Shown piece by piece: positions 1 through 64,000 of a stretch of DNA of 64,000 nt. The DNA comes from a virus (lineage: Duplodnaviria; Caudoviricetes). Each line of letters begins with the position of its first letter. The first letter of the stretch is position 1. The stretch lies in the IMG/VR virus record IMGVR_UViG_2684623194_000001, positions 3,803 through 67,802 of that record; one strand, given 5' to 3'. The notes below the pieces were generated by a model, which did no database searches, was not told the origin of the DNA, and saw nothing but the letters and a program-made list of their open reading frames with translations. The position numbers and the translations under genes are program-made.

Positions 1-213
1 ACCGGAGACGGAGGACTGCGCGACGAGGCGCGAGACGAACGCGGCGGCGCTGGTCAGGCCCGACAGGAGCGCGAACACGCCCGGCGGCACCGGCAGCGCG
101 CCGTCGAGCGCCGGCAGCACGATCTCCAGCACGGAGAACAGGAAAGCGGCGATGATGAACCGGACGGACCAGGCGCAAGAGAGCACCCGCCGCCAGTTGG
201 GGACGAGGGTCAT
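1..213 (-). CDS. Putative holin-like small membrane protein (runs off the window edge)
   Basis: Read manually: MTLVPNWRRVLSCAWSVRFIIAAFLFSVLEIVLPAL...; two hydrophobic stretches, RBS GAGG, position at the end of the late operon. Confidence 0.6.
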   Translation of the reverse strand, partial: MTLVPNWRRVLSCAWSVRFIIAAFLFSVLEIVLPALDGALPVPPGVFALLSGLTSAAAFVSRLVAQSSVSG

Positions 214-230
214 GGTTTCCTCACAGGGCA

Positions 231-260
231 AAGAAAAGCCCGGCGCTGAGGCCGGGCTTG
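231..260 (-). terminator. Intrinsic terminator after the tandem-SGNH gene
   Basis: Minus strand AAGCCCGGC-ctcagc-GCCGGGCTT followed by TTCTTT. Confidence 0.7.
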
Positions 261-285
261 TGAGTTCAGAGGGGGAGGAAGACGT

Positions 286-3200
286 TTAGGCCGCGACGGC
301 CCCAACGCTTTGCAGGTAGGCTTTCAGGGCGTTGTAGAGCCCCGTCTTCTGGGCGGTAGTGGTGAGCGCGCCGCCCGTGTGGACGATGGCTACCTGAGCG
401 TCGCCATAGCCGTTGTTGTTGCGCAGCAGGTCCAGACCCGTCGCCAGAGAAGTCGACGCGGTGGCCAGGGTGGCGAACTGCGCGCCGTCCACCACGAGCT
501 CGGACGCGTTCGACGCCGTGCGGTTGGCAACGACATGATGCGGCGATGCGGTCGAGCCCGAGCCGCCGAGGCCGCCCGTGCTCTGGCTGACGCGCCCGCC
601 GTGCCCCGATGCGCGCGAATGGACGTTGGAGCGCCCGTTGGCTGAACCGAAGTCCTCGCCCGTCGTGCCGTCCACCAGCGTGAAGACGCCCATATGGGCG
701 CTGTCCTGCTGATGCTTCGCGCCCGTCGCCGTGCTCGGGTTGAAGTTGGTCGCGGCGAACTGGTTCGACCCGTTGCCCTTGTAGCCGCGATCCTTGGTCC
801 ACGTCGGGAACGCGGTCGAGGTCAGCGTGTAGGAGGTCGAGATCAGGTTCTCGTTCGCGGCCTGCTGCGAGTGAGCCGCGACGACATGCAGCTCGTCCAA
901 GACGGACAGGACACCCGCCGTCTTCAGGTCCCCGAACAGCTTGTCCAGCAGCCCTCGCCGCTTGTCGCTCGGCGGCGAAGTCATGCGCGCGACATAGGAT
1001 GACGCCTCGGCGTTCGTGAACGCATAGGCGGGATAGAGGGCAAGCAGCTGATCGCGCAGGAGCGCTGCGGCTTCCTTGTGGATCGGCGTCGTCGGATGCG
1101 TCTCGTCGTTGGCATTGGTGGCACGGATCACGGATCCGGCCGCGTGGGCCACGGTCGGAGATGCGCCCGTGATGGTGACGACATAGGGACCGGAGCCCGA
1201 AACGCTGACGACTTTGAACGGGAAGTTCTGGGTCGGCACCGTCTCGACATTCGCCGTGCCGGGTTCGATCACGAACGTCTCATCCACATCCGGCTTGTCG
1301 GCCATGGTCATGGTCGTGGCGTTCACCGCGCAATCGGCCGTCAGCGTCGAAGAGAACGACCGAAGCTTGAATTTGCTTGGCCCAGAATTGGCGTCCGAGC
1401 AGAGCGCAGCCATATCGAGGATGGCATCGGGGCCGAGTGAGACGCCAGCATTGTTGCGGATCCGCGCGTTAAGCTGGTCCTTGTACCCTCCGAGTTCGTA
1501 GCCGATGCCGTTGACGCCCGACGTGTACCAGGGGAACTGGTTCGTCAGGTCGGTGCAGCGATAGTTCGTGAGGATGTTCTCGCTCGATGCATTCCGGGTG
1601 CCGGTCGAGACGCGCGGCGGAATGGTCCCTTGCAGGACACGGGTGTGGCCGAACGAGCGCATCTGAGCATAGAGCGCCTGCAGGTTTTTCCAGATGACGG
1701 CATCCGTGTTGCCGCCGCCCACGTCGTTGGTGCCGAGACCCGAATAGGTCAGGGTGTGGAACCGAGCATAGGCCCGGCTGAAATAGTTGTTGGCGTTCCA
1801 GTGCCCGACCTGCCGGCCACCCAGCGAGTGCGAGAAGTAGGGAATGCCGGCGGCGAACGCCGCGCGCTTGGCATAGCCGCCGCCATTGTCGCCCACGCCG
1901 CCGCCGTCCGACAGGCGATCCGTGATGCTGTCGCCCGCGATGAACAGGGACGGGACCTGCGTCTTGCCATCCACCGGCAGGCCCACCACCATGACCGGCG
2001 CAGGGCCGGGAAGCGTGGCGCCGCCCGAGGGCTGGGTGATGCCGCCCTGGATCATGACGAGATCAGCCGGCGCCCGCGTGTCCACCGTTGGGTCGTAGAT
2101 GTAGGATGTCCCGAGCGTCTGCCCGCAGGTGTAGACCACCGCGCCGTCAGGGATGTCCACGACGGTGTTCACGTTGATCTCAAGCGAGTCCTCGAACTCA
2201 GTCAGACCGAACATTGCCGGCGTTAATTCATCCGAGAAATAGAGATCACACCCAACAGGGACGGTGAAGGTCTGGGAGTTGCCGAACAGGACGCGAACGA
2301 TCGGCGTAGGGGCACCTGTGATTTCGACCGAGCAGGCCGAGATCGGCGTCACCGGACCCGCCAATTCCTCCGCGCTGGTCAGCGATTCGATGCGGATGGT
2401 CGAGAAGCCGATGCGGAGCGACTTCTGCGAGCACCGCCCGAGCTTCATGGGCTTGCGTGCATACGTGCGGGTACGGGTGCCGAAAGCGCCGCGCGATGCA
2501 TTGTTGACCTGCCCGGCCATGGAGGCATTCTTGTAACCTGCGGCGAGGACTGCGGGCCAATTGCCCTTGGCGTTCACGCCGACAGAGGCCGTGCTGACGC
2601 GATTGTTGTTCGTTGCGGTCGGATGAGACTCCGTGATGGAAATCGCGATGCTTTCGCCCAGCGTCAGCGATCCCGAGCCCTTAACCACGTAAGCGTCGGT
2701 TCCATCGTCCACGATGCGAAGCTTGTTCCCCGCAACAGCCAGTGAAAGCGTAGACCCAGGCGTACGGCGCGCCACCCTGAAAAGTCTCGTTCCATCGGTT
2801 TCATCGACATAGGACGAGTAAGAGTTAGCCTGGGCTGTTTGGAACAGGTTGTTCAAGGTAACAGGAACAGATGGCGTGCGGCGCGGGTCAAGAAGGGACT
2901 CGGCAACCCTCACCTTGTCTTTCAGAAGCCGCGCGGCCTGAGTGACCATGTGGATGCCGTCGAACGTGTAGACGCCTGCCGCCGTGATGACGCTGGTATC
3001 GGCGTTGGCCGTGTGAGCGCGGGCGAGGTTCTGGCGGAACGTCAGCGTCCATGTGCCATTGCCATTGTTCGTGACGGCCTGAATATCTTTTGCTTCGGCC
3101 TGCGCGGAGTCGCCCTGGTTCAGAATGATGCCGTCGCCGGGCTGGACAGCGAAGTTGACGGTGGCAACCTTCTGACCCGACGCGGCGTCAGCCGTGAGCC

Positions 3201-4506
3201 GACCCTGCTGGCTCGTGACGGCAGCGAACTTGCCCGATCCCGTCGAGCTTTCGATCGCGGAGGCCAGCTCGATATACCCGTCCACATCGGACGGGGTGCC
3301 TTTGATGTAGTTGTTGAACCCGTCAATGGAGGTTGGCGCTTGGCGAACCTGCTTTGAGGCGTCGGCGCTGCTCCAAAGGAAGCTGTTGTCTGCGTTGGTC
3401 CCCTCGTCTTTCGAGAACGAGCAGGGCAGAAGCAGCGTCTGGATCAGCCGCTTATTGCCCATCGTCTTAAGCTGGGCGTGAGCGGCCTTCGCGTCGCTCA
3501 CAACGGTTGTGGCATTGCCGTTCGTCGCCGAGTTCAGGCCCATTTCGCAGAGGATGACATCGTAGGGCCAGCCCTTGGCCTCCAGCAAGGCGCGACGCTT
3601 GTCAAAGCCCTTGATTTGGACGCCAACCGGCGTGGGCGAGAGCGTGAGGTCGAGAAGCCGCGTGCCGGGAACGCCCATGTTGCCGAACGGAAGACGCCCG
3701 CTCGGTAGGGTGTTGAGAGCTCGGTCGAAGAAGCTATTCCCCCCCAACTCTTCGGCCGTGACGCCGAAAGGCATGCCCTGAGTCCGATCACCCCAAAGGA
3801 TGCTATCGCCGACCTCAAGCACTGCCATGGACTTCGCAATCGCGTCCGCACCATAAGGTCGAGCGGTGGCGAGGATGGGCAGTCCGTCGTAGATCGCGAT
3901 GCCGGGGGTGTTGGTGAAGAACTCGCCCGTGTTGTTCCGCAGGTTCGCGACCTGGGACACGGTGCCACTGCTGTTCATCCCGTCGCCGCGATTGCTCGGC
4001 GTGCTGATGATGGAGCGTGGCAGGTAGACCGGGCCTTGCGACGGGCGATATTGGTTAAGCGCCAGCTCGTCGGCTACGCCGTAACGGATCACCGAGTTTG
4101 CCGGGATCACGACGGGTAACTCGTCCGTCCAAATGGCCGTGCCATCGGCAATCGTGAACGCCTCCTGACCGTTGTAGGTCAGGTAATATTTCACGTCGTT
4201 GATCTCAGCCACGACCTGCTTGATGGGCCAATCGTTGGTGAGAGGCTGCTCGTTCGCGTACCAAGCAGCCAGCGCCAGCGAAAGGCCGTAGGTTGCCCAA
4301 GGCGGTGACGTGTCCGCAATGTAGCGCATCTTGAACAGATCGCCTGAGACGACCTGCGCACGGTTGCTCTGGACCTGAAGACGCGAGGACGAGAGCAGCG
4401 GGCGCCCGATCTTCAGACCGCCTTTGTCTGCACCCCCCGCACCAAGCGAGTTCGTCGTCAGAGCCGAGAGCGCCAGAGATCCAAACTCAGGGCTGATCCT
4501 GCTCAT
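286..4506 (-). CDS. Large tailspike/virion-associated protein with two SGNH/GDSL hydrolase domains and a C-terminal lectin-like domain
   Basis: Two GDS blocks (VGDSIL, AGDSIT), each with downstream G, GxN and DxxH motifs (DGIH, DETH). Start at ATG 4506 is coupled to the upstream stop (ATGA). Confidence 0.7.
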   Translation of the reverse strand: MSRISPEFGSLALSALTTNSLGAGGADKGGLKIGRPLLSSSRLQVQSNRAQVVSGDLFKMRYIADTSPPWATYGLSLALAAWYANEQPLTNDWPIKQVVAEINDVKYYLTYNGQEAFTIADGTAIWTDELPVVIPANSVIRYGVADELALNQYRPSQGPVYLPRSIISTPSNRGDGMNSSGTVSQVANLRNNTGEFFTNTPGIAIYDGLPILATARPYGADAIAKSMAVLEVGDSILWGDRTQGMPFGVTAEELGGNSFFDRALNTLPSGRLPFGNMGVPGTRLLDLTLSPTPVGVQIKGFDKRRALLEAKGWPYDVILCEMGLNSATNGNATTVVSDAKAAHAQLKTMGNKRLIQTLLLPCSFSKDEGTNADNSFLWSSADASKQVRQAPTSIDGFNNYIKGTPSDVDGYIELASAIESSTGSGKFAAVTSQQGRLTADAASGQKVATVNFAVQPGDGIILNQGDSAQAEAKDIQAVTNNGNGTWTLTFRQNLARAHTANADTSVITAAGVYTFDGIHMVTQAARLLKDKVRVAESLLDPRRTPSVPVTLNNLFQTAQANSYSSYVDETDGTRLFRVARRTPGSTLSLAVAGNKLRIVDDGTDAYVVKGSGSLTLGESIAISITESHPTATNNNRVSTASVGVNAKGNWPAVLAAGYKNASMAGQVNNASRGAFGTRTRTYARKPMKLGRCSQKSLRIGFSTIRIESLTSAEELAGPVTPISACSVEITGAPTPIVRVLFGNSQTFTVPVGCDLYFSDELTPAMFGLTEFEDSLEINVNTVVDIPDGAVVYTCGQTLGTSYIYDPTVDTRAPADLVMIQGGITQPSGGATLPGPAPVMVVGLPVDGKTQVPSLFIAGDSITDRLSDGGGVGDNGGGYAKRAAFAAGIPYFSHSLGGRQVGHWNANNYFSRAYARFHTLTYSGLGTNDVGGGNTDAVIWKNLQALYAQMRSFGHTRVLQGTIPPRVSTGTRNASSENILTNYRCTDLTNQFPWYTSGVNGIGYELGGYKDQLNARIRNNAGVSLGPDAILDMAALCSDANSGPSKFKLRSFSSTLTADCAVNATTMTMADKPDVDETFVIEPGTANVETVPTQNFPFKVVSVSGSGPYVVTITGASPTVAHAAGSVIRATNANDETHPTTPIHKEAAALLRDQLLALYPAYAFTNAEASSYVARMTSPPSDKRRGLLDKLFGDLKTAGVLSVLDELHVVAAHSQQAANENLISTSYTLTSTAFPTWTKDRGYKGNGSNQFAATNFNPSTATGAKHQQDSAHMGVFTLVDGTTGEDFGSANGRSNVHSRASGHGGRVSQSTGGLGGSGSTASPHHVVANRTASNASELVVDGAQFATLATASTSLATGLDLLRNNNGYGDAQVAIVHTGGALTTTAQKTGLYNALKAYLQSVGAVAA

Positions 4507-4844
4507 GCCGCCACCCAAGCCAGCTTGTCGCCAGAGTCAACGAACAGGTGAACATCGGTGCCAGCCGGGATGAGACGACGCGGGCCGATCGTCGCGTCAG
4601 GCGCTACGCCAATCGCCACCCACGCATCGATAGACGATCGGATGGTGAACACGGGAGCGCCAGCACCATTCCCGCCGGCAGGAGCCGAGCTTGTCGTCGT
4701 GGCGGCGCTCGCAAGCGTCTCAGACCAGACAGCCTTGGACAGAAGCGGAATGACCGCGATGGAAGACGAGGCGACACTGCCTGCTTGGCTGCGACCATAG
4801 CCACCGACAAAACCGCAAGCGACGTGGAGACCGGAAAGGGCCAT
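4503..4844 (-). CDS. Small phage structural/hypothetical protein
   Basis: MALSGLHVACG... with RBS AAGGA; translationally coupled to the large downstream gene. Confidence 0.65.
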   Translation of the reverse strand: MALSGLHVACGFVGGYGRSQAGSVASSSIAVIPLLSKAVWSETLASAATTTSSAPAGGNGAGAPVFTIRSSIDAWVAIGVAPDATIGPRRLIPAGTDVHLFVDSGDKLAWVAA

Positions 4845-4928
4845 GGGATTTCCTTTTCTGCATAAAAAAGGCCGCACGAGGCGACCGGGGGAACTGCTAT
4901 GGTTCGCTCTCTGGATGCGGAGGGAGCG

Positions 4929-5249
4929 ATGAGGCGAACTGTTCTGGTGCTCGGGTTGGCGATGTTGCCGCTGTCTTCAGCGCTCGCGGCGGAAGGATGC
5001 GGCGTCTACACGCTCGATACGCGGCCACCGGGCGAGAAGGTCGCTCGGATCGTTGAGGACCGCGATCTCACGATTGAGGAACAGGGAGCAAAACCGAAGA
5101 CCTATGAGCTTCGATCGGCTGGAACCGGGATTGCTGCAATGGAAGGCCATCCGACTGGGAAGACGGGTGGCGAGTTGATCGAAGTGCTCGAATTCAGAGG
5201 CGGCTTGGTCGTGGATATGCAGCCGTTCGAGCCGTTCTGTAAGCCGTGA
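4929..5249 (+). CDS. Secreted small protein (moron)
   Basis: Signal peptide MRRTVLVLGLAMLPLSSALA, RBS GGAG, opposite strand to the late genes. Confidence 0.65.
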   Translation: MRRTVLVLGLAMLPLSSALAAEGCGVYTLDTRPPGEKVARIVEDRDLTIEEQGAKPKTYELRSAGTGIAAMEGHPTGKTGGELIEVLEFRGGLVVDMQPFEPFCKP

Positions 5250-5285
5250 AGCGACTTGCCTCACGGCTTACAGGGCCTTGCCGGT

Positions 5286-6215
5286 CTATACCTTTGCACG
5301 AGATTGGGCGCTTGCGAATAATCGTTTGAACATCGGCCAGGAGTCAGACGCGCGCATTAGCGTCGTGGTGGCCGTGATCTGTTTCTGTAAATGTGGGTGC
5401 CCAACGTCCTCCGTGAGGAACTGGTGGTTGCGCCTCTTATTGTCAGGATTGCGGCTCTTTAGTTCGTCCAGCACGCCTTCCGGCAGAGCCTTGTAGATGA
5501 ACTCGTTTGTGAATTTGCCGACGACACCGGGGCGAGCGACGGATTTCGGATCATACCTCCACTTGTGGAGGCGGAAGATCTCTTCGTAGAAGCTGTCAGG
5601 GAACCGCTTGCTCCAAGGCAGTAGCTCTTTGGCGATGTACTTCTCTAAGATCGAATGCAGCTCACCGCGCTTGCGGACGGTTTCATAGCCAGTTGCCTCA
5701 TCGACCAAGGCTACGATGCCGACGCGCGCAAATCCGCGCATAAGGATCTCGCATTGCTGCGCGATAGGTTGCTGTTGCGCTTGGAGCTTGCCGGCTTGTC
5801 GAGCCGCTAGAACCGCCTCGCACAGCTCGACCAAGACCTCAGCTTCGTATCCGTAGGCCTTACCATTGGCAGGCGTTCGGAACAAAATCGGGTTCTGGAC
5901 TCTCTCCCTTAACTCATTGGAAACAAAGGAGGAAATGATCTTTCCCCCGATGAAAAGCTCAAGCCGACTCAGGCCCTTTTTCATGGACCCGCCTTGGGCA
6001 ATCGCCATTCCAGTTTGGACACCAGACGCACTCAGTACGCGCCTCTCATCGTCCAGAACATAGCACGGCAGGTCGATGTCTCCGACACGCAGTGGGTGAT
6101 CGCTCGAACCGTAGACCGCACGCGGCAACGCCTTCTCGCCGCTCCATCGTGCAATTGCTGCCTTCTTGGCATTCTCTGAGCGTTGGGCATCCTGATTGAT
6201 GAGGTCGTCTGACAT
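5286..6215 (-). CDS. P63C domain-containing protein
   Basis: Motifs LPCYVLDDERRVLS, GFARVGIVALVDEATGY, PWSKRFPDSFYEEIFRL, HQFLT; RBS GGAGG before ATG 6215. Confidence 0.85.
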   Translation of the reverse strand: MSDDLINQDAQRSENAKKAAIARWSGEKALPRAVYGSSDHPLRVGDIDLPCYVLDDERRVLSASGVQTGMAIAQGGSMKKGLSRLELFIGGKIISSFVSNELRERVQNPILFRTPANGKAYGYEAEVLVELCEAVLAARQAGKLQAQQQPIAQQCEILMRGFARVGIVALVDEATGYETVRKRGELHSILEKYIAKELLPWSKRFPDSFYEEIFRLHKWRYDPKSVARPGVVGKFTNEFIYKALPEGVLDELKSRNPDNKRRNHQFLTEDVGHPHLQKQITATTTLMRASDSWPMFKRLFASAQSRAKV

Positions 6216-6280
6216 GCTCGCATTCCTCCGTATGAATGCGAGCCAATTTAAGGCTAGCATTAAAGGCGTTCAATGCGAGC
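6216..6280. promoter_or_regulatory. Array of four AATGC(G/T)AGC repeats in alternating orientation upstream of the P63C gene
   Basis: Copies at 6216-6224 (rev), 6235-6243, 6253-6261 (rev) and 6272-6280, with 9-10 bp spacers. Confidence 0.6.
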
Positions 6281-6390
6281 CTATAGATATCCACAAGACA
6301 ACCCGCCCTATCCTCACTGGTGATCCGGACGAAATCCAGCCACGCGCTAGGCGGGTGTGATGCCATCTTCTCGTTTTGCGGGAGGGTGGA

Positions 6391-6729
6391 ATGATACGAA
6401 CTCAATACGCCGTCGCTGGAATGCTACTGGTCGCTTTGGCTGGATGCGGGACACCGGAAGAGCGCGCCGCCCGCGCAGCGCAGGAAGCCGCTCAGCAGGA
6501 AGCTCGCAAAGACGCTCAGTGCAAAAGCTATGGCTCTCGCCCTGACTCCGACGCCTATGTGAACTGCCGTGTCCAAATCGATCAAAGCGAAGCTGCTATC
6601 AACGCCGCAGCGGCCGAAAGAAGCGCGGCCGAGTTGAGGGCGACTGGCGCAAGGCTGATGAACGGCCAGCCCACCACCCGTTGCACGTCAACACCCTTCG
6701 GCAATACGATCCAGACGAACTGTTATTGA
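6391..6729 (+). CDS. Lipoprotein (moron)
   Basis: Lipobox LAGC after a hydrophobic signal; RBS GGAGG. Confidence 0.75.
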   Translation: MIRTQYAVAGMLLVALAGCGTPEERAARAAQEAAQQEARKDAQCKSYGSRPDSDAYVNCRVQIDQSEAAINAAAAERSAAELRATGARLMNGQPTTRCTSTPFGNTIQTNCY

Positions 6730-6775
6730 AGGCCCTCCTCTGGCCCACAGTCGCGGTCTTTGGCATTATGAGCGG

Positions 6776-6985
6776 ATGAAGGTTCTTCACCGCTTTGGCG
6801 TTGTGTGTTTCTGGGCTTGCTGCGCAATCGCGGCGGCCAACCCAGCTATGGCGGTGATGATCGCCGCTGGTGGTCAGCCCTTCCCTGCTTCAGGCTGGCT
6901 GCAGATTGCGTTTGCAGTTGTCGCTTGGGTCGCAGGAGGAAGCGCGATCCGCTTCATTTTTGGATGGTCCGCGAAAGATGTCTGA
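6776..6985 (+). CDS. Small two-TM membrane protein
   Basis: Two hydrophobic segments; overlaps the start of the next small gene. Confidence 0.5.
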   Translation: MKVLHRFGVVCFWACCAIAAANPAMAVMIAAGGQPFPASGWLQIAFAVVAWVAGGSAIRFIFGWSAKDV

Positions 6986-7229
6986 TCTACCGAAGACCAT
7001 TGAACACGATGAGAACGAGCCGCCGCGCGACACCTCGAAACCGCCTTGGCTGCTTTTAGCCTGCATCCTGGTTTTCGTCTGGTCCGTCACGCTGACGAAT
7101 GAGGGCATCGAATGGCGGTCTGTCCTCTTGGGAGGCTTCACCGCCATGATCTTCACTCTCTGGGCTATTGATGCGACCGGCAACAAGGTGCCGTTATCGT
7201 GGCGCCGCCGACCGACCGACCGCTTGTGA
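6978..7229 (+). CDS. Small two-TM membrane protein
   Basis: MSDLPKTIEHDENE... followed by two hydrophobic helices. Confidence 0.55.
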   Translation: MSDLPKTIEHDENEPPRDTSKPPWLLLACILVFVWSVTLTNEGIEWRSVLLGGFTAMIFTLWAIDATGNKVPLSWRRRPTDRL

Positions 7230-9329
7230 TGTGATGCTGTTGAGAACGCCAATCACGACGTTCCTTCGGCCTTCGTCTGATAGCGCCTTGGTGTTCGCCG
7301 CCGTCAAGATTTTCCGTGCCGCCGATGGATTGGTCTCCAGAAGGCCTTGAGCCACCTGCTCCACGACACGCGGAGGAAGCCCCTTCGCTTCGTTTACCAT
7401 CTTGGTCAGAGCCTGAAGTCCAGCGCCAACGAAGTCACGGTTCAGCAGACGGGACACCACAGCCGGGTCGAAGTTGGCAAAATCCTCGAAATCGGCCAGA
7501 TTGTCAGCGGTCTTAGAGCCGCCCGTGGCCGAGGCCGCCGTTTCGAACATGCGCTGTTCACGCCCTAACCGTGCCACGAGTTCGTCGCCAGTGCCAGGTG
7601 CAGCAAAAGCCGGAAGCTCCCGTCGCGCCGTGTTGCTCAGGAACGGACGAGCAGCATTTGACATGTTGCCGGTCGAAGCTTCAGCCGCCGCTATCTTGGG
7701 GTCGAAATAGCCAACGCGCGCCGCATCCCGAGCGGCGTCGTCTGGAAGCTGTTCGAAGGCAACCAGATTCTCGTCCGTCCGAGTGCGGGGTTTCGCCATG
7801 TTTTTGCCGGTCTCAACTGCATCCACGCGAGCCGAAGCGGCCTTATAGGCGTCACGAGCACCGGCATAGGTCGGTGATGTCCGCGCCAGTGCATCATCAA
7901 GCGCTTGCTGGATAGGCATTAAAGCCTGAACTTCGCCACCGCGACCATTGGCCGTTGCTGACGCGATCATGGCGTCAATATTCGTCTTCGCCCGGAAGGC
8001 CTGGGAGACGTTCGTCACCGTCAGGTTGTCGCTTGCCAGATAAGACCGAGCCGTCCTCAGCGCTTCACGAATAGGATCGCGGATCTGCGCCTCGCCGGCC
8101 TCAATCGGCGCACGGATTGCGAGATCGGTTGGCACGGCACCTTGCGAGCGCGCGAACTGGTCGGCAAGCGGGCTGATGCGCTCATTGGCGTTGCCGATTG
8201 CTGCGTTCACATTGATCGGCGCCGTCTCGCTCATGACCGGGCCGTAATTGATGCCCGCTTCCGTCTGGCGAAGCTTCTCTAGCGTGCGGGTGTATTCAGC
8301 GGCCGAAAGCGGGGAGCCGGAAGCGTCAGTGAGCGCCGATGCCACACGCCGGCCCGCATCACCTTGGCGACGGCCGAGGAATTCGACCGCCCCCTGACGA
8401 GCCTCGTTCGGGGTGCGAGTGACGACGTTCAACATGCGCTGACCAGCATTGCCGAGAGCATCGGCCACGGTGAACACGTCTTGACCGGAAGCCTGCGCAT
8501 CTTCGAGCTGGCGAACAATGCTATCAGGCGTCGCGCCGGAGCGTTTCATGGCCGTTGCGAGGGCCTTGTCCGCGAAGGGCTGCGGGGTAATGCGAGCGGT
8601 GACGATATTGCGGATAGGAGCCGTGACAGCGCCCGCGCCGGCAATAGCCAGCGGGATAGCGCCACCAGAAAGGCCTCCAACCAAGGCGCCATCACGCGCG
8701 CCAGCAAGACGCCCGCCAATTCCCTCACCCTCACCAGCGCCAGCGATGCCGCCCATGATCGCACCATCAGCAGCCGATCCAGCAGCGATGCGAGCCAGGC
8801 CGCCGCCACGAGCCATCGTGTTTGCGGCTACAGACAGGCCAGCCTTCGCCATCGCAGAACCCGCTCCGACACTGCCGGCGACCGTTCCCGCCGTCGCTGC
8901 CAACGGATGCTTACCTTCGGCGTATGCCATCAAATCGTCGCGCTTTCGCAGGCCACGATCGTAACCGTCCTTGATGCGCTGGGTGAGAGACTTCCCCTCA
9001 TCCTCGCCTGAGTATGCACCGATCGCCGCCTCGATTGGCACGCCAAGGGCCGCGCCGATCTCATTGCCCCAGCCTAGCAGAAGCGAGTCGCCACCCTTCA
9101 TCACCGAAGTCCCGAGCGCGCCGGGGTCACCGGAGGCCGGCTCCAGCGGGTCAAGCTCCTTACCAGTCGGGCTGGCGGCAACCTCGGGAGGCGTATAGCC
9201 GATGCGCTTCTGGAATTCGGCTTCCGGCATGTCGGCATAGTACTTACGATGCAGAGCGCTCGCCAGATCCGCGTCGCTCATGTCCTCGTACTGCGGGAAT
9301 TTAGCCCGCACCTCCTGCATCGTCGGCAT
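7194..9329 (-). CDS. DNA ejection/internal virion protein
   Basis: 711 aa, Ala/Gly-rich and helical with a glycine-rich hydrophobic segment; third of three ejection-type genes after gp10. Confidence 0.7.
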   Translation of the reverse strand: MPTMQEVRAKFPQYEDMSDADLASALHRKYYADMPEAEFQKRIGYTPPEVAASPTGKELDPLEPASGDPGALGTSVMKGGDSLLLGWGNEIGAALGVPIEAAIGAYSGEDEGKSLTQRIKDGYDRGLRKRDDLMAYAEGKHPLAATAGTVAGSVGAGSAMAKAGLSVAANTMARGGGLARIAAGSAADGAIMGGIAGAGEGEGIGGRLAGARDGALVGGLSGGAIPLAIAGAGAVTAPIRNIVTARITPQPFADKALATAMKRSGATPDSIVRQLEDAQASGQDVFTVADALGNAGQRMLNVVTRTPNEARQGAVEFLGRRQGDAGRRVASALTDASGSPLSAAEYTRTLEKLRQTEAGINYGPVMSETAPINVNAAIGNANERISPLADQFARSQGAVPTDLAIRAPIEAGEAQIRDPIREALRTARSYLASDNLTVTNVSQAFRAKTNIDAMIASATANGRGGEVQALMPIQQALDDALARTSPTYAGARDAYKAASARVDAVETGKNMAKPRTRTDENLVAFEQLPDDAARDAARVGYFDPKIAAAEASTGNMSNAARPFLSNTARRELPAFAAPGTGDELVARLGREQRMFETAASATGGSKTADNLADFEDFANFDPAVVSRLLNRDFVGAGLQALTKMVNEAKGLPPRVVEQVAQGLLETNPSAARKILTAANTKALSDEGRRNVVIGVLNSITSQAVGRSAAPR

Positions 9330-9330
9330 T

Positions 9331-10908
9331 TTATCGCAATCCTAGCGGGTCGGCGTCGGAAGCCGGGACAGTCGGGGCGGCAACGGGGGCGGCGGCTGGC
9401 GGAGCGCCATCCACGCGTGGCTTGTAGTAGGTTCCACCGCGAAGCTCGGAGGCACGGTCACGGTTGAATTCGACACGGCGCTGGACGGCGGCTTTAGCGC
9501 GCTTGATAATCTCTTCACGCACCGCCTTTGGCTGGCTCGACATCCCCTGCACATCAAGGAGAATTGCCCTCTCCCCTTCAGTCGGAGCACCACCGAAGAT
9601 CGCCTTTAGGGAGCCTAGTGCCTGAGTTGTGATGATGTTGTCGTAGGTCTTCGTGGCTTGAGCGGTTTTCGCGTCAGCAACACCATCGGGTACGGCCCAA
9701 TCAGGCAGGTTGTTGCCCATCCAAGTCCGAGCCCCTGCCGTTGCGCCCTCATAAGCGTCAGGGCTTAGCTTCAGAGCCTCATCTAGCAACCCAATCACGC
9801 CATCGCCGTCACGAGCAATGTCGTCCGCTTCCCGAATGGCAAGCCGATCGCCAGCGGTAACGCCCTTATCAGGCGCTGGCAGGGTGCCTGTCAGGATGAA
9901 ACGCTGACCCTCTGGCGAGTTCGGATCAATTCCGTAGCGCTCCGCAAGGCTCTCACGCTGGCTCGCGTCGTTGGCCTCTTTCTGGCTGCTGCGACGCTGG
10001 TTGGCGAGGCTCACTGCAACATCGATTGGCAGGTCTGCCAGATCAGGGTGGTTCTGACGGAGCCAGTCACGCGTGACGTTCTTCTCGCGCTTGGCTTCGT
10101 CTAATGCGAGGCCGTCCATCGCGGCGTTCGCAACGCTCGGGTTCGAGCTGTATGCCTCAGCTTGCTGCGGGGTGAACCCACGACTTACGAGAAGGCTTCG
10201 CATCGCGGCCCGGTCGTTCGCCTTTTCAGCCCGGGCGATATCAAGAGCGTCCTGCCGCTGCCTCTGGCCCTGTCGGTTGGATAGGTTCTCGCTGAACCCC
10301 TGGAGCGGGTTGTTCGACGGCGAAGACATTAGACTGGCACCGATGGCCGAGAGCCAGTCTCCGAAGCCATCAGAGCGGGCAAAGCCGCCCAAACCACCCA
10401 GCCCGCCAGGATTGCTCGTAGACGCCATAGCATCACCACCCAGAGTATCGTCGCCTGCACCGCCAAAGGCCATCGTGTCGCCCGAGCCCGTGACAGGAAT
10501 TTGCGTCGTGGGCGCTACTCCGCTCGGCTCACCAGCGCGAATGCCATCCCATTTGCCGATACCGGCCTTGGCCGCACCGTACCATGGCGACCAGCCGCCG
10601 GCCTTCGCCTGATCCAGCGCGAAATCGATCTGTTGCTGCACTGTGGATGGATCGCGAGGGTCTAGGCCGGTTTGTTCGATGAACGCGTTGCCGAGACCTT
10701 TGCCGTAGCCGGTGCCCTCGCCGCCAACCAGAAGCTGAAACGGGCCATAGGACGGTTCACGTCGTCCATTCTTGCCGAGGGTGGATTGGTAGACGCCCGG
10801 TGCCAAGCCCTCAGATCGCGCAACACGAACGGCCTTGTCGGGGTCCATACCGCGAGCACGAGCACTCTCTCGGATATAAGCCTCTGCGGCCTTCAAATCG
10901 TAAGCCAT
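9331..10908 (-). CDS. DNA ejection protein with N-terminal lysozyme/transglycosylase-like domain
   Basis: N-terminal ...VARSEGL...SYGPFQL...GGWSPWYGA motif; position in the ejection cluster. Confidence 0.7.
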   Translation of the reverse strand: MAYDLKAAEAYIRESARARGMDPDKAVRVARSEGLAPGVYQSTLGKNGRREPSYGPFQLLVGGEGTGYGKGLGNAFIEQTGLDPRDPSTVQQQIDFALDQAKAGGWSPWYGAAKAGIGKWDGIRAGEPSGVAPTTQIPVTGSGDTMAFGGAGDDTLGGDAMASTSNPGGLGGLGGFARSDGFGDWLSAIGASLMSSPSNNPLQGFSENLSNRQGQRQRQDALDIARAEKANDRAAMRSLLVSRGFTPQQAEAYSSNPSVANAAMDGLALDEAKREKNVTRDWLRQNHPDLADLPIDVAVSLANQRRSSQKEANDASQRESLAERYGIDPNSPEGQRFILTGTLPAPDKGVTAGDRLAIREADDIARDGDGVIGLLDEALKLSPDAYEGATAGARTWMGNNLPDWAVPDGVADAKTAQATKTYDNIITTQALGSLKAIFGGAPTEGERAILLDVQGMSSQPKAVREEIIKRAKAAVQRRVEFNRDRASELRGGTYYKPRVDGAPPAAAPVAAPTVPASDADPLGLR

Positions 10909-10912
10909 AGGA

Positions 10913-11908
10913 TCACTTCAGAAGAGAGCTAAGGAGGGTTCCGCCGCCGCCAGTAGCGGTGCCGAGGAGGGATACGCCAGCACCAAGAAGCTGTTGGAAC
11001 CCGCTCGGGCTGTTGTCCGGCGCAACGCCGGTCTGCGTGCTGCCGTAAACCTGCGGCGTGACGCCTAGGAGGCGCTGTAGCGTCGTCCACGGGAGGTCGA
11101 TGCCGGTCTGTGTCAATGCCTGTTGCTGACTGCCGACGCCGAGAAGCTGAGCGAGCGCGTTCATGCGGCGCTGCTGCTCGGAGGATGCGAGGCTGTCCTC
11201 GACGCCCGGGGCCTGGAGATTGTACGAGTTCGTCGCGCCGGCATTGAATTGACTGACACCGTTCGCAGCATTTGCATTGAACTGCGATGTCTCGTTGGCC
11301 GCGCCGGCATTCGTGAGCGCCGTCTGCTGCCGCATCTGAGCATTTGCAAGAGCCGTCGCCGTAGCCTGATCGTGGCCTTGTGCCATCAGCTGCGCGACCG
11401 TGCTGCCGACGCTTTCGATGTGCGAGCGGTCGAGAAGCGCGCGCTGGACGGCCTCCCGCGACCCGCCGAAGCTGCCAGACGCCGCAGCACGAGCGCCGAT
11501 CTCGGCCGCCGATGCATTTTTCTCGCGCGTCATTCGCTCAAGCGTCGGCGTGATGACACCGGAGACGAACGGGTTGAACGCAGCCTGCACATCGCCCGGA
11601 TTGACCTGCGCCGCCGTGGCGTTCGTGACGCTGGCGTTCGACGCGGTGGCCGTCGCTGGGTTTGCCGCTGGACGACGAACCGGAGTGCTCGTGAACGCGG
11701 TCTGGGCCATGTCGCGGGCGAGGTCGAAGCCCTTCATCTGGTCCGGGTTGAAGCCGGCCACGCCATATTTCGGCACTTGAAGGAATGGCGTTGCCATCGC
11801 CGAGCCGGCATTGGATGCGGTCTGCTGCGCGCCCGAGATCCACGCCGGGTATTCCGTCGTCTGCGTCGTCTGTTGGGTCTTGTTGCCGCCGCCGAACAAT
11901 CCGGGCAT
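10913..11908 (-). CDS. DNA ejection/pilot protein (P22 gp7-like position)
   Basis: N-terminal MPGLFGGG..QTTQTT, central GSFGGSR motif, Gly-rich C-terminus; first ejection gene. Confidence 0.7.
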   Translation of the reverse strand: MPGLFGGGNKTQQTTQTTEYPAWISGAQQTASNAGSAMATPFLQVPKYGVAGFNPDQMKGFDLARDMAQTAFTSTPVRRPAANPATATASNASVTNATAAQVNPGDVQAAFNPFVSGVITPTLERMTREKNASAAEIGARAAASGSFGGSREAVQRALLDRSHIESVGSTVAQLMAQGHDQATATALANAQMRQQTALTNAGAANETSQFNANAANGVSQFNAGATNSYNLQAPGVEDSLASSEQQRRMNALAQLLGVGSQQQALTQTGIDLPWTTLQRLLGVTPQVYGSTQTGVAPDNSPSGFQQLLGAGVSLLGTATGGGGTLLSSLLK

Positions 11909-11909
11909 C

Positions 11910-12068
11910 CTACAAATCCTTCACGAAATTGACGCTTAGACACTCGTACCCAACGGCCTTGAGTGGTTTGCGAAAGCCTTCCCGGCAGTCCGCAAGCGAG
12001 AGAGTGGCGCCCTTCAAAATCGGCCACAGCCGATCAAGTTCGGCAATCTGGATGAATGCCGCGTCCAT
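11910..12068 (-). CDS. Very short (52 aa) protein between gp10 and the ejection genes; possibly internally deleted
   Basis: Start coupled to the gp10 stop (TGATG); ends ...VGYECLSVNFVKDL immediately before the next gene. Confidence 0.45.
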   Translation of the reverse strand: MDAAFIQIAELDRLWPILKGATLSLADCREGFRKPLKAVGYECLSVNFVKDL

Positions 12069-14221
12069 CAGCGTTTCGCCTCTGTCGGGCGGATATCGAG
12101 CGACTGAGCACCCCATCTGGCCGAGCGGGAGTTTGTGCCGTTCGAAAACTCAATCTGTGCCACCCGGCCGAGCTGCCGGAATGCGATTTCCGAGGTCTCG
12201 GGCTTCACCTCATAGGTTCGCGTTGTGAAGCTTGGCCCGCGCGCCCACTGCCAGAAGCTGAAGGTGGCATTGATGTTGCCGACCTGTCGGGAGAAGTCAG
12301 GCACATAGCGGAGGACGGCAAAGAGCGTGTCGCCGTCTCCGACATTGAAACGCCCGGTCTTCAGGCGCCATTGCAGCGGATCGCCATTGGCCGTGACCCC
12401 GCGCTCCTGGAAAAACGCCTGGAGGCTGACGGGATCGAACGCGATCGGGTGCGGGAAGACGCCGGCTCGGACCCACGTTGTCCGCGCCATCTCGCCGAAG
12501 AACCACTCGTTGGAGGCCCAATTATAGGCGATATACCGAGAGCACTCGTTCGTCCCGTCCCGCTTGTCGGGGTAGAAGAACCAGACCTCGTTGAACTCTG
12601 CATTGATGCCTGCGAACACCTTGTCGGACTGGCTGTTGGCGAGGTTCTGCCAAACATAATCGCGGTTCGGGCATTCGATGATTTGAGGCTCACCGCCACG
12701 GAAGATGTAGAACTGGCCGTTCCGGCCGAGCCAGAATGCCATACCCTGGTGTTCGGCCGCTGCGTTCTTGCCGAGAAGACCACAACCCGTGCCGGAGAGT
12801 TCGAAGGCAAACGGATCGGTCGCCGTGCCCGTAAAGCGCATCGTGTAAAGCGCATCGTCTGTCCAGATAAGGTTCTGGCCTCGCGTCGGAAGCCCGCCGA
12901 TGATGCGGGACCCACGGGCGAGGATCGCCTCCCCGGCGAGATTGTCCTCGTCTGCCAGCCAGACCGTGTTGCGCTCGCGGTCGGACCAGCGGACACAGAG
13001 CGGATTGTAGTCGCCGTCGCTCTCCACTGTGCCGTAGCAGACCACGATGCGGTTCGGGTCCACGAACATGCCACGCGAATAGGCCGGGGCCGACTGGATG
13101 CGATAGGCTTCGCTCTCGGCCTTGATAGAGATGGAGCGGATTTGGCCGGCGAAGGTGTTGTTCTTCGCCAGAATGAGCTTGGTCGGATTGGCCGGCGCGT
13201 AGAAGCGGCGACGATAGATACCGGTGGCCGCAATCGGGTCGCCCACGAACTCGCGGATCGGCGTGTTGCTCTCGTTGAGGTCGGCGCGTTCGACTTGGAG
13301 CCGAACCGATCCCGCCGTCACCGTGGCGTCGATCTCCATCACGTAGACGAGGCCACCACGCAGCTTGCCGGTCACATCTTGCGTCAGGTCGGAAGCCGTG
13401 CCTGCCGTGGCGTTGGCTTGTCCGCCCGAGATGGACCAGCCCGTGCCTGCCGTCCAATCAGTGGTCGCGTCGAACGAGCCGTTGGCAAGCACCTCGTCAT
13501 AGGACGTGAGCGGTTGCCACTCGAAGAGGCCGCCATTGTTCCGGAGCGCAAGGAGGTTGGAGCCCCAATTGTCGAGCGACCAGACGGCCGGGTCGATATC
13601 GCCGCCAGTCGGAAGGCCATAGGCGCCGAGGCCATAAAGGCCAGTGCCGTAGCCCGTTCCGCCGACGCCATCCACGAGACCGGCATCAAGGGGCACGACG
13701 AAGTCCACATATCCGCCGCCGGTTGCAGTAGACGTGGCAGCGGTCGGCGCTTCGATCGTGTAGCTGTCGTAGGTGGCGACCGTGACCGGGAAGTTGCCGT
13801 TGAGCGTGAGGCCGCCAACTGCCTGAGCATGGGTGAACGTGACGATATCGCCCGTCTTCAAACCATGGTCGAGGTCGCGCACCCGCACGGTCTTCGAGGC
13901 ATTCGTGGTCGTGAACGGGTCCGTCAGCGTGCCAGCGGCTTTGTCCGGGGTGATGTCCACGAACGAGCCGCCGAAATACTGGATGAGCTGCGAGGCATTT
14001 CCGAAGGCCAAGGCGCGGTCACCAGACGAGGCGGCCCATGCGTGCGCGCCGCGTACCGGCTTCAGGTACGTGTCAGAGGATAGAAGCTCCCAGCCTCCAA
14101 CGATCTCCGGACGACCACCGACGAACCGCACGTGATTGCCATCCACATAGCGGCTTTCGGACAAGGCTTCGCTGTCGTCGGCGAATAGGCCGGACTGGAA
14201 GTCGATAGCGGTCAGGGGCAT
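12068..14221 (-). CDS. Tail hub / packaged-DNA stabilisation protein (P22 gp10-like) with inserted beta domains
   Basis: Propeller-like motifs (VRWSD, GTGCGLLG, YIAYNWASNEW); position after the fibre and adaptor genes. Confidence 0.75.
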   Translation of the reverse strand: MPLTAIDFQSGLFADDSEALSESRYVDGNHVRFVGGRPEIVGGWELLSSDTYLKPVRGAHAWAASSGDRALAFGNASQLIQYFGGSFVDITPDKAAGTLTDPFTTTNASKTVRVRDLDHGLKTGDIVTFTHAQAVGGLTLNGNFPVTVATYDSYTIEAPTAATSTATGGGYVDFVVPLDAGLVDGVGGTGYGTGLYGLGAYGLPTGGDIDPAVWSLDNWGSNLLALRNNGGLFEWQPLTSYDEVLANGSFDATTDWTAGTGWSISGGQANATAGTASDLTQDVTGKLRGGLVYVMEIDATVTAGSVRLQVERADLNESNTPIREFVGDPIAATGIYRRRFYAPANPTKLILAKNNTFAGQIRSISIKAESEAYRIQSAPAYSRGMFVDPNRIVVCYGTVESDGDYNPLCVRWSDRERNTVWLADEDNLAGEAILARGSRIIGGLPTRGQNLIWTDDALYTMRFTGTATDPFAFELSGTGCGLLGKNAAAEHQGMAFWLGRNGQFYIFRGGEPQIIECPNRDYVWQNLANSQSDKVFAGINAEFNEVWFFYPDKRDGTNECSRYIAYNWASNEWFFGEMARTTWVRAGVFPHPIAFDPVSLQAFFQERGVTANGDPLQWRLKTGRFNVGDGDTLFAVLRYVPDFSRQVGNINATFSFWQWARGPSFTTRTYEVKPETSEIAFRQLGRVAQIEFSNGTNSRSARWGAQSLDIRPTEAKR

Positions 14222-14230
14222 GGATGCGCC

Positions 14231-15034
14231 TTAGAATGTCGCTCGGAAGGGGCCGTTGCCCCACGACCCGCCGAAGCCATTGGCGGCCTGCATGCCCGTG
14301 TCGGTCTGGCCTCCGGGGCGATAAACCGGGCTGTTTACGTTGGAGAACGAGCCGCCCGCGCCGGTCGGGTTGTAGGTCTTGTTGAAGTTGGCCCCGAGCG
14401 ACTTTTGCCACTCGCTCATCATGTCGGTCTGGCTTTTCTGCCAAGCTGCCATCTGGTCCTGAAGCAGCTTCTGGTACTGATCTACGCCGCCGAGGCCGCC
14501 GAGGCCGCCTGTACTGCCCGTACTGCCAATTGCTGGTGTGGTCGGCGGGGTATAACCGGGAATTGTCGCGGGTCGGCCGTTCTGAGCCCCGCCCGTGTAG
14601 CCGCTTAACGAGTCTGCGAGAGCTATGGTTTTGGCGTAGTCAGGGCCGCCAAAGGTTGCAGCCCCGGTTGTAGGGTTGATGCTTGTGGCATATCCAGAGC
14701 CCCAATTACGCCCTTCATTCTTTCCAAATGTGTTGTAATGCTCCAGCGCACTTGAGAAGGCCCCGCTTCGAACACCCTGCGCCACATCAGGGTTGGCGAT
14801 GAGATAATCTCGTCCGAAGTATGCAAGTTCAGGAGCGATGTTGCTCTGATAGGCCCAATTGTCGCGCGAGAGAGAACCGCCAGCCGAGGCAGCATTATAG
14901 ATCGTGCTGTTCGGAGCGCGCCCTTCCAGAATGCCGAACTGCTGGAAATGGGTGAGCGGGTTGATACCTGCAGCGGCGACATCGGGGTTGTTCGCGAGAT
15001 ACCAAGAGGCGTCGAAGTCAGAAACGGATGCCAT
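14231..15034 (-). CDS. Virion-region protein with two YL..NPDVA...HF/Y..FG..EGR repeats
   Basis: Repeats WYLANNPDVAAAGINPLTHFQQFGILEGR and DYLIANPDVAQGV...HYNTFGKNEGR. Confidence 0.65.
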   Translation of the reverse strand: MASVSDFDASWYLANNPDVAAAGINPLTHFQQFGILEGRAPNSTIYNAASAGGSLSRDNWAYQSNIAPELAYFGRDYLIANPDVAQGVRSGAFSSALEHYNTFGKNEGRNWGSGYATSINPTTGAATFGGPDYAKTIALADSLSGYTGGAQNGRPATIPGYTPPTTPAIGSTGSTGGLGGLGGVDQYQKLLQDQMAAWQKSQTDMMSEWQKSLGANFNKTYNPTGAGGSFSNVNSPVYRPGGQTDTGMQAANGFGGSWGNGPFRATF

Positions 15035-15103
15035 GGGCACTCTCCGAATACGAAAAAGACCCGCGTGAGCGAGCCTGAGAAGGGTCTGCGATGGATGGCC
15101 GAG

Positions 15104-15805
15104 TTAGGTGCCGATCGCTCGGACGGTGACAGAGACGTTCGCGCCAGCTTTAGTGAATGGGCCTGCCGTAAGAAGCAGCGTCCCACGCGAGATCATGGCT
15201 TGGACGGTGCAGCCAGTCACAGACGATGTGAGGATGCCGCCAGCAACCAACTGCTCGCCGCTCCAAGTGTCCAACACTTCGATGTCGAGAAGCGAGGCGA
15301 ATGGTTGCTTAAAGGTGATGGTGGCAATGCCATTCGCGTTCGTTAGCTCGGAAAAGCGCATGAACTTTAGCGCCGGCTTGTCCTCCAGCGCCTTCACCCG
15401 AGCAGCCAGAGCCGAGATTGCTTGCGCTCTAGCCGTGGCCTCAGCCGTGTCCGCATTGGCTCGCGCTGTGGCTTCTGCCGTATCGGCGTTCGCTCTTGCC
15501 GTGACCTCGCCGCTCACAGATGTTGTGCGGGCTGAGACCTCGTCAGTGAGGGCCTTTGAGAGAGCCTGAAGCGCTGCAACACGGGCCTGCGTCTCGGCGT
15601 CCAGCTTGGATTGGCTGATAGCGCCGATCTCCAGCGCATGCAGCCGGTCCGCCAAATCCTGCTCTACGGCGGCGCTGATCTGGCGCAGCGTGTCGAGCGA
15701 CACGAGGCCCGGCCCCTCCGCACCGTCTATGATGCGCAGAAGCATTTTCGGATCGGCGGTCGAGTACAGGACCGCAGTGTTTTCAGGCGGGAGCACGCTA
15801 GGCAT
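15104..15805 (-). CDS. Coiled-coil fibre/needle-like protein
   Basis: Repeats of EATARANADT; small C-terminal beta domain. Confidence 0.6.
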   Translation of the reverse strand: MPSVLPPENTAVLYSTADPKMLLRIIDGAEGPGLVSLDTLRQISAAVEQDLADRLHALEIGAISQSKLDAETQARVAALQALSKALTDEVSARTTSVSGEVTARANADTAEATARANADTAEATARAQAISALAARVKALEDKPALKFMRFSELTNANGIATITFKQPFASLLDIEVLDTWSGEQLVAGGILTSSVTGCTVQAMISRGTLLLTAGPFTKAGANVSVTVRAIGT

Positions 15806-16130
15806 TGGAGGGCGCCAAAATCCTGTCTGTCTCGGCTTGGCCGAAAGCTTGCAACATTGTGGCTTGGAGAAGCGCGAACTCTTCCGTGGAATGGTCGAGA
15901 TACTGCGCGTCGTCCCAGAGCCGGCGCATCCGAACGTCCAGCTTGGTCAGTTCGGTGTCGATGGCGGCGGCTTGCTCTTCGGTTGAGCGCCGCCACACAT
16001 CAGCTTTGTAGGTGATGGTAGCCTGAGATATTAGGGGTGGATCACTCTGCATCTTCTGATACTCGGCCCATTCGGCATCGGTGAGCGGGACGATTTGGCC
16101 GTCCACCATTTTATTCGGGCGGACCATCAC
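15798..16130 (-). CDS. Putative tail fibre assembly/chaperone protein
   Basis: 110 aa, coupled to the fibre gene; begins NKMVDGQIVPLTDAE. Confidence 0.5.
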   Translation of the reverse strand: MMVRPNKMVDGQIVPLTDAEWAEYQKMQSDPPLISQATITYKADVWRRSTEEQAAAIDTELTKLDVRMRRLWDDAQYLDHSTEEFALLQATMLQAFGQAETDRILAPSNA

Positions 16131-17998
16131 GATTTCCTCATGCCATAAAGTTTGAAAGTACCGGAGGCGATGTTGCCGGAGCCCATGAACAATCGAACCG
16201 CATTTACGGCCGCTACTGCCCGCCTATTCCCGCTCGTTATCCCTGTTGCCAACTGATCCCCACCCGGAGGCGTGAAAGTCGATATCGTCCTGATTTGGGT
16301 CCCTTCAGTGGTCGAGGCTGGTCTAGAGATCACTACCTCACCGCTAGCCCCACCAAACTGTTGCCCCAACCTCAACCCATTCAGAAACCCAGCCACAGGG
16401 ATAAGGCTATTGGCAGGGCTTCCGCCGCCGTTATTTACTCCGTTTAAGGACTCTAAAACTGAATGTGAGTAGTCAGTCGAACCAGCATCGAAACTTGAAC
16501 CGTTATTGGCGGATGTCCTGAGGTTAAAGTTTGTGTCAGCGGAGGGGACGACATTCTGAAAGTGAATGACATATTCATCGTAGGCGTTTGACAGTCCTGT
16601 GAAGTCCACCGCTGCCACAGCCGACGACACCGTTTGAGCCGAAATGAAGACTAAACCGGGGACTGGTGGCGCCGGGGCCAAAGCGGCAATGGCTTGGGCC
16701 ACGCGCAGCGGGTTCATGGACTTGCCGGTAGCGGTTCCGGCCTGCGCCTCAGCTTGAGTGGCGAAGTCTGCTGAGATGGTGCGATCTGCCGATAGATCGC
16801 CGCCGCCTGTCAAGCCGGTCCCAGTTGAGACTAACCGTGTTTTAGGGACATAATCCGCAGCAGCAGGAACAGGAGATTGCCAAGCAGCCCCATTCCAAAC
16901 ACGCATTTCATTGGAAGCCGCATTGAAATATAGAGCCCCGACGAGCAAAGCGTTGCCATCGTTGTCAGTCGTCGGGTTGGCGGCCTTGCTACCTAGATAG
17001 CGGTCATCAAACGCATCGTAGGAGTCTGCCGCAGCGCTCGCACTCGCGCTTGCGCTCGAAGCAGAATTGGCAGATGAAGTTGCGCTGCTAGCGGCGTCCG
17101 ACGCGTAGCTTTTGGCGCTTTTATTGGACGTTCCATCTGGGCTAACGGCATCCATAGCCCAAGCCTTCGAAGAGCCACCAGTCGCCGTCAGATCACCAAC
17201 GGCATACTCTTTAGCGGAGAACTCGCTAGAGGCGACCGCGCTGCCCGTCTTGGATGCCCATTGCTGCGCCGATCCAGCCGGAACCGTTGTGCCTACTGCG
17301 TGCTCGCGGGCAGAGTAATCTGTGCCCGAAACAGCCGAGCCGACCCTCAGCGACCATTGCCTAGCCGATCCCGAAGGCACAGCAGAGCCCGAGGCGTACT
17401 CTTTTGCAGCGTACTCGGCGCCATCAACTGTGGAGCCAGTCTTCGTCGCCCAGCCTTTAGCCGAACCGGCTGGCGCTGTCGTACCGACCGCATATTCCTT
17501 GGCCGAATAGTCTGTGCCTGCGACCTGAACACCGGTGAGCGAGGCCCAAGACTGCGCGAGATCGCGCGCGGCCTGCGCGGCGATCCGGGCGTTGTCAGTG
17601 TCGGCCACCCAATCAACGACCGACACGTCAGCGCCGTTGCAGAGGACCAGAGCCTTCCGCCCCGGAGGCAGCACGCCCGCTGCATTCCCAACCGTGAACG
17701 TGATGGCGTAGGTAGATCCACGGTTTTCGACATAGCGAAGCCGTTTGACCGGCGGGAGGGTAACGGTCGGAGCCGATGTCAGGCCGCCATCGGTGAACGC
17801 CAAAGCCGCCTTGCGAGCTTGGTTCGGTTGGTTCATCGTGTTCGACAGAGACAGATTGCCCGTGAGCGGAATGACCTCGAAGCTCTGGCTATCGTCCACC
17901 AGCCGCAGAGCCTGATTGAGACGAGCGCCCCACGCGTTTAGATTTTCCCCGGTCTCCTGAAGCTCAAGCCCGAGAATGTCGGTGTAGGTTGACGGCAT
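16127..17998 (-). CDS. Tail fibre protein with 32-aa repeats
   Basis: Internal AxxWA...YSAKEYA repeats, FDDRYLG/ALYFN and GTGLTGGGDL motifs; more AT-rich C-terminal module. Confidence 0.75.
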   Translation of the reverse strand: MPSTYTDILGLELQETGENLNAWGARLNQALRLVDDSQSFEVIPLTGNLSLSNTMNQPNQARKAALAFTDGGLTSAPTVTLPPVKRLRYVENRGSTYAITFTVGNAAGVLPPGRKALVLCNGADVSVVDWVADTDNARIAAQAARDLAQSWASLTGVQVAGTDYSAKEYAVGTTAPAGSAKGWATKTGSTVDGAEYAAKEYASGSAVPSGSARQWSLRVGSAVSGTDYSAREHAVGTTVPAGSAQQWASKTGSAVASSEFSAKEYAVGDLTATGGSSKAWAMDAVSPDGTSNKSAKSYASDAASSATSSANSASSASASASAAADSYDAFDDRYLGSKAANPTTDNDGNALLVGALYFNAASNEMRVWNGAAWQSPVPAAADYVPKTRLVSTGTGLTGGGDLSADRTISADFATQAEAQAGTATGKSMNPLRVAQAIAALAPAPPVPGLVFISAQTVSSAVAAVDFTGLSNAYDEYVIHFQNVVPSADTNFNLRTSANNGSSFDAGSTDYSHSVLESLNGVNNGGGSPANSLIPVAGFLNGLRLGQQFGGASGEVVISRPASTTEGTQIRTISTFTPPGGDQLATGITSGNRRAVAAVNAVRLFMGSGNIASGTFKLYGMRKS

Positions 17999-18132
17999 CA
18001 GGGGGTCTCCAGCGTCTTGACGCGCTTCTCAAGGTCCGCGATCTGCTTCTTGAGCCGATCGACCTCGGCATTCACTTCTCGAGCGAGAGCGTGCGCCCAC
18101 GAAGGCGCCTGACCATCGGCTTGAACGCTCAT
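17998..18132 (-). CDS. 44-aa coiled-coil protein (below the ORF-track size cutoff)
   Basis: Read manually: MSVQADGQAPSWAHALSREVNAEVDRLKKQIADLEKRVKTLETP; stop overlaps the fibre start (TGATG). Confidence 0.6.
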   Translation of the reverse strand: MSVQADGQAPSWAHALAREVNAEVDRLKKQIADLEKRVKTLETP

Positions 18133-18136
18133 GGGC

Positions 18137-18772
18137 TTAGCCTCGTGTGATGCTGAAACGGCTGGTCAGGAGCGCGGGGTCGACGGTCGCCGTCGTCAGG
18201 CGCGAGCGGCTGATCTGCCAGCCGATGGAATTGATGGCCTCTTCGGCCAGAGCCTTCCACTTCGCCAGCGAGGCATCGTCCATGACGAAGGCGGCACCCC
18301 ATCCAAGGGACGCAGCGAGATAAACGTCAGGATGGTTCTCGATCAGCCAGTTCGTCGGCTTGTCGTCGGACAGCGCGAACTTGGCCCGGTAGCGGAAAGA
18401 AAACGAATAGGCGCGGTCGCAGGGCGTGTCGATCTGGATATTCGAACCGTTGATGGCCCAAGCATTCGGAGAGCCCTGCCCGCTTTGGAGAGGCATCTCG
18501 CCAGCCACATCAGGGCGAAGCTCGACATAGGATCCGCCGCTCGTGAGATGGAGCGAGATAGGCTCCACGAAATCGGCCGGGAGTGCGAGATTGCGAGAGC
18601 CGACCTCCCCGGTGAGGGGAAGATCGGTTTCAGTGAACATCGGTTGAAGCTCACGGTTGAGGTGAGCCTCGCCTAGTCGGATAAACCCTTTGACGGCGCC
18701 CTCGAACTCGGCGTCACCCACCCGAAGCGCATAGAGAGGGATATCCCGCTGGAGGTCCGAGTACGCCGTCAT
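18137..18772 (-). CDS. Head-tail adaptor (P22 gp4-like position)
   Basis: FIRLGEAHLNR, LPADF and NWL..HPDVYLAASL motifs. Confidence 0.75.
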   Translation of the reverse strand: MTAYSDLQRDIPLYALRVGDAEFEGAVKGFIRLGEAHLNRELQPMFTETDLPLTGEVGSRNLALPADFVEPISLHLTSGGSYVELRPDVAGEMPLQSGQGSPNAWAINGSNIQIDTPCDRAYSFSFRYRAKFALSDDKPTNWLIENHPDVYLAASLGWGAAFVMDDASLAKWKALAEEAINSIGWQISRSRLTTATVDPALLTSRFSITRG

Positions 18773-18774
18773 GG

Positions 18775-19305
18775 TTAGCGTGCCTGGCTCGCGCGCAGCT
18801 CATCGAGCATGTCGGCGAAGTTCTTGCGCCGGTCGAGCTTGACGCCCTTGCTCTTGGCGTAGGCGTCGAGACGGGCCTTGTCCTCGGACGCAGCGATCTC
18901 GGTCAGTTCGTCGTCGGGACCATCACGGCCATCGCGAGGAACGACCGGCTTGTTGAACGTCTCGGCGGGGCCGAGCTTGCGATCGATCCCGTCATGGTTC
19001 TCGTCGTCGGGATGGATGTCCGTGCTGCCGAGCTGATGTGGGTAGGTCGTCGGCGTCTCAAGGAAGCCGCCCTCGTTCGGGTTCTCGCTGTGGTCCTTCT
19101 CGCTCTCGGGCACTTCGGGCGCCGGGATCGTCTTGAGGCTCGTGCTGTCGGGAGGCGTGACGGAGCCGTTGGACAGGTCGCCGTCTTCGACCTTGCCCTT
19201 AGGCGAGGTGAAATAGCCCGGGGGAAGGTCTTCACCTTCTTCGAGATAGAAGAGCTTGGCTTCGCCCGTCTTGGAATAGCCGTAGGTCGGGGTGTTCTTG
19301 GTCAT
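18775..19305 (-). CDS. Acidic hypothetical protein after the coat gene
   Basis: 176 aa ORF with RBS; ends in a short GVKLDRRK helical motif. Confidence 0.65.
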   Translation of the reverse strand: MTKNTPTYGYSKTGEAKLFYLEEGEDLPPGYFTSPKGKVEDGDLSNGSVTPPDSTSLKTIPAPEVPESEKDHSENPNEGGFLETPTTYPHQLGSTDIHPDDENHDGIDRKLGPAETFNKPVVPRDGRDGPDDELTEIAASEDKARLDAYAKSKGVKLDRRKNFADMLDELRASQAR

Positions 19306-19328
19306 GATCTCGGTTCCCTGATTGAATG

Positions 19329-19351
19329 AAAAAGGGGAGCCGAAGCTCCCC
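19329..19351 (-). terminator. Intrinsic terminator after the major capsid gene
   Basis: GGGGAGC-TTCG-GCTCCCC followed by TTTTT on the minus strand. Confidence 0.85.
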
Positions 19352-19359
19352 TCATGTCA

Positions 19360-20382
19360 TCAGTTGCTGGCGACGCGAACAGCGAGTTCGGGGCGGATCA
19401 CCTCATCGCCGTAAAGGATATCGAGGCGACATGGAAACGTGTCGTCCGAGATCGAGTAGGCGCGAACGATACGCATGGAGATGCCGTCGAGGACCTGCCG
19501 CGAGGCGAAGTCAACGCCCTTCGGCATGACCAGATCGGCCGTGACGAACGCGAAGGCGTCCTTGTCGAACGCGAGCGAGATGCCCGATGCCGTGCTCGCC
19601 GGACCGGCGAAGGTAACAGCCGCGTTGGCAGCGGGCGCCATCGAGACGTTCTGGCGAGGGCCGGTCGGAACGATCGCGGGCGAGATCGCCAGCGTGCCGG
19701 CGCCGCCCGCATAGTTCGTGGTGACGACGAACTGCTGGAGCAGACCAGTCGAGGTTTTGGTTTCCGGATGGACGCGAAACACGCCTGCGATGGTGAACAC
19801 GTCGCCCTGGTTTACGGCGCCCGTGCCATTGGAGACCACGAGCGAGTTGCCGGTCTGACCAGCGCCGTTGACCTGATAGGCCGCGCCGGCACCGCGCGTA
19901 TGCGCCGGCATGAAGGTGTTTTCCCAGAAGTCGAAGCCAGCGGCTCGACCCATCGAGCCGTCCTTGTACTGCTTCGAAATCTCCTTCTGGTCATTGAACA
20001 GGTTCTTGTTGTCGTTGACGATATCGACGTTGTCCTGCGTGTTCAGGAGCATGTTGAGATCGGGCGACGCGAGGCTATCCACGAGGATCTTGCGGGTGGC
20101 GAGCACCTTGGCGAACGTCGCCGGGGCGCCCTGATTGTTCACCTGCTGGTAGACCTTCTTGTACGACCGATTGATGAGGTCGCCTTCGATGTTGGCCGCG
20201 AGGACCGACATGGCGGGCTTCAGGATGCGGTCGGAGAAGTCGTCCAGCGAGAGCGTCAGCTCGGCCGACGTGAAGTTGAGATCGACGCCCTTCTGTGTGG
20301 CGACGGTCAGCGACACGTTGCTTTCGACGGTGTCCTGCGTGTTCAGGATGCGGCCGGTTCGCACAGTGTATTGATTGGGGAG
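19360..20382 (-). CDS. P22-type major capsid protein, exon 2 (340 codons, begins LPNQYTVRTGR)
   Basis: In frame with the 19360..20364 ORF; motifs QKGVDLNFTSAEL and CRLDILYG...RPELAVR. Confidence 0.9.
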   Translation of the reverse strand, partial: LPNQYTVRTGRILNTQDTVESNVSLTVATQKGVDLNFTSAELTLSLDDFSDRILKPAMSVLAANIEGDLINRSYKKVYQQVNNQGAPATFAKVLATRKILVDSLASPDLNMLLNTQDNVDIVNDNKNLFNDQKEISKQYKDGSMGRAAGFDFWENTFMPAHTRGAGAAYQVNGAGQTGNSLVVSNGTGAVNQGDVFTIAGVFRVHPETKTSTGLLQQFVVTTNYAGGAGTLAISPAIVPTGPRQNVSMAPAANAAVTFAGPASTASGISLAFDKDAFAFVTADLVMPKGVDFASRQVLDGISMRIVRAYSISDDTFPCRLDILYGDEVIRPELAVRVASN

Positions 20383-21230
20383 CCATATGTTCCAAAGGGC
20401 TCGCTAGTTCCCTTTGCGCCCTTCCGGGCAGCTTAACCTTTCGGCTAAGAGCAGGTCATCTCATGAACTGGCCGAAGCCAGTCCCGACGCGCTTCCCCCC
20501 GCTTGGGGGTACGGGCTTGCGCCCTGACCGTCACACGTTCTTTGAATGCGGGCAGATCCCATTGTTCCGCATCTTCCCAGTCTGGCAGTTCATGCACAAG
20601 ATCTGGAAACCTGCGGGAAAGCCCTGGCGCTTCAGCCATACATACATGCTGTAGCCGCCGTTGACCTTTGGGATCTCCTTGCGATGCAAATTCCCATCGT
20701 TATTGACGTGGTCAATTGACAGGAACAATGGTTCAGTTTCGCCGCAGCAATTGCAGACCGGGCCACCATAAGCAGCGTAGGTCTCGCCTTTCAAGGTGCT
20801 CATACGGAAGTCTTTCTTAGCCTTGATATCGGCCTTGTAGACCGCGATCTCGGCTTCTGACATCTTCGCGAAGCGCCGTTCGTCACTCTTTTTCTGATAG
20901 AGGCGATGCTTCTCGCGGAGTTCCGCAATTTGCTCTGGCGTTCCAGTGTCTCGGGTTTTCACCCAAGTGGTTGGAGGATTAGTCCTCGCCCGCCAGTCTT
21001 TAGTCTTTGCTGCATTGCAGGGCTTGCACAGCCAAGGCTTGCCCTGAACCATCATTTTGGCCGGGACCTTATCCCCGCACCGTTTGCACGCAATCAAAGC
21101 TTCGCTCGGTATTGCCATGTCATTCCCTGCGAGGTGATACCCTTAAAATCTATCGCAGAGAAGCTTACGGTGTCCACCGAATTCACGTCGTTCTTCACTG
21201 CCGTGTCGCCACGGCAGGCCGCCTAAATTA
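20383..21230 (-). ncRNA. Group I self-splicing intron (848 nt, IA-like with P7.1/P7.2) in the major capsid gene
   Basis: 5' exon ends in U with a U-G wobble in P1 (CCGU/GCGG) and the intron ends in G. P2 CUGCCGUG-GCGA-CACGGCAG; P3 CGACGUG/CGCGUCG; P4 UCGGU/ACCGA; P7 A-C-GGUCA/UGACC-U; P8 with UUCG loop; P9 with GAAA loop. Removal restores the reading frame. Confidence 0.92.
20531..21118 (-). CDS. Intron-encoded HNH homing endonuclease (zinc-binding)
   Basis: N-terminal CxxC...CxxC; C-terminal CNCCGE...LSIDHVNNDG...ILCMNC. Confidence 0.8.
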   Translation of the reverse strand: MAIPSEALIACKRCGDKVPAKMMVQGKPWLCKPCNAAKTKDWRARTNPPTTWVKTRDTGTPEQIAELREKHRLYQKKSDERRFAKMSEAEIAVYKADIKAKKDFRMSTLKGETYAAYGGPVCNCCGETEPLFLSIDHVNNDGNLHRKEIPKVNGGYSMYVWLKRQGFPAGFQILCMNCQTGKMRNNGICPHSKNV

Positions 21231-21383
21231 ACGGATCTTCAGCGTGTCGCCGATCTTCGCGCCGTCCTTGGCGAAGCTGTTGTCATAGGTCCGGTTGATG
21301 GCTCCGATGAAGTTCAGCCGCTGGTGGAGGATACGCAAAGCCTCGCGCGTGATCGCCGTCGAGGTCAGGAGAGTGTTTGCCAC
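21231..21383 (-). CDS. P22-type major capsid protein, exon 1 (51 codons, GTG start)
   Basis: Read manually: MANTLLTSTAITREALRILHQRLNFIGAINRTYDNSFAKDGAKIGDTLKIR; RBS AAGGA; followed directly by TAA at the intron start. Confidence 0.9.
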
Positions 21384-21437
21384 TGGTGGTGTCCTTGATC
21401 ATCCTCACGCCGCCCTGGGCTGTCGAGGATCGTTGGG

Positions 21438-22433
21438 TTAGCGCCCGCGCTTGCGGACTTGTTCGTTGCGACGGCGCGCCCATTCGTCGGCAGACAGTCG
21501 ATCATCCAGACCTGTCGGCGCGGGCGAAGTGTTGCCTCGCGGGACAGTGGTGAGGGGAGCGACGGCTTCCTGCTGTCGTGCCTTTGCGGCGCGATCTGCT
21601 GCCTTTGCCATGGCCTTGTCGTAGCTCATGGCCTTGTGGAGCAGAATGAATGCTCGCGGGTCGCCGACTGCGTTCACGAGCTCGTCCTGGGAGTAGCCGC
21701 TCACGTTCATGGCGTAAGAGCTGACCTCCGTTGCGACCTCTTGGTTCCAGCCGGGTACTTTGCTCGTCAGGACCTTCATGGTTTCCTCGGCGCGCTTGGC
21801 GATCTCCGCTCGGGAAGACTGCTGCGCTTCGAGAGTGCGGCGCTGATGGTCCTGCTGTGCCTGCTGCTGCTTGTGATGGAGTTCGCCCGCCAGATTGTTG
21901 CGGGCCTTCTCCAACTGGTGATATTCCCGCCACGCGGCGTTCGCGGCGAACGGGTCCTGCTTCTCGTAGGCTGCCCAATCAACCTGCTCATACTGAGCGA
22001 GCTGATCGTTGAGGTTCACGAGGCGCGCGAAATCCTGAATGTTCGCGTGCTGCATCTCGGCTTGCTGGGTCATCATCTGACGCTGCTGTTCGACAGCGGC
22101 CTGATGGGTTTCCAGTTCCTTGCGTGCGGCGGCGACTTCCTGGGTCTTGCGCGTATAGTCGGCCTGCATCATCAGCTCGCCCTTGAGGGCGGCCGGGATG
22201 CGGTATTTCTTGCCGTTCCGTTCGATCTCTTCGAACTCGTCGGCGTTCTCATCACCCGGCTTAGGAGCCTCGGCTTCAAGGTCGAGGTCTAGCTCGGGCT
22301 CTCCTTCGTCACCTTCCGGCGCGAGATCGTCGTTCTGCTGCTCGGCAGTGTCACTTGCCGTGGCGTCAAAGCCATCATCCGGTGTGATATAGTCGAGCGA
22401 AGGTGCGGCTTCTGCGCCGTTGGTGTCGGACAT
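21438..22433 (-). CDS. Scaffolding protein
   Basis: Acidic N-terminus, MMQADYTRKTQEVA motif, coiled coil; lies between portal and coat. Confidence 0.85.
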   Translation of the reverse strand: MSDTNGAEAAPSLDYITPDDGFDATASDTAEQQNDDLAPEGDEGEPELDLDLEAEAPKPGDENADEFEEIERNGKKYRIPAALKGELMMQADYTRKTQEVAAARKELETHQAAVEQQRQMMTQQAEMQHANIQDFARLVNLNDQLAQYEQVDWAAYEKQDPFAANAAWREYHQLEKARNNLAGELHHKQQQAQQDHQRRTLEAQQSSRAEIAKRAEETMKVLTSKVPGWNQEVATEVSSYAMNVSGYSQDELVNAVGDPRAFILLHKAMSYDKAMAKAADRAAKARQQEAVAPLTTVPRGNTSPAPTGLDDRLSADEWARRRNEQVRKRGR

Positions 22434-22518
22434 GTGGTCGAACTCCTAGAAGGTTGGTTCGGTGTTTAGGGATGGACGCCTATTCGCTGGCGTCGTGCGA
22501 CAGGCCCTTGAGCCGTGT

Positions 22519-24765
22519 TCAGTAGCCGCGCATCCGGCGCGGGAGCGGGGGCAAAGAGCCGTCCATCGGCATCTGCACTGCCTCAGGCAGACGCAGTTCC
22601 TTGATGGCCTTCGCGGCATTCAGATCAGCGGCGGAGCGCTCTTTCTCCGCCGTCGCGTGAAGCTTGTCGGCCTCGGCCGCAGCGACGATGCCTTCCCAGT
22701 CTCCATTCGGGCCGGGCGCGTCGGTGACATTCGCGCCGCCGTCTGCCTGGATTTTGCCGAGAGCCGACAGACGCTTGGTGAAGGCCTCGTACTGCTTCAC
22801 GCTGACGTTCGCCATGTCGGCGGTGTTGTCGCCTTCCAGCTTGCCGATATAGGCCAGCATCTGCTGGATCATGGTCTTGGACTGCTCCAACTGAGCGCCC
22901 ATGGACTGGATCTGCTGCTGGGCTTCGGGAGGCAGCCCGCCATTGAGCGGAGCCGGAAGCATCGCCTTCAGCCGCTCGGCGATCTCTTCCGCACCCTGCC
23001 AGTCGAGGTTCTTGACGAGGAGATCGCCGGCCAGTGGGATAATCTGCGGAAACGCCCGCATCATCTCCGTCATCTGGACGGCGGTTTCCTCGCGCTTCGT
23101 CGTGTAGCTCGGGCCGGTCGTGACGGTGAGGTCGTACTTGCCCTGAGCGAGATCGAACGTCTTGATCTGCGGCGCCTGAGACTGTCCGGGCATTACCTGA
23201 CCCACACCCTGCATCGGCTCTCCGTTTGGCCCCTGCTCCATCACCTGAGGCATTCCCTGGCCCATTTGGACGGGCACGGGGCGCATCAAAGGCACGTTCG
23301 ACGGAACCCCGTCCTCGCCCATGACGCGAATGATCCGCTCGGAATTGTAGACCTTCGGAATGAGGTCGATCAGGATGCGGCCGGTGTGGCGGATTGCCCG
23401 GCTCATGTTGTCTTGAAAGTGGAAGGTCGAGGTGTCGCTCTCGCGCTGGCGAGCGAGGATCGCGCGACCGCTCGTCTCGTTGCCCTGAGAGCCCATGCCA
23501 GCGTCGAAGATGCCGATGGTGGCCTTGATGTCGTCTGAGGCGTTCATCGCCTCCTGAAGGGCTCCTGCTGCCGCTCCCGTGTCGAGAGGCTGGCGCTGGG
23601 GCGGGCCGCCCGCGGTGATGTCGAACTCAAGATACGGATGGTTCTCGCTGTTCGCGGTCGCCCAGCGCCGGCCATCCGACTTGAATGCGCCCTTAGGTCC
23701 GATCCACGGCGTCTTAGGCGCGAGGGCCACGAGTTCCGTCGCCTTCGACCGCCAGTAGTTGAACATGCGCTGCGGGTCTTTGGCGTCTCGGATAAGAGAC
23801 CGCAGATGCCGCTTGCGCTTGTCGTCAATCACCTCGTCGCCGTAGACGGGAATGATCGGAATGTACCGGCCCGGCCATTTGTCCGTCTTGATGACGCCGC
23901 CGCCGTTCAGGATGTGCCGGCTGACCTTGTGAGACCGCGTCTCGCGCTCGGCCTTAACGGTGATGCCCTCAAGCTCGAAGAGAAGGAGCTGAGGGACCAT
24001 GTAGCCGTTGAACTCGACTTCCTTCTCGGCCTCATCCTTGTCGATGATGACGCCGTTTGAAAGCTGGAGAACCTTACGGCGAACCTCCTCGCGGCGCCAC
24101 CATTTGGCAATCATCACTTTGCCGTCGCTGGCCCAATTCGCATTGTCTCCAGACCAGTTCGTCGGGTCCTCGTCGGGGTACTGGTCCTTGAACTCGTCTT
24201 CCGTCAGCCATTCCGTCTCGAAGGCGCTGTTCCAGTTCGCGCTATCGGCATCCATGCAGGACGGGTCGCCGTAGATGGAGAACGGGTCCGACACGCGCTC
24301 AATCGACAGGTCGAGGTCGAACGTGTCGTCATAAGCGTAGTCGAGATCGACCTTCAGATAGCCCCAGCCCATCGAGACGGCGCATTCGGTGGCCGTATCG
24401 TAGGCCACGTCAGCGTTCGAGGTGTACTCGATGTTGCGGATCAGGCCGTTGATGATGTGCGCCGTGGCGACATCGGCCTTGTCGTCGGCCGGGTGAACCT
24501 TGATCGACGGCTTGTTCTGCCGCGCGTCGTTGACGACCTGGCGAATGAATGCCGGGAGGCGGTTGATGGTCAGCATCGGACGCCCGTCCGTCTGATACTG
24601 TTTTGCGATCTGGTCGGGCCACTGCTCACCCAAACGCGAGAACCGAAGATCCTCGGCCGCAAGAGCGCGGTTGTCGGCTTCCGCCTCGTGAGCGGCTTCA
24701 AACGCTTCCTTGGCTTCCGCTAGCAGGTCGTGCTTTTCGCCTTTGGAGGTGGTGTCTTCGGCCAT
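22519..24765 (-). CDS. P22-like portal protein
   Basis: GEQWP, LTINRLP, DPQRMFNYW, NETSGRAILARQ and GPSYTTKREE motifs; start MAEDT coupled to the terminase stop. Confidence 0.92.
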   Translation of the reverse strand: MAEDTTSKGEKHDLLAEAKEAFEAAHEAEADNRALAAEDLRFSRLGEQWPDQIAKQYQTDGRPMLTINRLPAFIRQVVNDARQNKPSIKVHPADDKADVATAHIINGLIRNIEYTSNADVAYDTATECAVSMGWGYLKVDLDYAYDDTFDLDLSIERVSDPFSIYGDPSCMDADSANWNSAFETEWLTEDEFKDQYPDEDPTNWSGDNANWASDGKVMIAKWWRREEVRRKVLQLSNGVIIDKDEAEKEVEFNGYMVPQLLLFELEGITVKAERETRSHKVSRHILNGGGVIKTDKWPGRYIPIIPVYGDEVIDDKRKRHLRSLIRDAKDPQRMFNYWRSKATELVALAPKTPWIGPKGAFKSDGRRWATANSENHPYLEFDITAGGPPQRQPLDTGAAAGALQEAMNASDDIKATIGIFDAGMGSQGNETSGRAILARQRESDTSTFHFQDNMSRAIRHTGRILIDLIPKVYNSERIIRVMGEDGVPSNVPLMRPVPVQMGQGMPQVMEQGPNGEPMQGVGQVMPGQSQAPQIKTFDLAQGKYDLTVTTGPSYTTKREETAVQMTEMMRAFPQIIPLAGDLLVKNLDWQGAEEIAERLKAMLPAPLNGGLPPEAQQQIQSMGAQLEQSKTMIQQMLAYIGKLEGDNTADMANVSVKQYEAFTKRLSALGKIQADGGANVTDAPGPNGDWEGIVAAAEADKLHATAEKERSAADLNAAKAIKELRLPEAVQMPMDGSLPPLPRRMRGY

Positions 24766-26321
24766 CAGCCCATCCATGAGTGAGCAAACGAAGCGCGATG
24801 ATCCTTCACCGGCTCCGCCCACTTCTGTTCGACAGGCTGCGCGAAGGTGAGAACAACCGCGTCCCATTCGTCGGGGGAGCGAACCCCTCGGGCTCGCATA
24901 TGCTCTTTGCTCTCGATCAGAAGGCGCTGGTTCGTATCGTAGTGATACCCAGGCGCGCAGGCATCGGCTTGCAAGCTGTCGTCGTCAGGGATGTCCACGC
25001 CAGCCGGCTCTTCAAGCCAATCTCGTGAACGCTCCCACATTTCCGCCCGCCGGTTCTTTGGGCCGGGCCGCTTGGAGCCATCGGCCATGAACTTGATCGG
25101 CTCCTGCGGCTCGCCTGCGAAGTTGATGGCGATGCAGATTTCCGAATACGGTTCGCCGTAGCTCTTCAGGATGTCGTAGGTGCCGGCACCCAAGCCGCCC
25201 ACGTCGATGAAAACCGCGTCGGGCTTGTCGGCGTCGATCACCTGCTTGATCCAGTTCGCACCGGCCACGATGTCCAGCTTGGTCTTGCTCTCGCGCTTGA
25301 TGATCTTCCGACCGCGACGCCATGCCAACGAGAACCGATCATCGCCAAAACGAGCCGGGTCAGCGCCAATGACGAGAGGCCCGACCCCTTCGCATTCCAG
25401 CTTTCGAGCCCGCAGAATGGCCTCCGGCTTGATGAAGCTGTCGTGACCGGTCATCTGGAAAGCTTCGTCCGCAGTCGCCGGGTACTCCTGTTTGAACAGC
25501 AGCGGGTCTTTCAGTTCCGCCATCTTGTTCCGCCGCCATGCCATCTGTTCGAGGTCGAGGCCGTGTGCGTACCTATAGGCTTCGTCCTCATCGGTCAGAA
25601 TGAAGCCCTCTGGTACGGCACGGCGATATTCCGGTTGCCAGAACCACGGCATGAAAACCGGGATGTAGTCTCCGATTGCCTGCTCGGCCTGCTGCCAGCG
25701 AGCGTGAAACTCGCCGCCAACGCCGTTCGCCGTGCTCTCTAGAATGATCTCCGTCCCGGGCAGATCAGGGATGGCCTGAACGACACCGGCGAAGTGAGTC
25801 TGCGCATTAGGCCAGAAGGCGACTTCCGACCCGTGGAAGAGCTGCACCGTCTGAGAACGGCCTACCGCCTTTGCGCCTGCCGTGCCGACCGCGTAGCCGC
25901 TTCCCAGCCGGTCGAAGTAGAGTTCCTTCGCGTTCGACGCCGAGGTGGAGGGCTTCACCAGATCGGGGCAGTGCTGGTGATAGCGATCCACCATGCCGAA
26001 GAGGTTGTTGGTCGCGTCCTGCTCGTGCGTGAGGATGAAGCACCTCTGGCCGCGCGAATGCGTCACCCGATGATAGAAGCGACCGCCAACATAGGTAGAG
26101 ACGCCTTGCTGCCGTCCCTTAAGGACGAGAGCGCGAACCTTGCCCGTCTCCGCCCTCTGCTGCTCTAGGCGCTCGTGGAGATATGTCTGCGCCCGGTTGA
26201 GAGTGAGCGGCACGATAGCGCCGGATTTCGATCGAATACGAAGGCACTTGCCGGCATAGTGGAGGAAATCGTCTCGAAGGCGAACCCGGATGGCCCGCTC
26301 TCGATCGCTCATCGTGCTCAT
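24765..26321 (-). CDS. terL: Terminase large subunit
   Basis: LKGRQQGVST Walker A, HGSEVAFW, ILESTANG, nuclease motifs GADPARFGDD and SPDEWDA. Confidence 0.93.
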   Translation of the reverse strand: MSTMSDRERAIRVRLRDDFLHYAGKCLRIRSKSGAIVPLTLNRAQTYLHERLEQQRAETGKVRALVLKGRQQGVSTYVGGRFYHRVTHSRGQRCFILTHEQDATNNLFGMVDRYHQHCPDLVKPSTSASNAKELYFDRLGSGYAVGTAGAKAVGRSQTVQLFHGSEVAFWPNAQTHFAGVVQAIPDLPGTEIILESTANGVGGEFHARWQQAEQAIGDYIPVFMPWFWQPEYRRAVPEGFILTDEDEAYRYAHGLDLEQMAWRRNKMAELKDPLLFKQEYPATADEAFQMTGHDSFIKPEAILRARKLECEGVGPLVIGADPARFGDDRFSLAWRRGRKIIKRESKTKLDIVAGANWIKQVIDADKPDAVFIDVGGLGAGTYDILKSYGEPYSEICIAINFAGEPQEPIKFMADGSKRPGPKNRRAEMWERSRDWLEEPAGVDIPDDDSLQADACAPGYHYDTNQRLLIESKEHMRARGVRSPDEWDAVVLTFAQPVEQKWAEPVKDHRASFAHSWMG

Positions 26322-26590
26322 TCGAGACCTGCCAGCGCGTCCTCATGCGAGACTGTGACATTGGCCGTCATCTCGACAGAGGCCAGTTTTGAGTGGACAT
26401 ACGGCGCGGCCTTCTCGGCGGCCCACATCCTGTTGTCCTCTGTCTGCCGTTCGTCGCGTAGGATCGACAGCATATAATCAAGCGGCATTAGCCCCGCAGC
26501 TTCCGCAGCAGCGACGCGCTCTGCGTTCTTCCTGTTTAGGGTCCCCTTCTGTCGCCCCCCGCGACGCTCCCCCGGCTTTGATCCGGCCAT
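26318..26590 (-). CDS. terS: Terminase small subunit
   Basis: GGRQKGTLNR and AAEKAAPYVHSKL motifs; coupled to terL. Confidence 0.75.
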   Translation of the reverse strand: MAGSKPGERRGGRQKGTLNRKNAERVAAAEAAGLMPLDYMLSILRDERQTEDNRMWAAEKAAPYVHSKLASVEMTANVTVSHEDALAGLE

Positions 26591-26608
26591 TGGCTATCTC
26601 TGGCTACT

Positions 26609-26806
26609 TTAGCCAGCCTCTGGCTCGCGGTTCTGCACGGCAGGGTCAACCCGTACGGCGTTCCACGAGCCTGGGGCAAAGACGGCGATGATACCGTCCC
26701 ACCCCGTGATGACGAGATGCCCGTCTTCAACCGTTGCAGTCCGGCACGGAATAGACCCGAACGGCCCAACGTGGCTTGTGACTGTGGCCCTGTAATCGTT
26801 CTGCAT
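26609..26806 (-). CDS. Small hypothetical protein
   Basis: 65 aa ORF in the late-operon orientation with RBS. Confidence 0.5.
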   Translation of the reverse strand: MQNDYRATVTSHVGPFGSIPCRTATVEDGHLVITGWDGIIAVFAPGSWNAVRVDPAVQNREPEAG

Positions 26807-26842
26807 GGCAGTTCCCTTCGGATTGTTGCCGGCTTCGGTGTG

Positions 26843-27403
26843 TCAGTAGCGATTGCCGTATTGAGCGGCGATGCGCTGCTCTTTGGTCGGGGCAACGGAT
26901 GTCAGCGGGCCAGAGCCAAGCAAGAGCGCGGTCGGGTCCATCGCCTGCCCTAACTGAGCAGCTGAGGTGATGCCGGCGAGAAGCGGGTTGACGGCAGGTG
27001 CGGTTGCGGAGCCGGCGTAGAGAAGCGCATTGGCCGCTTTATCGTCGGTCGGAATGGAGCCATAGTCGGAGAACACGAACGGCATCTGATTGATGCCCTG
27101 CGTCGCTGCTTGGGCCTGCTTGCGGTAGCTGTCCCAGTTGTCTGCGCCGTTGCCGTACATGGAGGGCATCGCTGCGGCGGCAGGAGCCTGTGCTGGCTGA
27201 GCGGCGGGTTGCTCGGGCTCTCTGCCCCAGACCCATCCTGCATCCTTGCCAAACGTCGCATAGTGGATCTGCGCCGTGTTCGGACCGTACTGCTCTACTG
27301 CTGCACCAACCTCAGGGTAGCGCTTCAAGTACGCGATGGCGTCGGGGTCGGTGATGCCCTTAGCGGCGAAGTAGGCGTCGCGAGGATCAACGGCGTTGCT
27401 CAT
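26843..27403 (-). CDS. Hypothetical protein with a YLKRYPEV...HYATFGK motif
   Basis: 186 aa; motif resembles the repeats of 14231..15034. Confidence 0.65.
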   Translation of the reverse strand: MSNAVDPRDAYFAAKGITDPDAIAYLKRYPEVGAAVEQYGPNTAQIHYATFGKDAGWVWGREPEQPAAQPAQAPAAAAMPSMYGNGADNWDSYRKQAQAATQGINQMPFVFSDYGSIPTDDKAANALLYAGSATAPAVNPLLAGITSAAQLGQAMDPTALLLGSGPLTSVAPTKEQRIAAQYGNRY

Positions 27404-27585
27404 CGAAAACCCTCATCGAGAACATTGATTGACCATCCAGATTTGCGCTTGGCATCTTGCGGACAGGCAGCGCTTGACCTTGTCCAAGCTGGCGAAGTGC
27501 TATTGGGCACCGGCTTGGGAGGCATCGTGGACCATGACGGCGGGTCGTCGCCGGAGACAAGGATAGCCTGTCGCCCGAATGATTT

Positions 27586-27897
27586 TCAGGAAGGGACGCG
27601 CATCTCAGACAGAGAATAACTCTTAATGGACCGTTCGAGCATCGGGACCCCGCTCAGTGCTTTTCGCTCCGGAAGGGGTGCCCACTTCTGCACATATGGC
27701 TCGTGATAGTTCGCGCCATTCTCGTTTGCCCACCAGCAATCAGGCTGAGAAGGATGTCCTTCGAACCTGCTAGGCCAGCCCTTCTGCCACGATAGGATAT
27801 GATAGGTCGACTGATCGTCCATGTAGGGCGACGCCACCAAAGCGAGGATCTGAGTACCGTCGCGCGGGGCCGTTTCAATTGGCTGCCATTCCATCAT
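27586..27897 (-). CDS. DUF551-like protein
   Basis: WQPIETAPRDG N-terminus and WAPLP C-terminus. Confidence 0.7.
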   Translation of the reverse strand: MMEWQPIETAPRDGTQILALVASPYMDDQSTYHILSWQKGWPSRFEGHPSQPDCWWANENGANYHEPYVQKWAPLPERKALSGVPMLERSIKSYSLSEMRVPS

Positions 27898-27914
27898 GAC
27901 ATTCTCACCTTCTG

Positions 27915-29888
27915 TCACTTCTTACCCTTCCCGCCGCCGCTCGACTTACCGCCTGACGATGACGACGATTTGCTGCTGCTTGACGAGCGGCTAGAGGACG
28001 AGCCCCCAACCTTGCCGCCGTCCAAGCCCACGGCGCTGTCTCTCTCGCCAAAGCCTGCGAACGAACCCGAGCGGTCCGAATATCCACCTGCATTGCCGAA
28101 GCCGCCGCTGCGAGTGTCGTTGCGACCATAGCCGCCAGACGACGAGTTCATGCCACCGAGACCACCCAGACCGCCGAAGCCGATGGACGCGCCGCCGGCG
28201 GCAGGAGCCGCAGCTTGGGGGCCGGAAAGGCGCCCGCCGAGATATCCGCCCACGAGGCCGCCGATAGGACCAGCGACTGCGGACCCGATTAGACCACCTG
28301 CAATCCGCCCTGGCGTTAGACCAAGGCGAGACATGAGGCCGGGCTGTACCGTGGCAGAGGGCGCTGGGGTCGCGACAGCCTGTGGAGCCTGTTGCATTCC
28401 ACTCCATGGGTCGGAGACTGCCGGTCGAGCGGTAGGCATTGCGACCCGGGCCTGCGGTGCCTGTGAAGCCACCCGAGCCTGAGGCGCGTTGATCGTCGGC
28501 CGCGAACTAGGAACCGACACTTGAGCCGGGGCAGCGGTCATGGCCGCAGTCCTTGGCGCGGCAGTCGGGACGGCGACACGAGACGGAGCCGAGATCCCGC
28601 CGAGTGCGCCGGCAGGAAGCGAAGCCTCCACACTGCGAGGTGACCCAATTCTCCCGGCGAAGTTGGTAGGAGCGGCGATGCTCGGCGATGCCGTGACAGT
28701 CGGCGTCGTGATCGTTGGTGCCGCGACAGGTGCAGAGCGAACCGGTGCCTGCGAGACCATCGGGTTCACCGACGCCAGAGAGGCGTTGAGCCGTCCTTCT
28801 AGAGCACGGGGTGAACCGACCTGTCCTGCAAAGTTCGTGCGAGTCGGTACGGTCGGCGCCGTCATGGCAGGCGTGACAGCCTGCGCGGTTGTCCTAGGCG
28901 CTGCGGTTGGTGTCGTGGCCGCGGCAGCAGGCGAGATGCCGACTACGCTTCCGAGGCTGAACGGTGATGCTGGAGCCGTGCGAAGAGATGCAGCCGAACG
29001 GGTCGGCTCGAATGTACCCAGACGATCAGCGACGTTCTGCGCCTTCACACCTGACAGAGGTTGGCCGAGACCTGCCGTCACGCTCTGAGGTGCAACGCGA
29101 TCGGACAGTCTGCCTGCGGTCTGTGTTGGTCGGCTATCCGCATATCGGTCCAACATCGCTGCCGGCATCTGAGCCGGGAGGCTCGGGCCGAAGCGGGAGG
29201 CGTCTGGCGCAGCTCGTGACGCGCTCTGCATGACCTGCGTCGGACGAGCCGAGGGTGTCGGGACGCCAGTCGTCGTGTTCAGACCAATGCGCCCGCCTCG
29301 AATGGCTTGGGCTGATAGTGAGGATGGCAGCGATCCCGCCGCACTGACCGCAACAGAAGTCTGAGGCTGACCAGCGAGCGCACTAGAGAGTGTTGGCATG
29401 GGGCGCTGCGCGAACGAAGGCGTCGGGACACTGCGAGGCGCGGAGGCCATGGCGACATCAATTGCTGCCTGGGCGCCTGTTTTCTGCGTCGGCTGACGAT
29501 AACCAAGAGCCGTGCCAATGGAACGGTTCTGCGGGTCGCTATAATAGCGGTGTCCGCTGGTCGAGGTGACGTGCTGAAGACCGGACGGGAGGTTCTTCGC
29601 CGCCTTCGGTGTGGCGTAGAACGTACCGGTGTGGACCGGGCCTTTGGTCTGCACTTCGCGGATGGCCTGTTCTGCCAGATCACGATAGGCGCCGACACCC
29701 TTGGGCAAAGCTCGGCCGTAGGCGTTGAATTCTCGGCTGTTGGCGACGATTTGCTGCGGCGTCAGGCCCGTGAGTGCTGCTCGGTTGGCGATGGCGGAAT
29801 AGATCGCCTTCATATCGGCAAGGCGCTGAGCCTTAGTGCCGCTGGTCGCTTCACCCAGCACAACGTCAGTGACGGATCGAGCGACCAT
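27915..29888 (-). CDS. Cell-wall-hydrolase-like (SleB/Hydrolase_2) N-terminal domain + long Pro/Ala/Thr/Ser linker + glycine zipper
   Basis: VVLGEA...AIANRA...IVANSREFNAY...TFYATP...GHRYY motif; C-terminal IAGGLIGSAVAGPIGGLVGGYLGG. Confidence 0.65.
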   Translation of the reverse strand: MVARSVTDVVLGEATSGTKAQRLADMKAIYSAIANRAALTGLTPQQIVANSREFNAYGRALPKGVGAYRDLAEQAIREVQTKGPVHTGTFYATPKAAKNLPSGLQHVTSTSGHRYYSDPQNRSIGTALGYRQPTQKTGAQAAIDVAMASAPRSVPTPSFAQRPMPTLSSALAGQPQTSVAVSAAGSLPSSLSAQAIRGGRIGLNTTTGVPTPSARPTQVMQSASRAAPDASRFGPSLPAQMPAAMLDRYADSRPTQTAGRLSDRVAPQSVTAGLGQPLSGVKAQNVADRLGTFEPTRSAASLRTAPASPFSLGSVVGISPAAAATTPTAAPRTTAQAVTPAMTAPTVPTRTNFAGQVGSPRALEGRLNASLASVNPMVSQAPVRSAPVAAPTITTPTVTASPSIAAPTNFAGRIGSPRSVEASLPAGALGGISAPSRVAVPTAAPRTAAMTAAPAQVSVPSSRPTINAPQARVASQAPQARVAMPTARPAVSDPWSGMQQAPQAVATPAPSATVQPGLMSRLGLTPGRIAGGLIGSAVAGPIGGLVGGYLGGRLSGPQAAAPAAGGASIGFGGLGGLGGMNSSSGGYGRNDTRSGGFGNAGGYSDRSGSFAGFGERDSAVGLDGGKVGGSSSSRSSSSSKSSSSSGGKSSGGGKGKK

Positions 29889-29913
29889 CTATCCGTCCTT
29901 TCGTGCTGAACTT

Positions 29914-30197
29914 GGGAACGAGGTCGCCCCGCCTGCCGAAGCGGACGGGGCTGTGTGTGCGAGAGCGGCGTTGCAACGTTACCTCGCGGTCGGCAATACC
30001 AACCCCTTGGAACCGCTCTCACCTATGCGCCCTCTCGGGCATTCTGTCAGGACGGGCTACCTAACAATCTCCTGGCACTCCCTCACTGTCCATAGACCCA
30101 TCGGGCGCGCGCTGTTGTGCGCGCCCGACACCTCCGCCCTCCTTCGGGCCTTTCGGCTGCGGTGGAGTCTGGAGAAGGCGCTTTAGAACCTCGTCCC
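29914..30197 (-). ncRNA. Candidate large structured RNA (~285 nt), family unknown
   Basis: Closing helix GGGACGAGGU/ACCUCGUUCCC enclosing many hairpins with GAAA, GAGA, GCGA and UUCG loops on the minus strand; no credible ORF. Confidence 0.7.
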
Positions 30198-30238
30198 GTT
30201 TCTGGCCATCGGAGTTTGCCATGGAAAACCTATCGAAA

Positions 30239-30481
30239 TCAGAGGCGCGCGATTTGGCGAGTGCGATGGAATTCGAGAAAACTTAATGCTTCTCGCTCAG
30301 CTGATTGAGCCCTCACTCCTCCAGAGCAAGGATTGTTCAGCGCTCGATCCAATAGCTCGAAAGCTAGGGTTGGCGGTACAGATCCCGTTCCATCCTCCCC
30401 AATGAACCCAGACTCTTCCAAGGCCTCAATGAGGCGAGCCATCATGCCAGCAGTGATCTCTATATCCAGATCCTGACGCAT
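30239..30481 (-). CDS. Small hypothetical protein between the tRNA and the structured RNA
   Basis: 80 aa ORF with RBS AGGA. Confidence 0.45.
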   Translation of the reverse strand: MRQDLDIEITAGMMARLIEALEESGFIGEDGTGSVPPTLAFELLDRALNNPCSGGVRAQSAEREALSFLEFHRTRQIARL

Positions 30482-30505
30482 GAAATCTTTCCTACGCTTC
30501 GATCT

Positions 30506-30582
<77 letters not shown>

Positions 30583-30665
30583 GAACTGATGGATTTAACG
30601 GCGTTTCTCGCCTTGGGCGCACCACGCCATCTTAAAAACGAACTTGGAGCAAACGCGATCGCTAG

Positions 30666-31265
30666 TCAACCCCTCTTTTGTGACATGATGGTGCGGTGGA
30701 TGGCATTGCAGCCAATGCGCAGCGAGCCGACGAGAGCCGCCGACATCTTGTCCTCGCAGACAATGGTTTCGAGCGCCATGATGGACATCGCATCAGCATC
30801 GAGACACACGCGGCGGATCTCGGCATACCGTGCTCGCGATCGTGCGCAATGTTGCGCGTAGGCATCGCTTTCGTTATCCACCCCAATGTGACGGCCACCG
30901 CCCGATAGCTCGGAGCTAGAGCGAGGCGAAGGCGGTGCAGAGATGGCCGAGAGGTAAGCCTTGCGACGACGGGCGAACTCCATGCCCGCCTCATACACAG
31001 CTTCAGCCATCCCCTCTTTGCCTCGAACAGGACCAAGCTCGCCTTGGAGGTACATGCGGCCGAAGACAGACCCGGCCTTGTCGGACAGGGCGTCATTGGC
31101 TGCGATGCCGAAGAGGCGAACACGGGCGGCCGTGGCGACCGACACGATGTCCTTCTGCTTCTCGATAGCAGCGTGGTTCACGTCACCAGAGGGATAGCGG
31201 GGGACGCCCAGCTTCTTGTTGTGGCCGCCTCGACCGCGCTTCTTCTTTTCGCTGGCGGTTCTCAT
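30666..31265 (-). CDS. Putative late-gene regulator (Q-position protein)
   Basis: Last gene of the early-right operon before the tRNA and late genes; basic N-terminus. Confidence 0.5.
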   Translation of the reverse strand: MRTASEKKKRGRGGHNKKLGVPRYPSGDVNHAAIEKQKDIVSVATAARVRLFGIAANDALSDKAGSVFGRMYLQGELGPVRGKEGMAEAVYEAGMEFARRRKAYLSAISAPPSPRSSSELSGGGRHIGVDNESDAYAQHCARSRARYAEIRRVCLDADAMSIMALETIVCEDKMSAALVGSLRIGCNAIHRTIMSQKRG

Positions 31266-31471
31266 GCGGAGGGCTCCAAAACGCGGTAAGCTACGATCTC
31301 ATGCCCGAACATGGCCTCCGGCTCCCAAACCCAGTGGCTATTTCGCGGGTCTTGGGCATGCCATTCACCAGCGAAATCGTTGAGCATACAGCCGTCCTCA
31401 AATCGAATATCGACGGCTGTCTGTGGCGCAACTGGCAGCGCCTTGCCATCATGCTTAATCCAACCGCTCAT
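31262..31471 (-). CDS. Small hypothetical phage protein
   Basis: GWIKHDG...IVAYRV; coupled starts and stops. Confidence 0.65.
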   Translation of the reverse strand: MSGWIKHDGKALPVAPQTAVDIRFEDGCMLNDFAGEWHAQDPRNSHWVWEPEAMFGHEIVAYRVLEPSA

Positions 31472-31620
31472 GCCACCTCCCTCACGCTGTACGCTTTCCC
31501 GCCGTGCTCAAAGGCCCCGGCCTTGATGATGTTGAGCAACCGACGCTCGGAGACGCAGGCCGACATGACGAGGCCTAAGCATACACCAGGCACAGTCAAA
31601 ACAGCGACAAGTGAAGCCAT
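31468..31620 (-). CDS. Small membrane protein
   Basis: MASLVAVLTVPGVCLGLV; coupled to neighbours. Confidence 0.5.
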   Translation of the reverse strand: MASLVAVLTVPGVCLGLVMSACVSERRLLNIIKAGAFEHGGKAYSVREVA

Positions 31621-32084
31621 CAATCCACCTCTTCGCGGCCAAGAGGCAGCACCGGGATTGAGTACTTCTGTGCTTTCTCGGGCCAGACGCGGAGAGCATG
31701 AATGATTGTCGTATGGTCTCGATCGAACAAGCGCCCGATCTCTGACAAGCTCATCCATGAGCAACGACGAGCGACTTCGTAGATCGCCTCGTATCGAGCG
31801 ATGACGACTGACTGAGCGCGGCTTGGCCCCAGCAGAGCTTGCATGGGCATGTCTCTGCGCTTGGAGACCTCAGCCATGGTGCCGCGAGCGGAAACCCTCG
31901 CGCCAGTCTCCATGTCCTTAAGCGTCTCTTTCAGTTCGGCTATCTTCTCGTCTTTTGCGGCGAGCTGCTTGCGAAGCTGCGCAACGATCTGCGAGGCGTT
32001 GGCGGCGGCCTCAATCGCAGCCGCATCCAGCGCGCGTCTCTCTCGGATGCTGGCGTTAATTTTGGTGGCGGATGCGGAGATCAT
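31620..32084 (-). CDS. Protein with a DnaA C-terminal-like HTH domain
   Basis: SLSEIGRLFDRDHTTIIHA matches the DnaA domain IV signature. Confidence 0.8.
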   Translation of the reverse strand: MISASATKINASIRERRALDAAAIEAAANASQIVAQLRKQLAAKDEKIAELKETLKDMETGARVSARGTMAEVSKRRDMPMQALLGPSRAQSVVIARYEAIYEVARRCSWMSLSEIGRLFDRDHTTIIHALRVWPEKAQKYSIPVLPLGREEVD

Positions 32085-32749
32085 GCTCCCATGCTCCTAT
32101 GGTCGTTGGAAAAGATGAGGGGTGCGGCGGCAACCAGCTCGGCGCGGATCGCCTGAGCAACCTCGCGGTGCTCCTTCTGCGTTCCCTCCGCCTCGCGCTG
32201 GTCGAGGTAGTGCAACCAGGAGCGGAAGGTGCCGGACATGTAGAGGGTGGAAGGCGTCAGCCCCTCAGGCAGAACGGCGCGGGCGACTTCCTTGGCGATG
32301 CCATTCTGAATTGCCCACTCATAGGCTGCAGCACACGCATCCGCGACGTGCATCTGCCGTAGCTTCCACTCGTGATATACCTCGCTGTCATCATCAATAT
32401 CGACGCTTGCTTGCCGGTTCGTAGGGTGTTGCCCCCGTGCTTCCCGCAAGACCGGCTCGACGCTGGCCTCGGCATATCGCTGGCTGAACTCCTGGAAGGA
32501 GAACGAGCGGTGGCGAAGCATCTGACGGGCGGTATCGCGTGTTGTGATCACCTCCAGCGTGGCTGACGCCATCTCCGCAGGGGACCAGTGCTTGTTTCGG
32601 ATGAGGTAGGCCAGCAAACGCGCATCGGTCTCGCGGTTGGCCTGGTTGCCGGGGTTGGAGACGCGGGCGGCGTAGACGATGAACTCTTCGGCCGTTTTGC
32701 ATTCCGGCACGAGAGGCTGGGTGATGGCGACGAGACGGGCGGTGTTCAT
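32081..32749 (-). CDS. thyX: FAD-dependent thymidylate synthase
   Basis: RHRSFSFQEFSQRY ThyX motif, HWSP.E, ARAVLP, TQKEHR. Confidence 0.95.
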   Translation of the reverse strand: MNTARLVAITQPLVPECKTAEEFIVYAARVSNPGNQANRETDARLLAYLIRNKHWSPAEMASATLEVITTRDTARQMLRHRSFSFQEFSQRYAEASVEPVLREARGQHPTNRQASVDIDDDSEVYHEWKLRQMHVADACAAAYEWAIQNGIAKEVARAVLPEGLTPSTLYMSGTFRSWLHYLDQREAEGTQKEHREVAQAIRAELVAAAPLIFSNDHRSMGA

Positions 32750-33429
32750 TAGCTGGCCTTCTGCATTTGGAAAGTGTCGATGGCGGGAAGCTTGGCGAAG
32801 GTACCCGTCTTGGCCGGCGCATCAGGGATGCCAGCGGCGTCTAGGGCTTCCTTCGTGATGGGGTTGGGATCGACATAGGCGGGGATGATGCTCTGGCCTT
32901 GGGTTCGTTCTGCCAGAGCGCCAGCCTTCAGCCGGGCGATAGCCGCCTCTCCGCGAGCGCGAGCTTCCGGCGAGAGAGGCCCATAGCCTTCAGCCTCGCT
33001 ATCGAGCTGGCGCTGTTCGTCGGCCATCTTCCGAGCACGGCCTAGCTTCAGGCGCCAGGGGTCCACGATGCGGGCCAACTCGCGACCAACCATCGCGGCC
33101 TTCGGCATGAAATCCGGGTTGTGGCCTTCGACAGAGCCACGAATGAAGTTCGTGCCCGCGTCGATGATCGCCCAGACGGGGTAGCCCCTCATCGCGAGGA
33201 GATAACCGTTGTTCAATTCGACACGCTCTTCGGCTTTCGAGGGCGGCGCGAACGCGAAGTGCCGATAGAGCTTTTCAAGTGTCCTGAGGCACTGCTCTTC
33301 GTTCGCGGCTTCGAGGATGCGATCAAGCCGCATAACCTCAATTTGGAGGTTGCTCTGCGCGCCCATCGCGATCAGGTCCACGACCCGGGCGGTGGCGATG
33401 CGGTTAGTGATTATGGTTGGCACGGACAT
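32749..33429 (-). CDS. Replication-associated protein (helicase-loader position)
   Basis: Follows the initiator gene; YPVWAI...FMPK motif. Confidence 0.5.
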   Translation of the reverse strand: MSVPTIITNRIATARVVDLIAMGAQSNLQIEVMRLDRILEAANEEQCLRTLEKLYRHFAFAPPSKAEERVELNNGYLLAMRGYPVWAIIDAGTNFIRGSVEGHNPDFMPKAAMVGRELARIVDPWRLKLGRARKMADEQRQLDSEAEGYGPLSPEARARGEAAIARLKAGALAERTQGQSIIPAYVDPNPITKEALDAAGIPDAPAKTGTFAKLPAIDTFQMQKAS

Positions 33430-34195
33430 CGATCGTCATCCCTGGGTCATTGCGCCAATCGTTAGGGTTTGAAGGTTGCCTCGCGGCGAGCATTTCCCTG
33501 GTCGTTTCAATCATCAGGTCTGCGCCGGAAGGCTTTGAAGAAGCTCGGGATACATCTCGGCAAGCCGCAGCGATCCATGACGCCGGCTCGCCTATCCGGT
33601 CGATTTCGGCTTGCCGAATTTTCGTGAGAACTAGCCTGCAATCGTCCTTGGCGTCGCGAAGGCATTTCCCAATGAAGGACTTGGATGCTTGGATCGTCTT
33701 CCCCGTCTGGCGAGCAAGGCTTTCTGCTCCTTCAGTCCAAAGAAGATCACGATAATCTTTGGCCGACGCGGCGGAAGTCGCGGCAGATGCGTTAGCATCT
33801 GATATTTCTGTATCTGTATCTGCCTCTGGGCGTTTATCAGAGTTCGCTTGCGTTCGCTTGCGTTCGCGCCACTGTTTAGCCCGTTCAGCAGCGCCATCTT
33901 CCCTTTTGGGTTGCCGCTTATCCCAACCCGTAAGCTTCATGCCATCAAGGACCTTGCCTTGCATGGCATCGGTAATTGCGCGGACATCTTCGATTTCCAT
34001 GTCAAGCGCTGCGGCAACATCCTCATCTTCCCATGATGTCAGTTCGCCGCGTTCGTTTGCGTTCGCACTGGCGTTCGTCATCATGAAAATGAATACGGAG
34101 AGAACAGCGGTGATGGGCTGACCAGACCGGCGGGCTACGGAGCGCCACTTCGGGTCGGTCGGCATATCGTGCCAAAGGCGGACCCAATCAGTCAT
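33404..34195 (-). CDS. Phage replication initiator (O-like)
   Basis: WVRLWHDMPTDPKW N-terminus, WDKRQ...AERAKQWRERKR, DTDTE linker, internal short repeats. Confidence 0.75.
   Translation of the reverse strand: MTDWVRLWHDMPTDPKWRSVARRSGQPITAVLSVFIFMMTNASANANERGELTSWEDEDVAAALDMEIEDVRAITDAMQGKVLDGMKLTGWDKRQPKREDGAAERAKQWRERKRTQANSDKRPEADTDTEISDANASAATSAASAKDYRDLLWTEGAESLARQTGKTIQASKSFIGKCLRDAKDDCRLVLTKIRQAEIDRIGEPASWIAAACRDVSRASSKPSGADLMIETTREMLAARQPSNPNDWRNDPGMTIDVRANHNH
33784..33867. repeat. Iteron-like repeats / candidate phage origin inside the initiator gene
   Basis: Palindrome CAGATGC-gtta-GCATCTG, TCTGTA tandem, GTTCGCTTGC tandem; more GCGTTCG copies near 34049-34077. Confidence 0.45.
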
Positions 34196-34694
34196 CAGAC
34201 TGGTCCTCCCTGTGCATGGTCAGCAAATTGCGCATGACCTCATCCGCACAATCGAAAGCGGATCGGTGAATATCGGAACCTGTAAACCGCAAAACCCTCC
34301 AGCCAGCAGCTTGCATCTCCCTATCTCTACGCCGATCGCGAGATACGGTTTCTTTCGTGATGTTGTGGAACGCATGGCCGTCGCACTCCACAACAACCAT
34401 CTTTTTGTCATTTGCAATGTAAAGCCCTGCAACAAAATCGGCTCTGTACCCTAGCAAATCAACTTGAGGGGTAATGTAGAAAACGGCCTTGCTGCCGGAC
34501 CTAAGGTTTGCCTGGGACTTCGGGAAAATTTCCACATCGACGCCCGCCGATCTGGCAGCCATAACAAAGGCCACCCCGAATGCCACCTCAATTGGGCTCT
34601 CACAATACTGTTCGAATTGCTCTTCAAGCTCATAGGCAAGGTCGGCATTGTAATCGATTAACGACTGGAAAAAGCCGTTGGGAAGCTTGCTCAT
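34188..34694 (-). CDS. DUF559/Vsr-like endonuclease domain protein
   Basis: YRADF...VVECDGHAFH...RDRRRD...GWRVLRFTGSDI. Confidence 0.85.
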   Translation of the reverse strand: MSKLPNGFFQSLIDYNADLAYELEEQFEQYCESPIEVAFGVAFVMAARSAGVDVEIFPKSQANLRSGSKAVFYITPQVDLLGYRADFVAGLYIANDKKMVVVECDGHAFHNITKETVSRDRRRDREMQAAGWRVLRFTGSDIHRSAFDCADEVMRNLLTMHREDQSDD

Positions 34695-35020
34695 GACGCC
34701 CTCACGATCTCGACTTCGACGCCGAAGAGCGCTCGGACGAGCCTCCGCTTGAGGGCGGACACGGGCGTGTCCATCCCCTTCACGTCCTCGACGCGCTGGC
34801 GCTTCTGGCGGTTGTCCCAATAGGAGAAGTCCGCCCGATAGGTGCAGACGACCACGGCCTTGTCGCCTACGGTGCAGGCGAAAGGCTCTTGCAGCTTCAA
34901 GTCCGATATCTCGCCGGCACGCTCCAGCAACCGCAGCTCCATGAAGCGGCGGGCCTCGGCCTTACTGTCGAACGTGATGCCGTCTACTTCCGTCTTCTGA
35001 GCGCGGTATTTGTTCTTCAT
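34691..35020 (-). CDS. DUF1064 family protein
   Basis: NKYRAQKTEVDGITFDSKAEARR...YRADF.Y...VEDVKG. Confidence 0.88.
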   Translation of the reverse strand: MKNKYRAQKTEVDGITFDSKAEARRFMELRLLERAGEISDLKLQEPFACTVGDKAVVVCTYRADFSYWDNRQKRQRVEDVKGMDTPVSALKRRLVRALFGVEVEIVRAS

Positions 35021-35238
35021 CAGGCACCTACCGGCATCTGAGCAACGGAGGCTTTGGTGGTGCGCAGGGCGTCATAGATGTTGGACTTGCACGAGACACG
35101 CTCGAAGCGGTCCAGGAGCGCATCCGCAATCTCGTCGTAGCTCGCGCCATCAGCTTTCATAGAAGCGGCGAGAGTGATCTCGTCGTCGCTCCAGCGGCGA
35201 TGTTGGCGCTCTGCGCCGGCATAGGGGATACGGCGCAT
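35020..35238 (-). CDS. Small HTH-like protein
   Basis: RWSDDEI...GASYDEIA. Confidence 0.6.
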   Translation of the reverse strand: MRRIPYAGAERQHRRWSDDEITLAASMKADGASYDEIADALLDRFERVSCKSNIYDALRTTKASVAQMPVGA

Positions 35239-35241
35239 GAA

Positions 35242-35490
35242 TCAGGCCTCCGAAGCCATGCCGAGGGCTTCGAGGTAGAGATCGAGAATGGCAGACTGCT
35301 CCTGCCGCTCCTGTGCGTCCTGCTTGCGCAGCGACACGACCTTGCGCAGCACCTTCGTGTCGAAGCCGTTGCCCTTCGCCTCGGCGTAGACATTGGCGAT
35401 GTCTTCGGAGATGGTGGCCTTCTTGGTTTCGAGATTTTCGATGCGCTCGATGATGGAGCGGATCTGGTCTTGTGCGACGGCATCGGTCAT
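35242..35490 (-). CDS. DUF2312/GapR-like DNA-binding protein
   Basis: [12 protein letters not shown]...[22 protein letters not shown]...[10 protein letters not shown]. Confidence 0.88.
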
Positions 35491-35514
35491 GGCGTTGACT
35501 CCTCGTTGTCTCGT

Positions 35515-35865
35515 TCAGGAAAGCGTTCGCGCCTTCGCGTCAGCCGCCTTCGCAGCCAGCTCGCGAACCGCTGCTTCAGCGCGCTCCACAGCATCGGTTT
35601 CTCCCAGGGTGGCTCGTTCGATTGCGAGCTCGTGCTGAAGCTTGGAAATCTGCCGCTCGACTTCAGCGAGGTATGCGGCGCGGATACGGGAGAAGAGACC
35701 CGCTTCGATGGTCTTGTTTCGGCCCTTGCGAAGCCGCTCCACCTGCCAGACAGTGAGCCCATAGCGGCGGGCGATGCGGGCCATGGCGCCCGATAGATCG
35801 CCCTCCCCGCGAGCTTCGCGCTCGACCATGACCTTCACGTAATTGGATGCGGTAGCTGCTGGCAT
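35515..35865 (-). CDS. Hypothetical regulator (CII position)
   Basis: HTH-like segment plus coiled coil, downstream of cro. Confidence 0.5.
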   Translation of the reverse strand: MPAATASNYVKVMVEREARGEGDLSGAMARIARRYGLTVWQVERLRKGRNKTIEAGLFSRIRAAYLAEVERQISKLQHELAIERATLGETDAVERAEAAVRELAAKAADAKARTLS

Positions 35866-36100
35866 GGCGGGTGCCTCACGCCCTGAATTCGGGTGCGTCA
35901 CGCTCGGTCTCCAGTGTCATCTTCGGGACATGGAGACGGACCGATTTGGTTTTTCGGGCTACCTGGAAGCGCGCATCTGGGGAGATCGGCGCAACCGGGA
36001 ACGAATGGAGAAAGGCGCGGCGGGGACGCGAGACAAAACCCCGCCGCTCAGACACGGCCACAGGACGAGAGAGGAAACTGCAGCCGATGGAGGAGCGCAT

Positions 36101-36415
36101 TCAGACAGTCTCCCGGGTATCGACGGGAGCCAGCAGTTTGCGAAACTGGTCTAGGCGTGTTTCGGAGAGAGGCCGGAAACGGCGAGCATCGAAGCCGGCG
36201 AAAAAATAGACGCCCCGTTCATGCCGCCGCTTGATCTCAGACAGAATGAGAAGAGGAGCGCTTGTTCTGTGGTGAGCCTCAATGGCGGAGACGGTGTAAA
36301 CCGTTCCCTTTTGAAGCCCGTCCAAACAGTTTGTAGTCAAAACTCCAGGACCATTGAACCCAATCAAGCTGTCATTCACGCACACACACCGCATGCCGGG
36401 TTGCCACACGGTCAT
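36101..36415 (-). CDS. Hypothetical phage protein
   Basis: WQPGMRCVCVND...FRPL motif. Confidence 0.6.
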   Translation of the reverse strand: MTVWQPGMRCVCVNDSLIGFNGPGVLTTNCLDGLQKGTVYTVSAIEAHHRTSAPLLILSEIKRRHERGVYFFAGFDARRFRPLSETRLDQFRKLLAPVDTRETV

Positions 36416-36416
36416 C

Positions 36417-36617
36417 TCAGTGGCTCCGCGCTGCGTTGCGACGAGCCTCGTCAATGAGGCTGTTCACCTGCTTGCGGCCGTGAACCGTGTCCTCTCCGTA
36501 CAAGCGGACTGTGATCTGCGAGATCGACAGCTCTTGCTGCTGGTAGAGGGCATAGACCTGCGTTGCGAGGGAGATGCCGCCGTGACGGGTGATGTTGGCT
36601 TCGTGGTGGCGGGTCAT
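36417..36617 (-). CDS. Small HTH-like hypothetical protein
   Basis: Coupled to the cro stop. Confidence 0.5.
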   Translation of the reverse strand: MTRHHEANITRHGGISLATQVYALYQQQELSISQITVRLYGEDTVHGRKQVNSLIDEARRNAARSH

Positions 36618-36877
36618 GCTGCGACGCCGGGGCGCATGGCGGCTTGAACGCTGCGTGACCGCAGAAAAGCAAGCCGCGTGAGATGCATGTCAGAAGCCGT
36701 GACCTTGCCATCGCTGATCTCAACGATCTTAGCGACTACGTCGGCATCTGGTCTGCTACGGCCAGTTTCCCAGCGCCAGATTGTGCCGGCGCCTGAGGCG
36801 TCATCGAGGCCGAGGGCTTCCGCAACCCTACGGGCGCTCAAGCCTGCCTCTTCTCGCCAATCCTTTAGAGACTTCAT
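36614..36877 (-). CDS. cro: Cro-like HTH repressor
   Basis: XRE HTH (TIWRWETGRSRP), divergent from cI. Confidence 0.85.
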   Translation of the reverse strand: MKSLKDWREEAGLSARRVAEALGLDDASGAGTIWRWETGRSRPDADVVAKIVEISDGKVTASDMHLTRLAFLRSRSVQAAMRPGVAA

Positions 36878-36904
36878 TCCAAGGGCTCCAGTGTGGAGGC
36901 CTTA

Positions 36905-36972
36905 ATATCGCACATTCTGCGATATCTTCAAGTTGGAACATCAAATTTCATGCGATACGCATTTTCTGCGAT
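36905..36972. promoter_or_regulatory. cI/cro operators, consensus ATCGCA-N5-TGCGAT (three sites)
   Basis: Perfect site at 36907-36923; degenerate sites at 36940-36956 and 36956-36972. Confidence 0.75.
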
Positions 36973-36991
36973 GGCTGGTAGCGGTTGTGGC

Positions 36992-37591
36992 ATGGACAAT
37001 CGCATCAAGCATTTTCGGGATTCGAGAAAATGGACGCAGTCCGACCTAGCGGACGAGTTGGGTGTTTCCTGGCAAACCGTTAGCCGAATGGAAAATGCGC
37101 ACACGCGCATAATGCCCAAGCACGAGACCCGGCTATCTGAGATTTTCGGCGTAGATCCGTCGGATATCTACGTTGCCTCTGAGGCGGGCGAAGCCGACGA
37201 TACGGTTTTGGTGCCCGTTCTTTCGCGCATTAGCGCTGGCAAGTTCCGCAATCAGGACGGGGTTCGAGAAGCGGATATTGAGCGCCACATCAAGGTCTCC
37301 CACCTTCCGCGTGGTGACTGGTTCGCGTTGGAAGTGGATGGCGACTCAATGGACCGGCTAGCCCCTCCGGGTTCGGTCGTGATCGTGAACCGCGCCGAGC
37401 ACGATCCGATGGATGGAAAACACTACATTTTCTCGCTGGACGATGGCGCTGCGACCTTCAAACAGTTTCGGAAAGAGCCCGAGCCTATGCTCGTGCCGCA
37501 ATCCTTCAACCCAAACCACTACGCTGTACCTGTCGGAGAGCGAGAGCTTTACGTCTTCGGCCGGGTGCGTCGCGTAATAACGGATCTCTGA
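36992..37591 (+). CDS. cI: CI-like repressor (XRE HTH + S24 peptidase)
   Basis: HTH, AG cleavage site (ISAG), catalytic GDSM and TFK. Confidence 0.92.
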   Translation: MDNRIKHFRDSRKWTQSDLADELGVSWQTVSRMENAHTRIMPKHETRLSEIFGVDPSDIYVASEAGEADDTVLVPVLSRISAGKFRNQDGVREADIERHIKVSHLPRGDWFALEVDGDSMDRLAPPGSVVIVNRAEHDPMDGKHYIFSLDDGAATFKQFRKEPEPMLVPQSFNPNHYAVPVGERELYVFGRVRRVITDL

Positions 37592-37605
37592 TGGCGGGCT
37601 GTTAG

Positions 37606-37830
37606 ATGCCGTTTGATGATGAGAAATACGACGGAACAGCGACCCGTGGAGACGTTGCCTACGTCGCGCTGGTCGCTGCCAGCGGGCTTCTAGCGATACA
37701 GCGAGCACTGGCCTCCATTGCGATGGACGGAAAGCCTTCCGTTGAAGCCATAGAGAAGATTGGCAAGGCATCTGAGGATTTGAACAAGGCCTTCGAGACG
37801 TTAACGGGGTGGCATGATGGGAGCCGTTGA
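37606..37830 (+). CDS. Small hypothetical protein (immunity region)
   Basis: 74 aa, directly downstream of cI. Confidence 0.55.
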   Translation: MPFDDEKYDGTATRGDVAYVALVAASGLLAIQRALASIAMDGKPSVEAIEKIGKASEDLNKAFETLTGWHDGSR

Positions 37831-38251
37831 CGAATCTAGGCAGGCTGACTTCGAGGCCAAAACCGCAGCGGCGCAAGCTCGTCGCCAGGATCATCCCTCG
37901 ACAACAGGGGGTGGCGGGGGCACATATGACGGCATGGAAACTCGTGTAGCCAAGCTCGAAAGCGATATGACCGACATCAAGGTGCTCCTGGGGCGCATTG
38001 ATGAGAGGCTGATAGCTATGAGCGCGGTGATGGTCACGAAGTCTGACCTTGCTGATGTCGAAAATCGCCTCAGCGATCGGATCGGGCGGGTAGAGTCTCG
38101 GGTTAGCCATATCGAAGGGGCGCTAGAGGCGAAGATGAGTACATCTCAGTTCGTCCAGTATGGGACTGGGTTGGCGGCCCTATCAGTCGCGGCGATCACC
38201 TTGCTTTTGAAGTGGCCCATCATATCAACATTCTTCACCGCCACCCCTTAG
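37814..38251 (+). CDS. Coiled-coil protein with C-terminal TM helix (immunity region)
   Basis: METRVAKLESDM...RIDERL coiled coil; hydrophobic C-terminus. Confidence 0.65.
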   Translation: MMGAVDESRQADFEAKTAAAQARRQDHPSTTGGGGGTYDGMETRVAKLESDMTDIKVLLGRIDERLIAMSAVMVTKSDLADVENRLSDRIGRVESRVSHIEGALEAKMSTSQFVQYGTGLAALSVAAITLLLKWPIISTFFTATP

Positions 38252-38276
38252 TCGCCCCCCCTATTAGCGCTTCCTA

Positions 38277-38311
38277 GCCCCGCCTGAGCGATCCGGCGGG
38301 GCTTATTTTTT
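38277..38311 (+). terminator. Intrinsic terminator of the cI operon
   Basis: GCCCCGCC...GGCGGGGC followed by TTATTTTTT. Confidence 0.8.
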
Positions 38312-38363
38312 GCCAAAAATTTTCTGCGAGCAGTGCGCCTAGGTAGCGTGCCTCTCACTTTAT

Positions 38364-38413
38364 ATCGCATATTTTTCGATAATGGTCTTGTCGAGCATCG
38401 CATAAAGTGCGAT
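38364..38413. promoter_or_regulatory. Second operator pair in front of the early-left operon
   Basis: ATCGCA-tattt-TTCGAT (38364-38380) and perfect ATCGCA-taaag-TGCGAT (38397-38413). Confidence 0.75.
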
Positions 38414-38446
38414 ATTGCCTCCATCCCCAGACGATGGAGCGCCAAG

Positions 38447-38704
38447 ATGGCCCGCAACGAAGCCCACGATCCCGGCCCCTTCTTCACAGTCGCCGACGAA
38501 GACATTCGCGGCGAGTACGGCAACCAGCGTGACGATCACGGCCGGTTCTTCTGCGGCCTGATGTACGGGCTCTCCATCACCGCTGGTGTGATGTTCCTCG
38601 CCTACTTCATGTGGGTTGGAATGGGCATCGCCAAGGTAGACGCCCTTCGCCATCAGGAAGCCTTCAGCGGCTATCGCACTGCTTCGACGGAGCAGGGACG
38701 ATGA
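38447..38704 (+). CDS. Small membrane protein (first early-left gene)
   Basis: RBS GGAG; one TM segment. Confidence 0.55.
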   Translation: MARNEAHDPGPFFTVADEDIRGEYGNQRDDHGRFFCGLMYGLSITAGVMFLAYFMWVGMGIAKVDALRHQEAFSGYRTASTEQGR

Positions 38705-38967
38705 GCGCCTTCATGGCAATGCTGACATCGCCCGTGAAGGGTCTGCGTCGGCTTCCCCCATACCGTCCCGCAGTTGGCACTCAATGTGAAGTGTCTGGTC
38801 CGAATTGCGATAACGACGAAGGCTATACGTGGAGTGACACGACCGTTTTATGGTCGGACGACACTTTTGTTCTCTACGGCAGGCAGGGTTACTGGCCTGT
38901 CCTGAACAAGTGGGAGCATTGCCTCTTCCGCTCTGCCGCCATCGCCAAGGCGGAGGGCCGAGCATGA
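38701..38967 (+). CDS. Hypothetical phage protein
   Basis: Coupled ATGA overlaps on both sides. Confidence 0.55.
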   Translation: MSAFMAMLTSPVKGLRRLPPYRPAVGTQCEVSGPNCDNDEGYTWSDTTVLWSDDTFVLYGRQGYWPVLNKWEHCLFRSAAIAKAEGRA

Positions 38968-39067
38968 CGCCGCGTACCGACAAGCTCCCCGCCCGCATCC
39001 TCATGGTCTCCATCATCCTCACCGCCGCGCTGGTTCTCTACCTCGCGCATAGCCTCGGAGCATTCGC

Positions 39068-39412
39068 ATGAACATGCTCTCTCACAGCCGCTTCAGCACC
39101 TATCAGCCAGCAGAAGGCCCGGCCAACGCTACGATCGATCTCGACGTGCCCATGTACGTCGGCGGCGCCTACTTCTGCGACTTTCAGGCCAAGGTCTCTT
39201 TCATCCGTGACGAGACAGACCGAGACGGCTTCAGCGTCGAAGAGATGACGGTCGTGGATCTTCGGGGCGGATACCCCGGCAAGATCGTGCGTCGGTACAA
39301 CGGCGGCGGTCCGCTCGAACACGACATGGCCTGCGCGATCCTCAAGGAGTTTCACGCGGACGGTTCGCTCCGTCGCGCCGAAGAAGCCATGAAGAAGGCG
39401 GAAGCGGCATGA
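39068..39412 (+). CDS. Hypothetical phage protein
   Basis: 114 aa, coupled. Confidence 0.6.
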   Translation: MNMLSHSRFSTYQPAEGPANATIDLDVPMYVGGAYFCDFQAKVSFIRDETDRDGFSVEEMTVVDLRGGYPGKIVRRYNGGGPLEHDMACAILKEFHADGSLRRAEEAMKKAEAA

Positions 39413-40125
39413 GCAACGCCCTCACCCACATGGATACGGCGCCCGTTGCAGAGCGCCAGCCTGTCACTCCGATGGAGATGCTGAACAATGCCCTTGCCAA
39501 GGGCGCAAGCGTCGAGATGCTGGAGAAGCTTCTGACACTTCAGGAAAAGTGGGAGTCGGGGCAGGCACGGCGCGCCTTTGACGCTGCCCTGTCGGCTGCG
39601 AAGTCCGAAATTCCGGTCATCCTGAAGAACGCCAGCGGACACAACAACAAGCGGTACGCGGACTTCGCGGCCATCGCCCGTGTGGTCGATCCGATCATCT
39701 CCAAGCACGGCCTGTCCTACCGGTTTCGCACGCGGCAGGACGAGCGAATCCATGTGACCTGTGTCCTCTCTCACGAGGCTGGCCACAGCGAAGAGAACAC
39801 GCTTGCCGGCCCTGCCGATAGCTCGGGAAGCAAGAACGCTATTCAGGCGATCGGCTCCACACTGACCTACCTCCAGCGCTATTCTCTGACGCAGGCTCTT
39901 GGGCTCGCGGCCTCTGAAGATGACGATGGTCGCACCGCGAACGTTCGTTCGGTCGACACTATCAGCGAGGATCAGGTGATCCAGATCCGCGAGATGCTGG
40001 AAGCCACGAACTCGAACGTGAAAGCCTTCTTAGAGGTAGGCCGGTACGAGCGCTTGGAAGACATCCTCGCGAGCGACTTCGACAGCGCCATGCGGATGTT
40101 GAAGCAGAAGGCGGCGCGCCGGTGA
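39409..40125 (+). CDS. erf: ERF-family single-strand annealing protein
   Basis: YADF...HGLSY...SKNAIQAIGSTLTYLQRYSL...EDDDG. Confidence 0.88.
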   Translation: MSNALTHMDTAPVAERQPVTPMEMLNNALAKGASVEMLEKLLTLQEKWESGQARRAFDAALSAAKSEIPVILKNASGHNNKRYADFAAIARVVDPIISKHGLSYRFRTRQDERIHVTCVLSHEAGHSEENTLAGPADSSGSKNAIQAIGSTLTYLQRYSLTQALGLAASEDDDGRTANVRSVDTISEDQVIQIREMLEATNSNVKAFLEVGRYERLEDILASDFDSAMRMLKQKAARR

Positions 40126-40754
40126 GCCCTCAGGTCTTCGACATGGAACAGGGCGGGCCGGAATGGTTCGCCGCGCGCGCCGGCATCCCGACCGCCAGCA
40201 TGTTCGCCACCGTCCTTGCCAAGGGCAAGGGGGACACCGCGAGCAAGACGCGCCGCACCTACATGCTCAAGCTCGCCGGCGAGATCCTGACTGGCGAGCC
40301 CATGGAGAGCTACACGAACGCGCACATGGAGCGCGGCCGGTCCATGGAGGACGACGCGCGCCGCGCCTACGCCTTCATGGCTGACGCCGACCCCGATCTC
40401 GTCGGGTTCATCCGGTCCGGCCAGAAGGGGTGCAGCCCCGATAGCCTTCTCGGCGCCGATGGCCTTTTGGAGATCAAGACCAAGCTCCCGCACATCCTGA
40501 TCGACGTGCTTCTGCGCGGTGAGATCCCGCCCGAGCACATCGCACAGTGCCAGGGCCAGCTTTGGGTCGCGGAACGGGAATGGGTGGACTTCGTGGCCTA
40601 CTGGCCCGGCCTGCCCTTGTTCGTGAAGCGCGCCTATCGCGACGAGGCCTATATCGCGGACCTCTCCAAGGCCGTGGACCTCTTCAATGATCAGCTGGCC
40701 GATATGGTCGCGCAGGTGAAGGCGTTCGAACCGCCTCAGGCGGTGGCGGCATGA
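40122..40754 (+). CDS. YqaJ/lambda-exonuclease family protein
   Basis: EWFAARAGIPTAS, GCSPD, LEIK, QCQGQLW. Confidence 0.9.
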   Translation: MSPQVFDMEQGGPEWFAARAGIPTASMFATVLAKGKGDTASKTRRTYMLKLAGEILTGEPMESYTNAHMERGRSMEDDARRAYAFMADADPDLVGFIRSGQKGCSPDSLLGADGLLEIKTKLPHILIDVLLRGEIPPEHIAQCQGQLWVAEREWVDFVAYWPGLPLFVKRAYRDEAYIADLSKAVDLFNDQLADMVAQVKAFEPPQAVAA

Positions 40755-41263
40755 AGACCCCCGCCTTGATCTTTGATTGGGACGGCGAGTGCCTTCGTCC
40801 GGCCGCCCCGTACATGGCGAAGCTGGCTGACCGCCACCTGACGATCGGCGAGCGCTATCGCATGTCGGCTGAGGAAGAGCGTTCGATCGCCTCGCACAAC
40901 CACTACTTCGCGGCCCTGCATGAGGCCTGGGTGAACCTGCCCGAGGGCATGGCCCGCGACTTCCCGAGCGCCGAGCACCTCCGCCATTATGCGCTGATCG
41001 CCACCGGCTACTGCGACAGCCAGACGATCACCTGCGCTTCGAAGGCAGAAGCTGTTCGGATTGCCGCCTTCATGGAGCCCATCGACCCGTTCTCGGTCGT
41101 TACGGCGCGCGAAGCCACGGTGACGCGCTTTGTCGCTCGCTCGCAGTCCATGAAGGCCATGGGCAAGCAGGAATTCCAGCAGTCGAAAGATCGTGTGCTC
41201 GATTTCGTCGCGCAGATGATCGACACCGACGCCAAGAGCCTGACGCAAGTGAGGGCCGCGTGA
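40751..41263 (+). CDS. NinB-like/hypothetical recombination protein
   Basis: RSIASHNHYFA and SQSMKAMGKQEF motifs. Confidence 0.5.
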   Translation: MKTPALIFDWDGECLRPAAPYMAKLADRHLTIGERYRMSAEEERSIASHNHYFAALHEAWVNLPEGMARDFPSAEHLRHYALIATGYCDSQTITCASKAEAVRIAAFMEPIDPFSVVTAREATVTRFVARSQSMKAMGKQEFQQSKDRVLDFVAQMIDTDAKSLTQVRAA

Positions 41264-41658
41264 TGTCCATGATCCGCTTCCCCGACACTGCCTTCTCTCT
41301 TGACCGCCACGACAAGACGACGAAGCGCATCGAAGACAAGGATCACCTCGCCTTCATCCGCACACTGCCGAGCGTCGTATCGTTCCAGACCGGTGTTGAA
41401 GCCTGCCACATCCGCTTTGGCGAGCCTCTCCATCGCAAGCCTAAGACAGCGGGTGGACGAAAGCCGGATGACTGGCACGTCCTGCCACTGACGCCGGAAG
41501 AGCACCGCGAACAGCACTCCATGAACGAACGGCACTGGTGGACCCGACAAGGTTTCACCGACCCGGTTGGCGTGGCTTTGAAGCTGTACGAGGTCACCGG
41601 CCAGTTCAACGAAGCCATTGAGATCATTCGCGCTGCCCGTCGTGAGGCCCGCCGATGA
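41260..41658 (+). CDS. DUF968/HNH-like nuclease
   Basis: HLAFIRTLP...EACHIR...KPDD..VLPL...HREQH. Confidence 0.75.
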   Translation: MMSMIRFPDTAFSLDRHDKTTKRIEDKDHLAFIRTLPSVVSFQTGVEACHIRFGEPLHRKPKTAGGRKPDDWHVLPLTPEEHREQHSMNERHWWTRQGFTDPVGVALKLYEVTGQFNEAIEIIRAARREARR

Positions 41659-42020
41659 GTGACCTTTCCCGAAATCACGCCGCTCTGGCGATGCAATTGA
41701 GGCCTAAGATGAAGGACATCACCCACACGCCCGGGCCTTGGCATGTCGCAATGCGGCAGCGAATTGGCATCACAGTCCGCGCAGCCGAAGAGAAGCCGAT
41801 CGCTGATATCTGGCAGAACGGCGATGACCCAATGGCCAACGCCCGTCTGATCGCCGCCGCGCCCGATCTGCTAAAAGCGCTCCAGACCATCGCTCACATC
41901 GCGCACCACAACTTCGGCCGTCAGACCGAGAAGCTGGCCGACATCGAGCCGATCGCTCGCGAAGCCATTTCCAAAGCCTCCCCCAATCTTCCCTCCGCAA
42001 GCCAGGAGGGCGGGGAATGA
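41655..42020 (+). CDS. Hypothetical phage protein
   Basis: HTPGPW...ANARLIAAAPDLL motif. Confidence 0.75.
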   Translation: MSDLSRNHAALAMQLRPKMKDITHTPGPWHVAMRQRIGITVRAAEEKPIADIWQNGDDPMANARLIAAAPDLLKALQTIAHIAHHNFGRQTEKLADIEPIAREAISKASPNLPSASQEGGE

Positions 42021-42673
42021 AGGACTGCGCCATCTTCCTCTGCGACCGGACTGGCGTTGCAGCCCAACCTTGGGCTGAGGCCGGCATTGAATGCTTCTGC
42101 GTTGATGTTCAGCATTCGATACGCCGCGACCGCACCGAGGGTCTGATCCATTTCGTCTGGGGTGATGCCCGCTCGTGGACGCCGCCCGAAGGCTATCGAC
42201 CCATCTTCGTGGGCGCATGGCCTCCCTGCACCCATGTTTCAGTCAGCGGCACCCGCGATCACGGAAAGAAGCGCGGCCACATGCTGCGCGACGCCTTGGA
42301 AATCTTCGAGGCGTGCCGTCAGTCCATCGCTTGGTCAGGGGCTCCGGGCTTCCTCGAAAACCCTGTCGGCATCCTTTCGAGCATCCCGCACATCGGCAAG
42401 CCGGGTCACTACTTCCACCCGGCCGACTACACCGGCTGGTGCGAGGATGACCACTACACGAAGAAGACCTGCATCTGGCCCATGAACGGGTTCGTCATGC
42501 CGCCCAAGTTGGTCGGCCAGCAATTCTCCGGTGTCGTTCCCGACAACCGCATCCACTTCGCAAGCCCGTCAGACGATCGAGGCGACATCCGGAGCGCTAC
42601 GCCGCTCGGTTTCTCGCGCGCCGTCTTCCACGCCAACGCGCCCGCGCACCTTCGCGAAAGGCTCGCCGCATGA
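42017..42673 (+). CDS. Dcm-like DNA cytosine methyltransferase
   Basis: PPCTH catalytic motif, LENPVG, YTKKTC, RSATP.GF. Confidence 0.7.
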   Translation: MKDCAIFLCDRTGVAAQPWAEAGIECFCVDVQHSIRRDRTEGLIHFVWGDARSWTPPEGYRPIFVGAWPPCTHVSVSGTRDHGKKRGHMLRDALEIFEACRQSIAWSGAPGFLENPVGILSSIPHIGKPGHYFHPADYTGWCEDDHYTKKTCIWPMNGFVMPPKLVGQQFSGVVPDNRIHFASPSDDRGDIRSATPLGFSRAVFHANAPAHLRERLAA

Positions 42674-43350
42674 CCAAGACCCCATCAGCCACGCCTTCCG
42701 TGAGCGTGGAGAGCGAAGAGTATGTGCTGGTTCCGAGGGAGCCCACGCGCGAGATGGTGGACGCTGGCCGCATCTATGGCTGGGACGATCCCGAGCACGA
42801 GGCAAGCTGCATCGGCCATCCTGAAACGCGCGCGAGCATCTACCGCGCCATGGTTGCAGCCGCCCCAAATCCGACGCCTGATTTCGTGCAGGTGCCCTAC
42901 GACGATTTCCACTCTGCCTACGGTCATGTCCCGCGCTCAAAGATGTCGCCATACCGCTGTCTCAAGACACGGCTGCGGTCTCTCTTGCGCGCTGATGATT
43001 TGGACCACGCTGACGAGGCCGAAGCCTTGGCCGCCGCTCCTGCCCCCAACCCCTCACCGGCCGCAAAGAGCGGGGAAGCCGAGGCGGCGGCAAACTATGA
43101 CGGTTGGAAGTCGATCGACACGGCACCGGAGGACGAGCACGTACTGCTATCCACTACGGGAGGTCATGTGGGCGAGGCCCTCATGCTCATTGATGAAGAC
43201 ACCGGCCAGCAGAAATGGACATGGGCTGGTGGCCCAGTGTCAAAATTTCATCAGCCGCTTGGGTGGATGCCAATGCCCAAAGCTCTCTCAAAGCCTGTTC
43301 TTTCCGATCTCCGCAATGGCGGGTTCGATGGCCCGACAGGAGCCGAATAA
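42670..43350 (+). CDS. Mosaic hypothetical protein with DUF551-like C-terminus
   Basis: LVPREPT..M, IYRAMVAAAP, WKSIDTAP...GWMPMP. Confidence 0.65.
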   Translation: MTKTPSATPSVSVESEEYVLVPREPTREMVDAGRIYGWDDPEHEASCIGHPETRASIYRAMVAAAPNPTPDFVQVPYDDFHSAYGHVPRSKMSPYRCLKTRLRSLLRADDLDHADEAEALAAAPAPNPSPAAKSGEAEAAANYDGWKSIDTAPEDEHVLLSTTGGHVGEALMLIDEDTGQQKWTWAGGPVSKFHQPLGWMPMPKALSKPVLSDLRNGGFDGPTGAE

Positions 43351-43352
43351 AC

Positions 43353-44231
43353 ATGTCTATTTCACACACGACCCGCTCGGCTTCATTTGATGAGGTTGTC
43401 AAAGAGATGGATCGGCGCGGACATGTGATCGAAGCGCTTGAGGCGAAGATCGCCGCCCTCGCCACCCCTTTACCCCAGCCGGCAGATGCCGTGCGGGAGG
43501 GTGCAGAAGCCGCCGACCTTTTCGTAAAGCTCTTCTTGTCGTTCGTAGGACGCGATCGCGGGACAGACCGCTTCGAAAAGACGATGGACGACCTAACGGC
43601 AGAAGCCGCAAAGGTCGTGGACAAGATTGAGGCCGTCCGCGCCGCCCTCACCGAGCCAGCCCCGGCTACGATCGGCAACCCTGCGACGGAAGAAGAGTGG
43701 CAGGATCGCAACGGCCTGAGTTCGGACGAAACCTCCGAGCCAGCCCCGGCCGGGGAGGCAGTGGAGCCGGTCGCTTGGACGTACGAATATCTTTGTGAGG
43801 GGTACTGGACGTCAGCACTGGAAGGCTACCGCCCAAAAGCCGCCCCCTCTATTCGGAACATTCGCCCCCTCTACGCCCACCCCGCCCCCGAAGACACCGC
43901 GCGCCTGCGGGAGGATTTGGAACGGGCAAATGCTAAAGCGAACGGTTTCACCAAAGCCTATGGCATGCGGTTGGCTAGATTTGTAACTCAAGCAGAAGAA
44001 CTTGAAGTCACGAAGCGCGATCGTGACGATGCGCGGAAGGCGCTAGAGGCGGCGCAGACGAAGGTGGCGGTTCTTGATGGGCTGCTGACCGCGAAGGACG
44101 TGTGGTTTGACTTCGGGTCTGGGTTCCGCGCTCATTTCAGCTTCGAACCCTTCACGGACAGCCCGTGGCGGGCTGATCTACACGGCCTCCACGCCGCCGC
44201 CCGCTCCGCTTCCAGGGAGGCCACCCGATGA
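43353..44231 (+). CDS. Mosaic Ea/Nin-type hypothetical protein
   Basis: EPVAW...PLYAHP motif and coiled coil; likely start ATG 43353. Confidence 0.6.
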   Translation: MSISHTTRSASFDEVVKEMDRRGHVIEALEAKIAALATPLPQPADAVREGAEAADLFVKLFLSFVGRDRGTDRFEKTMDDLTAEAAKVVDKIEAVRAALTEPAPATIGNPATEEEWQDRNGLSSDETSEPAPAGEAVEPVAWTYEYLCEGYWTSALEGYRPKAAPSIRNIRPLYAHPAPEDTARLREDLERANAKANGFTKAYGMRLARFVTQAEELEVTKRDRDDARKALEAAQTKVAVLDGLLTAKDVWFDFGSGFRAHFSFEPFTDSPWRADLHGLHAAARSASREATR

Positions 44232-44725
44232 GCAAGGGCAACGACCTGATCGAGCGTCTGCGCGAACCGTTGGCAACCGAAAAGACTATGCAGCGCTGGG
44301 ATGCTTGGCGCCGCTACCATATGGATGGCGGCAAAGCGACTTGGACTAGAGACGAATTCGAGAGCCTTCTTGAAAGTCTGGACGAGGATCGATGTGATGC
44401 TCTCGCCACCATCGCCAGCCTCTCCGAAGCGCTGGCAGAGGCGGAGAAGAAGGGGGCTGAGGACGGCTGGATGCCAATCGAGACGGCGCCGAGAGATGCT
44501 GAGGCGGTTCTCATCACAGGCGGCACGTGGCTCTACAGTGAGAGCTTTGCAGATGGCATGTGCGATTGGACCGCTATTGCCACCTTCGATCCAAACGCAT
44601 CAGGCGACCATAAATGGAATGGCGGCAACGGCACTGAGTACGACGGCATCTATTATCACAATCCAACTCACTGGCGCCCCCTTCCACCCCCGCCCCGCGA
44701 TCTCTCCCAAGGAGGCCAGCCATGA
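44228..44725 (+). CDS. DUF551-like protein
   Basis: WMPIETAPRD...PTHWRPLP. Confidence 0.7.
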   Translation: MSKGNDLIERLREPLATEKTMQRWDAWRRYHMDGGKATWTRDEFESLLESLDEDRCDALATIASLSEALAEAEKKGAEDGWMPIETAPRDAEAVLITGGTWLYSESFADGMCDWTAIATFDPNASGDHKWNGGNGTEYDGIYYHNPTHWRPLPPPPRDLSQGGQP

Positions 44726-45012
44726 GCGAGAAGCTGACGGAGGCTTTCGGGGTACTGATGGATCGCGTCGTGAACCCCACTTGTGACGAGTGCGGAATTT
44801 CACTCAATTTGCGCGGTCGCAATCACTGGGGAGCCCACCTTTGCGTCGTCTGCCAACAGCGCGGGCGACTGGAAATGCGAGCTCGTCACGCAGACGCAAT
44901 GAGCCAAGAGAGGCCAGATAGGAAGATCCACACGGTAAAGCTGCCTGAAGCAATGCAGCGCGAGTTCGCCGCTGGCCGCGCCGCGATCTCTCGCGAGGAT
45001 GGGGAGCGGTGA
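44722..45012 (+). CDS. Small zinc-finger protein
   Basis: CDEC...CVVC. Confidence 0.6.
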   Translation: MSEKLTEAFGVLMDRVVNPTCDECGISLNLRGRNHWGAHLCVVCQQRGRLEMRARHADAMSQERPDRKIHTVKLPEAMQREFAAGRAAISREDGER

Positions 45013-45446
45013 TGGGACAGCAAATCACGCCTACCGCTGGGATTGGGCCGGATGTTCCCGTTCGCCTCTCTGATGCCTGCCGCCTCTTCCTAGGCGGCAT
45101 GATCACTCCAGCCAGCCTCAGAACCGAAGCCCGCAAGGGTAATCTTGAAATGCTGCGAATCGCGGGCAAGGACTTCGTCACCCGTTCCGCATTGGAGGCT
45201 ATGAACCAGAAATGCCGCGTCCAAAGTCACCCCCAAGGCTCCAGCGTCGCGCCGACCGCCCGACCGATGCGGAGCGCGCAGCCGGCATCGTCCGCTACAA
45301 CTGGGTCATCCGAGACGGAGACAAGTACGTCCGCACAGGATGCGCTGAGGCTGACCGCTCAGAGGCTGAGAGAAAGCTCGCGGAATACCTCGGCGAGAAG
45401 CACGACCCGGTCCACAGAAACAGCGCAAGTGCTGAGCTTGAGATAG
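45009..45446 (+). CDS. xis: Putative excisionase, overlapping the integrase 5' end
   Basis: Winged-HTH-like SLRTEARKGNL..RIAGKDFVT; directly precedes int. Confidence 0.65.
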   Translation: MMGQQITPTAGIGPDVPVRLSDACRLFLGGMITPASLRTEARKGNLEMLRIAGKDFVTRSALEAMNQKCRVQSHPQGSSVAPTARPMRSAQPASSATTGSSETETSTSAQDALRLTAQRLRESSRNTSARSTTRSTETAQVLSLR

Positions 45447-46309
45447 CGGACATCCTCAACGTCTACGGCCGGGAGAAAGGACCCGACACGGCTCGCCCGG
45501 CTGAAACGGCATCCGCCCTACTCCGCCTTGATGCCTTCTGGGGGAAGATGAAGGCCTCCGACATTCTCGGCCCGACCTGTCGGGCGTACACCGAACACAG
45601 AGGGCGGCCTGCTGCAGCAAGACGCGATCTGGAAGTCCTGAGAGCCGCCGTAAAGCATTACAAGCGGGAGTACGGCATGGAGGCCGAGCCGGTCTTCACC
45701 TTGCCTCCCAAATCAATCCCGCGAGAGCGCTGGCTGACCCGGGACGAAGTCGCAAAACTGGTCTGGGTCTGCTATAGATCGAAGGGAAACGACAAGCGCC
45801 TTCACCTCGTTCGGTTCATCCTCATCGCCGTTTATACAGGCACTCGGCATGATGCGATCCTTCGGCTTCAGTGGATGCCGAATACGACTGGGGGATGGGC
45901 GGATCTGCAGAGCGCCCGCCTCTATCGACGCCCAGCCCTAACCCGCGAGACGAAGAAGAGAACGCCGACCATCCGCATTCCCGACCGTCTGCTGGCTCAC
46001 ATGCGGCGCTGGAAGAAACAGGACCAAGGAATCCTCAATGTGATCCACTACCAAGGTCGGGCAATTGGCCGGTTGGAGAAGTCGTTTCGAAGTGCCCGGG
46101 AGGATGCTGGGCTAGGAGAGGACGTGATCCCTCACGCTCTTCGGCATACAGCTATCACCTGGCTCATGCAGGCGGGCGTGAACATCAACGAGGTGTCGGG
46201 TTTCACAGGGGTGACGACTGAGGAGCTGCAGCGGACCTACTGGCATCATTCGCCAGACTTTCACTCCAGCATCGCCACGGCTCGAATGTCACGAAAACCG
46301 CGTATCTGA
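45212..46309 (+). CDS. int: Tyrosine integrase of the prophage
   Basis: YTGTR, HALRHT and a C-terminal YWHH segment; next to tRNA-Pro. Confidence 0.93.
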   Translation: MPRPKSPPRLQRRADRPTDAERAAGIVRYNWVIRDGDKYVRTGCAEADRSEAERKLAEYLGEKHDPVHRNSASAELEIADILNVYGREKGPDTARPAETASALLRLDAFWGKMKASDILGPTCRAYTEHRGRPAAARRDLEVLRAAVKHYKREYGMEAEPVFTLPPKSIPRERWLTRDEVAKLVWVCYRSKGNDKRLHLVRFILIAVYTGTRHDAILRLQWMPNTTGGWADLQSARLYRRPALTRETKKRTPTIRIPDRLLAHMRRWKKQDQGILNVIHYQGRAIGRLEKSFRSAREDAGLGEDVIPHALRHTAITWLMQAGVNINEVSGFTGVTTEELQRTYWHHSPDFHSSIATARMSRKPRI

Positions 46310-46326
46310 GCGAATATCTGAGCGAA
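46305..46326 (+). repeat. Direct repeat TCTGAGCGAA x2; candidate integrase arm-type sites
   Basis: tctgagcgaa-ta-tctgagcgaa between int and the tRNA. Confidence 0.5.
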
Positions 46327-46372
46327 TTTTTGGAGGAAGAGGAAGTCGGTATGCCTAAGGCCTTGAGAGTGT

Positions 46373-46449
46373 TGGTCGGAGTGGCAGGATTTGAACCTGC
46401 GACCCCCTCGTCCCGAACGAGGTGCGCTACCAGGCTGCGCTACACTCCG
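46373..46449 (-). tRNA. tRNA-Pro(CGG); integration target of the prophage
   Basis: 77-nt cloverleaf with CCA; anticodon loop TTCGGGA. Confidence 0.97.
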
Positions 46450-46622
46450 TGGCCGAGCGGGGATATAGCCAAACGCAGATGAGTCCGCAACACCTTTCCA
46501 CGCTCGGCGGGCGGAATTTCGAAAGAGCCCGATCCGCTCTCGCCTCGCCACCTGATCGGCTCTCGCCCTGTTGCCAGCACGCCCGCGCCCGACTATAGAG
46601 AGCGCGGACTTGCCGTCGGTCT

Positions 46623-46697
46623 TGGGGCGTAGCCAAGCGGTAAGGCAGCGGTTTTTGGTACCGCCATCCCCTGGTTCGAATCCAGGCGCCCCAGCCA
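46623..46697 (+). tRNA. tRNA-Gln(TTG)
   Basis: 75-nt cloverleaf with CCA; anticodon loop TTTTGGT. Confidence 0.96.
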
Positions 46698-46917
46698 ACC
46701 GCCTGAAATTGTTATATTTCAAAGACTTACGGGTTCGGCGATTTGGCCATGTGTACCAGTCACATGGCCTGTACGCATATTCCAATCGATAGAGCCAAAT
46801 CTGACATCATCGGTGTTGACCCGCTGGGTCAAGCGCGACTTTTCCCCAGCCCAACCGCAGTATTTCAAAACAGCCGAAATTTTCGTGAACGCCTTTCTGC
46901 TCTAAGGCGCAAAAATC

Positions 46918-46986
46918 TTATCCACATGTTTATCCACAGGTTATCCACAGGCTTTCAACGAATTTGAGCGTTGGGCCTGTGGATAC
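46918..46986. promoter_or_regulatory. DnaA-box cluster
   Basis: Perfect TTATCCACA at 46918, 46930 and 46941; inverted one-mismatch box TGTGGATAC at 46978. Confidence 0.8.
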
Positions 46987-47225
46987 TGCGCTCAGCGCAT
47001 TTCCGTCGCTGTTTTCAGTGTGCTAAATCGGAAGGGTCGATAGGGTGGGTAGCCGGCAAGCTCACTCCCACCCCACAATCGACTTTCAAACGGACCCCTT
47101 CCAAAAGGGTCACGGGCGCACCTAGCCCTTCCACAAGGCTGGCTCTGCCAGGGCGGTACGGTCTCCACAACCGTGCCGCTCTTTCCGATTCCGTATCAGG
47201 GAAATCGGGTTTCCGAAAGGTGGAA

Positions 47226-47651
47226 TCACCTGACGTGGTCCAAGCCCTCTATGAGTTCGTCAAGCGTGTAGCTGGCGAGTTCATTTAGCTCTTCATTAGA
47301 GAGGGAAGCCGCGACCTTAACCTCAGTATCGATAGTCAAATTCCGCTCAGGGCGCCGCGCACTGGCGAGAACGCTCGCGAGCGACAGGGCGGCAGCGGCC
47401 GGGACTATCTGAGGCGACGGCATCATGCTGGCGAGCGTTGTGCGGCGGGCCTCGCGCTCTGCATGATGCATGTCGTCTAGGTCGCGCTGCACACTCTCCG
47501 GCCATAGGTCGAGATACTGGCCGAACCAGACTTTCACGTCCGACACATCGAGGGCCGAACGCTCGTTGATGACGCGCGCGAGCGTTACGAACGCTTGTGC
47601 GATGGTGTTGATTTCCTGATCTGGAAGATACTTCGACGGCTCGGAATACAA
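47226..47651 (-). CDS. Hypothetical protein overlapping the 3' end of the Rep-like ORF
   Basis: 141 aa protein-like composition; GGAG upstream of a TTG start. Confidence 0.55.
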   Translation of the reverse strand: MYSEPSKYLPDQEINTIAQAFVTLARVINERSALDVSDVKVWFGQYLDLWPESVQRDLDDMHHAEREARRTTLASMMPSPQIVPAAAALSLASVLASARRPERNLTIDTEVKVAASLSNEELNELASYTLDELIEGLDHVR

Positions 47652-49149
47652 GTTCGAACGCTCCGGGGATGGTTGCCGGAGTGTTATGCTTTATTCGAAA
47701 AGGCTCTGCAATAGTTAAACCCGCCGAAGTCGAAATATTATCTTCTGGTTCAATCAACGCTGACTTATCTTCTACTGCAAGCTCAGCCTTTACCTTCTCT
47801 ACTTTGCGCCACTCTTCGAAAAATGCCTTCGCGCCATCCCGTAGCGCTCGCGTCCCTGTAATGAGACGGCCGGGGACGACCGACCTTGTGTGAGAAAGCG
47901 TCTTCTGCCCGTAGCTGCGAAGCCAGAAGTCGTCAGGGCGTCGGAAGCGTGAGAAGTCAACTTGGCGTTCACCGCGTCGTTTCGGCGTCCAGTCTTTACC
48001 GCCGGCAGCAACGAGGGCTTCGGCAACAATGGGCGCCTCTTTGCGCTTGAAGACGAGTTCGCCGTGAACGTGAGGCCGGTCAACCTTGCTGGTCTTCGCT
48101 TCCACCACGAAAACGAAATCGCGAGGCTCGCCGGGAAGACGCTTTCGGAGTTCAAGGGCGATGCGCGCGGCGACGTAGCAGGCGAACTTGCCGGAGTTGA
48201 TGGCTTTCGCGCGGATGCGGTCGGAGAACTCAAGAGAGAAGGCGTAAACCTCGCGCTCGGGATCGGCGACGAGCGCGCGATGATAGGCCAGGGCAACCCC
48301 GCGTTCGTCCAGGTCTCGCCAGCGGGGAAGAGAGCGCCGGGTGATCGCAACGAGCGAGTTCGGCGAGGCGTAGGTCTGGCCGTGTGTGAACGTGAGTGCC
48401 GGCGTCGGAAGGTCTACGTCTGCCAGTAGGTCGTTAGGCGGATCGGCCGGGAGTGGTGCGGGTGTGGAAGCGGAAGCGGACGCCTTCGTTGCGTTCACCG
48501 CTGCGAGGATGTTGCGAACCGACGAGGGTGACCGGGCGGGTGTCAGCGTGTGAGCCGGCGATGCTGGCGCTTCGATGACTGGTGAGGCGAGAGCGGCGTC
48601 TAGCTCTTCGAGGTCGAGGGTGTAGGGGTCAGGGGAGTAAGTACCCTTTAATACAGCCGGGGTGCTCGTCGCGGCATCAGCCGACATGTCGGAAGCGCCC
48701 GCAATACCCTGTGCGACAACGGTTCCGCATGAGGTCCACGCATCAGAATGAGCGATGCCAGAATTAATCGATTTGCCAACTTCGGCCGCGAACTCATCGA
48801 ACGCGGGATCGGCTGTGATCGCGTCCAGTTCATCGAAGAGTTCCGCTAACTCGTCGCGCGTAGGCTCGTCATCGCTTCTCTTTTCGTCGCCGAGAAGCTG
48901 GCGTCGGAGAAGATCGGCGATTTGTTGCGGACTTAATGCGGGAGTGGTCGGCGACGGGTCTTCGTCGTTTTCGTCAGCGGGAGCTACTAGGGCGTCCAAA
49001 TCAGACAACGCGGCCTCAAGGGCGGCATTCTGCAAATCATCTAGCTCAAGATCGTGTTCCGTGTCGGATGCTGCGATCCGAACGATACGAAAGCGGCTTT
49101 CAGTAGACGAAAGGGAAAACACAGGAGACTCGCGAATGGTGGTAGACAA
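47347..49149 (-). CDS. Putative HUH-type replication protein with long acidic N-terminus
   Basis: FVFVVE...RPHVHGEL (HUH) and SYGQK (YxxK); start codon uncertain. Confidence 0.55.
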   Translation of the reverse strand: MSTTIRESPVFSLSSTESRFRIVRIAASDTEHDLELDDLQNAALEAALSDLDALVAPADENDEDPSPTTPALSPQQIADLLRRQLLGDEKRSDDEPTRDELAELFDELDAITADPAFDEFAAEVGKSINSGIAHSDAWTSCGTVVAQGIAGASDMSADAATSTPAVLKGTYSPDPYTLDLEELDAALASPVIEAPASPAHTLTPARSPSSVRNILAAVNATKASASASTPAPLPADPPNDLLADVDLPTPALTFTHGQTYASPNSLVAITRRSLPRWRDLDERGVALAYHRALVADPEREVYAFSLEFSDRIRAKAINSGKFACYVAARIALELRKRLPGEPRDFVFVVEAKTSKVDRPHVHGELVFKRKEAPIVAEALVAAGGKDWTPKRRGERQVDFSRFRRPDDFWLRSYGQKTLSHTRSVVPGRLITGTRALRDGAKAFFEEWRKVEKVKAELAVEDKSALIEPEDNISTSAGLTIAEPFRIKHNTPATIPGAFELVFRAVEVSSRSGNQHHRTSVRNARARHQRAFGPRCVGRESLVRPVSRPMAGECAARPRRHASCRARGPPHNARQHDAVASDSPGRCRPVARERSRQCAAP

Positions 49150-49182
49150 AAGAAAACCGGCGCGACCTTTCAGCCGCGCCGG
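49146..49182 (-). terminator. Terminator-like hairpin abutting the Rep-like ORF start
   Basis: CCGGCGCG-gctgaaaggt-CGCGCCGG followed by TTTTCTTTT on the minus strand. Confidence 0.6.
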
Positions 49183-49349
49183 GCACCATTCGTAGGAGTT
49201 GCGCCATGCCGTAGCGCTTTTCAGAACGACTATAGAATCTCACATCTCACGCTTGAGGCACAAGCTTTGCTTTGTTGTCGTTTGCATTTTGTTTGCAGCG
49301 GAGCGCACACAGGGCAAGTGAAACCGCAACGTAAGTGCAACGGCTCGAT

Positions 49350-51836
49350 TCATCTTCCGCCCCGCATGAGACCGCCCGGCCGCATCGCTGTTCGAAGCTC
49401 TTGGGCAACCGTTGCCCGAATTTGAGCGTCTACGGCTTGGGCGATGGCCTTTCCCTGCTTCTCGTCAGCTTCGCGGCCCTGCGATCCGCCCTCGACGTTC
49501 ACCGTGATTGCCGGCGCTAGGGTGATGTTGGACGTCGAAGAGCCACCCATGTTGCCGATGCGGGGCATGGGTGGTGCTGACAACGTGACGGGAATCGATC
49601 GCCCGTCAGGGAGCGGAACGGCTGCTTCCGGCCCAGCTTCGCCGAAGATCGCAGCGCTACGCGAAACACCTCCCTTAGCGAACTGAGGCAGCGGTTGCGG
49701 GCGCCCGTTCGCAGCAATGCCGCCGTCTGCAAAGCCGAAGAGCTTCCCCAGGATGCCGGCGCCCTGCCCGCCGCCGAAAAGGCCAGCCATCGGCCCCTTC
49801 CCAAAAAGTGCGGCTTCGATCGCCGCTTCTGCCAACATAGAAAGCATCCGCTGCAACGCCTCTTCGGCCGTGGCGCTTCCGGTGATGATGGACGAGAAGA
49901 ACCCGGAGACGCCGCTTGCAAGGAAGTCTTGCGCGGCCTTGAGTTCTTCCTGCTTGTGCGCGGCCTTTTCAGCGGCGTTCTCGACTTCCGCCATGCCGGC
50001 CGCAAGCTGGCTTAGCTGCGCGCGCTGTTCGGGCGAAAGCGCGATGCCGCGCGCACTGGCCTGGTTCAATAGGTCTTGTTCGATCCGAAGGCGGCTCGCA
50101 GCGCTGGCCGTCATGCCATAGGTCTGAATCTCGACATTGCTGTTCGCGATCATCTCGACGGCGCCGTTGATGATCTCCCGGTAGCTCGTCGCGAGTTCCT
50201 TGTTCTTGTCGATCTTCGTTTGAACGCCTTCGTCGCGCCCCGGCAAGGTCTGCGTCGTGGCGCCCATGGCCGTGCTGATCGCGCCATCGGGAACGCGGCG
50301 AAGTCCCTCCCATTCATTGCGCAAGCCGCCGAGGTCGTTCCCACGGCGCCGGAGAAGCTGTTGCGCCATGCGGTCCTGCATTCCAGCGTCGAAGAACTCT
50401 TCGCCGGTTAGTCCCATGTCGCCCATGAGGCCGCGCATGGTCTTCGAAACGATCTGGTAGCGCCCGACGGCTGACGAGTTGAACTTGTTATCAGGGTGCG
50501 CCAGCATCTTCTTTTGAAGCGCCAGAACCTCGTTCAATGTCATCTGAGTGAGGTTCACGTCGCCGCCCGTGAACTTCCCGAAAGCCAGGGTCTCGTTATA
50601 GCCCCTGCCCTTGTCGGTGCCTTCGGCGTACCCGATGAGGTCGAGCATCCCTTTCTTAGCAATAGTGCGGGCTTCCGCATCGTTGAAACGGCTAAGCGCG
50701 GCCATGCTCGCGGTCTCGGCTTGGCGCGCGGAAGTCGCGGGCGGGGTGATGCCACCAAGCTTATTCGCTGCGGCATCAGCCGCGGTGCCAAGCCGGTTGA
50801 TCCCGTTCGCTGCGGTGTCGCCACGCGCGGCGAGCGCCTTGTCGATACGCTCGATTTCAGCGTTCGACGCTTCGACCTGTTTACGGAGCGGCGTTAGAAG
50901 CATTTCAGGCAGATAGCTTCCATCGATCCGCCGTTGGGCGTCGTCGCGAGACCTTACCGCGAGCGAACGCGAAGCGAGAAGCGTCTGAGACTGCTGGTCC
51001 TGATATTCCTTGAATCGGTCGAGAAAGATGCCGAGGGCGTCGGTCGCCTCGATAATTGCGCCCTTGACCCCTGTCCCGATGCGCTTGGACAATAGGTCGA
51101 ACTTTCGATCAACCTCGTCGGCCTTATCGATGAAAGCGTCGTCCATAACGAGGCCGAAAGAATTCGCTTCGGCGATCATGGTTCGAATGCCGGTCGCACC
51201 GTGGCGCAGGAGCTCGACAAACTGCTCGCCGCCCGTTCCACCGAAAAGCTCGTCAGCAACCCGGATTTGAGCCGCCTTGTTAAGTTTCTGCATTCGGGAG
51301 ACGATCTCAACGAGAAGCGCCGAAGGGTCTTTCAGCGCCTCTTTGAGGGTCGTAGCGTCATAGCCGATGCGTCGGAAGGCTTCTGCGGCTGAGCCAGCAC
51401 CTGTTACGGCGAACTCGTCGGCGCGAAGGGAAAGCTCCTTCATGCCGTCAACGAGCGCGTCCATAGGAATGCGCGTTTGTGTGGCGACGTGCTGAAGTTC
51501 CTGAAACGCTTTAGTCGAGAGGCCGGCGCGACGAGCCTCATTGCCGATGTTGGCAATGCTCGTCACAACTTCTCGGTACTGAGAGACAAGCTGACCAACG
51601 CCGCCGATAGCCAAGGCGCCGGCAAGCCCCTTCCCGATCGTGCTGAGCGATTGGTTGATGCGAGAGGCCGAAGACGACATGCGATCTTCCATAGCCTTCG
51701 CAGAGCGGTCGGCCGACCGCTGCATGTTCTGGAACTGGCGAGCGACGAGCTTGTCCGCCCGGTCCATCTGCTTTTGCAGACGATCCATCTTCGCTTCGAT
51801 TTGAACGGATAGGTCGAACTCGGGCGCGCGCGCCAT
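49350..51836 (-). CDS. Tape measure protein with internal lambda-type lysozyme domain
   Basis: Helical N-terminus; LIGYAEGT...GYN...SSAVGRYQIV...QD..A...EWEGL; FADGG/GEAGPEA and RPGG C-terminus. Confidence 0.85.
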   Translation of the reverse strand: MARAPEFDLSVQIEAKMDRLQKQMDRADKLVARQFQNMQRSADRSAKAMEDRMSSSASRINQSLSTIGKGLAGALAIGGVGQLVSQYREVVTSIANIGNEARRAGLSTKAFQELQHVATQTRIPMDALVDGMKELSLRADEFAVTGAGSAAEAFRRIGYDATTLKEALKDPSALLVEIVSRMQKLNKAAQIRVADELFGGTGGEQFVELLRHGATGIRTMIAEANSFGLVMDDAFIDKADEVDRKFDLLSKRIGTGVKGAIIEATDALGIFLDRFKEYQDQQSQTLLASRSLAVRSRDDAQRRIDGSYLPEMLLTPLRKQVEASNAEIERIDKALAARGDTAANGINRLGTAADAAANKLGGITPPATSARQAETASMAALSRFNDAEARTIAKKGMLDLIGYAEGTDKGRGYNETLAFGKFTGGDVNLTQMTLNEVLALQKKMLAHPDNKFNSSAVGRYQIVSKTMRGLMGDMGLTGEEFFDAGMQDRMAQQLLRRRGNDLGGLRNEWEGLRRVPDGAISTAMGATTQTLPGRDEGVQTKIDKNKELATSYREIINGAVEMIANSNVEIQTYGMTASAASRLRIEQDLLNQASARGIALSPEQRAQLSQLAAGMAEVENAAEKAAHKQEELKAAQDFLASGVSGFFSSIITGSATAEEALQRMLSMLAEAAIEAALFGKGPMAGLFGGGQGAGILGKLFGFADGGIAANGRPQPLPQFAKGGVSRSAAIFGEAGPEAAVPLPDGRSIPVTLSAPPMPRIGNMGGSSTSNITLAPAITVNVEGGSQGREADEKQGKAIAQAVDAQIRATVAQELRTAMRPGGLMRGGR

Positions 51837-51849
51837 TCGTCAGGATTCC

Positions 51850-53466
51850 TTATGCAAATTCGGCCGCCGCGTCATAGTCGGGATCGGCCATAGGATTGGG
51901 TTTGGGTCGGTTGAACGCGGCACGGGAGACGGCCATCCACGCGGCGGAGGCACCATCGATGCGGGTACGCGACTTGCTCTTGTGCATCGTGCGAAGGCCG
52001 GAAGGTCCCTCATAGATGGAGACGTTCTCGACGTTCCATCGAAGGATTGGGTGGCCACCATGCCGAAGCTTCAGGCCAACAATTGCGCGTTCCAGAACGG
52101 CAACGCCTGCGGCTTGCGTCCTGTTATCAAGCGGCAATGCGTGTGCTGCGATCCCAAGCCCCTGCAAGCCAAGTGCGATCGGAGTGGCATACGCCCGGTC
52201 ATAAACGATGTCGGTCACATAGAACCGATCGTGCAGACGGGCGATGTGTTCGACCACGTAGCTATAATCGATCGCGCCGCCAGGGGTCGGAGTGATGTAG
52301 CCGGCTTCGGCCCAGGCAACATACGGCACGCGGTCAACGTCGCTTTTCTTCGGAAGCTCATCCTCCGGACAGAAGAAATGAGGAAGAACGATGAAGCCAT
52401 CCGGGTCTTCGGGATCGCGCCACGCCGCGACGACGGCCGTAAGATCGGTGGAAACGGATGCGTCAACGGCGATGTAGCAATCTTCGTCGCGAAGGCGCTC
52501 GAAAACGTCTTCGCCGAGCGGCGCGGCACCCTTGTCATAGGTTGCCGTGTCCACGAACGGCGAAAGGCTTTGGTCCTGCCAGATATTGAGGTTGAGTTGC
52601 TGAAAAGAAGTTCGCTCGCTCGGGCGGTTCGCGATCTCGCGGGCGTACTGACGCAGGCCGGCAAGATCGGGATACCCACATGCGAGGCCGGGATTCACCC
52701 GGTGCCAAATCGCTTCGTCAGTCCAGTCGCAGTCCTTGGGCGCCTCGAAGAGGATTGGTAGGGTCGCGGGGTCATCTATCTCGCCGCGCGCAACGGCACG
52801 GGCGTATTGGTATTGCTCCCACGCAATTGAGTTCTGCCCGCGCCCTGCGGTCGTGGTGATGACGTTGAGCGAGCCCGGCGTCTTGATAAGGCCGGTCTTG
52901 AGAGCTTCCCAGAGGTCGCGCTTCGGCCACGCATGAATTTCATCCATGAGCGTGAACGTCGGCGTTCTGCCGTGTTGGGTCTTCGCGTCGGCGCTAATAG
53001 CCTCAACGATCGAACCGGATCGAAGATCGCGGAAGCGGTTCCGATAGTCGGCAATGTCGGTGATGGCGCCAAGGCGACGATCGGCGCGGATCATTTCGAC
53101 AGCTTCCTCAAACGCAATGCGCGCCTGTTTCTGATCTGCCGCCGCGCAAACGATCTGTCCGCGCGCCGTCTTCTCCGGGCCGATGGAATGGAGGAGCGTC
53201 AGCGCCGCGCCGAGCGTCGTCTTCCGGTTGCCGCGCGGGATCATCGCGAAAACGGTTTTCACGATACGCGTCTTGTCAGGATGGCGCGGCCCATAGATGC
53301 GGCGGACGATTCGCTCCACCCAAGGGTCAAGCTGGAAGCGTCGGCCCGGTTGGGCCGATTTGGGGTGTCGAAGTTCACGGAGGAAGCGGACGGCGCGCTC
53401 CCCATATCCAAACGGATCGGGGATCGGCGAACCGTCATCAATCCAAGAAGGATAGGTCGTCGTCAT
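51850..53466 (-). CDS. terL: Terminase large subunit (HK97-type)
   Basis: IPRGNRKTT, LMDEIH, ITTAG, NP.L, VDAS..DLTA, RIDG. Confidence 0.93.
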   Translation of the reverse strand: MTTTYPSWIDDGSPIPDPFGYGERAVRFLRELRHPKSAQPGRRFQLDPWVERIVRRIYGPRHPDKTRIVKTVFAMIPRGNRKTTLGAALTLLHSIGPEKTARGQIVCAAADQKQARIAFEEAVEMIRADRRLGAITDIADYRNRFRDLRSGSIVEAISADAKTQHGRTPTFTLMDEIHAWPKRDLWEALKTGLIKTPGSLNVITTTAGRGQNSIAWEQYQYARAVARGEIDDPATLPILFEAPKDCDWTDEAIWHRVNPGLACGYPDLAGLRQYAREIANRPSERTSFQQLNLNIWQDQSLSPFVDTATYDKGAAPLGEDVFERLRDEDCYIAVDASVSTDLTAVVAAWRDPEDPDGFIVLPHFFCPEDELPKKSDVDRVPYVAWAEAGYITPTPGGAIDYSYVVEHIARLHDRFYVTDIVYDRAYATPIALGLQGLGIAAHALPLDNRTQAAGVAVLERAIVGLKLRHGGHPILRWNVENVSIYEGPSGLRTMHKSKSRTRIDGASAAWMAVSRAAFNRPKPNPMADPDYDAAAEFA

Positions 53467-53839
53467 TCGCTACCTTGAAATTGGATCGCGCGCGAGAAAC
53501 GGGCGTCAGGCCGAGTTCTGCGCAAAGCTGTTTGTGACGGATCGCGGCTTCGTTCTTGATCCCGGTCGCCGGATTCCGCTTAAGTTCGCCGCGCGCATTC
53601 GGGATCGTCGCGCCTTCCGTTTCAATCTTCCGCGCCATGGCGACCATGGTTCCGAAGGCATCGCAGCAATTCGCCAGAATGGAGAGGTCCGCGTCTTCGA
53701 GGTGGCCGCGTTCAACAAGGATCGGCGCGACCCGCTTCCACTCGCGTTTCGCATCCGCTGACAGCCAGGCCGGAGGGCGCGGGACGGTGCCGATCGGTGA
53801 CGAGCCGGCCGCGATCTCATTTGGCTTGCGGCCCCTCAC
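53438..53839 (-). CDS. terS: Terminase small subunit (P27 family)
   Basis: RGRKP, PPAWLS..AK.EW, NPA, ELGLTPVSR. Confidence 0.9.
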   Translation of the reverse strand: MRGRKPNEIAAGSSPIGTVPRPPAWLSADAKREWKRVAPILVERGHLEDADLSILANCCDAFGTMVAMARKIETEGATIPNARGELKRNPATGIKNEAAIRHKQLCAELGLTPVSRARSNFKVANDDDLSFLD

Positions 53840-54156
53840 GCGCGAACCTCGCATGTGATCTCGACGCCGCGCCGGTCTTCGGTCGGAGCGAACGAGACGA
53901 TCGCAAACGTCTGGCCGGCTAGGGTCACACGGTCGGACAACGAAAGGCCAGGAAGGCGACGAGCGCGCAGGACGATGTTGGACGCATCAATCTCGCGCTC
54001 GTCTTCGTTCTCGCGCTGGTGACGTTCCTCGACAATCTCAGCCCGGACGGAAGCGAGCGGCGCCCATGTCTCGATCATAGCGCCGTAGCGGTCAGCGGTT
54101 TGATTGGCGCGTTCGATCGTAATCCGATGCACGAGCTTCGAAGCTATGAGGCTCAT
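53836..54156 (-). CDS. Head closure protein
   Basis: LVHRITIE...D.YG....W....VRA. Confidence 0.8.
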   Translation of the reverse strand: MSLIASKLVHRITIERANQTADRYGAMIETWAPLASVRAEIVEERHQRENEDEREIDASNIVLRARRLPGLSLSDRVTLAGQTFAIVSFAPTEDRRGVEITCEVRA

Positions 54157-54617
54157 TGGCGCCACCGTGCGATAGCCTCGACGCTGACGACGGCGTGGCC
54201 GTGCTGGCTAGAAGAATCGCGAAGGATGCGAGTGCCCTGATAACGAACGTCCGCAAAGCTGATTTCCGGTGATGTGAGAGGGGAAGCGAAGAGCGCAGAG
54301 CGGACGATTCCAGCGAGCTTGGAAGCCTCGACGGATGCCTCTTCCCGCGTCCAAATGTGAAGGTCGAGCGCGATCGTCGCATGACGACGCGCTAAGGTTA
54401 GGTCGTTCGCGATCGTCTGCGGAGTGCCGAACGTGATCGAAGGAAACATGTTCGGATGACGCGGGCCATCCACGATCGCCATAGGAGCGAAGATCGCGCC
54501 CATGATCGGAGACGAGAGAAGGCGTTCACGGATAGCGGCTTGGAGTGCGAGCGCGGGGTCGGCGGGAAGCACGGCATAGGCCGCTTCGATAGCCTCGCGA
54601 GGTGTAATCGCGGTCAT
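54153..54617 (-). CDS. DUF3168 tail terminator/completion protein
   Basis: ALQAAI..RL, PSITFG, LHIWTR, HAVV. Confidence 0.8.
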   Translation of the reverse strand: MTAITPREAIEAAYAVLPADPALALQAAIRERLLSSPIMGAIFAPMAIVDGPRHPNMFPSITFGTPQTIANDLTLARRHATIALDLHIWTREEASVEASKLAGIVRSALFASPLTSPEISFADVRYQGTRILRDSSSQHGHAVVSVEAIARWRQ

Positions 54618-54988
54618 CGGCCCCATGCCTTTCGGATGGCCTTACCGCTCGCGTTCGTCAACCGGCGCTGAAATTTGTCGCGCAGAAGCCGATAGGCCGG
54701 GAAGAGGAACGCTTGCGCGGGCTGCTCGACGGTGCCGAACTCCACCCATCGGGCGTAAAACGCTTCGGCATCCCCGGCCACGATCTTGCGCGCGAGGTCG
54801 TGTTCACCCTTCACGAAATGGATCGAAGCCTTGAGGTCGCCGGAGTCGGCCGGCGCAAGCGTCACGGCCAGGGCGACGAGTTCGCGAGCGCAACGGTCTA
54901 GCTCGATTTCGAGGGCCGCTTTCACGCTCGCCGGGACCGCTTCGAACCGTTTCCGAAGGCGCGCAAGCTGTTGATCGGTGCGGGCCAT
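54614..54988 (-). CDS. HK97 gp10-family neck protein
   Basis: APADSGDLKASI, YARWVEFGT, AQAFLFPA. Confidence 0.88.
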   Translation of the reverse strand: MARTDQQLARLRKRFEAVPASVKAALEIELDRCARELVALAVTLAPADSGDLKASIHFVKGEHDLARKIVAGDAEAFYARWVEFGTVEQPAQAFLFPAYRLLRDKFQRRLTNASGKAIRKAWGR

Positions 54989-55269
54989 TAGATAGGCCAA
55001 TCGTAGTAGGCAGCGACGAGACGGCGAGCGGTCGCGGGAATGTCCACGATTTCGGAGCCATCGCCCCGGTGTGTGTAGAGATGCGCGGCCGTTAGAAGGA
55101 TCGCTTCGCGGTAGGCGCTCGCCGCCCGCTCCCCTTTGGGAATTTCGTCGCGTCCCGTATAGTCGAGCATGTAGCCGGTCGCCGCCGTGATCTTACCGGC
55201 GAGAAGAGCGTCGTCTTCATCGTGTTCGATCGTCAATTGCGCCTTCAAGTCGGCGACGGAGGGTGCCAT
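54988..55269 (-). CDS. Head-tail connector (HK97 gp6-like)
   Basis: LKAQL.I...EDDALL...AA...AILL.AAHLY.HR. Confidence 0.88.
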   Translation of the reverse strand: MAPSVADLKAQLTIEHDEDDALLAGKITAATGYMLDYTGRDEIPKGERAASAYREAILLTAAHLYTHRGDGSEIVDIPATARRLVAAYYDWPI

Positions 55270-55284
55270 TTCGAAAAAATCCCA

Positions 55285-55362
55285 ATTTCAGACAATCACG
55301 CGCGGAGGGAACCGCGCCGGTCCTCAGCTTTTCTTCGAAAATTCTAACATACCCCCGGTCCA
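55285..55362. other. Candidate cos/packaging site region
   Basis: One of very few internal intergenic gaps; minus strand GGGGG...A/T-rich...GGACCGGCGCGG, reminiscent of HK97-type cos regions. Confidence 0.35.
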
Positions 55363-55367
55363 GACTG

Positions 55368-55871
55368 TTAGCGTTTACTTACCGGCCTTCCTCGTAACCT
55401 ACCGGACTTCCTCGCCTCTACAGCCTCTTTGATCGCGACTTCGAACTGCTTACCCGAGTTCAATCTGTTAGCGATCGAGTACGGCGGAATGTTCATGCGC
55501 CGAGCCCATCCCGGTATCGTGTCTTCGATCCCATCCATAATGTAGATTGCGCCGATACGGCCGCGACGATCGCTCCGAACTGATGCTTCCTTACGTTTTT
55601 GTTTCCCGCATCGTTCTCTTATGGCAGTGAACTCACCCTCGTCTTGAGCGAGAATTGTCTCCTTCATAGATTCCTTGACGTGAGCCGGGTTTAGCTCGGC
55701 CATTTCGCAGACTTCGCGGAAGTCCTCACTATTGGACGCGAACCATGCGCGCGCCGTCCTGCGATTATGAGCGCTATCTACGTCTTTCCATGTAGAAAGA
55801 GCGTCCCTAACGGCTTGGGCGACAACTTTGCGCCAAAGCTCGCGCGGATCAAACTCGTCTAAAACTCTCAT
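55368..55871 (-). CDS. Hypothetical protein, possible DNA-binding C-terminus
   Basis: LWRKVVAQAVRDA...DFREVCEMAEL; TIPGWARRMNI..YSIANRL; coupled to the upstream stop. Confidence 0.6.
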   Translation of the reverse strand: MRVLDEFDPRELWRKVVAQAVRDALSTWKDVDSAHNRRTARAWFASNSEDFREVCEMAELNPAHVKESMKETILAQDEGEFTAIRERCGKQKRKEASVRSDRRGRIGAIYIMDGIEDTIPGWARRMNIPPYSIANRLNSGKQFEVAIKEAVEARKSGRLRGRPVSKR

Positions 55872-56224
55872 GACGCGTATCCAAACCATTGACGGAATGT
55901 GGCATCAATCGATGCGTAGCCGCCGCTGGTCTGCGTCATGTTCCAATCTTCACAAGTCCAGACGAGCGCTTGGGAAGTGCCGGGAGCCGTGTAGGTGAAG
56001 GGGCGGTCGCCACCTTGGATCGCGAGGAAGTCGTCAATCGCAACTGCGTCGTCTAAATCGAGGGCTTCCCAACGGAGGCTTACGACGCGGCGCATGTGAT
56101 TGAGCCCGTCGCGTGTGGCCTGAGAATAGCCATCGCCGAATTGCGTCTTGTTGAGCTTGATCTCACGCTTGAGGGTGGAACCGATGACGGGCGGCTCGGG
56201 CGGGATGAATGTTGGAAGGGTCAT
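55868..56224 (-). CDS. Minor/distal tail protein (lambda gpM-like)
   Basis: QFGDGYSQ..DGLN, PF.YTAPG, ATFRQ. Confidence 0.85.
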   Translation of the reverse strand: MTLPTFIPPEPPVIGSTLKREIKLNKTQFGDGYSQATRDGLNHMRRVVSLRWEALDLDDAVAIDDFLAIQGGDRPFTYTAPGTSQALVWTCEDWNMTQTSGGYASIDATFRQWFGYAS

Positions 56225-56577
56225 GAACTGCCGCCTTTCTCTGCGGCTTGTTTCTTCGAGTTGTGACAGTGAGCGCAGAGCGGTTGCCAGTTCCGGCGAT
56301 TCCAGAAGAGGCCGCCCTTTGAGAAGTCGCCGCGATGCGGAATGATGTGATCCACGACGGTCGCGGGCTCGTCGCACATGCGACAGGTTCGATGGATTGC
56401 GAGATATGCGAGGCGCGCCATGCGCCACTTCCCGTCATAGCCGCGCGCCGCTGCGCTTGGGCGGCTGGCATCATGGCGGGCTTTGCGCTCGCGGTTGGCT
56501 TGGCGTTGGCACTGGCATAGCTCGCCGCCCGCGACCTTGTTTCCACATGCGCAGATGCGCCCCGGCTTCGATGGCAT
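56221..56577 (-). CDS. Packaging-associated HNH endonuclease
   Basis: RGYDGKW, CRMC, VDHIIPH.GD, WQPLCAHCH..K. Confidence 0.9.
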   Translation of the reverse strand: MPSKPGRICACGNKVAGGELCQCQRQANRERKARHDASRPSAAARGYDGKWRMARLAYLAIHRTCRMCDEPATVVDHIIPHRGDFSKGGLFWNRRNWQPLCAHCHNSKKQAAEKGGSS

Positions 56578-57167
56578 TAGGTTTCGATCCGGGTGCCGAT
56601 ATTGGCGAAGAGCTTCCTTGCCTTCTGACTAAGGGTGAGCTGGTCGTAGGGAATCTCGTCTTTCCGCTTTTTTTCGTCCTTCGGCGCGTAGACCCGTTCA
56701 CGGAAGGCCATTGCCGCACGAATTTCGCCGGGAGTAGCATTCCAGGCGGTCTCGGGAGGCCACTTAAGAATGCCGATCGCGAAGCCGAAGAGGTCTTCGA
56801 AGTAGCGGACGGCATCGAAGGGCTTTTCACCCTCGCGGCTGGCACCCTGCGCGGTGCTATCCGGCTTGTCTTCCTGCGGGCTCGCCAGGAAGCCGCTCAC
56901 AAGAGCGATACAGGCAAGGCGATAGTCCGCGATGGTTTGCGCGAGCGGGCGATCGTTCGGAAAAAGATCGTGCGGGAGTGCCGGACGAGGGAAACACTCC
57001 CGCACGATGCGCGCGAGAACGGTCATAGAGCCTTCCGACATGGCGGACAGAAGGCCCTGATAGCCGTTGAAGTCTCGCGCGAGACGTAGTGCGGCTCGCA
57101 GGGTCGGCCGAAGCTCGACAGTTTCACCGCCGATCGTCATTTCGATCTTTTCAGCGAGCCACGTCAT
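56577..57167 (-). CDS. Tail assembly chaperone (G+T-like fusion)
   Basis: N-terminal IGGE.VELRPTLRAA; C-terminal LKWPPETAWNATP.EI. Confidence 0.7.
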   Translation of the reverse strand: MTWLAEKIEMTIGGETVELRPTLRAALRLARDFNGYQGLLSAMSEGSMTVLARIVRECFPRPALPHDLFPNDRPLAQTIADYRLACIALVSGFLASPQEDKPDSTAQGASREGEKPFDAVRYFEDLFGFAIGILKWPPETAWNATPGEIRAAMAFRERVYAPKDEKKRKDEIPYDQLTLSQKARKLFANIGTRIET

Positions 57168-57170
57168 TCG

Positions 57171-57668
57171 TTATGCGATTGCCGAAGTCGCGGGAACCTC
57201 GATAGGCTCGCCGGTCAGTGACGCCTTGAAACGCTGCATCAGCATTTCGTTCGGGCCGCTCACTACGTACTTCCCCGACAGGATAACGCCGAGGCAGTAG
57301 ACGACAGTGGGTGTACCGCCTCCAGGCGGTACGTCATCGAAGACAACCTTGATGGCTTGGGTTTTGCCGCCTTTCAGAGCATTACGGGCGATCGTCTGGC
57401 CGGGATCGAAGACGTTGCGCAGAACTTCAAGCTCAAGGGCGCCGGCATCGCTGACGCCTGAACGCTTGATGCGCCGGCCACGACCGAAGGTCTCCTTCGT
57501 GATTTCCTCGCGCTCGTCGCCAAACTCGCCCATGTCGGTCACGTCGCCGATCTCGGTCCAAGTCAGCGCTTCGAATTCGGCTTTGGTATCGGCCGACGAC
57601 TCGCCGTGAATGTAGACCTTCGTAAGCGTCGTGGAGGTGACGTTCGAAACAGTGGCTTGAGTTGTCAT
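57171..57668 (-). CDS. Major tail tube protein
   Basis: WTEIGDVTDMGEFGD...K.SG..DAG...D.GQ. Confidence 0.8.
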   Translation of the reverse strand: MTTQATVSNVTSTTLTKVYIHGESSADTKAEFEALTWTEIGDVTDMGEFGDEREEITKETFGRGRRIKRSGVSDAGALELEVLRNVFDPGQTIARNALKGGKTQAIKVVFDDVPPGGGTPTVVYCLGVILSGKYVVSGPNEMLMQRFKASLTGEPIEVPATSAIA

Positions 57669-57681
57669 GATCGTGCGCCCC

Positions 57682-58833
57682 TTACTTCACCTTGAGGAAG
57701 CGGAAGGCTTCGGCCTTGGAGACCGCGCCGCCGACACGACGACGCGCACGGAAGCGAACCTCGCCAGTATCTGCAACCGTGTACGGGTCACGCTGTACCG
57801 ACAGTCCGACACGATCGAAAATGCGAAAATTTGAGAAGTCCGCGAACACGATCGGGACGGCGCCAGCCGCTACGTCGGGAAGATCGGGGAATTCGACAAC
57901 AGGGCGGCCGAGGATGGTCGGCGGATTGCCCGAAACGAAAGAGTCAGTCCAGAGATACCGGCCGTCAGCATCCTTGAGCTTGCGCACGGCGCCGATGGTG
58001 GCGCGGTTCATGGCGAACACGGCATTCGCCGCATAGTAGCCAGGAAGCGAATGATAGAGGTCGATAAGATCGTCGGTGCTGACCTTGGCGGCAATCGCCG
58101 TGGAGAGGCTTTCAATCTCCGTGTTGGCCAGGAGGCCAGAAGGCTTTCCGTTGCCATCGCCGAGAATGAACGCACGACCCTCTTCCCGGCCGAACTGCTC
58201 GGAGAACTCACTAGAAAGCTCACCTTCCATGTTGAAAGCCGCGTCTTCGAGAAGGCGAAGCGACATATCGGTCATGGCCGCGAGTTCGAAAATCTCAAAC
58301 TTCTGTTGACCATAGGCCGGCTGCGTCAGCGGACGCGCTTCGGTTTCACCCACCCACTTTGCGGTCACAGTGCCAGTACGCTTCGGAAGGATGATCTCGC
58401 CGGCTGTGGTCGATGCGACGCGAGCGAACTGGCGGATCGGCGAGAACCGAACGAGGTTCTTCTCGATCTCATTGAGGAACTGTTCGGGAGCAAGGTATCC
58501 GCCCGCCGAGTCCTGAGAGACGGTAAGTGCCTTCACTTCGTCGGCGCCCATTCGCTCGACGCCGCGACGGGCGAACGACTCGAAAGCCTTCCGTTCGATC
58601 TGGCCGTCAGTGTTCTCGGAAGAGCCGCCGAGATACGGGCGATTGAGCTTGGCTTCCAGCTTGTCGAGCCGGTCGGCCGCTTTTGTCTCGACGGCCTTGA
58701 CGCGATCCTCGACGCTGGCCGTCAGGTCGGCAAGCGCCTTCGTAACGATCTCGTTCGCGGTCTCGTCGCCGCCCTCGTCGGCGCTCTTGAGTTCGAAAGC
58801 GTTCTCGATGAACGCCATGTGGTTGAGGTGCAT
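57682..58833 (-). CDS. HK97-fold major capsid protein
   Basis: GGYLAP, WVGE, G.G.GKP.G, LKD.DGRYLW, RVGG.V. Confidence 0.95.
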   Translation of the reverse strand: MHLNHMAFIENAFELKSADEGGDETANEIVTKALADLTASVEDRVKAVETKAADRLDKLEAKLNRPYLGGSSENTDGQIERKAFESFARRGVERMGADEVKALTVSQDSAGGYLAPEQFLNEIEKNLVRFSPIRQFARVASTTAGEIILPKRTGTVTAKWVGETEARPLTQPAYGQQKFEIFELAAMTDMSLRLLEDAAFNMEGELSSEFSEQFGREEGRAFILGDGNGKPSGLLANTEIESLSTAIAAKVSTDDLIDLYHSLPGYYAANAVFAMNRATIGAVRKLKDADGRYLWTDSFVSGNPPTILGRPVVEFPDLPDVAAGAVPIVFADFSNFRIFDRVGLSVQRDPYTVADTGEVRFRARRRVGGAVSKAEAFRFLKVK

Positions 58834-58844
58834 TTGGTCTGTCC

Positions 58845-59366
58845 TTACTGATTTCGGATTACCGTCGCGGCGTTGTAAAGAGCCCCGACGAGCGCGACGG
58901 TGCTGCCGGAAGCTTTGGCGGTGTGAATTTGCGCCCCAGGGTGAGCCGGGACCGGCGTCACGCTGATTTCGTGAAGGTCCAGGCGCTGAATCGTGCGGCC
59001 GGCCCGAACGCTCTTCGTCGCGGCGCGGTGCATCCCCTTGGCGCCAGAGAACCCGATTGATAGGCCGGTAATGGCGCCAGCTTGGATAAGCGCGCGCATC
59101 TCGCGAGCGTCTGCGACATCATCAACGAGAAGCCGGCCCTTCACGACGAGCCCGGCGTTGGACTCTTCGATTGATGTCCAAACGCCGATTGGGCGCTTTG
59201 GGTCATGGTAGGCTAGCATCGGGATTGGGACGGAAGCGCCAGCGAAGGCGCCCTTCTCGATCATGTCACCGACGCGATCAGGCGTCCCGAACGGCCACGC
59301 AATGCCGGTGATCTCGCCGGCATCATCAACCGAAAGGGCGGCTTTGGTTTCGAGACGGTTCATCAT
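58845..59366 (-). CDS. HK97-family prohead protease
   Basis: DRVGD.I.KGAF, HD...PIG.W, GLSIGF, EISV..VPA. Confidence 0.92.
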   Translation of the reverse strand: MMNRLETKAALSVDDAGEITGIAWPFGTPDRVGDMIEKGAFAGASVPIPMLAYHDPKRPIGVWTSIEESNAGLVVKGRLLVDDVADAREMRALIQAGAITGLSIGFSGAKGMHRAATKSVRAGRTIQRLDLHEISVTPVPAHPGAQIHTAKASGSTVALVGALYNAATVIRNQ

Positions 59367-60511
59367 GCGACGATGGTCTCGATTGCGGCGAGCGCGGTGC
59401 CGAACTCGTCAAAGGTCGCAAGCGTGAACGAGTAAGCGGCGTTGCGGCGCGCGATCTCAGCGCGAACGCTATTCATGAACTCCACCCGTTCGACCTGCAT
59501 GGGGTGAGTGACGCCGGAGTCTTGCCGTCCCCAATGGAGCCAATCGTTGCTAGTGCCGCTGGTGAAGTGCTTCCGCATCATGACGGGCTTTCCATCCGCG
59601 CTGGTGAACGTCGCGACCATAGAAGGCGCGATGACGCGCTCGTTCTCGCCTGTCAGGACGACCCGGAGATTAGCGTTAAGCGCCCTTCCCCCGTTCAACA
59701 CGCCATAGACGCGCCACCAGCCGAGACCGGGTTCATGAAATCCGTCGAAATAGCCGGTCGAAGCGTCAGCTTCCTTGAATCCACCGAACTGGTGCTGGTG
59801 CCAATTCGGGGTGCCGGTCGCCGGATCGATTGTCGAGCGCTCGACAAGAAAGCCGATGGCGCCAACAGTGCCAGTGATTGCGAGCTTCACTTTGCCCGCG
59901 AAGGGCTTCGCAACGGTCTGAAAGCCGACTCCCGAACCCTTGTAGGGAAGCGCGTCTTCGCTCAGCGAGACGAGTTCGGTCTCGCCATGGTCGGGCCTGT
60001 TGGTTGGAAGGCAGACGAAACGAGCATCAATCGCAGACGCGAACCGCTCAACGTCCAGGCTATTATCTGCCAAGATTCTCATGCCGACTTTCTCAACAAG
60101 CAGCGCTACACGGCCGCCGGTCTTCTCGATTGCGTAGGGAAGCGACTCGATGAGCAAAGCTCCATCGCGGCCGGTCAGAAGCGCGCCGTCTCTGCCGGTG
60201 AGGAAGCGAACGTCCTGCCGGGTGAGGGTTACGCGCCACCAGCCGGCGGGGCGCCGGTCAAACTGGTAAACCGCACTTTCGCCGCTGATCGTGCGCCCTT
60301 TCGGTTCGATTTCCGTCCACGGGAAGCCGTCCTCGTCAGAGCCGAAAGGCGCATATTCGAAGAGCAAGCCCATCGTGCCAGAAGACAAAAGTGTCATGTC
60401 GTCAGGGGCCGAAATGCGGATCGAAACCAAGCCAGAAAGGAAGGTTGGTTCGCTCGGCTCAAGAGGGCTGATAAGGTCGAACTCAGCGAAGGACGCGAGG
60501 TAATCGCTCAT
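59363..60511 (-). CDS. Hypothetical protein with two beta-rich modules and an LTGRDGAL tandem repeat
   Basis: GWWRV occurs twice; FLTGRDGALLTGRDGALLIE linker; coupled on both sides. Confidence 0.65.
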   Translation of the reverse strand: MSDYLASFAEFDLISPLEPSEPTFLSGLVSIRISAPDDMTLLSSGTMGLLFEYAPFGSDEDGFPWTEIEPKGRTISGESAVYQFDRRPAGWWRVTLTRQDVRFLTGRDGALLTGRDGALLIESLPYAIEKTGGRVALLVEKVGMRILADNSLDVERFASAIDARFVCLPTNRPDHGETELVSLSEDALPYKGSGVGFQTVAKPFAGKVKLAITGTVGAIGFLVERSTIDPATGTPNWHQHQFGGFKEADASTGYFDGFHEPGLGWWRVYGVLNGGRALNANLRVVLTGENERVIAPSMVATFTSADGKPVMMRKHFTSGTSNDWLHWGRQDSGVTHPMQVERVEFMNSVRAEIARRNAAYSFTLATFDEFGTALAAIETIVA

Positions 60512-60840
60512 TGCGCTTCCTTCTCGCCTTCTGCGTCGGTCCCGAAATAGGCCGCGCCGACGATCGACAGCGTGAGAAGGCGAGCCTCGTTAACCGGGCG
60601 CGGATAGACGTATGCCGACAGGAGCGCAGCGGCTTCCTGCGGATCGGTGCCACCGCCGATCAAGGCTAGGCGAATGGTCTGGTGAAGATCGGCTAGGCTG
60701 TAGTCATCGGAAAGGATGCGCCGCGCCAGGGCGCCGAAGCCGGAGCCGGTCACGCGCTCAAGCTCGAATGCTTGCGCGTTCGGGAGCGCGAAATCCCGCT
60801 CTTCGTCACCGAAGAACTGACGATGCGTTGTGCCGGTCAT
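60508..60840 (-). CDS. GTA-gp10-like tail assembly chaperone family protein
   Basis: FGD.E..F.L...ELE...TIRLALIGGG..P.EA. Confidence 0.75.
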   Translation of the reverse strand: MTGTTHRQFFGDEERDFALPNAQAFELERVTGSGFGALARRILSDDYSLADLHQTIRLALIGGGTDPQEAAALLSAYVYPRPVNEARLLTLSIVGAAYFGTDAEGEKEAQ

Positions 60841-62162
60841 TCGGCTTCCTTCGCCGGTGCCGTTCCGGTCGTCGTGTTGGGATTGAGAAAGGCTTGGCCG
60901 CCTTCGTATGGGGCGCGGTTCTCCATCGCCCGAACCTCGTTGGGGTTCAGGATGCGCGAGGCGATGGCCTTGCTGTAGGCTTCGAAGCGAGCGGTGGTGT
61001 CAGCCCGGAGAAGGTCGTCGGTGATGAACTCGACGGAGAGGTCTTCGTCGGTGCCAGGGTCGAGAAGGACACGCTCGTAAGCGTCCTGCCATGCTTCGAT
61101 CCAAGGTAGGAGCGTCAGTTCGCGGAACTGGCGAGCCATTTCTTCCGAGTTGCCCCAGGTCGCCCGGCCGAGTTCGAAAAGAAGATGCGGCGGGATGCCG
61201 AAGGCGCGGGCGATCTCGTCAACGGCGAAGCGGCGAAGCTCAAGGAACTGCGCATCGACAGACGAGAAAGAGAAAGGCGTGACGGTCGCGCCATCGAAAA
61301 AGATCGCGGCCTTGCCGGAGTTGTCGACGCCTTCCAGGCCAGCGCGGGTGCGGGCGACGACATTCTTGCGGGTAGTCGAGCCGTCCCGGTCAGGGCCAGA
61401 CGGCGCAGTCGCTTCGGGAGGATATACGATGCCGAATGACGGACGAGCGCCGTTCTGGAAGAGCTTGGCGCCATGCTTCTCCATCGCGAGGGCGAGCGCG
61501 ATTGCTTCCCGCGCCAGCTTGATCGGAGCGAGACCCTTGAGCCCATCGTGATCGAATAGCAGGGCCGGAAGGTGAAGAACGTCCCGCGCCTCATAGGTGC
61601 GGACGCCATTGTTCGTCATCAGCCGATAGACAGGCTCGCCGAAGTCGTTTGCCTCGACGGTCATTGCGGCCGGATCAACGCGAAGGAACTCCACGACGGA
61701 GCCTTTCACGCGGTTCGCAATGGCGAAGCCGTTGCCATGCAAGAGCGCGTCCTGCGTCAACTGACGGCGAAGAGCGCCAGCCTGAACGAGCGGCGAGGCG
61801 CGACGATGAATAAGACGATAGGCCGGGTGATCGTCTGCGACTTCCTTGCCGCCATCGGTTCGCCGATAGAGCTTCGCCGGCATCGTGCCGAGCGCAGAAG
61901 AAATTCGCGTTACAGCGAGGTTCACTGCTGGAACCGTCAAAGAACTCTTAGCGGTTACGAACACGCCGCCATGAGTTCCAGGCGCAGAGATTAGAGCTTC
62001 CCAGCCATCATCTTGCGATACAGGCGCGCTCTTCTCTTCGATCCCGAAGAGCTTTCCGAACGACGCTAGGAAGGACAACTTTGACAACGAGAGACAACCG
62101 TGTTCATTACTTAACACTATTGTCTCATAGGCTGATTCGCGGCGGCAAGAAAAAAGCGACAT
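60837..62162 (-). CDS. HK97-family portal protein (true start probably ~80 nt inside this ORF)
   Basis: LLHGNG, DVLH, GLAPI, DAQFLE.R, IARAFGIPP, NEVRAMEN. Confidence 0.93.
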   Translation of the reverse strand: MSLFSCRRESAYETIVLSNEHGCLSLSKLSFLASFGKLFGIEEKSAPVSQDDGWEALISAPGTHGGVFVTAKSSLTVPAVNLAVTRISSALGTMPAKLYRRTDGGKEVADDHPAYRLIHRRASPLVQAGALRRQLTQDALLHGNGFAIANRVKGSVVEFLRVDPAAMTVEANDFGEPVYRLMTNNGVRTYEARDVLHLPALLFDHDGLKGLAPIKLAREAIALALAMEKHGAKLFQNGARPSFGIVYPPEATAPSGPDRDGSTTRKNVVARTRAGLEGVDNSGKAAIFFDGATVTPFSFSSVDAQFLELRRFAVDEIARAFGIPPHLLFELGRATWGNSEEMARQFRELTLLPWIEAWQDAYERVLLDPGTDEDLSVEFITDDLLRADTTARFEAYSKAIASRILNPNEVRAMENRAPYEGGQAFLNPNTTTGTAPAKEAE

Positions 62163-62188
62163 AGGAAGTGAATCCCACGTCGCTTTTT
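62151..62188. terminator. Bidirectional terminator-like hairpin between integrase and portal
   Basis: AAAAAGCGAC...GTCGCTTTTT inverted repeat. Confidence 0.65.
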
Positions 62189-62209
62189 ATTGTGATCGAA
62201 TGTGAGCCG

Positions 62210-64000
62210 CTACGGCATTAGGTGCGAGAGGTCGAGGCCGGGATAAGCGATCTTCTCGATAAGCTCGACACGCTGGGTAAGAGTACCCTGAGACAGCACC
62301 CCATAGATGTTGGTTGTAGAAGCTTTGGTATGGCCGAGGATATAACCGAAATCCTCGTTCATGTGACCCACCATGCGGAAGGCGTCAGCTACACCATGTC
62401 GAAATGAATAGAGCGAAAGGCCCCTACCCTTCTTCAAACCAATCCGTTCGAGGTAGCGTCCAAACTCGCGCGAGAAGTCGGCTATCATCTGGCCGCGAGC
62501 GTTGCGCTTCGCTTCGGGGAAGAGCTTGGCCTCGCCAGCTTCCTTCATGCGAACGTGATGGTCGAGGAAGCCCAGGCGCACAAGTTCCGAGTGGATCGGG
62601 ACAACGCGCATGGATCCGCGCGTTTTCACGCTCTTCTCGTCGTCGCCTAAGATGGTGATGTGCATGAAGGGAATGCCGTCCTGCGTTCTGACGTCGGCAA
62701 CGGATAGTTGGGCGATCTCACCGGGTCGTGCGCCGCTGTAGAGCATGATAATCGGCACCCAAAACCGATGGTCGCGGATTGCGACGTTCCCCGGCTTCGC
62801 GACGTTGCGCCATTCGTCAGAGCTTAGGCATCCGGTGAAGAGGGGTGACGAGAAGAGCGTCACAAGCTGGTCAGGCTTGAAGGGCGTCGTGGTGATTTTC
62901 TTCTCTTTCGCAAGGCTCATGCCTTGCGTCGGATTGATTTGCAGAACGCCGCGCTTCGTCAGCCAGTCGCAGAATGCTCCCAGGCTCGACAGATAGCGAT
63001 TGATCGTCCGGGGCGTAAGCGTCGGCTTTCCGATGCGCTCGTTTTCCTTCACGATCTCCGGGAGCTTCATCCCAGCGAATGCCTTGGTTTCGGTCGCCTT
63101 CACAGGATAGAGTTCCAGAAGGTCCATCCACGCGGCGACGGCCGGCTTGTCGATCCGATGCGCAGGAAAGCCCGTGCCGTGAACCTCAATAAAGCTTCGA
63201 ATGTCGCGCCGGGCCTGATTCAGAGTGTCGGGAGCCACGCCGTTGGGATTCTGACGCGCGTACTTCTCGAAAAGCTCCATGATCGTTTCGCCCGGCTTTG
63301 CGGTCTCGTGAGCCGTGCCGGTCGGCGGGGTGACAACGGGGTCTTTTGACGTGCCGGAATAGTCGCCCGCGTCCCGTTCTAACGAACGCTCAAGATATTG
63401 AATTTCAGCCCGCATGAAACGGCGAGCGAGGTCCGTATAGTCAGACGAACCGGGCTTAGTTAGAAGACGGTTTTTCCGAATGAACTCGTCTACCTCGTCG
63501 GCGATCAAGGCGAACTCGCCTTCTGTCAGGTGTCGCCGGAGAGTGTCCAGTTTCACGCGGCGAGCATGTGCGTCCCATTCGCGTCCGCCCTTCGTGACAA
63601 GGAAGTCAGTGCTTGCACTCAGAACGGCGAGACCATCGCCAAGGTCAAATCCCTCGCGTTGGATCGTCGCGATGGTATCTTCCCTCGCCTTCTCGATCTC
63701 GTCGGGCGTCGGCATATGCTGCCGTGCGATCTCGTCGCGTTCCAGCGCGCCGGAATAGTGATCCCAGCCGGCGCGCTCGCGATCTTCTGCCGAGACGTTT
63801 TGCCGGGACCGGAGGTCGTCAAACTCCCGGTTCCACTCTTCGATAACGGGCCACATGCGTCGCTTCGCTTCGTCCCGATCCTTCGTTCGGAGCGACTTCT
63901 TGCGGAACTCAGCCCCGACGATCTCGCGAAGGTCGAGCGGAACCCGAAGGCGAGCGTAGTAGCTCGCGCCGATCCGAATGAGGTAGGAAACTTGCGACAT
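62210..64000 (-). CDS. int: Tyrosine integrase with DUF6538-like N-terminal domain
   Basis: YYARLRVP.DL...KSLRTKD; YSGARPGEI, KT..S.R.VPIH, YSFRH, LGH...TT..YG. Confidence 0.92.
   Translation of the reverse strand: MSQVSYLIRIGASYYARLRVPLDLREIVGAEFRKKSLRTKDRDEAKRRMWPVIEEWNREFDDLRSRQNVSAEDRERAGWDHYSGALERDEIARQHMPTPDEIEKAREDTIATIQREGFDLGDGLAVLSASTDFLVTKGGREWDAHARRVKLDTLRRHLTEGEFALIADEVDEFIRKNRLLTKPGSSDYTDLARRFMRAEIQYLERSLERDAGDYSGTSKDPVVTPPTGTAHETAKPGETIMELFEKYARQNPNGVAPDTLNQARRDIRSFIEVHGTGFPAHRIDKPAVAAWMDLLELYPVKATETKAFAGMKLPEIVKENERIGKPTLTPRTINRYLSSLGAFCDWLTKRGVLQINPTQGMSLAKEKKITTTPFKPDQLVTLFSSPLFTGCLSSDEWRNVAKPGNVAIRDHRFWVPIIMLYSGARPGEIAQLSVADVRTQDGIPFMHITILGDDEKSVKTRGSMRVVPIHSELVRLGFLDHHVRMKEAGEAKLFPEAKRNARGQMIADFSREFGRYLERIGLKKGRGLSLYSFRHGVADAFRMVGHMNEDFGYILGHTKASTTNIYGVLSQGTLTQRVELIEKIAYPGLDLSHLMP

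Follow-up and report, generated by a model that had tools for sequence, protein, structure and literature searches.

The P22-type coat gene of a prophage is interrupted by a group I intron with its own putative DNA-cutting enzyme gene

A coat gene that stops directly after 51 codons and resumes 848 nt further downstream can be read as a broken capsid gene or as a gene split by an intron. At such a locus gene callers would annotate a shortened coat plus an isolated HNH gene and would score the prophage as defective; once the intron is recognised, the head module of the prophage is complete. We analysed this question within a window of 64,000 nucleotides, which corresponds to 2.72-2.79 Mb of a 5.2-Mb genome. 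The predicted prophage setting was confirmed: an integrase gene (phrog_1, E 2e-32) lies at the prophage end beside a tRNA-Pro gene found by ARAGORN, and replication, recombination, packaging, head and tail genes of an integrated temperate phage are present in the chromosome. The head module upstream of the coat gene comprises genes for scaffold, portal and large terminase (phrog_3927, phrog_156 and phrog_2). The coordinates of all features are collected in the table.

The 51 codons missing from the coat frame were found where the original prediction had placed them, both by direct reading and in the ORF list, and are followed at once by an in-frame TAA (21230-21228). Exon 2 contributes the remaining 340 codons and ends with the stop codon 19362-19360 (direct reading and ORF list), so that the two exons sum to 391 amino acids. 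The PHROG family of major head proteins, phrog_283, spans both exons: exon 1 corresponds to profile positions 1-47 (E 8.6e-6) and exon 2 to positions 58-383 (E 2.2e-65). Exon 2 also matches Pfam PF11651 (P22_CoatProtein, E 9e-31), which places the protein in the P22 coat family. Among 8000 sequences scored, 7983 homologs had E values of 0.001 or below, and the 120 listed are mostly 391-393 amino acids long. Uninterrupted homologs of 391 amino acids are up to 96-98% identical and continuous across ...KIR/LPNQY... (the slash marks the exon junction); with one of these, P0001, exon 1 shares 98% identity at the N-terminus and exon 2 shares 96%. In an alignment of 11 homologs with both exon translations the exon ends fall on adjacent columns without a residue lost or gained, so that removal of 21230-20383 restores an in-frame coat as predicted. 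In another 80 coat loci, all intron-less and from viral contigs, the 14 residues around the junction form an unbroken stretch without exception (80 of 80). The ends of the insert coincide to the base with the boundary of codons 51 and 52. The GC content is 0.52-0.56 in the intron and 0.60-0.66 in the flanks.

Table. Positions of the coat exons, the intron with its helices and reading frame, and the neighbouring prophage genes; positions are those of the window.
Feature	Position	Strand	Remarks
Coat (major capsid) exon 1	21231..21383	-	51 codons, GTG start, ends ...AAG ATC CGT
Coat exon 2	19360..20382	-	340 codons and stop; starts CTC CCC AAT at 20382
Terminator-like hairpin and T run	19332..19353	-	just 3' of coat stop; pattern match only
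Group I intron, 848 nt	20383..21230	-	begins UAA, ends in terminal G 20383
P1	21219..21234	-	exon CCGU (21234-21231) with internal guide GCGG (21222-21219)
P2	21198..21217	-	8-bp hairpin, GCGA loop
P3 5' strand	21184..21190	-	CGACGUG; partner 20491-20485
P4-P5 region	21106..21180	-	P4 = 21180-21175 with 21111-21106; J4/5 GACA; J5/4 CAA
P5	21170-21167 with 21118-21115	-	contains AUG of intron ORF
P5a hairpin	21160-21125	-	3' strand holds AGGGA upstream of ORF AUG
Intron ORF	20531..21118	-	195 aa, intact; AUG in P5 3' strand, UGA in J6/7
P6 5' strand	21103..21105	-	GCG, pairs with CGU 20537-20535; ORF body in 565-nt P6 loop
Catalytic centre	20452..20537	-	P6 3' strand 20537-20535; J6/7 GUGA (holds ORF stop)
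P7	20530-20525 with 20458-20452	-	one bulged U
P7.1	20524-20513	-	GCAA loop
P7.2	20509-20496	-	AAGC loop
P3 3' strand	20491-20485	-	within catalytic centre
P8	20484-20465	-	UUCG loop; J8/7 = AUGAGA
P9-to-end region	20383..20449	-	3' tail GGAACAUAUGG, closing with the terminal G
P9	20449-20432	-	GAAA loop
P9.1	20429-20418	-	GGAA loop
P9.2	20415-20394	-	loop carries UAGCGA of the intron family
Scaffold	21438-22433	-	upstream head module, PHROG match
Portal	22519-24867	-	upstream head module, PHROG match
Large terminase	24765-26321	-	upstream head module, PHROG match
Integrase	45212-46306	+	prophage end
tRNA-Pro	46373-46449	-	adjoins integrase

Both ends of the insert are fixed by the reading frame and the homolog alignment. 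In agreement with the original prediction the insert follows a U (21231), which forms the U-G wobble of P1 with G9 at the splice site, and its last base is a G (20383). A 2-bp P10 can form between the AG at 21224-21223 and the two bases that open exon 2. Fourteen helices were modelled, and all of their 80 pairs are standard. P2, P3, P4, P7, P7.1, P7.2, P8 and P9, the helices named earlier, are all present; P5, P5a, P6, P9.1 and P9.2 were found in addition. The order is the canonical one of a group I core, with the P4-P5-P6 and P3-P7-P8 stacks, J3/4, J4/5, J6/7 and J8/7, and with P7.1 and P7.2 between P7 and the 3' strand of P3. Alignments to the covariance models R1 and R2 (see below) agree with this order, and so does the Rfam structure line on relatives of the intron. 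Unconstrained folds of the two intron halves recover the helices (z = -2.62 for each, 0 of 200 shuffles folding as well), and P4, P5 and P5a are reproduced by the unconstrained minimum-energy fold and also placed by the R2 alignment.

The pairing of intron positions 41-47 with 740-746 was identified as P3 because of its order relative to P7, P7.1, P7.2 and P8, and a different identity was rejected. Loss of P5 together with partial loss of P4 and P6 in this lineage, an idea raised by the resemblance of UCGGUG-GA-CACCG to a closed hairpin, was also rejected, because the R2 alignment and the free fold place P5', J5/4, P4' and P6 in the first codons of the ORF. P6 has only 3 bp, and a nearer CGU at 21093-21091, close to the ORF start, is an alternative 3' partner. 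The distal partner is preferred because all ORF-bearing relatives compared upstream of P7 (L005, L068, L099, L104 and L132) keep the 3' strand of P6 beside J6/7-P7. Comparison by eye with three relatives (L001, L053 and L005) revealed a few compensatory changes in P3, P5a and P6. In L001 the P5a stem carries such changes, and two pairs of P2 are changed on both sides with a GUGA loop; in intron 1 of L053 two pairs of P3 are compensated (A-U to G-C and C-G to U-A). At the places equivalent to P6, GCC is paired with GGU both in this intron and in L005.

Searching with a public group I covariance model, the check proposed in the original prediction, was negative for this intron copy: Rfam RF00028 gave no match at E <= 10 in the 1.3-kb region, in the 3' part alone or in a whole-genome scan, and direct Rfam scans returned only chance-level matches to unrelated families. 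The group I assignment needed models built from relatives. Using the P7-P7.1-P7.2 pattern, relatives were collected from at least 119 viral contigs, and 80 of them were fetched. RF00028 recognised 19 of 20 of these loci, chosen for diversity, at E <= 0.01, and 16 of the 20 reached the curated threshold of 50 bits (best score 103 bits). Scores of ORF-bearing relatives were 31.8 bits for L099 and 27.2 bits for L104, with no match for L132. An ORF-less intron of L053, located at the same coat site as the prophage intron, matched the full model with 37.1 bits (E 1.5e-7), and its Rfam alignment has the same P1 arrangement.

For model R1 we used 62 family sequences, restricted to the portion downstream of the selection pattern and excluding the coat intron as well as its near relatives; model R2 derives from 39 5' halves that lack an ORF. 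Each has a single match in the window, R1 at 20381-20495 (62.8 bits, E 2.2e-12) and R2 at 21085-21233 (49.2 bits, E 9.4e-9), both on the minus strand and with rough E values due to a shortened calibration. R1 also has a single match in the whole 5.2-Mb genome. The pattern by which the family was collected derives partly from this intron; R1 shares 4 bases with it and R2 none, which leaves a small but nonzero circularity. A blastn search with the whole intron found no match in 50,697 phage records, a 15-mer from J8/7-P7' had mostly chance matches in viral contigs, and a 19-mer from J3/4-P4 had 7 metagenome matches and 1 genome match, all by chance. L052, a candidate relative from a 17-mer scan, was likewise rejected as a chance match.

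Covariation was analysed with 65 sequences for the 3' half only. Paired cells amount to 90.5%, compared with 67.6% after shuffling, and the covariation score is 0.606 versus 0.185 for shuffled alignments and 0.06-0.15 with the partners slid; 0 of 500 shuffles reached the observed value in either measure. Of the 34 pairs in this half of the family alignment, 31 have changes in both partners. Family-wide, 99.7% of cells are paired in P7, 99.6% in P7.1 and 100% in P7.2, and both partners vary in 3 of 5, 4 of 4 and 5 of 5 pairs, respectively. P9 is 98.9% paired across the 65 sequences (both partners vary in 6 of 7 pairs), and the lower values of P8 (75%) and P9.2 (73%) come from helices that are partly misaligned in the family alignment. 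The predicted group I architecture with P7.1 and P7.2, which are described as class-defining features (PMC3984707), is upheld by the R1 and R2 matches and by covariation. Taken together, the 848-nt insert is very probably an authentic group I intron of subgroup IA, the type with P7.1 and P7.2 that is common in phages. The finer label is presumably IA2.

The intron ORF comprises an N-terminal zinc-ribbon-like part with CxxC...CxxC and a putative C-terminal HNH-type nuclease domain. PHROG profiles matched phrog_2255 'HNH endonuclease' (E 5.9e-11), phrog_1035 'endonuclease VII' (E 1.4e-7) and phrog_4234 (E 9.2e-6), and C122, C125, D136, H137, N139, N140, C175, N177, C178 and H191 are invariant among 15 homologs; they include residues of the D-H ... 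N ... N/H motif between two Cys pairs that is expected of the catalytic site in HNH (beta-beta-alpha-metal) endonucleases. Pfam HNH (PF01844) did not match the ORF protein and matched 2 of the 15 homologs (best E 0.0012); NCBIfam had no match for the protein, and neither the protein nor the 15-member profile retrieved anything usable from PDB sequences. The predicted fold has a mean pLDDT of 82.4. Foldseek gave a best match of E 0.28, and Z never exceeded 4.2 in a wide structural search; the weak matches to Gme HNH (Z 3.7, rmsd 4.0 over 68 residues) and to Cap5, IscB, Cas9 and ZRANB3 (Z 3.3-3.6) lie in the noise range. The PHROG profiles and the motifs point to a putative HNH endonuclease. An Atlas look-up returned automatic names only, for example 'putative HNH endonuclease'.

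An HNH-type ORF inside the intron had been predicted and is there, but it is not a simple insert in a loop: it overlaps P5', J5/4, P4', P6 and J6/7. Since P5', P4' and P6 are covered, ribosomes translating the ORF could disturb folding of the intron. Group I introns of bacteria and phages with a stop in frame behind the upstream exon, and with ORFs extending into the core, have been described before (PMC3984707). Promoter-like matches inside the intron reach at most 9 of 12 consensus positions.

From these features we infer that the intron is spliced and that coat synthesis would depend on splicing. With late transcription done, the ribosome would stop at the UAA after exon 1 and leave the intron free to fold. 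The guide GCGG would pair with exon CCGU, and a free guanosine bound in P7 would attack after the U. The 3'-OH of exon 1 would then attack after the terminal G (20383), joining ...AAGAUCCGU to CUCCCCAAU... for the 391-aa coat, and the ligated-exon junction in the spliced coat RNA is expected to read ...AAGATCCGT/CTCCCCAAT.... The AUG of the ORF is part of P5 and the purines that probably bind the ribosome are part of P5a, so that nuclease translation and ribozyme folding should be mutually exclusive. With a stop after exon 1, a start in P5 and a stop in J6/7 the locus is a compact case for the study of translation versus ribozyme folding. The nuclease itself would cleave coat alleles that lack the intron in related phages, close to the conserved coding stretch for GDTLKIR/LPNQY, and repair of the cut allele would copy the intron in (homing). 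No RNA run was among those listed as containing the sequence. From one run, the kind of which was guessed, contig pieces of 36, 157 and 324 bases were obtained, and no junction is spanned by any of the three; one piece stops at the first intron base plus two more letters and is uninformative.

A group I intron by descent may have lost efficient splicing, in which case the coat would be effectively broken and the prophage defective. We consider this unlikely. RF00028 has no direct match to the coat intron, P6 and P10 are short, and copies of this lineage do decay, as P4' has been lost from the sister copy L004 through an 11-nt deletion and this copy reaches only 21.1 bits with R2; moreover, the prophage has no real match in the 40 related genomes in which purifying selection might have shown itself. 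Against this, all core helices are intact with standard pairs, the ORF is intact as well, and neither exon has a frameshift or stop, their identity with an uninterrupted allele being 96-98%. The other prophage genes examined also have long open frames, and the design of the intron is kept in three further copies (L001-L003) despite the divergence of their coats.

We regard it as highly improbable that the insert is not an intron but a free-standing HNH cassette or other mobile element that landed in the coat gene by chance. Free-standing HNH genes are described as common in phages (PMC3706429), and the HNH protein occurs at 22 viral loci, of which only four (L001-L004) matched both the 5' and the 3' non-coding parts of the intron in a blastn comparison limited to these two parts (E <= 1e-3). 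However, the non-coding flanks on either side of the ORF (260 nt) match the family models end to end, and the insert ends exactly at a coat codon boundary with no target-site duplication visible at the two junctions. Removal or skipping by other means (as an intein, as a group II intron or by translational bypassing) has hardly any probability in our judgement, and we found no point in its favour; the sequence itself contradicts it. Exon 1 is directly followed by a stop, and the insert is not one in-frame protein. A reverse transcriptase gene is missing from the insert, the sole long ORF matching HNH and endonuclease VII families only, and no group II family is among the Rfam matches listed at E <= 10. 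Translational bypassing covers about 50 nt in T4 gene 60, and 848 nt is far above this length.

Capsid-gene introns in temperate phages are already established (PMC3706429, PMC3984707), and the coat intron is a further example. The major capsid gene of LittleE, a temperate mycobacteriophage of Cluster J (Pope et al. 2013), contains an intron whose splicing was demonstrated by RT-PCR and N-terminal protein sequencing, and a capsid-gene intron of the lactococcal phage Tuc2009 is cited in the same report (PMC3706429). For this reason the contrast with virulent phages and DNA-metabolism genes drawn in the original prediction is weaker than stated. Like the prophage intron, that of LittleE follows a U and ends in G. 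It carries a homing-endonuclease gene, the counterpart of the putative one in the prophage, and in both phages efficient splicing would be required for virion production. Host phylum and capsid family are different, and the two introns are compared here by description. The endonuclease gene of LittleE is LAGLIDADG-like and lies on the opposite strand, whereas the prophage ORF is of HNH type and lies on the sense strand. The authors call the LittleE intron type 'unclear, most likely group I'; in the prophage intron the full group I structure is resolved. In the literature searched, group I introns and P22-like phages are mentioned together in only 2 papers, in neither case in the title or abstract. 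The prophage locus adds a fully resolved group I intron, with all helices placed, in the late gene of highest expression of a temperate phage with a P22-type coat.

By the covariance models, the RNA family of the coat intron also includes a T4-like coliphage intron with the annotation Intron_gpI, which scores 83.7 bits (R1) and 66.7 bits (R2) compared with 62.8 and 49.2 bits for the coat intron. Both have the P7.1/P7.2 pair between P7 and P3' and three P9 hairpins, but the coliphage intron interrupts a DNA-metabolism gene of a virulent phage and the prophage intron the coat gene of an integrated one. The P7 sequence of the coat intron is GGUCA/UGACC instead of GACUA/UAGUC, which is usual in the family. 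The T4 td intron (subgroup IA2) is presumably the textbook member. As a lead only, the prophage may be compared with the jumbo phage PhiPA3, in which an intron-encoded endonuclease is described to interfere with a co-infecting phage (PMC11620839); in each an essential phage gene holds an intron with a homing endonuclease, putative in the prophage, that could act against intron-less relatives.

The four environmental phage contigs L001-L004 carry the same intron, with the HNH gene, at the same coat site (R followed by L or I and P). Their coats are 63-70% identical in protein, compared with 82-86% DNA identity of the non-coding intron parts; over the whole intron L001-L003 share 78% DNA identity, with the same value (78%) for the protein of their ORF. 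In L053 the second intron occupies the same coat codon, lacks an ORF and shares the P1/P2 end and the P9-to-3' end with the coat intron, in coat exons that are 30% identical in protein. The coat intron has its ends as in the ORF-less intron at its site and its core and nuclease as in an intron elsewhere. Exon 1 ends with CGT in 3 of 3 intron-bearing alleles at this site, and the intron-less alleles have CGT in 20 of 80 and CGC in 54 of 80 cases. The insertion site is conserved, a single base being shared by 60% or more of 80 alleles at most of the 42 flanking positions. Occupation of one site in such diverged coats, the lower GC content of the intron and the CGT end of exon 1 speak for a mobile element.

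Introns of the family were located near coat residues 9, 19, 25, 29-31, 46, 51 and 368 in the fetched loci, and in one coat an exon of 56 nt lies between two introns. A tentative and rather doubtful extension is that P22-family coat genes are a hot spot in which many codons are colonised by one intron family, that HNH cores are exchanged between neighbouring introns, and that the prophage nuclease acts in interference. If this were true, the nuclease of a lysogen's prophage could cut the coat gene of incoming intron-less relatives, and the intron would be a weapon and not a pure parasite. Another member of the family, L114, has blastn matches in 843 phage records.

The coat gene is split into two reading frames on the minus strand. 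The frame of exon 1 (21383-21231) comprises 51 codons with a GTG start, its final codons AAG ATC CGT being followed immediately by TAA, and the frame of exon 2 begins with CTC CCC AAT at 20382, comprises 340 codons and stops at 19362-19360. Positions 1-47 of the PHROG profile phrog_283 (major head protein) were found in exon 1 and positions 58-383 in exon 2. Exon 2 matched the P22 coat protein in Pfam (PF11651, E 9e-31), and a search with its protein placed 7983 of 8000 scored relatives at E ≤ 0.001; most of the 120 matches listed were 391-393 aa long. In an alignment with 11 uninterrupted relatives the exon translations abut at neighbouring columns (...KIGDTLKIR, then LPNQY...), and identity to the uninterrupted homolog P0001 is 98% for exon 1 and 96% for exon 2. 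All of a further 80 coat loci on viral contigs are likewise unbroken across the junction. Because the exon columns are adjacent and these loci contiguous, the gene is split exactly and in frame, by an insert of 848 nt. Reading frames and homolog alignment thus agree with the original prediction, and the proposed comparison with intronless alleles showed continuity across KIR/LPNQY. Immediately after the coat stop codon, at 19332-19353, there is a strong hairpin that resembles a terminator and has a T run.

The proposed check with a group I covariance model was negative for the Rfam model RF00028 (curated threshold 50 bits): neither the 1.3-kb region, nor the 3' part scanned by itself, nor the genome as a whole gave a match at E ≤ 10. 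We therefore searched for relatives. Using the protein of the internal ORF, four viral contigs (L001-L004) were found with the same insert at the same coat codon. Their coats share 63-70% protein identity with the window coat, the non-coding parts of the insert 82-86% DNA identity, and the alignment with inserts of the L001 type showed hairpins preserved by two-sided changes. A 17-letter motif revealed a further contig, L053, with a coat 30% identical to the window coat and two inserts, intron 1 with an HNH ORF and the ORF-less intron 2 at the same codon as the window intron. The 56-nt exon between them encodes ...DPQFALPGDKIGYTFNAR. Intron 2 aligned with the full RF00028 model (37.1 bits, E 1.5e-7; below the curated 50 bits), and this alignment supplied the key for naming the helices of the window intron.

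Features of the window intron, the L053 coat gene and the prophage. Intron position n corresponds to window position 21231 - n.
Feature	Position	Numbering	Remark
P1		intron	exon CCGU with G9-G12; U.G wobble at splice site
P10		intron	possible 2-bp pairing
P2	14-33	intron	GCGA loop
P3	41-47 with 740-746	intron	
J3/4		intron	AAU
P4	51-56 with 120-125	intron	
J4/5		intron	GACA
P5	61-64 with 113-116	intron	
P5a	71-106	intron	
P6	126-128 with 694-696	intron	
J6/7		intron	GUGA
P7	701-706 with 773-779	intron	one bulged U
P7.1	707-718	intron	
P7.2	722-735	intron	
P8	747-766	intron	
J8/7		intron	AUGAGA
P9	782-799	intron	
P9.1	802-813	intron	
P9.2	816-837	intron	UAGCGA loop, family feature
3' tail		intron	GGAACAUAUGG; last base is the terminal G
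Intron 1	1567-837	L053	minus strand
Exon	836-781	L053	minus strand
Intron 2	780-509	L053	minus strand
Integrase	45212-46306	window	adjoins tRNA-Pro
tRNA-Pro	46373-46449	window	
tRNA-Met	30506-30582	window	inside prophage, between packaging and replication modules
Recombination genes		window	Erf-type annealing protein, exonuclease
Further prophage genes		window	methyltransferase, replication initiator, thymidylate synthase
Head genes		window	large terminase, portal, scaffold, split coat
Other structural genes		window	including tail-fibre-like

A pattern consisting of P7, the GCAA loop of P7.1, GUA, the AAGC loop of P7.2 and GAAG, with free stems, was present in at least 119 viral contigs. The 80 contigs analysed yielded 66 distinct sequences, a few of which are chance matches or L001-type contigs. 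When 20 of the 80 loci, chosen for diversity, were scored with RF00028, a match covering the pattern was obtained at E ≤ 0.01 in 19 and at 50 bits or more in 16 (top score 103 bits). The low scorers were L107 (40.7 bits), L099 (31.8 bits) and L104 (27.2 bits), and L132 was the one locus of the 20 with no RF00028 match; in L099, L104 and L132, as in the window copy, an ORF lies just upstream of P7. With blastn, one family member matched 843 phage records. Several 3-kb loci contain multiple RF00028 matches (four in L126, two each in L101, L079 and L107); genes of some environmental phages are intron-dense. Twort reportedly carries several introns within a single gene.

From this family we built covariance models of the 3' half (R1) and the 5' half (R2), excluding the window copy and L001-type contigs. 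R1 comprises 62 sequences and only the region downstream of the selection pattern, with which it has 4 bases in common; the rows of L060, L062, L070, L082, L102 and L129 were left out. R2 comprises 39 ORF-less 5' halves from 46 with the J3/4 anchor, without L063, L064, L067, L079, L104, L119, L132 and anchor-less sequences. Each model gave a single match in the 64-kb window, R1 at 20381-20495(-) with 62.8 bits (E 2.2e-12) and R2 at 21085-21233(-) with 49.2 bits (E 9.4e-9), the E-values being rough because the calibration was shortened. R1 matched once in the 5.2-Mb genome. The annotated intron of a T4-like coliphage scored 83.7 bits with R1 and 66.7 bits with R2, and both models matched both halves of both L053 introns. 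In the sister copy at L004:2383-2519 the loss of 11 nt has removed the 3' strand of P4 together with the first codons of the ORF, and its R2 score is 21.1 bits versus 52.6 bits for L001; either this copy is decaying or the contig is misassembled there.

All 80 modelled pairs of the window intron are standard, and the predicted helices P2, P3, P4, P7, P7.1, P7.2, P8 and P9 could all be placed. An initial reading in which P5 was missing was overturned by the R2 alignment. Free folds of both halves recovered the modelled helices (z = -2.62 each; none of 200 shuffles as good). For the covariation test 65 3' halves were aligned using MAFFT, with the structure supplied by us. Paired cells amounted to 90.5% versus 67.6% after shuffling, and the covariation score was 0.606 versus 0.185, a value reached by none of 500 shuffles; slid partners gave 0.06-0.15. 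P7, P7.1, P7.2 and P9 were paired to 99-100%, P8 to 75% and P9.2 to 73%, the latter two low partly because the alignment register slips, including the window row in P8. Support for P3, P5a and P6 came only from compensatory changes in L001, L053 and L005. The assignment to group I is borne out by membership in the R1 and R2 family and by the full helix architecture; these, the exact split and an intact ORF were shown here. By descent and structure the insert is almost certainly a real intron.

The ORF (195 aa, 21118-20531(-)) starts with an AUG within the P5 3' strand, runs through J5/4, P4' and the P6 5' strand, occupies the P6 loop and has its UGA stop within J6/7; the run of purines that precedes the AUG sits in the P5a stem. 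Its protein matched an HNH family (5.9e-11) and an endonuclease VII family (1.4e-7) of PHROG, and 15 homologs have in common a Cys pair, D-H, N-N, a second Cys pair and a final H. Searches of Pfam HNH, NCBIfam and PDB sequences gave no match. The predicted model (mean pLDDT 82.4) had weak matches throughout, several of them HNH domains (Z 3.3-3.7). Of the predicted HNH homing endonuclease, the intact ORF was confirmed; we consider the product HNH-type with moderate confidence, and nuclease activity and homing are presumed. A near-repeat flanks the ORF body (CGUGCAA, 21093-21087; CGUGUGA, 20537-20531, P6 3' strand and J6/7). A comparable pair occurs in L005, and the repeat is possibly a trace of ORF entry into the intron.

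Judged from its sequence, the intron very probably still splices. On the basis of established group I chemistry and a review (PMC3984707), the ribosome would halt at the UAA that follows exon 1. Once the intron had folded, guanosine would attack after U21231 and the exons would be ligated after G20383. Since the ORF and the core overlap, ribozyme folding and nuclease translation would be in competition. Intron-less coat alleles would be the targets of the nuclease. Codon 51 (Arg, 21231-21233) is CGT in all three intron-bearing alleles (window, L001, L053); in 80 intron-less alleles (L181-L260) it is CGC in 54 and CGT in 20. P1 requires the U at the end of exon 1, and the codon pattern fits this need.

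The original prediction set this location against most characterised phage group I introns, which it placed in virulent phages and often in DNA-metabolism genes. The kind of element is known, since PMC3706429 describes a capsid-gene intron of the temperate phage LittleE, with splicing demonstrated by RT-PCR and protein sequencing, and cites another in Tuc2009. The P22-type host gene family may be unreported, because in the literature searched 'P22-like' and 'group I intron' occurred together in only two papers, in neither case in the title or abstract. Among the family loci analysed, introns of this family interrupt P22-type coat genes at about seven positions, near residues 9, 19, 25, 29-31, 46, 51 and 368 in a coat of 391 aa (other sites from the viral contigs L086, L099, L132, L005, L101, L114, L107, L103, L096 and L120). 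The P1-P2 end of the window intron is identical to the ORF-less L053 intron at 28 of 40 positions versus 11 for the other L053 intron, and the region from P9 to the 3' end at 45 of 68 versus 19. P3-P4, the core from P7 to P3' and the nuclease are nearer to the ORF-bearing L053 intron at another site. The window intron thus looks mosaic, which suggests exchange of core and nuclease between introns. This mosaicism, the multiple sites and the L053 double intron are leads that rest on few sequences; together they underlie a more speculative reading of the P22-type coat gene as what looks like a recurrent intron target, with possible core exchange.

The window contains a prophage, which was found in none of 40 related genomes. 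The GC content of the intron is 0.52-0.56 versus 0.60-0.66 in the surroundings. Just beyond a tRNA-Gln (46623-46697) a second phage-like cluster (47350-64000) comprises genes for tape measure, large and small terminase, head-tail connectors, major tail, HK97-type major head, protease, portal and an integrase (62213-64000), in an apparently unusual order.

Follow-up and report, generated by a model that had tools for sequence, protein, structure and literature searches.

Apart from tRNAs, the non-coding RNAs of phages have been catalogued poorly. The tRNA cluster of phage T4 encodes two small stable RNAs, species 1 and species 2, which are co-transcribed with the tRNA genes and whose function is unknown. 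In phage lambda, the 6S RNA is a short late-promoter leader located between the late regulator gene and the late genes and ending at a terminator. The put RNA of phage HK022 acts in cis near the start of an operon and allows RNA polymerase to pass terminators without a phage protein. GOLLD and ROOL are prophage-associated RNAs of other bacterial groups, often found near tRNAs. They are described as 550-830 nt in length (PMC12990946) and as forming homo-oligomeric complexes (PMC12286853), and the StxS RNA of Stx phages is described as a late-promoter leader that acts in trans as a small RNA (PMC7547250). Natural RNA homodimers are reported to be few, and the group IIC intron HYER1 is described as homodimerizing by palindromic base pairing, with relatives that lack the palindrome being monomers (PMC12990946).

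Here, we analyzed the minus strand of positions 29914-30197 in a 64,000-nt stretch of phage DNA (hereafter, the window). A preliminary description had proposed that these positions form a single multi-branched RNA of about 285 nt. A structured RNA is present on this strand, but the only conserved entity within it is a three-way junction of about 65 nt, the core, and the claimed RNA is a composite of unrelated pieces: a small protein gene and this separate folded RNA. The best reading, to which we assign a somewhat better than even probability from sequence comparison, is that the intact core of this composite functions as a stand-alone, processed phage RNA that would act in trans as a dimer. 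Like the T4 species 1 and 2 RNAs, the core is a phage-encoded small structured RNA among phage tRNA genes; however, the T4 RNAs belong to another host group, kinship in sequence or fold is not expected, and the core also occurs without nearby tRNAs. In contrast to the 550-830 nt of GOLLD and ROOL, whose Rfam models do not match it, the core measures 65 nt, and where those RNAs are described as making many kissing-loop contacts, a single palindromic duplex is predicted for the core. HYER1, described as a 637-nt ribozyme of a known intron class, has no sequence or context relation to the core.

All the helices named in the preliminary description, including GCC-GAAA-GGC, UGUUAGG/CCUGACA, and GCCC-GAGA-GGGC, can be read in the sequence at their coordinates. 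The ends pair (GGGACGAGGU, 30197-30188, with ACCUCGUUCCC, 29924-29914), the GAGAGCGG/CCGCUCUC domain and the terminal GCCCCG...CGGGGC hairpin are both present, and so is a 10-bp perfect inverted repeat (30128-30119/30112-30103). The preliminary description also placed the next CDS (25 nt away) and the tRNA (about 309 nt away) correctly and rightly remarked that the region has no U-tract; terminator prediction was likewise empty there. The proposed comparison with shuffled controls came out in favor of a stable fold: the minus strand was predicted at -148.4 kcal/mol (z = -5.77; 0 of 200 shuffles as stable), and the plus strand had a z of -3.65. When 284-nt windows were taken every 100 nt on both strands (1276 in all), the stretch ranked as the most stable, and its GC-adjusted z against native windows of this length was -3.64, a comparison in which the ends of the target had been picked to pair and those of the control windows had not. 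The pieces folded separately were less striking against shuffles (z of -2.2 for the ORF part, -2.5 for the 131-nt module, and -4.3 for the 65-nt core).

A fold that ranks first among 1276 windows, with a z of about -6, and whose prediction joins the ORF with the RNA part by two near-perfect 10-bp long-range helices, speaks for one RNA closed by the 30197/29914 helix, or for a variant in which ribosomes on the small ORF would open these helices to the late leader as a translation-coupled switch. Against this, the arrangement was found in no second genome searched: 1 of 60 relatives matched, over 36 nt of the terminal hairpin only, none of 21 same-genus genomes matched, and the 31 matches among 400 other genomes of the bacterial family were all partial. 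Moreover, the 5' arms consist of codons for a peptide motif whose conservation extends to loci without any pairing partner (30197-30188 encodes the R-D-E-V of this motif), and the ends of the stretch were chosen for their pairing. The 3' arm of the closing helix, ACCUCGUUCCC (29914..29924, minus strand), lies where relatives have the U-tract of a terminator. We consider a single RNA very unlikely. Since only 29926-30056 matches the viral contig L058 (92% identity), the small ORF has relatives without the RNA, and the plus strand reads the C-terminus of a DUF3892 protein, we conclude that the stretch is composite. The UGUUAGG/CCUGACA helix is not kept in L058, where CCUGAC has another upstream partner. 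As a matter of caution, a z of about -6 and the best fold of 1276 windows can arise from a coding cassette joined to an RNA module. The composite reading leaves this fold and the two 10-bp long-range helices as an unexplained coincidence.

The 5' 135 nt of the claimed RNA is a protein-coding cassette. The earlier statement that there is no credible ORF was incorrect: a 53-aa ORF (MANSDGQKRDEVLKRLLQTPPQPK...; 30061..30222, minus strand) has relatives in other genomes and belongs to a recurrent small-protein family. This family is recognized by an open frame of about 40-110 aa with the motif GDEVLRRLLKTPPxPK near the N-terminus, which the window ORF carries as RDEVLKRLLQTPPQPK. The ORF had no Pfam or PHROG match, and a protein homologue search retrieved only two proteins. 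Because such small ORFs are rarely called, we used six-frame genome searches, in which 38 of 400 genomes of the bacterial family matched at E<=0.01. The motif was located in an open frame near the match in 21 of 30 fetched loci, and 19 of these frames start at M (41-106 aa long); the pattern used recovered no such frame in the other nine. The small ORF also has matches at the DNA level. The 10-bp inverted repeat mentioned above (UCGGGCGCGC-ACAACA-GCGCGCCCGA; 30103..30128, minus strand) lies inside the poorly conserved middle of the ORF and is absent from the other small-ORF loci compared.

Antisense to the end of the small ORF, the plus strand encodes DGLPNNLLALPHCP followed by a stop (30051..30095), the C-terminal remnant of a DUF3892-type gene. 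Frame 0 translation gives its last 14 codons and the stop only, and no full DUF3892 domain (Pfam PF13031) was matched in the window. Complete convergent genes in four other loci (L006, L008, L011, and L012) end with ...ESDG[LIV]EPNNLLALP.C. and a stop, and the protein of L008 matches Pfam DUF3892 at 5.8e-12. A mobile cassette consisting of the small-protein gene and the stub of the convergent DUF3892 gene may have recombined into the non-coding RNA region of the phage, an insertion that would have removed the 5' part of one RNA module. The cassette and the RNA join at CCCGUCCUGAC, a sequence similar both to the codons for ...ESDG in DUF3892 genes and to the 3' strand of this module ("module 2"). 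The 5' flank of the core (30023..30056, minus strand; common to L058 and within the 92% identity block) carries the GCCC-GAGA-GGGC hairpin (30040-30029) and CCCGUCCUGACAG (30056-30044), the orphaned 3' strand of module 2. Complete copies of module 2, with closing helices, are present in L058, L003, L004, L005, and L084.

The core itself (29958..30022, minus strand; 79.6 bits with our model R1) folds into a three-way junction. P1 (30020-30013 with 29968-29961) is followed by the junction strand J12 (UUCCAAGG), P2 (30004-29998 with 29994-29988), J23 (GCGAGGUAA), and P3, a self-complementary 10-mer (CGUUGCAACG; 29978-29969) that abuts the 3' strand of P1. The junction sequences are invariant, and the motif has 22 invariant positions. 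In an alignment of 13 sequences, 93.6% of cells were paired and 12 of 18 pairs had changed on both sides (0 of 500 shuffles were as good; slid controls reached 32-48%). With 18 sequences, 94.7% of cells were paired and 15 of 23 pairs had changed on both sides; on four of five measures no shuffle out of 500 did as well, on the fifth, the both-sides-changed count, 1 of 500 did, and slid controls reached 29-50%. Covariation, which the preliminary description had proposed to test, is strong for the core; the region as a whole is not conserved as a unit. Covariation also contradicts the mini-hairpin CC-GCGA-GG named there: its CC forms part of the P2 3' strand, and the RNAalifold consensus pairs its GG with the CC of J12. 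The strand of the core is fixed since P2 shows U-G to C-G and U-A to U-G exchanges. Members are 64-69 nt long and differ in the P2 loop; as these differences are not multiples of three, a shared reading frame is ruled out, and we rejected coding potential of the core.

We next compared the motif with known RNA families. No Rfam 15 covariance model, including those for GOLLD, ROOL, HEARO, tmRNA, RNase P, introns, riboswitches, and ribozymes, matched the region at its gathering score, in line with the earlier suggestion of a possibly new RNA class on the late strand. Across the whole window, Rfam returned three tRNAs only; between 29600 and 30600 at E<=10, the best non-tRNA score was 17.3 bits, versus gathering scores of 50-66; and on four other loci (L004, L005, L013, and L003) at E<=1, it returned one tRNA and chance matches off the motif. 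The core (29958-30022) was never called a tRNA or tRNA-like by ARAGORN or the Rfam tRNA model; the placement of P3 directly against the P1 3' strand is no more than reminiscent of the stack of acceptor and T-arm. A blastn search of GenBank phages (50,697 records) with 411 nt matched nothing. We did not find the motif described in print. The main text of PMC11109978, a paper on 50 genomes, makes no mention of phages, terminase, palindromes, or dimers, and supplementary motif lists could exist. We regard the core, absent from Rfam 15, as a candidate new RNA motif.

Overall, the core recurs in 18 distinct loci, comprising prophages of the same bacterial family, viral contigs, and metagenome contigs; its carriers are temperate phages of soil and plant-associated alphaproteobacteria. 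The motif family is small and narrow: under strict filters, matches came from 2 of 150 further genomes in the bacterial family, 0 of 150 in an order sample, and 0 of 150 in a class sample. IMG/VR and metagenome contigs were searched by exact patterns only. A first scan found 23 viral contigs (20 chance matches in coding sequence and 3 true), a second 8 loci (5 new, of which 3 were member-like and 2 were not), and a third 17 loci (14 new, of which 3 were member-like and 11 were not). Duplicates were counted once (L082 and L089 equal L040; L088 equals L048; L083 equals L065; L085 equals L080; L090 equals L004). Doubtful hits were excluded from the 18: L081 (24.2 bits, no palindrome), three loci at 18-20 bits (L075, L059, and L064), and L079, which scored 20.5 bits (E of 0.2) and belongs to the genome of the window itself. 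An all-against-all comparison of flanks revealed that the core alone is common to all 18 loci, with other modules common to subsets of loci in differing order.

P3 stays self-complementary while its sequence changes. Its four central bases, nominally the loop of a hairpin, are UGCA, GAUC, UUAA, or AUAU among members, with one UGCG, and these bases also pair in all 18 sequences (in alignment A3, the pairs 52-55 and 53-54 are formed in 18 of 18, both with changes on both sides). Since such pairing is impossible in a hairpin, we infer that the core RNA acts as a homodimer, an argument that draws on four different tetramers at the P3 center among 18 sequences that are related. Two copies would join via the self-complementary 10-mer into one continuous helix, P1-P3:P3'-P1', which would be about 26 bp long and carry two P2 arms. 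The energy model, which would favor any 10-nt palindrome, predicts 0.0 kcal/mol for P3 alone as a hairpin versus -14.5 as a duplex, and -81.3 kcal/mol for the core dimer versus 2 x -33.1 for the monomers, the dimer being better by 15.1. Alternatively, a 10-bp palindrome, identical on both strands and located near terminase genes in several loci, could be a DNA-level element, namely an operator or packaging site for a dimeric protein, with the remainder hitch-hiking. We find this very improbable: the palindrome varies in sequence while its symmetry stays, L070 retains the symmetry only via a U-G pair, and covariation in the surrounding helices involves G-U pairs on a single strand. If the RNA homodimer is real, a dsRNA-like particle made together with phage tRNAs could engage a host RNA-binding enzyme or defense protein, as decoy or as scaffold.

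The genomic context of the core varies among loci. In the window, it is flanked by a candidate late regulator on one side and the packaging genes on the other, with a tRNA close by. Upstream on the same strand are a phage tRNA-Met (CAU; 30506..30582, 484 nt upstream) and a 199-aa gene of phrog_15385 (function unknown; 30666..31265), a family also found upstream of the motif in L062. The first downstream CDS (27915..29888, minus strand; 657 aa) precedes genes for the large terminase (24765-26321) and a P22-type portal (22519-24867). Relatives of the 657-aa protein were found only in one related prophage (L003, equal to L033) and two partial contigs. In six of the 18 loci, ARAGORN detected a tRNA within 500 nt on the same strand, and in L070 the core follows a tRNA-Gly by 3 nt and precedes a tRNA-Met by 28 nt. 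Contigs from three RNA runs yielded only fragments and heavy tRNA coverage, and no RNA run containing the stretch was found.

Such an arrangement raises the possibility of a cis-acting late leader, in which the motif would modify RNA polymerase, as put does, or be the target of an antiterminator of the N/nut or LoaP type. In keeping with it, same-strand late genes follow the core in the window, L062, and L065, where it lies between a candidate late regulator and terS, terL, or portal (terS/terL in L062 and L065; the gene after the core in L058 is terS-like by eye only), and in L074, L086, and L091 the gene directly upstream encodes a NusG-like antiterminator (phrog_25909, Pfam NusG). A terminator follows within 20 nt in L058, L013, and L080, and in L063 a promoter read by eye (TTGACA-17-CTATAA) stops 6 nt short of P1; scanning for promoters and terminators gave no call in L063 or the window. 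However, the same RNA follows three unrelated upstream families (phrog_25909, phrog_15385, and phrog_6836), and a canonical terminator is nearby in only 3 of 18 loci and not in the window. In L013 and L048 the core closes its transcription unit, with no same-strand gene after it, and in L070 it sits between tRNAs. The L003 prophage, with the same first late gene, has module 2 and lacks the core, and it is not obvious what a cis element acting co-transcriptionally would gain from a palindromic P3. On balance, we consider a late leader rather doubtful, although it is the likeliest of the rival readings. It would imply read-through of the following terminator into the packaging genes, and the late-leader position fits some loci and not others.

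The described leaders differ from the core. The lambda 6S and StxS RNAs resemble some core loci in their position between late regulator and late genes and in their terminator end, but they arise as by-products of Q antitermination and work through base pairing, rather than being a covarying three-way junction with invariant junctions, and we know of no palindromic element in either. HK022 put consists of two stem-loops, whereas the core is a three-way junction with a terminator nearby in only 3 of 18 loci. In the window, the core is followed by a terminator-like GC-rich hairpin, GCCCCGUCCGC-UUCG-GCAGGCGGGGC (29926..29951, minus strand), without a U-tract; the hairpin continues with GACCUCGUUCCC, and no intrinsic terminator was called. 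In L058, the same hairpin continues with TTTTCTTT and is called as a terminator, and L002 has a similar hairpin with a T-tract. The terminator-type hairpin downstream of the window core may thus have lost its U-tract.

Two further functions were weighed against the same loci. The compact junction and its 22 invariant positions, the terminator after the motif in some loci, and a ribosome-binding site 25 nt downstream in L063 would suit a riboswitch-like aptamer that senses a ligand and controls the downstream hairpin or ribosome-binding site. We judge this quite unlikely, as the downstream genes are unrelated or absent, a conserved expression platform is not seen (no flank beyond the core is common to all loci), and the 3' strand of P1 has no alternative pairing conserved across loci. 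The core could also be a self-cleaving or processing element that frees adjacent tRNAs or RNA modules: it abuts a tRNA 3' end in L070 and a tRNA-like 3' end in L080, and about 7 of the 18 loci have a CCAAA(G/U)-like string 2-8 nt ahead of P1. No Rfam ribozyme family matches, though, and we give such an element little credence. HDV-like, hammerhead, twister, and hairpin ribozyme folds were rejected by inspection of strand order and junction sequences and by the empty Rfam result. To our knowledge, the core junction sequences resemble no ribozyme core.

In our preferred reading, the core would be a functional RNA and a self-contained, gene-like module in the non-coding islands of phages of this bacterial family, islands that would also hold tRNAs and other small RNA modules. 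It would be co-transcribed with its late-strand neighbors and trimmed to a stable small RNA, whose dimer may act in trans by binding a host or phage protein. More tentatively, and with a probability well below even, the core may represent a new class of small phage RNA, active only in the form of a symmetric homodimer, and be one of several interchangeable modules in a previously unrecognized ncRNA island of alphaproteobacterial phages. The regulatory-packaging interval of these phages is a mosaic in which tRNAs, tRNA-like genes, and small RNA modules recombine much as protein-coding morons do. Compact at about 65 nt, strongly covarying, and with a predicted built-in dimerization signal, the motif is a tractable object of study. 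Among the other modules, module 2 is marked by AUCAGGACGGCGG...CCGUCCUGA, and a further module is marked by GCCCGAAUGGGCAACGA.

The minus-strand stretch 30197-29914, which a preliminary description had read as one multi-branched RNA of about 285 nt, is a composite and not one RNA. All the helices listed for it were present on inspection of the sequence, and the stretch folds exceptionally well (-148.4 kcal/mol, z -5.77): none of 200 dinucleotide shuffles of the minus strand was as stable, while the plus strand gave z -3.65. The same was true of native sequence. Across the 64-kb window, 1276 windows of 284 nt (step 100, both strands) were folded, and the stretch surpassed all of them in stability, both by raw energy and once G+C had been regressed out (residual -32.3, z -3.64), in a comparison in which the ends of the target, unlike those of the controls, had been picked for pairing. 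Folded separately, the ORF part, the 131-nt module, and the 65-nt core reached z -2.2, -2.5, and -4.3, respectively. The stretch is the best-folding of these windows because of two long-range, near-perfect 10-bp complementarities on the minus strand: GGGACGAGGU (30188-30197) with ACCUCGUUCCC (29914-29924), and GCGCCUUCUC (30172-30181) with GAGAGGGCGC (30026-30035; approximate positions). Both join conserved codons of a small ORF to the RNA module or its tail, and could represent chance or a translation-coupled structure. A single large RNA is unlikely, since its arrangement was found in no second genome; one of 60 relatives matched, in the terminal hairpin only, and among 400 other genomes from the same bacterial family, 31 gave partial matches.

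The 5′ 135 nt of this stretch, where no credible ORF had been seen, proved to be coding. They belong to a 53-aa ORF (MANSDGQKRDEVLKRLLQTPPQPK..., 30061-30222, minus); a search of 400 genomes of the family found its relatives in 38 (E<=0.01). We fetched 30 of the matching loci: in 21, an open frame with the motif (..KDKDQEKGDEVLRRLLKTPPDPK followed by a basic tail) lay near the match, 19 of these frames starting at M and spanning 41-106 aa, and in nine there was no motif-bearing frame by the pattern used. Most members of the family are 41-81 aa long (about 20 loci). The 5′ arm of the helix that closes the claimed RNA, GGGACGAGGU, consists of the R-D-E-V codons of this motif. No Pfam or PHROG entry matches the family, and gene callers rarely pick up its members: a set of 5.8 billion proteins gave two matches. 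Within its variable middle, the small ORF also holds a perfect, GC-rich 10-bp inverted repeat (30103-30128, minus), which was not found in the homologous ORFs seen.

The last 50 nt of the small ORF share 84-88% identity with four loci (L006, L008, L011, and L012), in which they are antisense to the C-terminus of a convergent gene of 90-91 aa. The convergent genes end in ...ESDG[LIV]EPNNLLALP.C.* and correspond to Pfam DUF3892 (5.8e-12 for that of L008). In all four loci, the small-protein gene lies tail-to-tail with the DUF3892 gene and overlaps its 3′ end. The window holds a DUF3892 stub reading DGLPNNLLALPHCP* (30051-30095, plus), the remainder of the gene being gone.

The window also holds the remnant of a second RNA module. 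The viral contig L058 is 92% identical over 29926-30056 and contains nothing of the small ORF; there, CCCGUCCUGA supplies the 3′ strand of a helix, with the 5′ strand, AUCAGGACGG, located 60 nt upstream. The module has the form AUC-helix-ACGGCGG ... CCGU-helix, and its closing helix covaries, with compensatory changes to CAGAACGG/CCGUUCUG in L004, the versions CGAGAGACGG/CCGUCUCUCG in L084 and CAGGAC/GUCCUG in L003, a G-U pair in L005, and a further version, CAGGACGG/CCGUCCUG. It is located upstream of the core in L058 (3528-3596), downstream of it in L004 (minus strand), L005 (1902-2070), and L084 (1231-1320), and occurs without the core in an Aureimonas pseudogalii prophage (L003, identical to L033; 3678-3795). 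The window has the 3′ strand only (30044-30056, minus), joined at a microhomology between this strand and the ...SDG codons of the DUF3892 genes. We infer that illegitimate recombination brought the cassette into the RNA region. A contig from another organism's run (X3) is identical to 30013-30411 and diverges inside the core, 10 nt into it; the cassette could have a second, distinct junction there. The terminal hairpin (29951-29926) is a degenerate terminator: in relatives it is a terminator, followed by TTTTCTTT in L058, where one was called, and by TTTCTCGTTT in L002, while the window hairpin has the tail GACCUCGUUCCC and the scan called no terminator there.

In alphaproteobacterial phages, the core itself (29958-30022, minus; about 65 nt) is a candidate for a new small RNA motif, one marked by an unusual dimer signature. 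A first DNA search of 400 other family genomes gave short matches to 30016-29956 in L004, L005, and L013, with apparent compensatory changes in the core. Pattern scans of viral contigs added L040, L048, L058, L060, L062, L063, L065, L070, and L074, one metagenome pattern scan added L080, L084, L086, and L087, and a covariance model of the core (R1) added L091, for a total of 18 distinct loci scoring 55.6-84.5 bits. The fold comprises P1 (8 bp), the junction J12 (UUCCAAGG), P2 (7 bp with a variable loop), the junction J23 (GCGAGGUAA), and P3, whose 3′ end directly joins that strand of P1 which lies 3′; additional CC/GG and G-C pairs from RNAalifold lengthened P2. In the alignment of 13 sequences (A1), 93.6% of cells were paired, 12 of 18 pairs changed on both sides, none of 500 shuffles was as good, and slid controls reached 32-48%. 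In that of 18 sequences (A3), which was fitted to the model and so favors modeled pairs, 94.7% of cells were paired (slid controls, 29-50%) and 15 of 23 pairs changed on both sides, with 0/500 shuffles as good on four measures and 1/500 on pair count; the central P3 pairs are absent from the model. U-A/U-G and U-G/C-G exchanges in P2 indicate that the RNA is read from the minus strand. Members are 64-69 nt long, and their length differences, which fall in the P2 loop, exclude a shared reading frame.

The core is present once in the window's own genome and, by R1 search, in two of 150 other genomes of the bacterial family; under strict filters that left few candidates scored, it was found in 0/150 genomes of the order sample and 0/150 of the class sample. 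A blastn search of GenBank phages (50,697 records) gave no match, and no Rfam 15 family matched the core in the window or related loci. We found no description of the motif in the main texts of the literature, and the main text of the 50-genomes survey makes no mention of phage, terminase, or palindrom. In kind, the core belongs with the known structured small RNAs that phages carry close to tRNAs or late leaders.

P3 is a palindrome, reading CGUUGCAACG in nine loci, CGCUGCAGCG in four, and GGCUGCAGCG, GGCUGCGGCG, CUUGAUCAAG, CUGUUAACAG, and CUGAUAUCAG in L065, L070, L074, L084, and L091, respectively, the last five having emerged from searches that left P3 unconstrained. Its four central bases, the loop of a would-be hairpin, can pair in 18/18 sequences. 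Both central pairs change on both sides, one being U-A in 15 sequences and A-U, G-C, and U-G in one each, and the other G-C in 15, U-A in two, and A-U in one. As the whole loop cannot pair within a hairpin, this constraint suggests that two molecules pair with each other, and the core RNA is predicted to dimerize. Palindromic pairing is a documented route to RNA homodimers, as described in a review (PMC12990946). ViennaRNA left P3 unpaired in the monomer, scored the 10-mer at 0.0 kcal/mol when folded as a hairpin and at -14.5 when paired as a duplex, and predicted the core dimer to be 15.1 kcal/mol better than two monomers; these energies are consistent with dimerization, as they would be for any palindrome. 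Since P3 abuts P1, a dimer might form a stacked helix, P1-P3:P3′-P1′, about 26 bp long.

The window represents a P22-like prophage, with a P22-type portal (22519-24867), large terminase (24765-26321), tRNA-Met (30506-30582), and ThyX (32081-32749), all on the minus strand; downstream of the core are a 657-aa gene and then terL and the portal. Such a location suits the main rival explanation, a cis role in late antitermination, which fits about half of the contexts. In L074 (2858-3487), L091 (1771-2433), and L086 (519-1205; all minus), the RNA islands are immediately preceded, on their own strand, by genes of phrog_25909 ("transcription antiterminator") whose products carry a Pfam NusG domain. 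Also upstream of the core on its strand are phrog_15385 in the window (30666-31265, minus) and L062 (7725-8231, minus), and phrog_6836 in L065 and L005; terS and terL follow the core in L062 and L065, and a terS-like gene, by eye, in L058. In the window and L062, phrog_15385 occupies a late-regulator position just upstream of the tRNA/RNA region. An ORF of L003 (about 3240-3449), KOW-like by eye, precedes a non-coding region.

Other contexts do not suit a late leader: in L070, the core is flanked by tRNA-Gly (3 nt upstream) and tRNA-Met (28 nt downstream); in L013, it comes after tRNA-Met and runs up to a terminator facing a convergent gene (by eye); in L048, it closes an operon; and in L040, it sits between two HTH genes. 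Of the 18 loci, three have a canonical terminator no more than 20 nt from the core (scripted count), and six have an ARAGORN tRNA on the strand of the core no more than 500 nt away. When 600-nt flanks were compared all-against-all, the core alone was common to all loci; L004 and L005 share additional blocks in a different order. The constant is the core RNA and not a neighboring gene or platform, which favors a self-contained RNA, produced together with tRNAs and further modules and probably trimmed to a stable species.

A third common string, GCCCGAAUGGGCAACGA..UUGGG (GCCCGAUGGGCACGAG in L087), was seen by eye downstream of the core in L074 (about 115-150 nt), upstream of the core in L084 (about 90-110 nt), and upstream of P1 in L087 (about 10-25 nt), suggesting that these non-coding islands contain a further small module. 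Finally, ARAGORN made no call on sequences that combine a tRNA-like acceptor stem and CCA end with a T-arm reading GUUCGAUUC or GGUUCAAAUCC. One of them has an unusual D region and the other carries a long insertion; they were seen immediately upstream of the core in L080 (about 6160-6235, minus) and about 10-120 nt downstream of it in L087.

What the first reader, a model, noticed from the sequence alone, without database searches (positions are those of the whole stretch)
46698..64000. Compact satellite-like element encoding head, neck, tail tube and tape measure but no tail tip, fibre or lysis genes
Seen: a single minus-strand run int - portal - chaperone - unknown - protease - capsid - tail tube - chaperone - HNH - gpM-like - unknown - gp6 - gp10 - DUF3168 - closure - terS - terL - tape measure/lysozyme - Rep-like - DnaA boxes - tRNA-Gln. 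ORFs look intact and are mostly translationally coupled, so it does not look decayed. The order differs from the canonical siphophage terS-terL-portal-protease-capsid-neck-tail. No hub/central fibre, receptor-binding, holin/endolysin, repressor or AlpA gene is recognisable. Established: cf-PICIs make capsids but take whole tails from helpers; RcGTA clusters keep canonical order, include baseplate genes and lack an integrase. Inference: this may be a distinct satellite class that builds a small head plus tail shaft and borrows only the tail tip/adhesin and lysis from a helper phage or host GTA.
Basis: partly seen in the sequence, partly recalled or inferred. Interest (0 to 1): 0.82.

Follow-up and report, generated by a model that had tools for sequence, protein, structure and literature searches.

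The report
Phage satellite encoding head and tail shaft
This is an intact 17.4-kb mobile element in a tRNA-Gln gene that encodes a virus head, DNA-packaging enzymes, neck and tail shaft but no tail tip or lysis genes; it belongs to a widespread, apparently undescribed family that most likely completes its particles with parts from a helper phage.

Summary

- **Boundaries.** A 17-bp repeat of the tRNA-Gln 3' end lies 117 bp beyond the integrase start. A congener has the empty site. The unit spans 46698 to window-equivalent 64133 (17,436 bp), with nothing beyond the integrase.
- **Family.** The interleaved head/tail order is collinear in all 13 relatives read in full. Three units are att-bounded, at 15.1-17.4 kb.
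- **Frequency.** About 21 of 400 sampled genomes of the order show this architecture around TerL.
- **Selection.** Genes shared with the closest relative have dN/dS of 0.05-0.27.
- **Missing parts.** No hub, fibre or lysis family turned up in this element or among 108 unassigned ORFs of 12 relatives.
- **Helper dependence.** Seven of the 13 relatives lack a tube gene, and most lack the gpM-like distal tail protein. These cannot be autonomous phages.
- **Kinship.** The nearest TerL relatives are tail-less cf-PICI-like islands, mixed with tail-bearing ones on the tree.

Best reading (0.6): a helper-dependent satellite that takes only the tail tip and lysis from a helper. The helper is unidentified and nothing has been tested experimentally. 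Novelty: a new variant of a known kind.

The parts
46623..46697 (+). tRNA-Gln(ttg). Its last 17 nt (46681-46697) form attL, the left copy of the att core.
   Evidence: ARAGORN. The 17-nt direct repeat is also found at window-equivalent 64117-64133.
46698..47225 (.). Non-coding end of the element. It holds three tandem perfect DnaA boxes (46918-46949) and one inverted copy (46976-46985). An arm-like GTGTACCAG copy lies near 46750.
47226..47651 (-). Alternative-frame ORF of 141 aa overlapping the 3' end of the Rep-like ORF. Only its C-terminal half is conserved in the closest relative.
   Evidence: (dN/dS 0.50). No Pfam or PHROG hit.
47347..49149 (-). Rep-like gene, a likely HUH rolling-circle initiator. 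The core at residues ~250-445 is 86-94% identical to the closest relative. The last ~150 residues are poorly conserved and Arg-rich.
   Evidence: invariant HxH, near-invariant Tyr; pLDDT 89; weak matches to parvovirus Rep nuclease domains.
49157..49182 (-). Terminator-like hairpin (11-bp stem, 9 G-C pairs, T run) between the tape measure gene and the Rep-like gene.
   Evidence: Consensus scan only; the total terminator count is no higher than in shuffles.
49350..51836 (-). Tail tape measure protein, 828 aa, with an internal lysozyme-like domain (~residues 380-515).
   Evidence: phrog_10574 at 1.7e-130, phrog_90 and phrog_430. PhageMin_Tail is below its cut-off. dN/dS 0.08.
51850..53466 (-). 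Large terminase (TerL).
   Evidence: TerL_ATPase and TerL_nuclease.
53438..53854 (-). Small terminase (Terminase_4).
   Evidence: E 2.9e-26.
53836..54165 (-). Head completion (stopper-type) protein.
   Evidence: Phage_HCP at 1.6e-15.
54153..54626 (-). Tail completion protein, gp17 family (formerly DUF3168).
   Evidence: PF11367 at 2.5e-15.
54614..55000 (-). HK97 gp10-like neck or tail component.
   Evidence: PF04883 at 3.4e-9.
54988..55269 (-). gp6-like head-tail connector (adaptor).
   Evidence: PF05135 at 4.6e-11.
55368..55889 (-). Unknown 173-aa protein, probably DNA-binding. Relatives carry multi-HTH proteins in the same slot.
   Evidence: Weak phrog_3377 match at residues 113-160. Relatives.
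55868..56224 (-). gpM-like distal tail protein, 118 aa from the internal ATG. Its start overlaps the HNH stop as ATGA.
   Evidence: PF05939, 70.7 bits against a cut-off of 39. It is the only copy in the genome. dN/dS 0.13.
56221..56577 (-). HNH endonuclease, a packaging accessory.
   Evidence: PF01844 at 9e-8.
56577..57167 (-). Tail assembly chaperone of the TAC_6 type.
   Evidence: PF09550 at 7e-6 and phrog_7493 at 8e-15.
57171..57668 (-). Tail tube protein.
   Evidence: phrog_158 at 1.2e-17. Phage_tail_3 is below its cut-off.
57682..58833 (-). HK97-type major capsid protein.
   Evidence: PF05065 at 1.3e-82.
58845..59366 (-). Prohead serine protease (S78).
   Evidence: PF04586 at 1.2e-23.
59363..60511 (-). 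Orphan 382-aa protein, mostly beta strand. It is accessory and absent from every relative read.
   Evidence: No Pfam or PHROG hit. Not found in 40 related genomes. The slot is empty or short in relatives. AF2 pLDDT is 39.
60508..60840 (-). Tail assembly chaperone of the TAC_11 / GTA-gp10 type, placed between portal and protease.
   Evidence: PF11836 at 4e-16. It holds the same position in 13 of 13 relatives.
60837..62162 (-). Portal protein.
   Evidence: PF04860 at 7.7e-89.
62210..64000 (-). Tyrosine integrase, 596 aa (DUF6538 plus Phage_integrase). Its ATG is the last codon of the window.
64000..64000 (.). Marker for attR, which lies just outside the window at window-equivalent 64117-64133 (L002 2117-2133). 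Two arm-like repeats lie between it and the int start.

Best explanation
The element is a site-specifically integrated, self-replicating phage satellite from a family related to capsid-forming PICIs.

**Shown by sequence**
- It is a 17,436-bp unit bounded by a 17-bp repeat of the tRNA-Gln 3' end.
- It carries an integrase, a Rep-like gene next to four DnaA boxes, and one tightly coupled minus-strand gene run.
- That run encodes the head (portal, protease, capsid), HNH-dependent packaging (HNH, TerS, TerL) and the neck (gp6-like, head completion, gp10-like, gp17-like).
- It also encodes the tail shaft: tube, two chaperones, a tape measure with a lysozyme domain, and a gpM-like distal tail protein.
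- There is no hub, central fibre, receptor-binding protein or lysis gene.

**Inferred mechanism**
1. After induction by a helper, or by infection with one, the element excises.
2. It replicates by rolling circle.
3. It packages unit-length genomes into capsids it makes itself.
4. It assembles a tail whose length is set by its own tape measure, starting on a tail-tip initiator made by the helper. In lambda terms this is the J/I/L/K complex, onto which H with G/GT, then M, then V normally add.
5. It joins that tail to its own neck and escapes through the helper's lysis system.

If so, the only structural contact with the helper is between the tape measure / distal tail protein and the hub. Host range would be inherited from the helper's tip.
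For: **Boundaries and mobility**
- The att repeat and the empty site in a congener define the unit.
- Two relatives are also att-bounded. One is 15.1 kb at tRNA-Thr with a 25-bp repeat. The other is 16.3 kb at tRNA-Pro with a repeat of at least 30 bp.
- Family members sit at five different tRNA genes.
- In the genus, TerL relatives occur in 5 of 21 species genomes. Two are tail-bearing and three are tail-less.

**Conservation**
- 13 of 13 fully read relatives are collinear at roughly 30-70% protein identity.
- dN/dS is 0.05-0.27 for 10 genes shared with the closest relative, tail genes included.

**Missing functions**
- None of the 20 ORFs of this element matches a tip or lysis family.
- None appears among the listed families for 108 unassigned ORFs of 12 relatives.
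- The one 'tail fiber' PHROG hit is an 86-position family matching 80-88-aa ORFs.
- At 93% coding, little room is left for hidden genes.

**Members that cannot be autonomous**
- 7 of 13 relatives have no tube gene in the element but keep the tape measure, chaperones and neck genes.
- gpM is found in only 6 of 21 element-bearing genomes. It is always inside an element, in one of two positions.

**Kinship with known satellites**
- Some TerL relatives at 49-59% identity, as close as most tail-bearing family members, are int-alpA-AAA_25-portal-protease-capsid-HNH-gp6-terS-terL islands without tail genes.
- These interleave with tail-bearing members on the TerL tree.
- The order matches the published proteobacterial cf-PICI order (passages read).

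**Precedents and context**
- PLE satellites build chimeric tails using their own tape measure, chaperone and hub (PMC12987554, passages read).
- In cultured phages carrying a gpM homologue at up to 46% identity, the annotated order is TMP-M-L-K-I-J.

**Replication**
- The Rep core has an invariant HxH motif and a near-invariant Tyr across 61 aligned sequences.
- Its model has pLDDT 89, and the best fold matches are parvovirus Rep nuclease domains.
Against: - There are no experimental data. Excision, particles and transfer are all unseen.
- No sequencing run holds the element, so circular junctions could not be looked for.
- No helper has been identified.
  - gpL (PF05100) was not found in this genome, or in 0 of 21 other element-bearing genomes.
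  - The nearest cultured homologues of gpM, tube and tape measure belong to different rhizobiophage groups.
- No repressor, AlpA or anti-repressor target was recognised in this element, so the induction route is unknown.
- Three proteins remain without assigned function: the 382-aa orphan, the 173-aa protein and the 141-aa overlapping ORF. A novel tip or lysis protein among them is not excluded.
- Family scans of relatives' ORFs list only the 25 commonest families. The Pfam list had exactly 25 entries and the PHROG list showed 25 of 43, so rare single hits may be hidden.
- The Rep fold matches are weak. None reaches E <= 0.001, TM is below 0.5, and ferredoxin-like PII proteins also match.
Confidence: 0.6

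Rival explanations
1. Autonomous miniature temperate siphophage. The element makes complete infectious virions. Its tail tip, adsorption and lysis functions would be supplied by unrecognised proteins (the 382-aa orphan, the 173-aa protein, small ORFs) and by the tape measure's lysozyme domain.
For: - This copy has every recognisable virion part except the tip: head, neck, tube, chaperones, tape measure and distal tail protein.
- It has its own integrase, att sites and a Rep-like gene.
- Three ORFs are of unknown function. The 382-aa one is mostly beta strand, and its nearest atlas clusters are viral hypotheticals, as leads only at scores of 0.85-0.86.
Against: - The 382-aa ORF is absent from all relatives read, so it cannot be the family's tip.
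- No hub or central-fibre family was found. The structural literature on lambda-like siphophages describes these as conserved, essential tip components (PMC11945409, passages read).
- No holin or endolysin was found.
- 7 of 13 relatives lack even a tube gene.
- The 15.1-kb att-bounded relative has almost no unassigned coding space.
Confidence: 0.1
2. Satellite of the host's gene transfer agent. The missing baseplate, fibres and lysis come from the resident RcGTA-like cluster and its regulon rather than from a phage.
For: - The only hub or fibre genes found in this 99.99%-complete genome are in an RcGTA-like cluster at C1:3155405-3169325. It carries DUF2460, hub, NlpC/P60 and GTA_TIM/Phage-tail_3 genes.
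- The element's two chaperones and its gp17-like protein belong to Pfam families shared with RcGTA g10, g10.1 and g8.
- GTA_TIM is present in 19 of 21 other element-bearing genomes.
Against: - GTA_TIM was not found in 2 of 21 element-bearing genomes, both 98-99% complete and each with a full element. In a third the gene is split.
- The base rate of GTA clusters in the order was not measured, so 19 of 21 says little.
- The element's distal tail protein is lambda gpM-type, not the GTA's DUF2460 type.
- The element's proteins have no tblastn match at E <= 1e-3 to the GTA tail genes.
- No full CtrA-type box (TTAA-N7-TTAA) occurs in the unit.
Confidence: 0.1
3. Defective prophage lineage or domesticated particle-producing cluster. 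It would be a remnant that no longer moves as a unit. Either it is kept for a host function, or it has simply not yet decayed.
For: - It lacks tip and lysis genes.
- CheckV-style completeness for the IMG/VR relatives is only 14-42%.
- No regulatory switch was recognised.
Against: - ORFs are intact and coupled, and dN/dS is 0.05-0.27.
- The same gene set recurs at 30-70% identity at different tRNA sites, with intact att repeats.
- Distribution is patchy within the genus, and an empty site exists.
- This pattern fits an active mobile element. It does not fit vertical domestication or independent decay to the same end point.
Confidence: 0.12
4. Primarily an anti-phage island. Its tail-shaft proteins would act as decoys that poison the tail assembly of infecting phages, and transfer would be secondary.
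For: - Satellites commonly interfere with helper assembly.
- PLE-encoded tail parts coexist with a tail-assembly inhibitor.
- Accessory slots of relatives hold defence-like domains: Mrr_cat, DUF4145, FitA-like and DUF4238.
Against: - A full head, packaging and neck set under purifying selection is not needed for a decoy.
- Interference is compatible with the satellite reading rather than a rival to it.
Confidence: 0.05

Closest known systems
Capsid-forming PICIs (cf-PICIs; prototype EcCIEDL933; bioRxiv 10.1101/2022.09.08.507074, passages read; SatelliteFinder paper PMC10085698, passages read)
   Same: - A small (~15 kb) integrase-bearing island.
- Its own HK97-type capsid, protease, portal, head-tail connector, HNH, TerS and TerL.
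- Morphogenesis genes first, then hnh-terS-terL.
- No lysis genes.
- TerL relatives at 49-59% identity, as close as most tail-bearing members, include tail-less islands of exactly this type. These interleave with the family on the TerL tree.
   Different: - It carries a tape measure, two tail chaperones, gp17-like and gp10-like tail/neck proteins, a tube and a distal tail protein.
- Tail genes are an exclusion criterion in the cf-PICI definition, and 'forbidden components' in SatelliteFinder.
- It has no AlpA.
- It has an HUH Rep-like gene with DnaA boxes in place of a primase-replicase.
PLEs of Vibrio cholerae, which build chimeric tails (PMC12987554, passages read)
   Same: A satellite that encodes its own tape measure and tail assembly chaperone, and completes tails with helper parts.
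   Different: - PLEs lack capsid, portal and terminase genes and use ICP1's contractile tail parts.
- PLE11 supplies a hub but not the tube.
- This element supplies the tube and distal tail protein but no hub, and it makes its own head.
RcGTA-type gene transfer agents. The host's own cluster is at G000:C1:3155405-3169325.
   Same: - A ~15-kb alphaproteobacterial head-tail gene set.
- Shared Pfam families: capsid, gp17-like and TAC_11.
   Different: - The GTA cluster has the canonical order and baseplate/fibre genes (DUF2460, hub, NlpC/P60, GTA_TIM). No integrase was seen in the part read. Absence of att sites and of a rep gene is recalled general knowledge of GTAs, not tested here.
- The element has an interleaved order, no baseplate genes, an integrase, att repeats and a Rep-like gene. 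Its distribution is patchy.
EPIPs of Mycolicibacterium aichiense (PMC12822802, abstract read)
   Same: A small satellite reported to carry a tape measure gene.
   Different: By their abstract, EPIPs lack capsid and tail proteins. This element encodes both.
Lambda/T1-like siphophage tails, and the large Rhizobium siphophages RHEph10 and RHph_N1_10 (PMC11945409, passages read)
   Same: A gpM-type distal tail protein of about 118 aa, up to 46% identical to the Rhizobium phage proteins.
   Different: Those phages follow TMP-M with L, K, I and J (hub, assembly proteins, central fibre). The element stops at M.

Membership tests
cf-PICI | Integrase-bearing island of about 10-15 kb with its own att site | tested here: met
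   17.4 kb with a 17-bp att repeat and an empty site in a congener. This is slightly above the published size range.
cf-PICI | Own capsid, protease, portal, head-tail connector, HNH, TerS and TerL | tested here: met
   All seven were found by Pfam.
cf-PICI | Morphogenesis genes first, then hnh-terS-terL (the proteobacterial type) | tested here: inconclusive
   The backbone order is kept, but tail genes are interleaved at five places.
cf-PICI | Lacks tail genes | tested here: not met
   Tube, tape measure, two chaperones, gp17-like, gp10-like and gpM-like genes are present.
cf-PICI | Lacks lysis genes | tested here: met
   No holin or endolysin family was found. The only lysozyme-like segment lies inside the tape measure.
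cf-PICI | AlpA-type regulator and primase-replicase module next to int | tested here: not met
   No AlpA or primase family was found. An HUH Rep-like gene sits at the opposite end instead. A tail-less relative (L006) does have alpA and AAA_25.
cf-PICI | Induced and transferred by a helper phage whose tails it uses | not testable with these tools
   Needs an induction and transfer experiment.
RcGTA-type GTA | Canonical terL-portal-protease-capsid-neck-tube-TMP-baseplate order, including g12-g15 | tested here: not met
   The order is interleaved, and no DUF2460, hub or GTA_TIM gene is in the unit. The host's real GTA cluster is elsewhere.
RcGTA-type GTA | No integrase, att or replication module; vertically inherited | tested here: not met
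   Integrase, att repeats, a Rep-like gene, an empty site in a congener and varied tRNA targets.
Autonomous temperate siphophage | Tail tip (hub/Tal or gpL-gpJ) and a receptor-binding protein | tested here: not met
   None was found in the unit. PF05100 is absent from the genome, and PF13550 occurs only in the GTA.
Autonomous temperate siphophage | Lysis cassette and a lysogeny switch | tested here: not met
   No holin, endolysin or repressor family was found at E <= 0.01. Small unrecognised proteins cannot be excluded.
Phage satellite (general sense) | Lacks functions essential for its own particle release or infection, yet is maintained and mobile | tested here: met
   Tip and lysis genes are missing. 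Selection is purifying. Units are att-bounded at several tRNAs.
Phage satellite (general sense) | Dependence on a helper is demonstrated | not testable with these tools
   No helper was identified. No sequencing run holds the element.
HUH rolling-circle Rep (for the 'Rep-like' gene) | HUH metal-binding motif, a catalytic Tyr motif and the HUH nuclease fold | tested here: inconclusive
   - HxH is invariant and Tyr near-invariant in 61 aligned sequences.
- The best fold matches are parvovirus Rep nuclease domains, but at E of only about 7e-3 and TM below 0.5.
- This protein has no Pfam hit.
- One relative's ORF matches PF23343 at 1.2e-6.

The most novel reading that the evidence does not exclude
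The element is a satellite of a gene transfer agent rather than of a phage. It would make its own head, neck and tail shaft and package its own 17.4-kb genome. It would complete particles with the baseplate, fibres and lysis functions of the host's resident RcGTA-like cluster. That would turn a domesticated, non-self-transmitting particle system back into a vehicle for a selfish element. The only tail-tip genes found in this genome are those of the GTA. The reading is weakened, though not excluded for this strain, because GTA_TIM was not found in 2 of 21 other element-bearing genomes.
Probability: 0.1. Interest if true: 0.95.

Novelty: new variant of a known kind. Interest (0 to 1): 0.72.

Why it matters
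- **It extends what a satellite can encode.** Published double-stranded DNA phage satellites take whole tails (cf-PICIs) or replace a few tail parts (PLEs). This family would sit at the far end of that range. It would encode everything except the tail tip and lysis.
- **It suggests how satellites and phages interconvert.** Different members draw the line between self-made and stolen parts at different points along the tail. Some encode the head only. Others add neck, tape measure and chaperones; others add the tube; others add the distal tail protein.
- **It is common but overlooked.** About 5% of sampled genomes of the order carry it. SatelliteFinder would reject it by design, because tail genes are forbidden components there. 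Prophage tools score it as an incomplete prophage, at 14-42% completeness.
- **It makes a question testable.** One could ask whether a siphophage tail-tip initiator can be captured by a foreign tape measure, chaperone and tube set.

Tried and rejected
**The 382-aa orphan**
- It was not found in 40 related genomes.
- PDB phmmer gave only antibody light chains at E >= 0.07.
- Atlas leads scored below 0.9.
- The single-sequence AF2 model has pLDDT 39, so no fold search was run on it.

**The Rep-like protein**
- PDB phmmer found nothing.
- A word-based homology search found one protein, 80% identical, which its source names a hypothetical protein of Aureimonas sp. D3.
- A profile of 61 sequences found nothing in PDB sequences.

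**False alarms and negative checks**
- A 'tail fiber protein' PHROG (phrog_12296) matched 2 of the 108 relatives' ORFs. It is an 86-position family, and the matches are 80-88-aa ORFs between chaperone and HNH or protease genes. I rejected it as evidence for a fibre.
- The 897-aa ORF after terL in the tail-less relative L006 is not a tape measure (hhalign probability 0.1%).
- The 405-aa ORF after gpM in G243 has no Pfam or PHROG hit, and host genes follow it.
- The conserved 150-200-aa post-TMP protein has no PHROG hit. It lies on either strand next to the Rep module, so I did not count it as structural.
- No full CtrA-type box (TTAA-N7-TTAA) occurs in the unit.

**Signals no better than chance**
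- Promoter-like sites numbered 4 against 3.9 in shuffles.
- Terminator-like sites numbered 18 against 19.8 in shuffles.

**Sequencing runs**
- No RNA holder is listed.
- No run holds more than 0.16 of the sampled words.
- Read laying was therefore not used, and excised circles could not be looked for.

**Limits on searches**
- The scan of genome contigs with TerL returned only 4 loci.
- Two searches of earlier findings returned nothing: one by place and one by the TerL sequence.
- The cap of search_protein_families was reached. Later family look-ups used the genome search.
- Supplementary files of the cf-PICI and SatelliteFinder papers, which list elements and models, could not be seen. They may include alphaproteobacterial elements.

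Full report
**1.

ORF listing with Pfam and PHROG scans confirms one minus-strand run. Reading from 64000 down, the genes are:

| Gene | Coordinates | Note |
|---|---|---|
| Tyrosine integrase | 62210-64000 | |
| Portal | 60837-62162 | |
| Chaperone, TAC_11 / GTA-gp10 type | 60508-60840 | |
| Unknown, 382 aa | 59363-60511 | |
| S78 protease | 58845-59366 | |
| HK97-type capsid | 57682-58833 | |
| Tail tube | 57171-57668 | phrog_158 at 1e-17; Pfam below cut-off |
| Chaperone, TAC_6 type | 56577-57167 | |
| HNH | 56221-56577 | |
| gpM-like protein | 55868-56224 | Its ATG overlaps the HNH stop |
| Unknown, 173 aa | 55368-55889 | |
| gp6-like adaptor | 54988-55269 | |
| HK97 gp10-like | 54614-55000 | |
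| gp17-type tail completion protein | 54153-54626 | |
| Head completion protein | 53836-54165 | |
| TerS | 53438-53854 | |
| TerL | 51850-53466 | |
| Tape measure, 828 aa | 49350-51836 | Internal lysozyme-like segment |
| 'Rep-like' ORF, 600 aa | 47347-49149 | No family hit |

- Twelve of the 18 junctions overlap by 1-29 nt, and 93% of the unit is coding.
- tRNA-Gln(ttg) lies at 46623-46697.
- All three exact DnaA-box matches in the 64-kb window fall within 46918-46949, and an inverted copy lies at 46976-46985.
- No hub, fibre, receptor-binding, holin, endolysin, repressor or AlpA family scored at E <= 0.01.

**2. The unit is precisely bounded, and nothing lies beyond the integrase**

- The window is G000:C1:2722916-2786915.
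- The last 17 nt of tRNA-Gln (46681-46697) recur as a direct repeat at window-equivalent 64117-64133. That is 117 bp upstream of the integrase start.
- The gene to the right of the repeat is conserved in 18 of 21 congeneric genomes.
- I inspected nine of those loci.
  - G020 has tRNA-Pro(cgg), tRNA-Gln, then the flank gene about 25 bp later, then tRNA-Pro(ggg). This is the empty site.
  - G017 has the two tRNAs about 830 bp from the flank.
  - The other seven show no tRNA within 1.5 kb of the flank gene.
- The element is therefore a 17,436-bp insertion.
- Copies of a 9-nt repeat lie near both ends, one by attL and two between attR and int. They resemble integrase arm sites. That role is inferred.

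**3. It is a member of a conserved family**

*Relatives found in IMG/VR scans*
- The scan with the tape measure gave L008, a 9.9-kb fragment 53-95% identical per protein and in the same order. The scan with the tube gave L010, which carries portal-TAC_11-protease-capsid-tube.
- Of 50 loci fetched with the capsid and TAC_11 queries, four (L017, L064, L065, L066) show the full interleaved order. Most of the rest show the canonical terL-portal-protease-capsid order or are fragments.

*Frequency in the order*
- In a sample of 400 genomes of the order, the tape measure matched 57 others at E <= 1e-10.
- Of the 29 loci fetched from that search, 11 have terL directly upstream of the tape measure.
- TerL matched 28 of the sampled genomes at E <= 1e-80. 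Their TerL flanks classify as follows.

| TerL flank class | Genomes |
|---|---|
| Clear tail-bearing pattern (gp10/gp17/HCP-terS-terL-TMP, or TMP adjacency) | 18 |
| One such marker | 3 |
| No tail marker; most show HNH-(gp6)-terS-terL | 6 |
| That pattern plus a weak tape-measure-like hit | 1 |

*Relatives read in full*
- The thirteen are L071-L074, L115 and L117-L124.
- All 13 are collinear with the window's element.
- L116 and the short G050 and G285 contigs were dropped as truncated.

*Integration sites*
- Two relatives are att-bounded. L117 is 15.1 kb, with a 25-bp repeat of tRNA-Thr. L074 is 16.3 kb, with a repeat of at least 30 bp of tRNA-Pro(cgg).
- Members lie next to tRNA-Gln, Pro, Thr, Ser or Pro/Arg genes.
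- In three IMG/VR relatives the integrase lies downstream of the tape measure rather than upstream of the portal. On a circle this is the same order.

*Within the window's own genus*
- TerL relatives at 54-58% identity occur in 5 of 21 species genomes.
- Two are tail-bearing and three are tail-less.

**4. The genes are under selection**

I compared the element with L008, its closest relative.

| Gene | dN/dS |
|---|---|
| terS | 0.05 |
| terL, gp6, gp10 | 0.07 |
| Tape measure | 0.08 |
| gpM (dS saturated) | 0.13 |
| gp17-like | 0.21 |
| 173-aa protein | 0.23 |
| Head completion protein | 0.24 |
| Rep-like | 0.27 |
| Overlapping 141-aa ORF | 0.50 |

**5. Tip and lysis genes are missing across the family**

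- I collected 108 ORFs from 12 relatives that had no match to the element's proteins.
- Pfam found HTH, Arc and excisionase-type regulators, integrases, divergent gp6, gp17 and HCP, Bro-N, DUF4145, Mrr_cat, FitA-like and one REP_ORF2-G2P.
- PHROG found integrases, excisionases, anti-repressors and ParA-like ATPases.
- Both outputs list only the 25 commonest families. The Pfam list had exactly 25 entries, and the PHROG list showed 25 of 43. Rare single hits may therefore be hidden.
- The one 'tail fiber' PHROG is an 86-position family matching ORFs of 80-88 aa.
- In G243, gpM follows the tape measure. A 405-aa unknown comes next, and then host regulators and an ABC transporter.

**6. The family is heterogeneous in a telling way**

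- A tube homologue is present in this element and in L071-L074, L119 and L124.
- In L115, L117, L118 and L120-L123 the slot between capsid and TAC_6 is empty, or holds a 128-144-aa protein of another family. That family shows a weak Bbp16 match and phrog_5707.
- In those seven genomes, the phrog_158 tube family is either absent or lies outside the element.
- gpM (PF05939) was found in 6 of 21 element-bearing genomes. It is always inside an element, either after HNH or after the tape measure.
- Members without a tube cannot be autonomous phages, yet they keep the tape measure, both chaperones and the neck genes. I take this as the strongest in-silico argument that the family depends on a helper. 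It also suggests that members differ in how much of the tail they supply.

**7. Kinship with cf-PICI-like islands**

- Several TerL relatives at 49-59% identity, as close as most tail-bearing members, have no tail genes. L006 reads int-alpA-unknown-AAA_25-...-portal-protease-capsid-HNH-gp6-terS-terL.
- Its 897-aa ORF after terL is not a tape measure.
- I built a TerL tree of 37 rows with the quick IQ-TREE method and SH-aLRT support.
  - Rows left out were duplicate loci of genomes already represented, and the five loci fetched later.
  - Tail-bearing and tail-less rows interleave.
  - Starred branches force at least 4 changes of the 'tail' label and at least 2 of 'no tail'.
  - For example, L119 (tail) groups with L005 and L007 at 98% support.
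  - Labels for loci with only 1.5-kb flanks are provisional, and the tree is unrooted. The direction of change, gain or loss, is therefore open.
- The cf-PICI paper states that proteobacterial cf-PICIs place morphogenetic genes first, then hnh-terS-terL, and that cf-PICIs lack lytic and tail genes (passages read).
- SatelliteFinder treats tail and holin profiles as forbidden components for cf-PICI (passages read).
- The element therefore works like a cf-PICI in its head and packaging genes, but it fails a defining criterion of that family.

**8. The replication module**

- A strong hairpin with a T run (49182-49157) separates the tape measure from the Rep-like gene.
- Residues ~250-445 of the Rep-like protein are 86-94% identical to the L008 protein. 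The last ~150 residues are only about 24% identical.
- An exhaustive HMMER search with the core found 131 proteins at E <= 1e-3, 12 at E <= 1e-10 and 3 at E <= 1e-30.
- In an alignment of 61 sequences the two histidines of an HxH motif are invariant, and a tyrosine is conserved in at least 90%.
- The AF2 model has pLDDT 89.2 and pTM 0.82.
- Its best PDB matches are HUH nuclease and origin-binding domains: parvovirus B19 NS1 and AAV Rep, at probabilities of 0.91-0.98. None reaches E <= 0.001, TM stays below 0.5, and PII-like ferredoxin folds also match.
- Atlas leads and one relative's PF23343 hit point the same way.
- I read the gene as a rolling-circle initiator with moderate confidence.
- The role of the adjacent DnaA boxes is not established. 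They could act as an origin accessory or in regulation.

**9. Candidate helpers**

*In this genome*
- Outside the element, its 20 proteins match only a distant integrase and the capsid, protease and portal of an RcGTA-like cluster. That cluster has DUF2460, hub, NlpC/P60 and GTA_TIM genes.
- PF05939 occurs only in the element. PF05100 (gpL) was not found. PF13550 occurs only in the GTA.

*In the 21 other element-bearing genomes*
- gpL was found in 0 of 21.
- GTA_TIM was found in 19 of 21. It was not found in G386 or G310, both 98-99% complete.

*Among cultured phages*
- gpM matches 16 records. Fifteen are Rhizobium siphophages of 100-122 kb, at up to 46% identity.
- RHph_N1_10 is annotated TMP-M-L-K-I-J.
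- The tube matches other rhizobiophages at up to 36% identity.
- No phage covers 80% of the tape measure.
- The best TerL matches listed are about 32% identical.
- No single helper lineage emerges. If the tip is of the lambda type, the helper is not a resident prophage in these genomes.

**10. Proposed mechanism (inferred)**

- Lambda-like tips consist of a hexameric distal tail protein on a trimeric hub, a central fibre and an insertion protein (PMC11945409, passages read).
- From my own recall of the classical lambda pathway, J, I, L and K form an initiator. The tape measure with its chaperones adds to it, then M, then the tube.
- The element encodes exactly the later steps, plus the terminator and neck proteins, and none of the earlier ones.
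- I therefore propose that it captures a helper-made tip complex and builds the rest of the virion itself.
- Published precedent exists for satellite-encoded tape measure, chaperone and hub in chimeric tails of PLEs. Those authors state that no other satellite had been reported to encode a tape measure.
- A preprint reports a tape measure in EPIPs (abstract).

**11. Novelty**

- Five full-text searches returned no paper describing a satellite that encodes head, neck and tail shaft, or this alphaproteobacterial family. One search was too broad to be informative.
That is an unchecked AI note. I reached the same reading here from independent calls.
- I rate the finding as a new variant of a known kind, the phage satellites.

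**12. What remains open**

- The helper's identity.
- The induction signal.
- Capsid size.
- The packaging site.
- The function of the three unassigned ORFs.
- The direction of evolution between tail-less and tail-bearing members.
- Any experimental evidence of excision or particles. No sequencing run holds the element.

Noticed in passing
G000:C1:3155405-3169325 (locus L067 5405-19325), outside the window: The host carries a complete-looking RcGTA-like cluster in canonical order. It includes capsid, gp17-like, tube, TAC_11, DUF2460, hub, NlpC/P60 and a 1292-aa GTA_TIM/Phage-tail_3 protein.
   Followed up: partly
window 46373-46697 and L002 4223-4299: A tRNA-Pro(cgg) / tRNA-Gln(ttg) pair and a nearby tRNA-Pro(ggg) act as integration targets for the family. 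G065 (L122) has a member at the same tRNA-Gln with int next to the tRNA. L074 uses tRNA-Pro(cgg). G017 has about 830 bp of unexamined sequence between tRNA-Gln and the flank gene.
   Followed up: partly
window 59363-60511: An orphan 382-aa gene sits between the TAC_11 chaperone and the protease. It carries a short tandem peptide repeat and is predicted to be mostly beta strand. It is absent from all relatives, which suggests a cargo or moron slot.
   Followed up: partly
window 47226-47651 versus 47347-49149: The Rep-like ORF and a 141-aa ORF overlap by about 300 nt in two frames. The same overlap occurs in the closest relative. The Rep-like C-terminus is poorly conserved, while the C-terminal half of the other frame is conserved. 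This may be a frameshift or a separate small gene.
   Followed up: partly
Relatives L071-L074, L117-L124 (accessory slots): Unassigned ORFs include defence-like or addiction-like domains: Mrr_cat, DUF4145, DUF4238, FitA-like antitoxin, Bro-N/anti-repressor and ParA-like. The family may carry anti-phage cargo, as other satellites do.
   Followed up: no
L087 (G388:C15:527289-531395): A tape measure homologue (40% identity over residues 396-790) is followed directly by a gpM homologue (35%) in the canonical phage order. This could be a prophage of the kind that might serve as a helper.
   Followed up: no
G219:C1:940100-946057 and 3124401-3144400: One genome carries two family members. One lacks tube and gpM. 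The other has both, although the tube match contains an in-frame TGA.
   Followed up: no
window 20001-28000: AT skew is strongly negative (down to -0.22) over about 8 kb, unlike the rest of the window.
   Followed up: no
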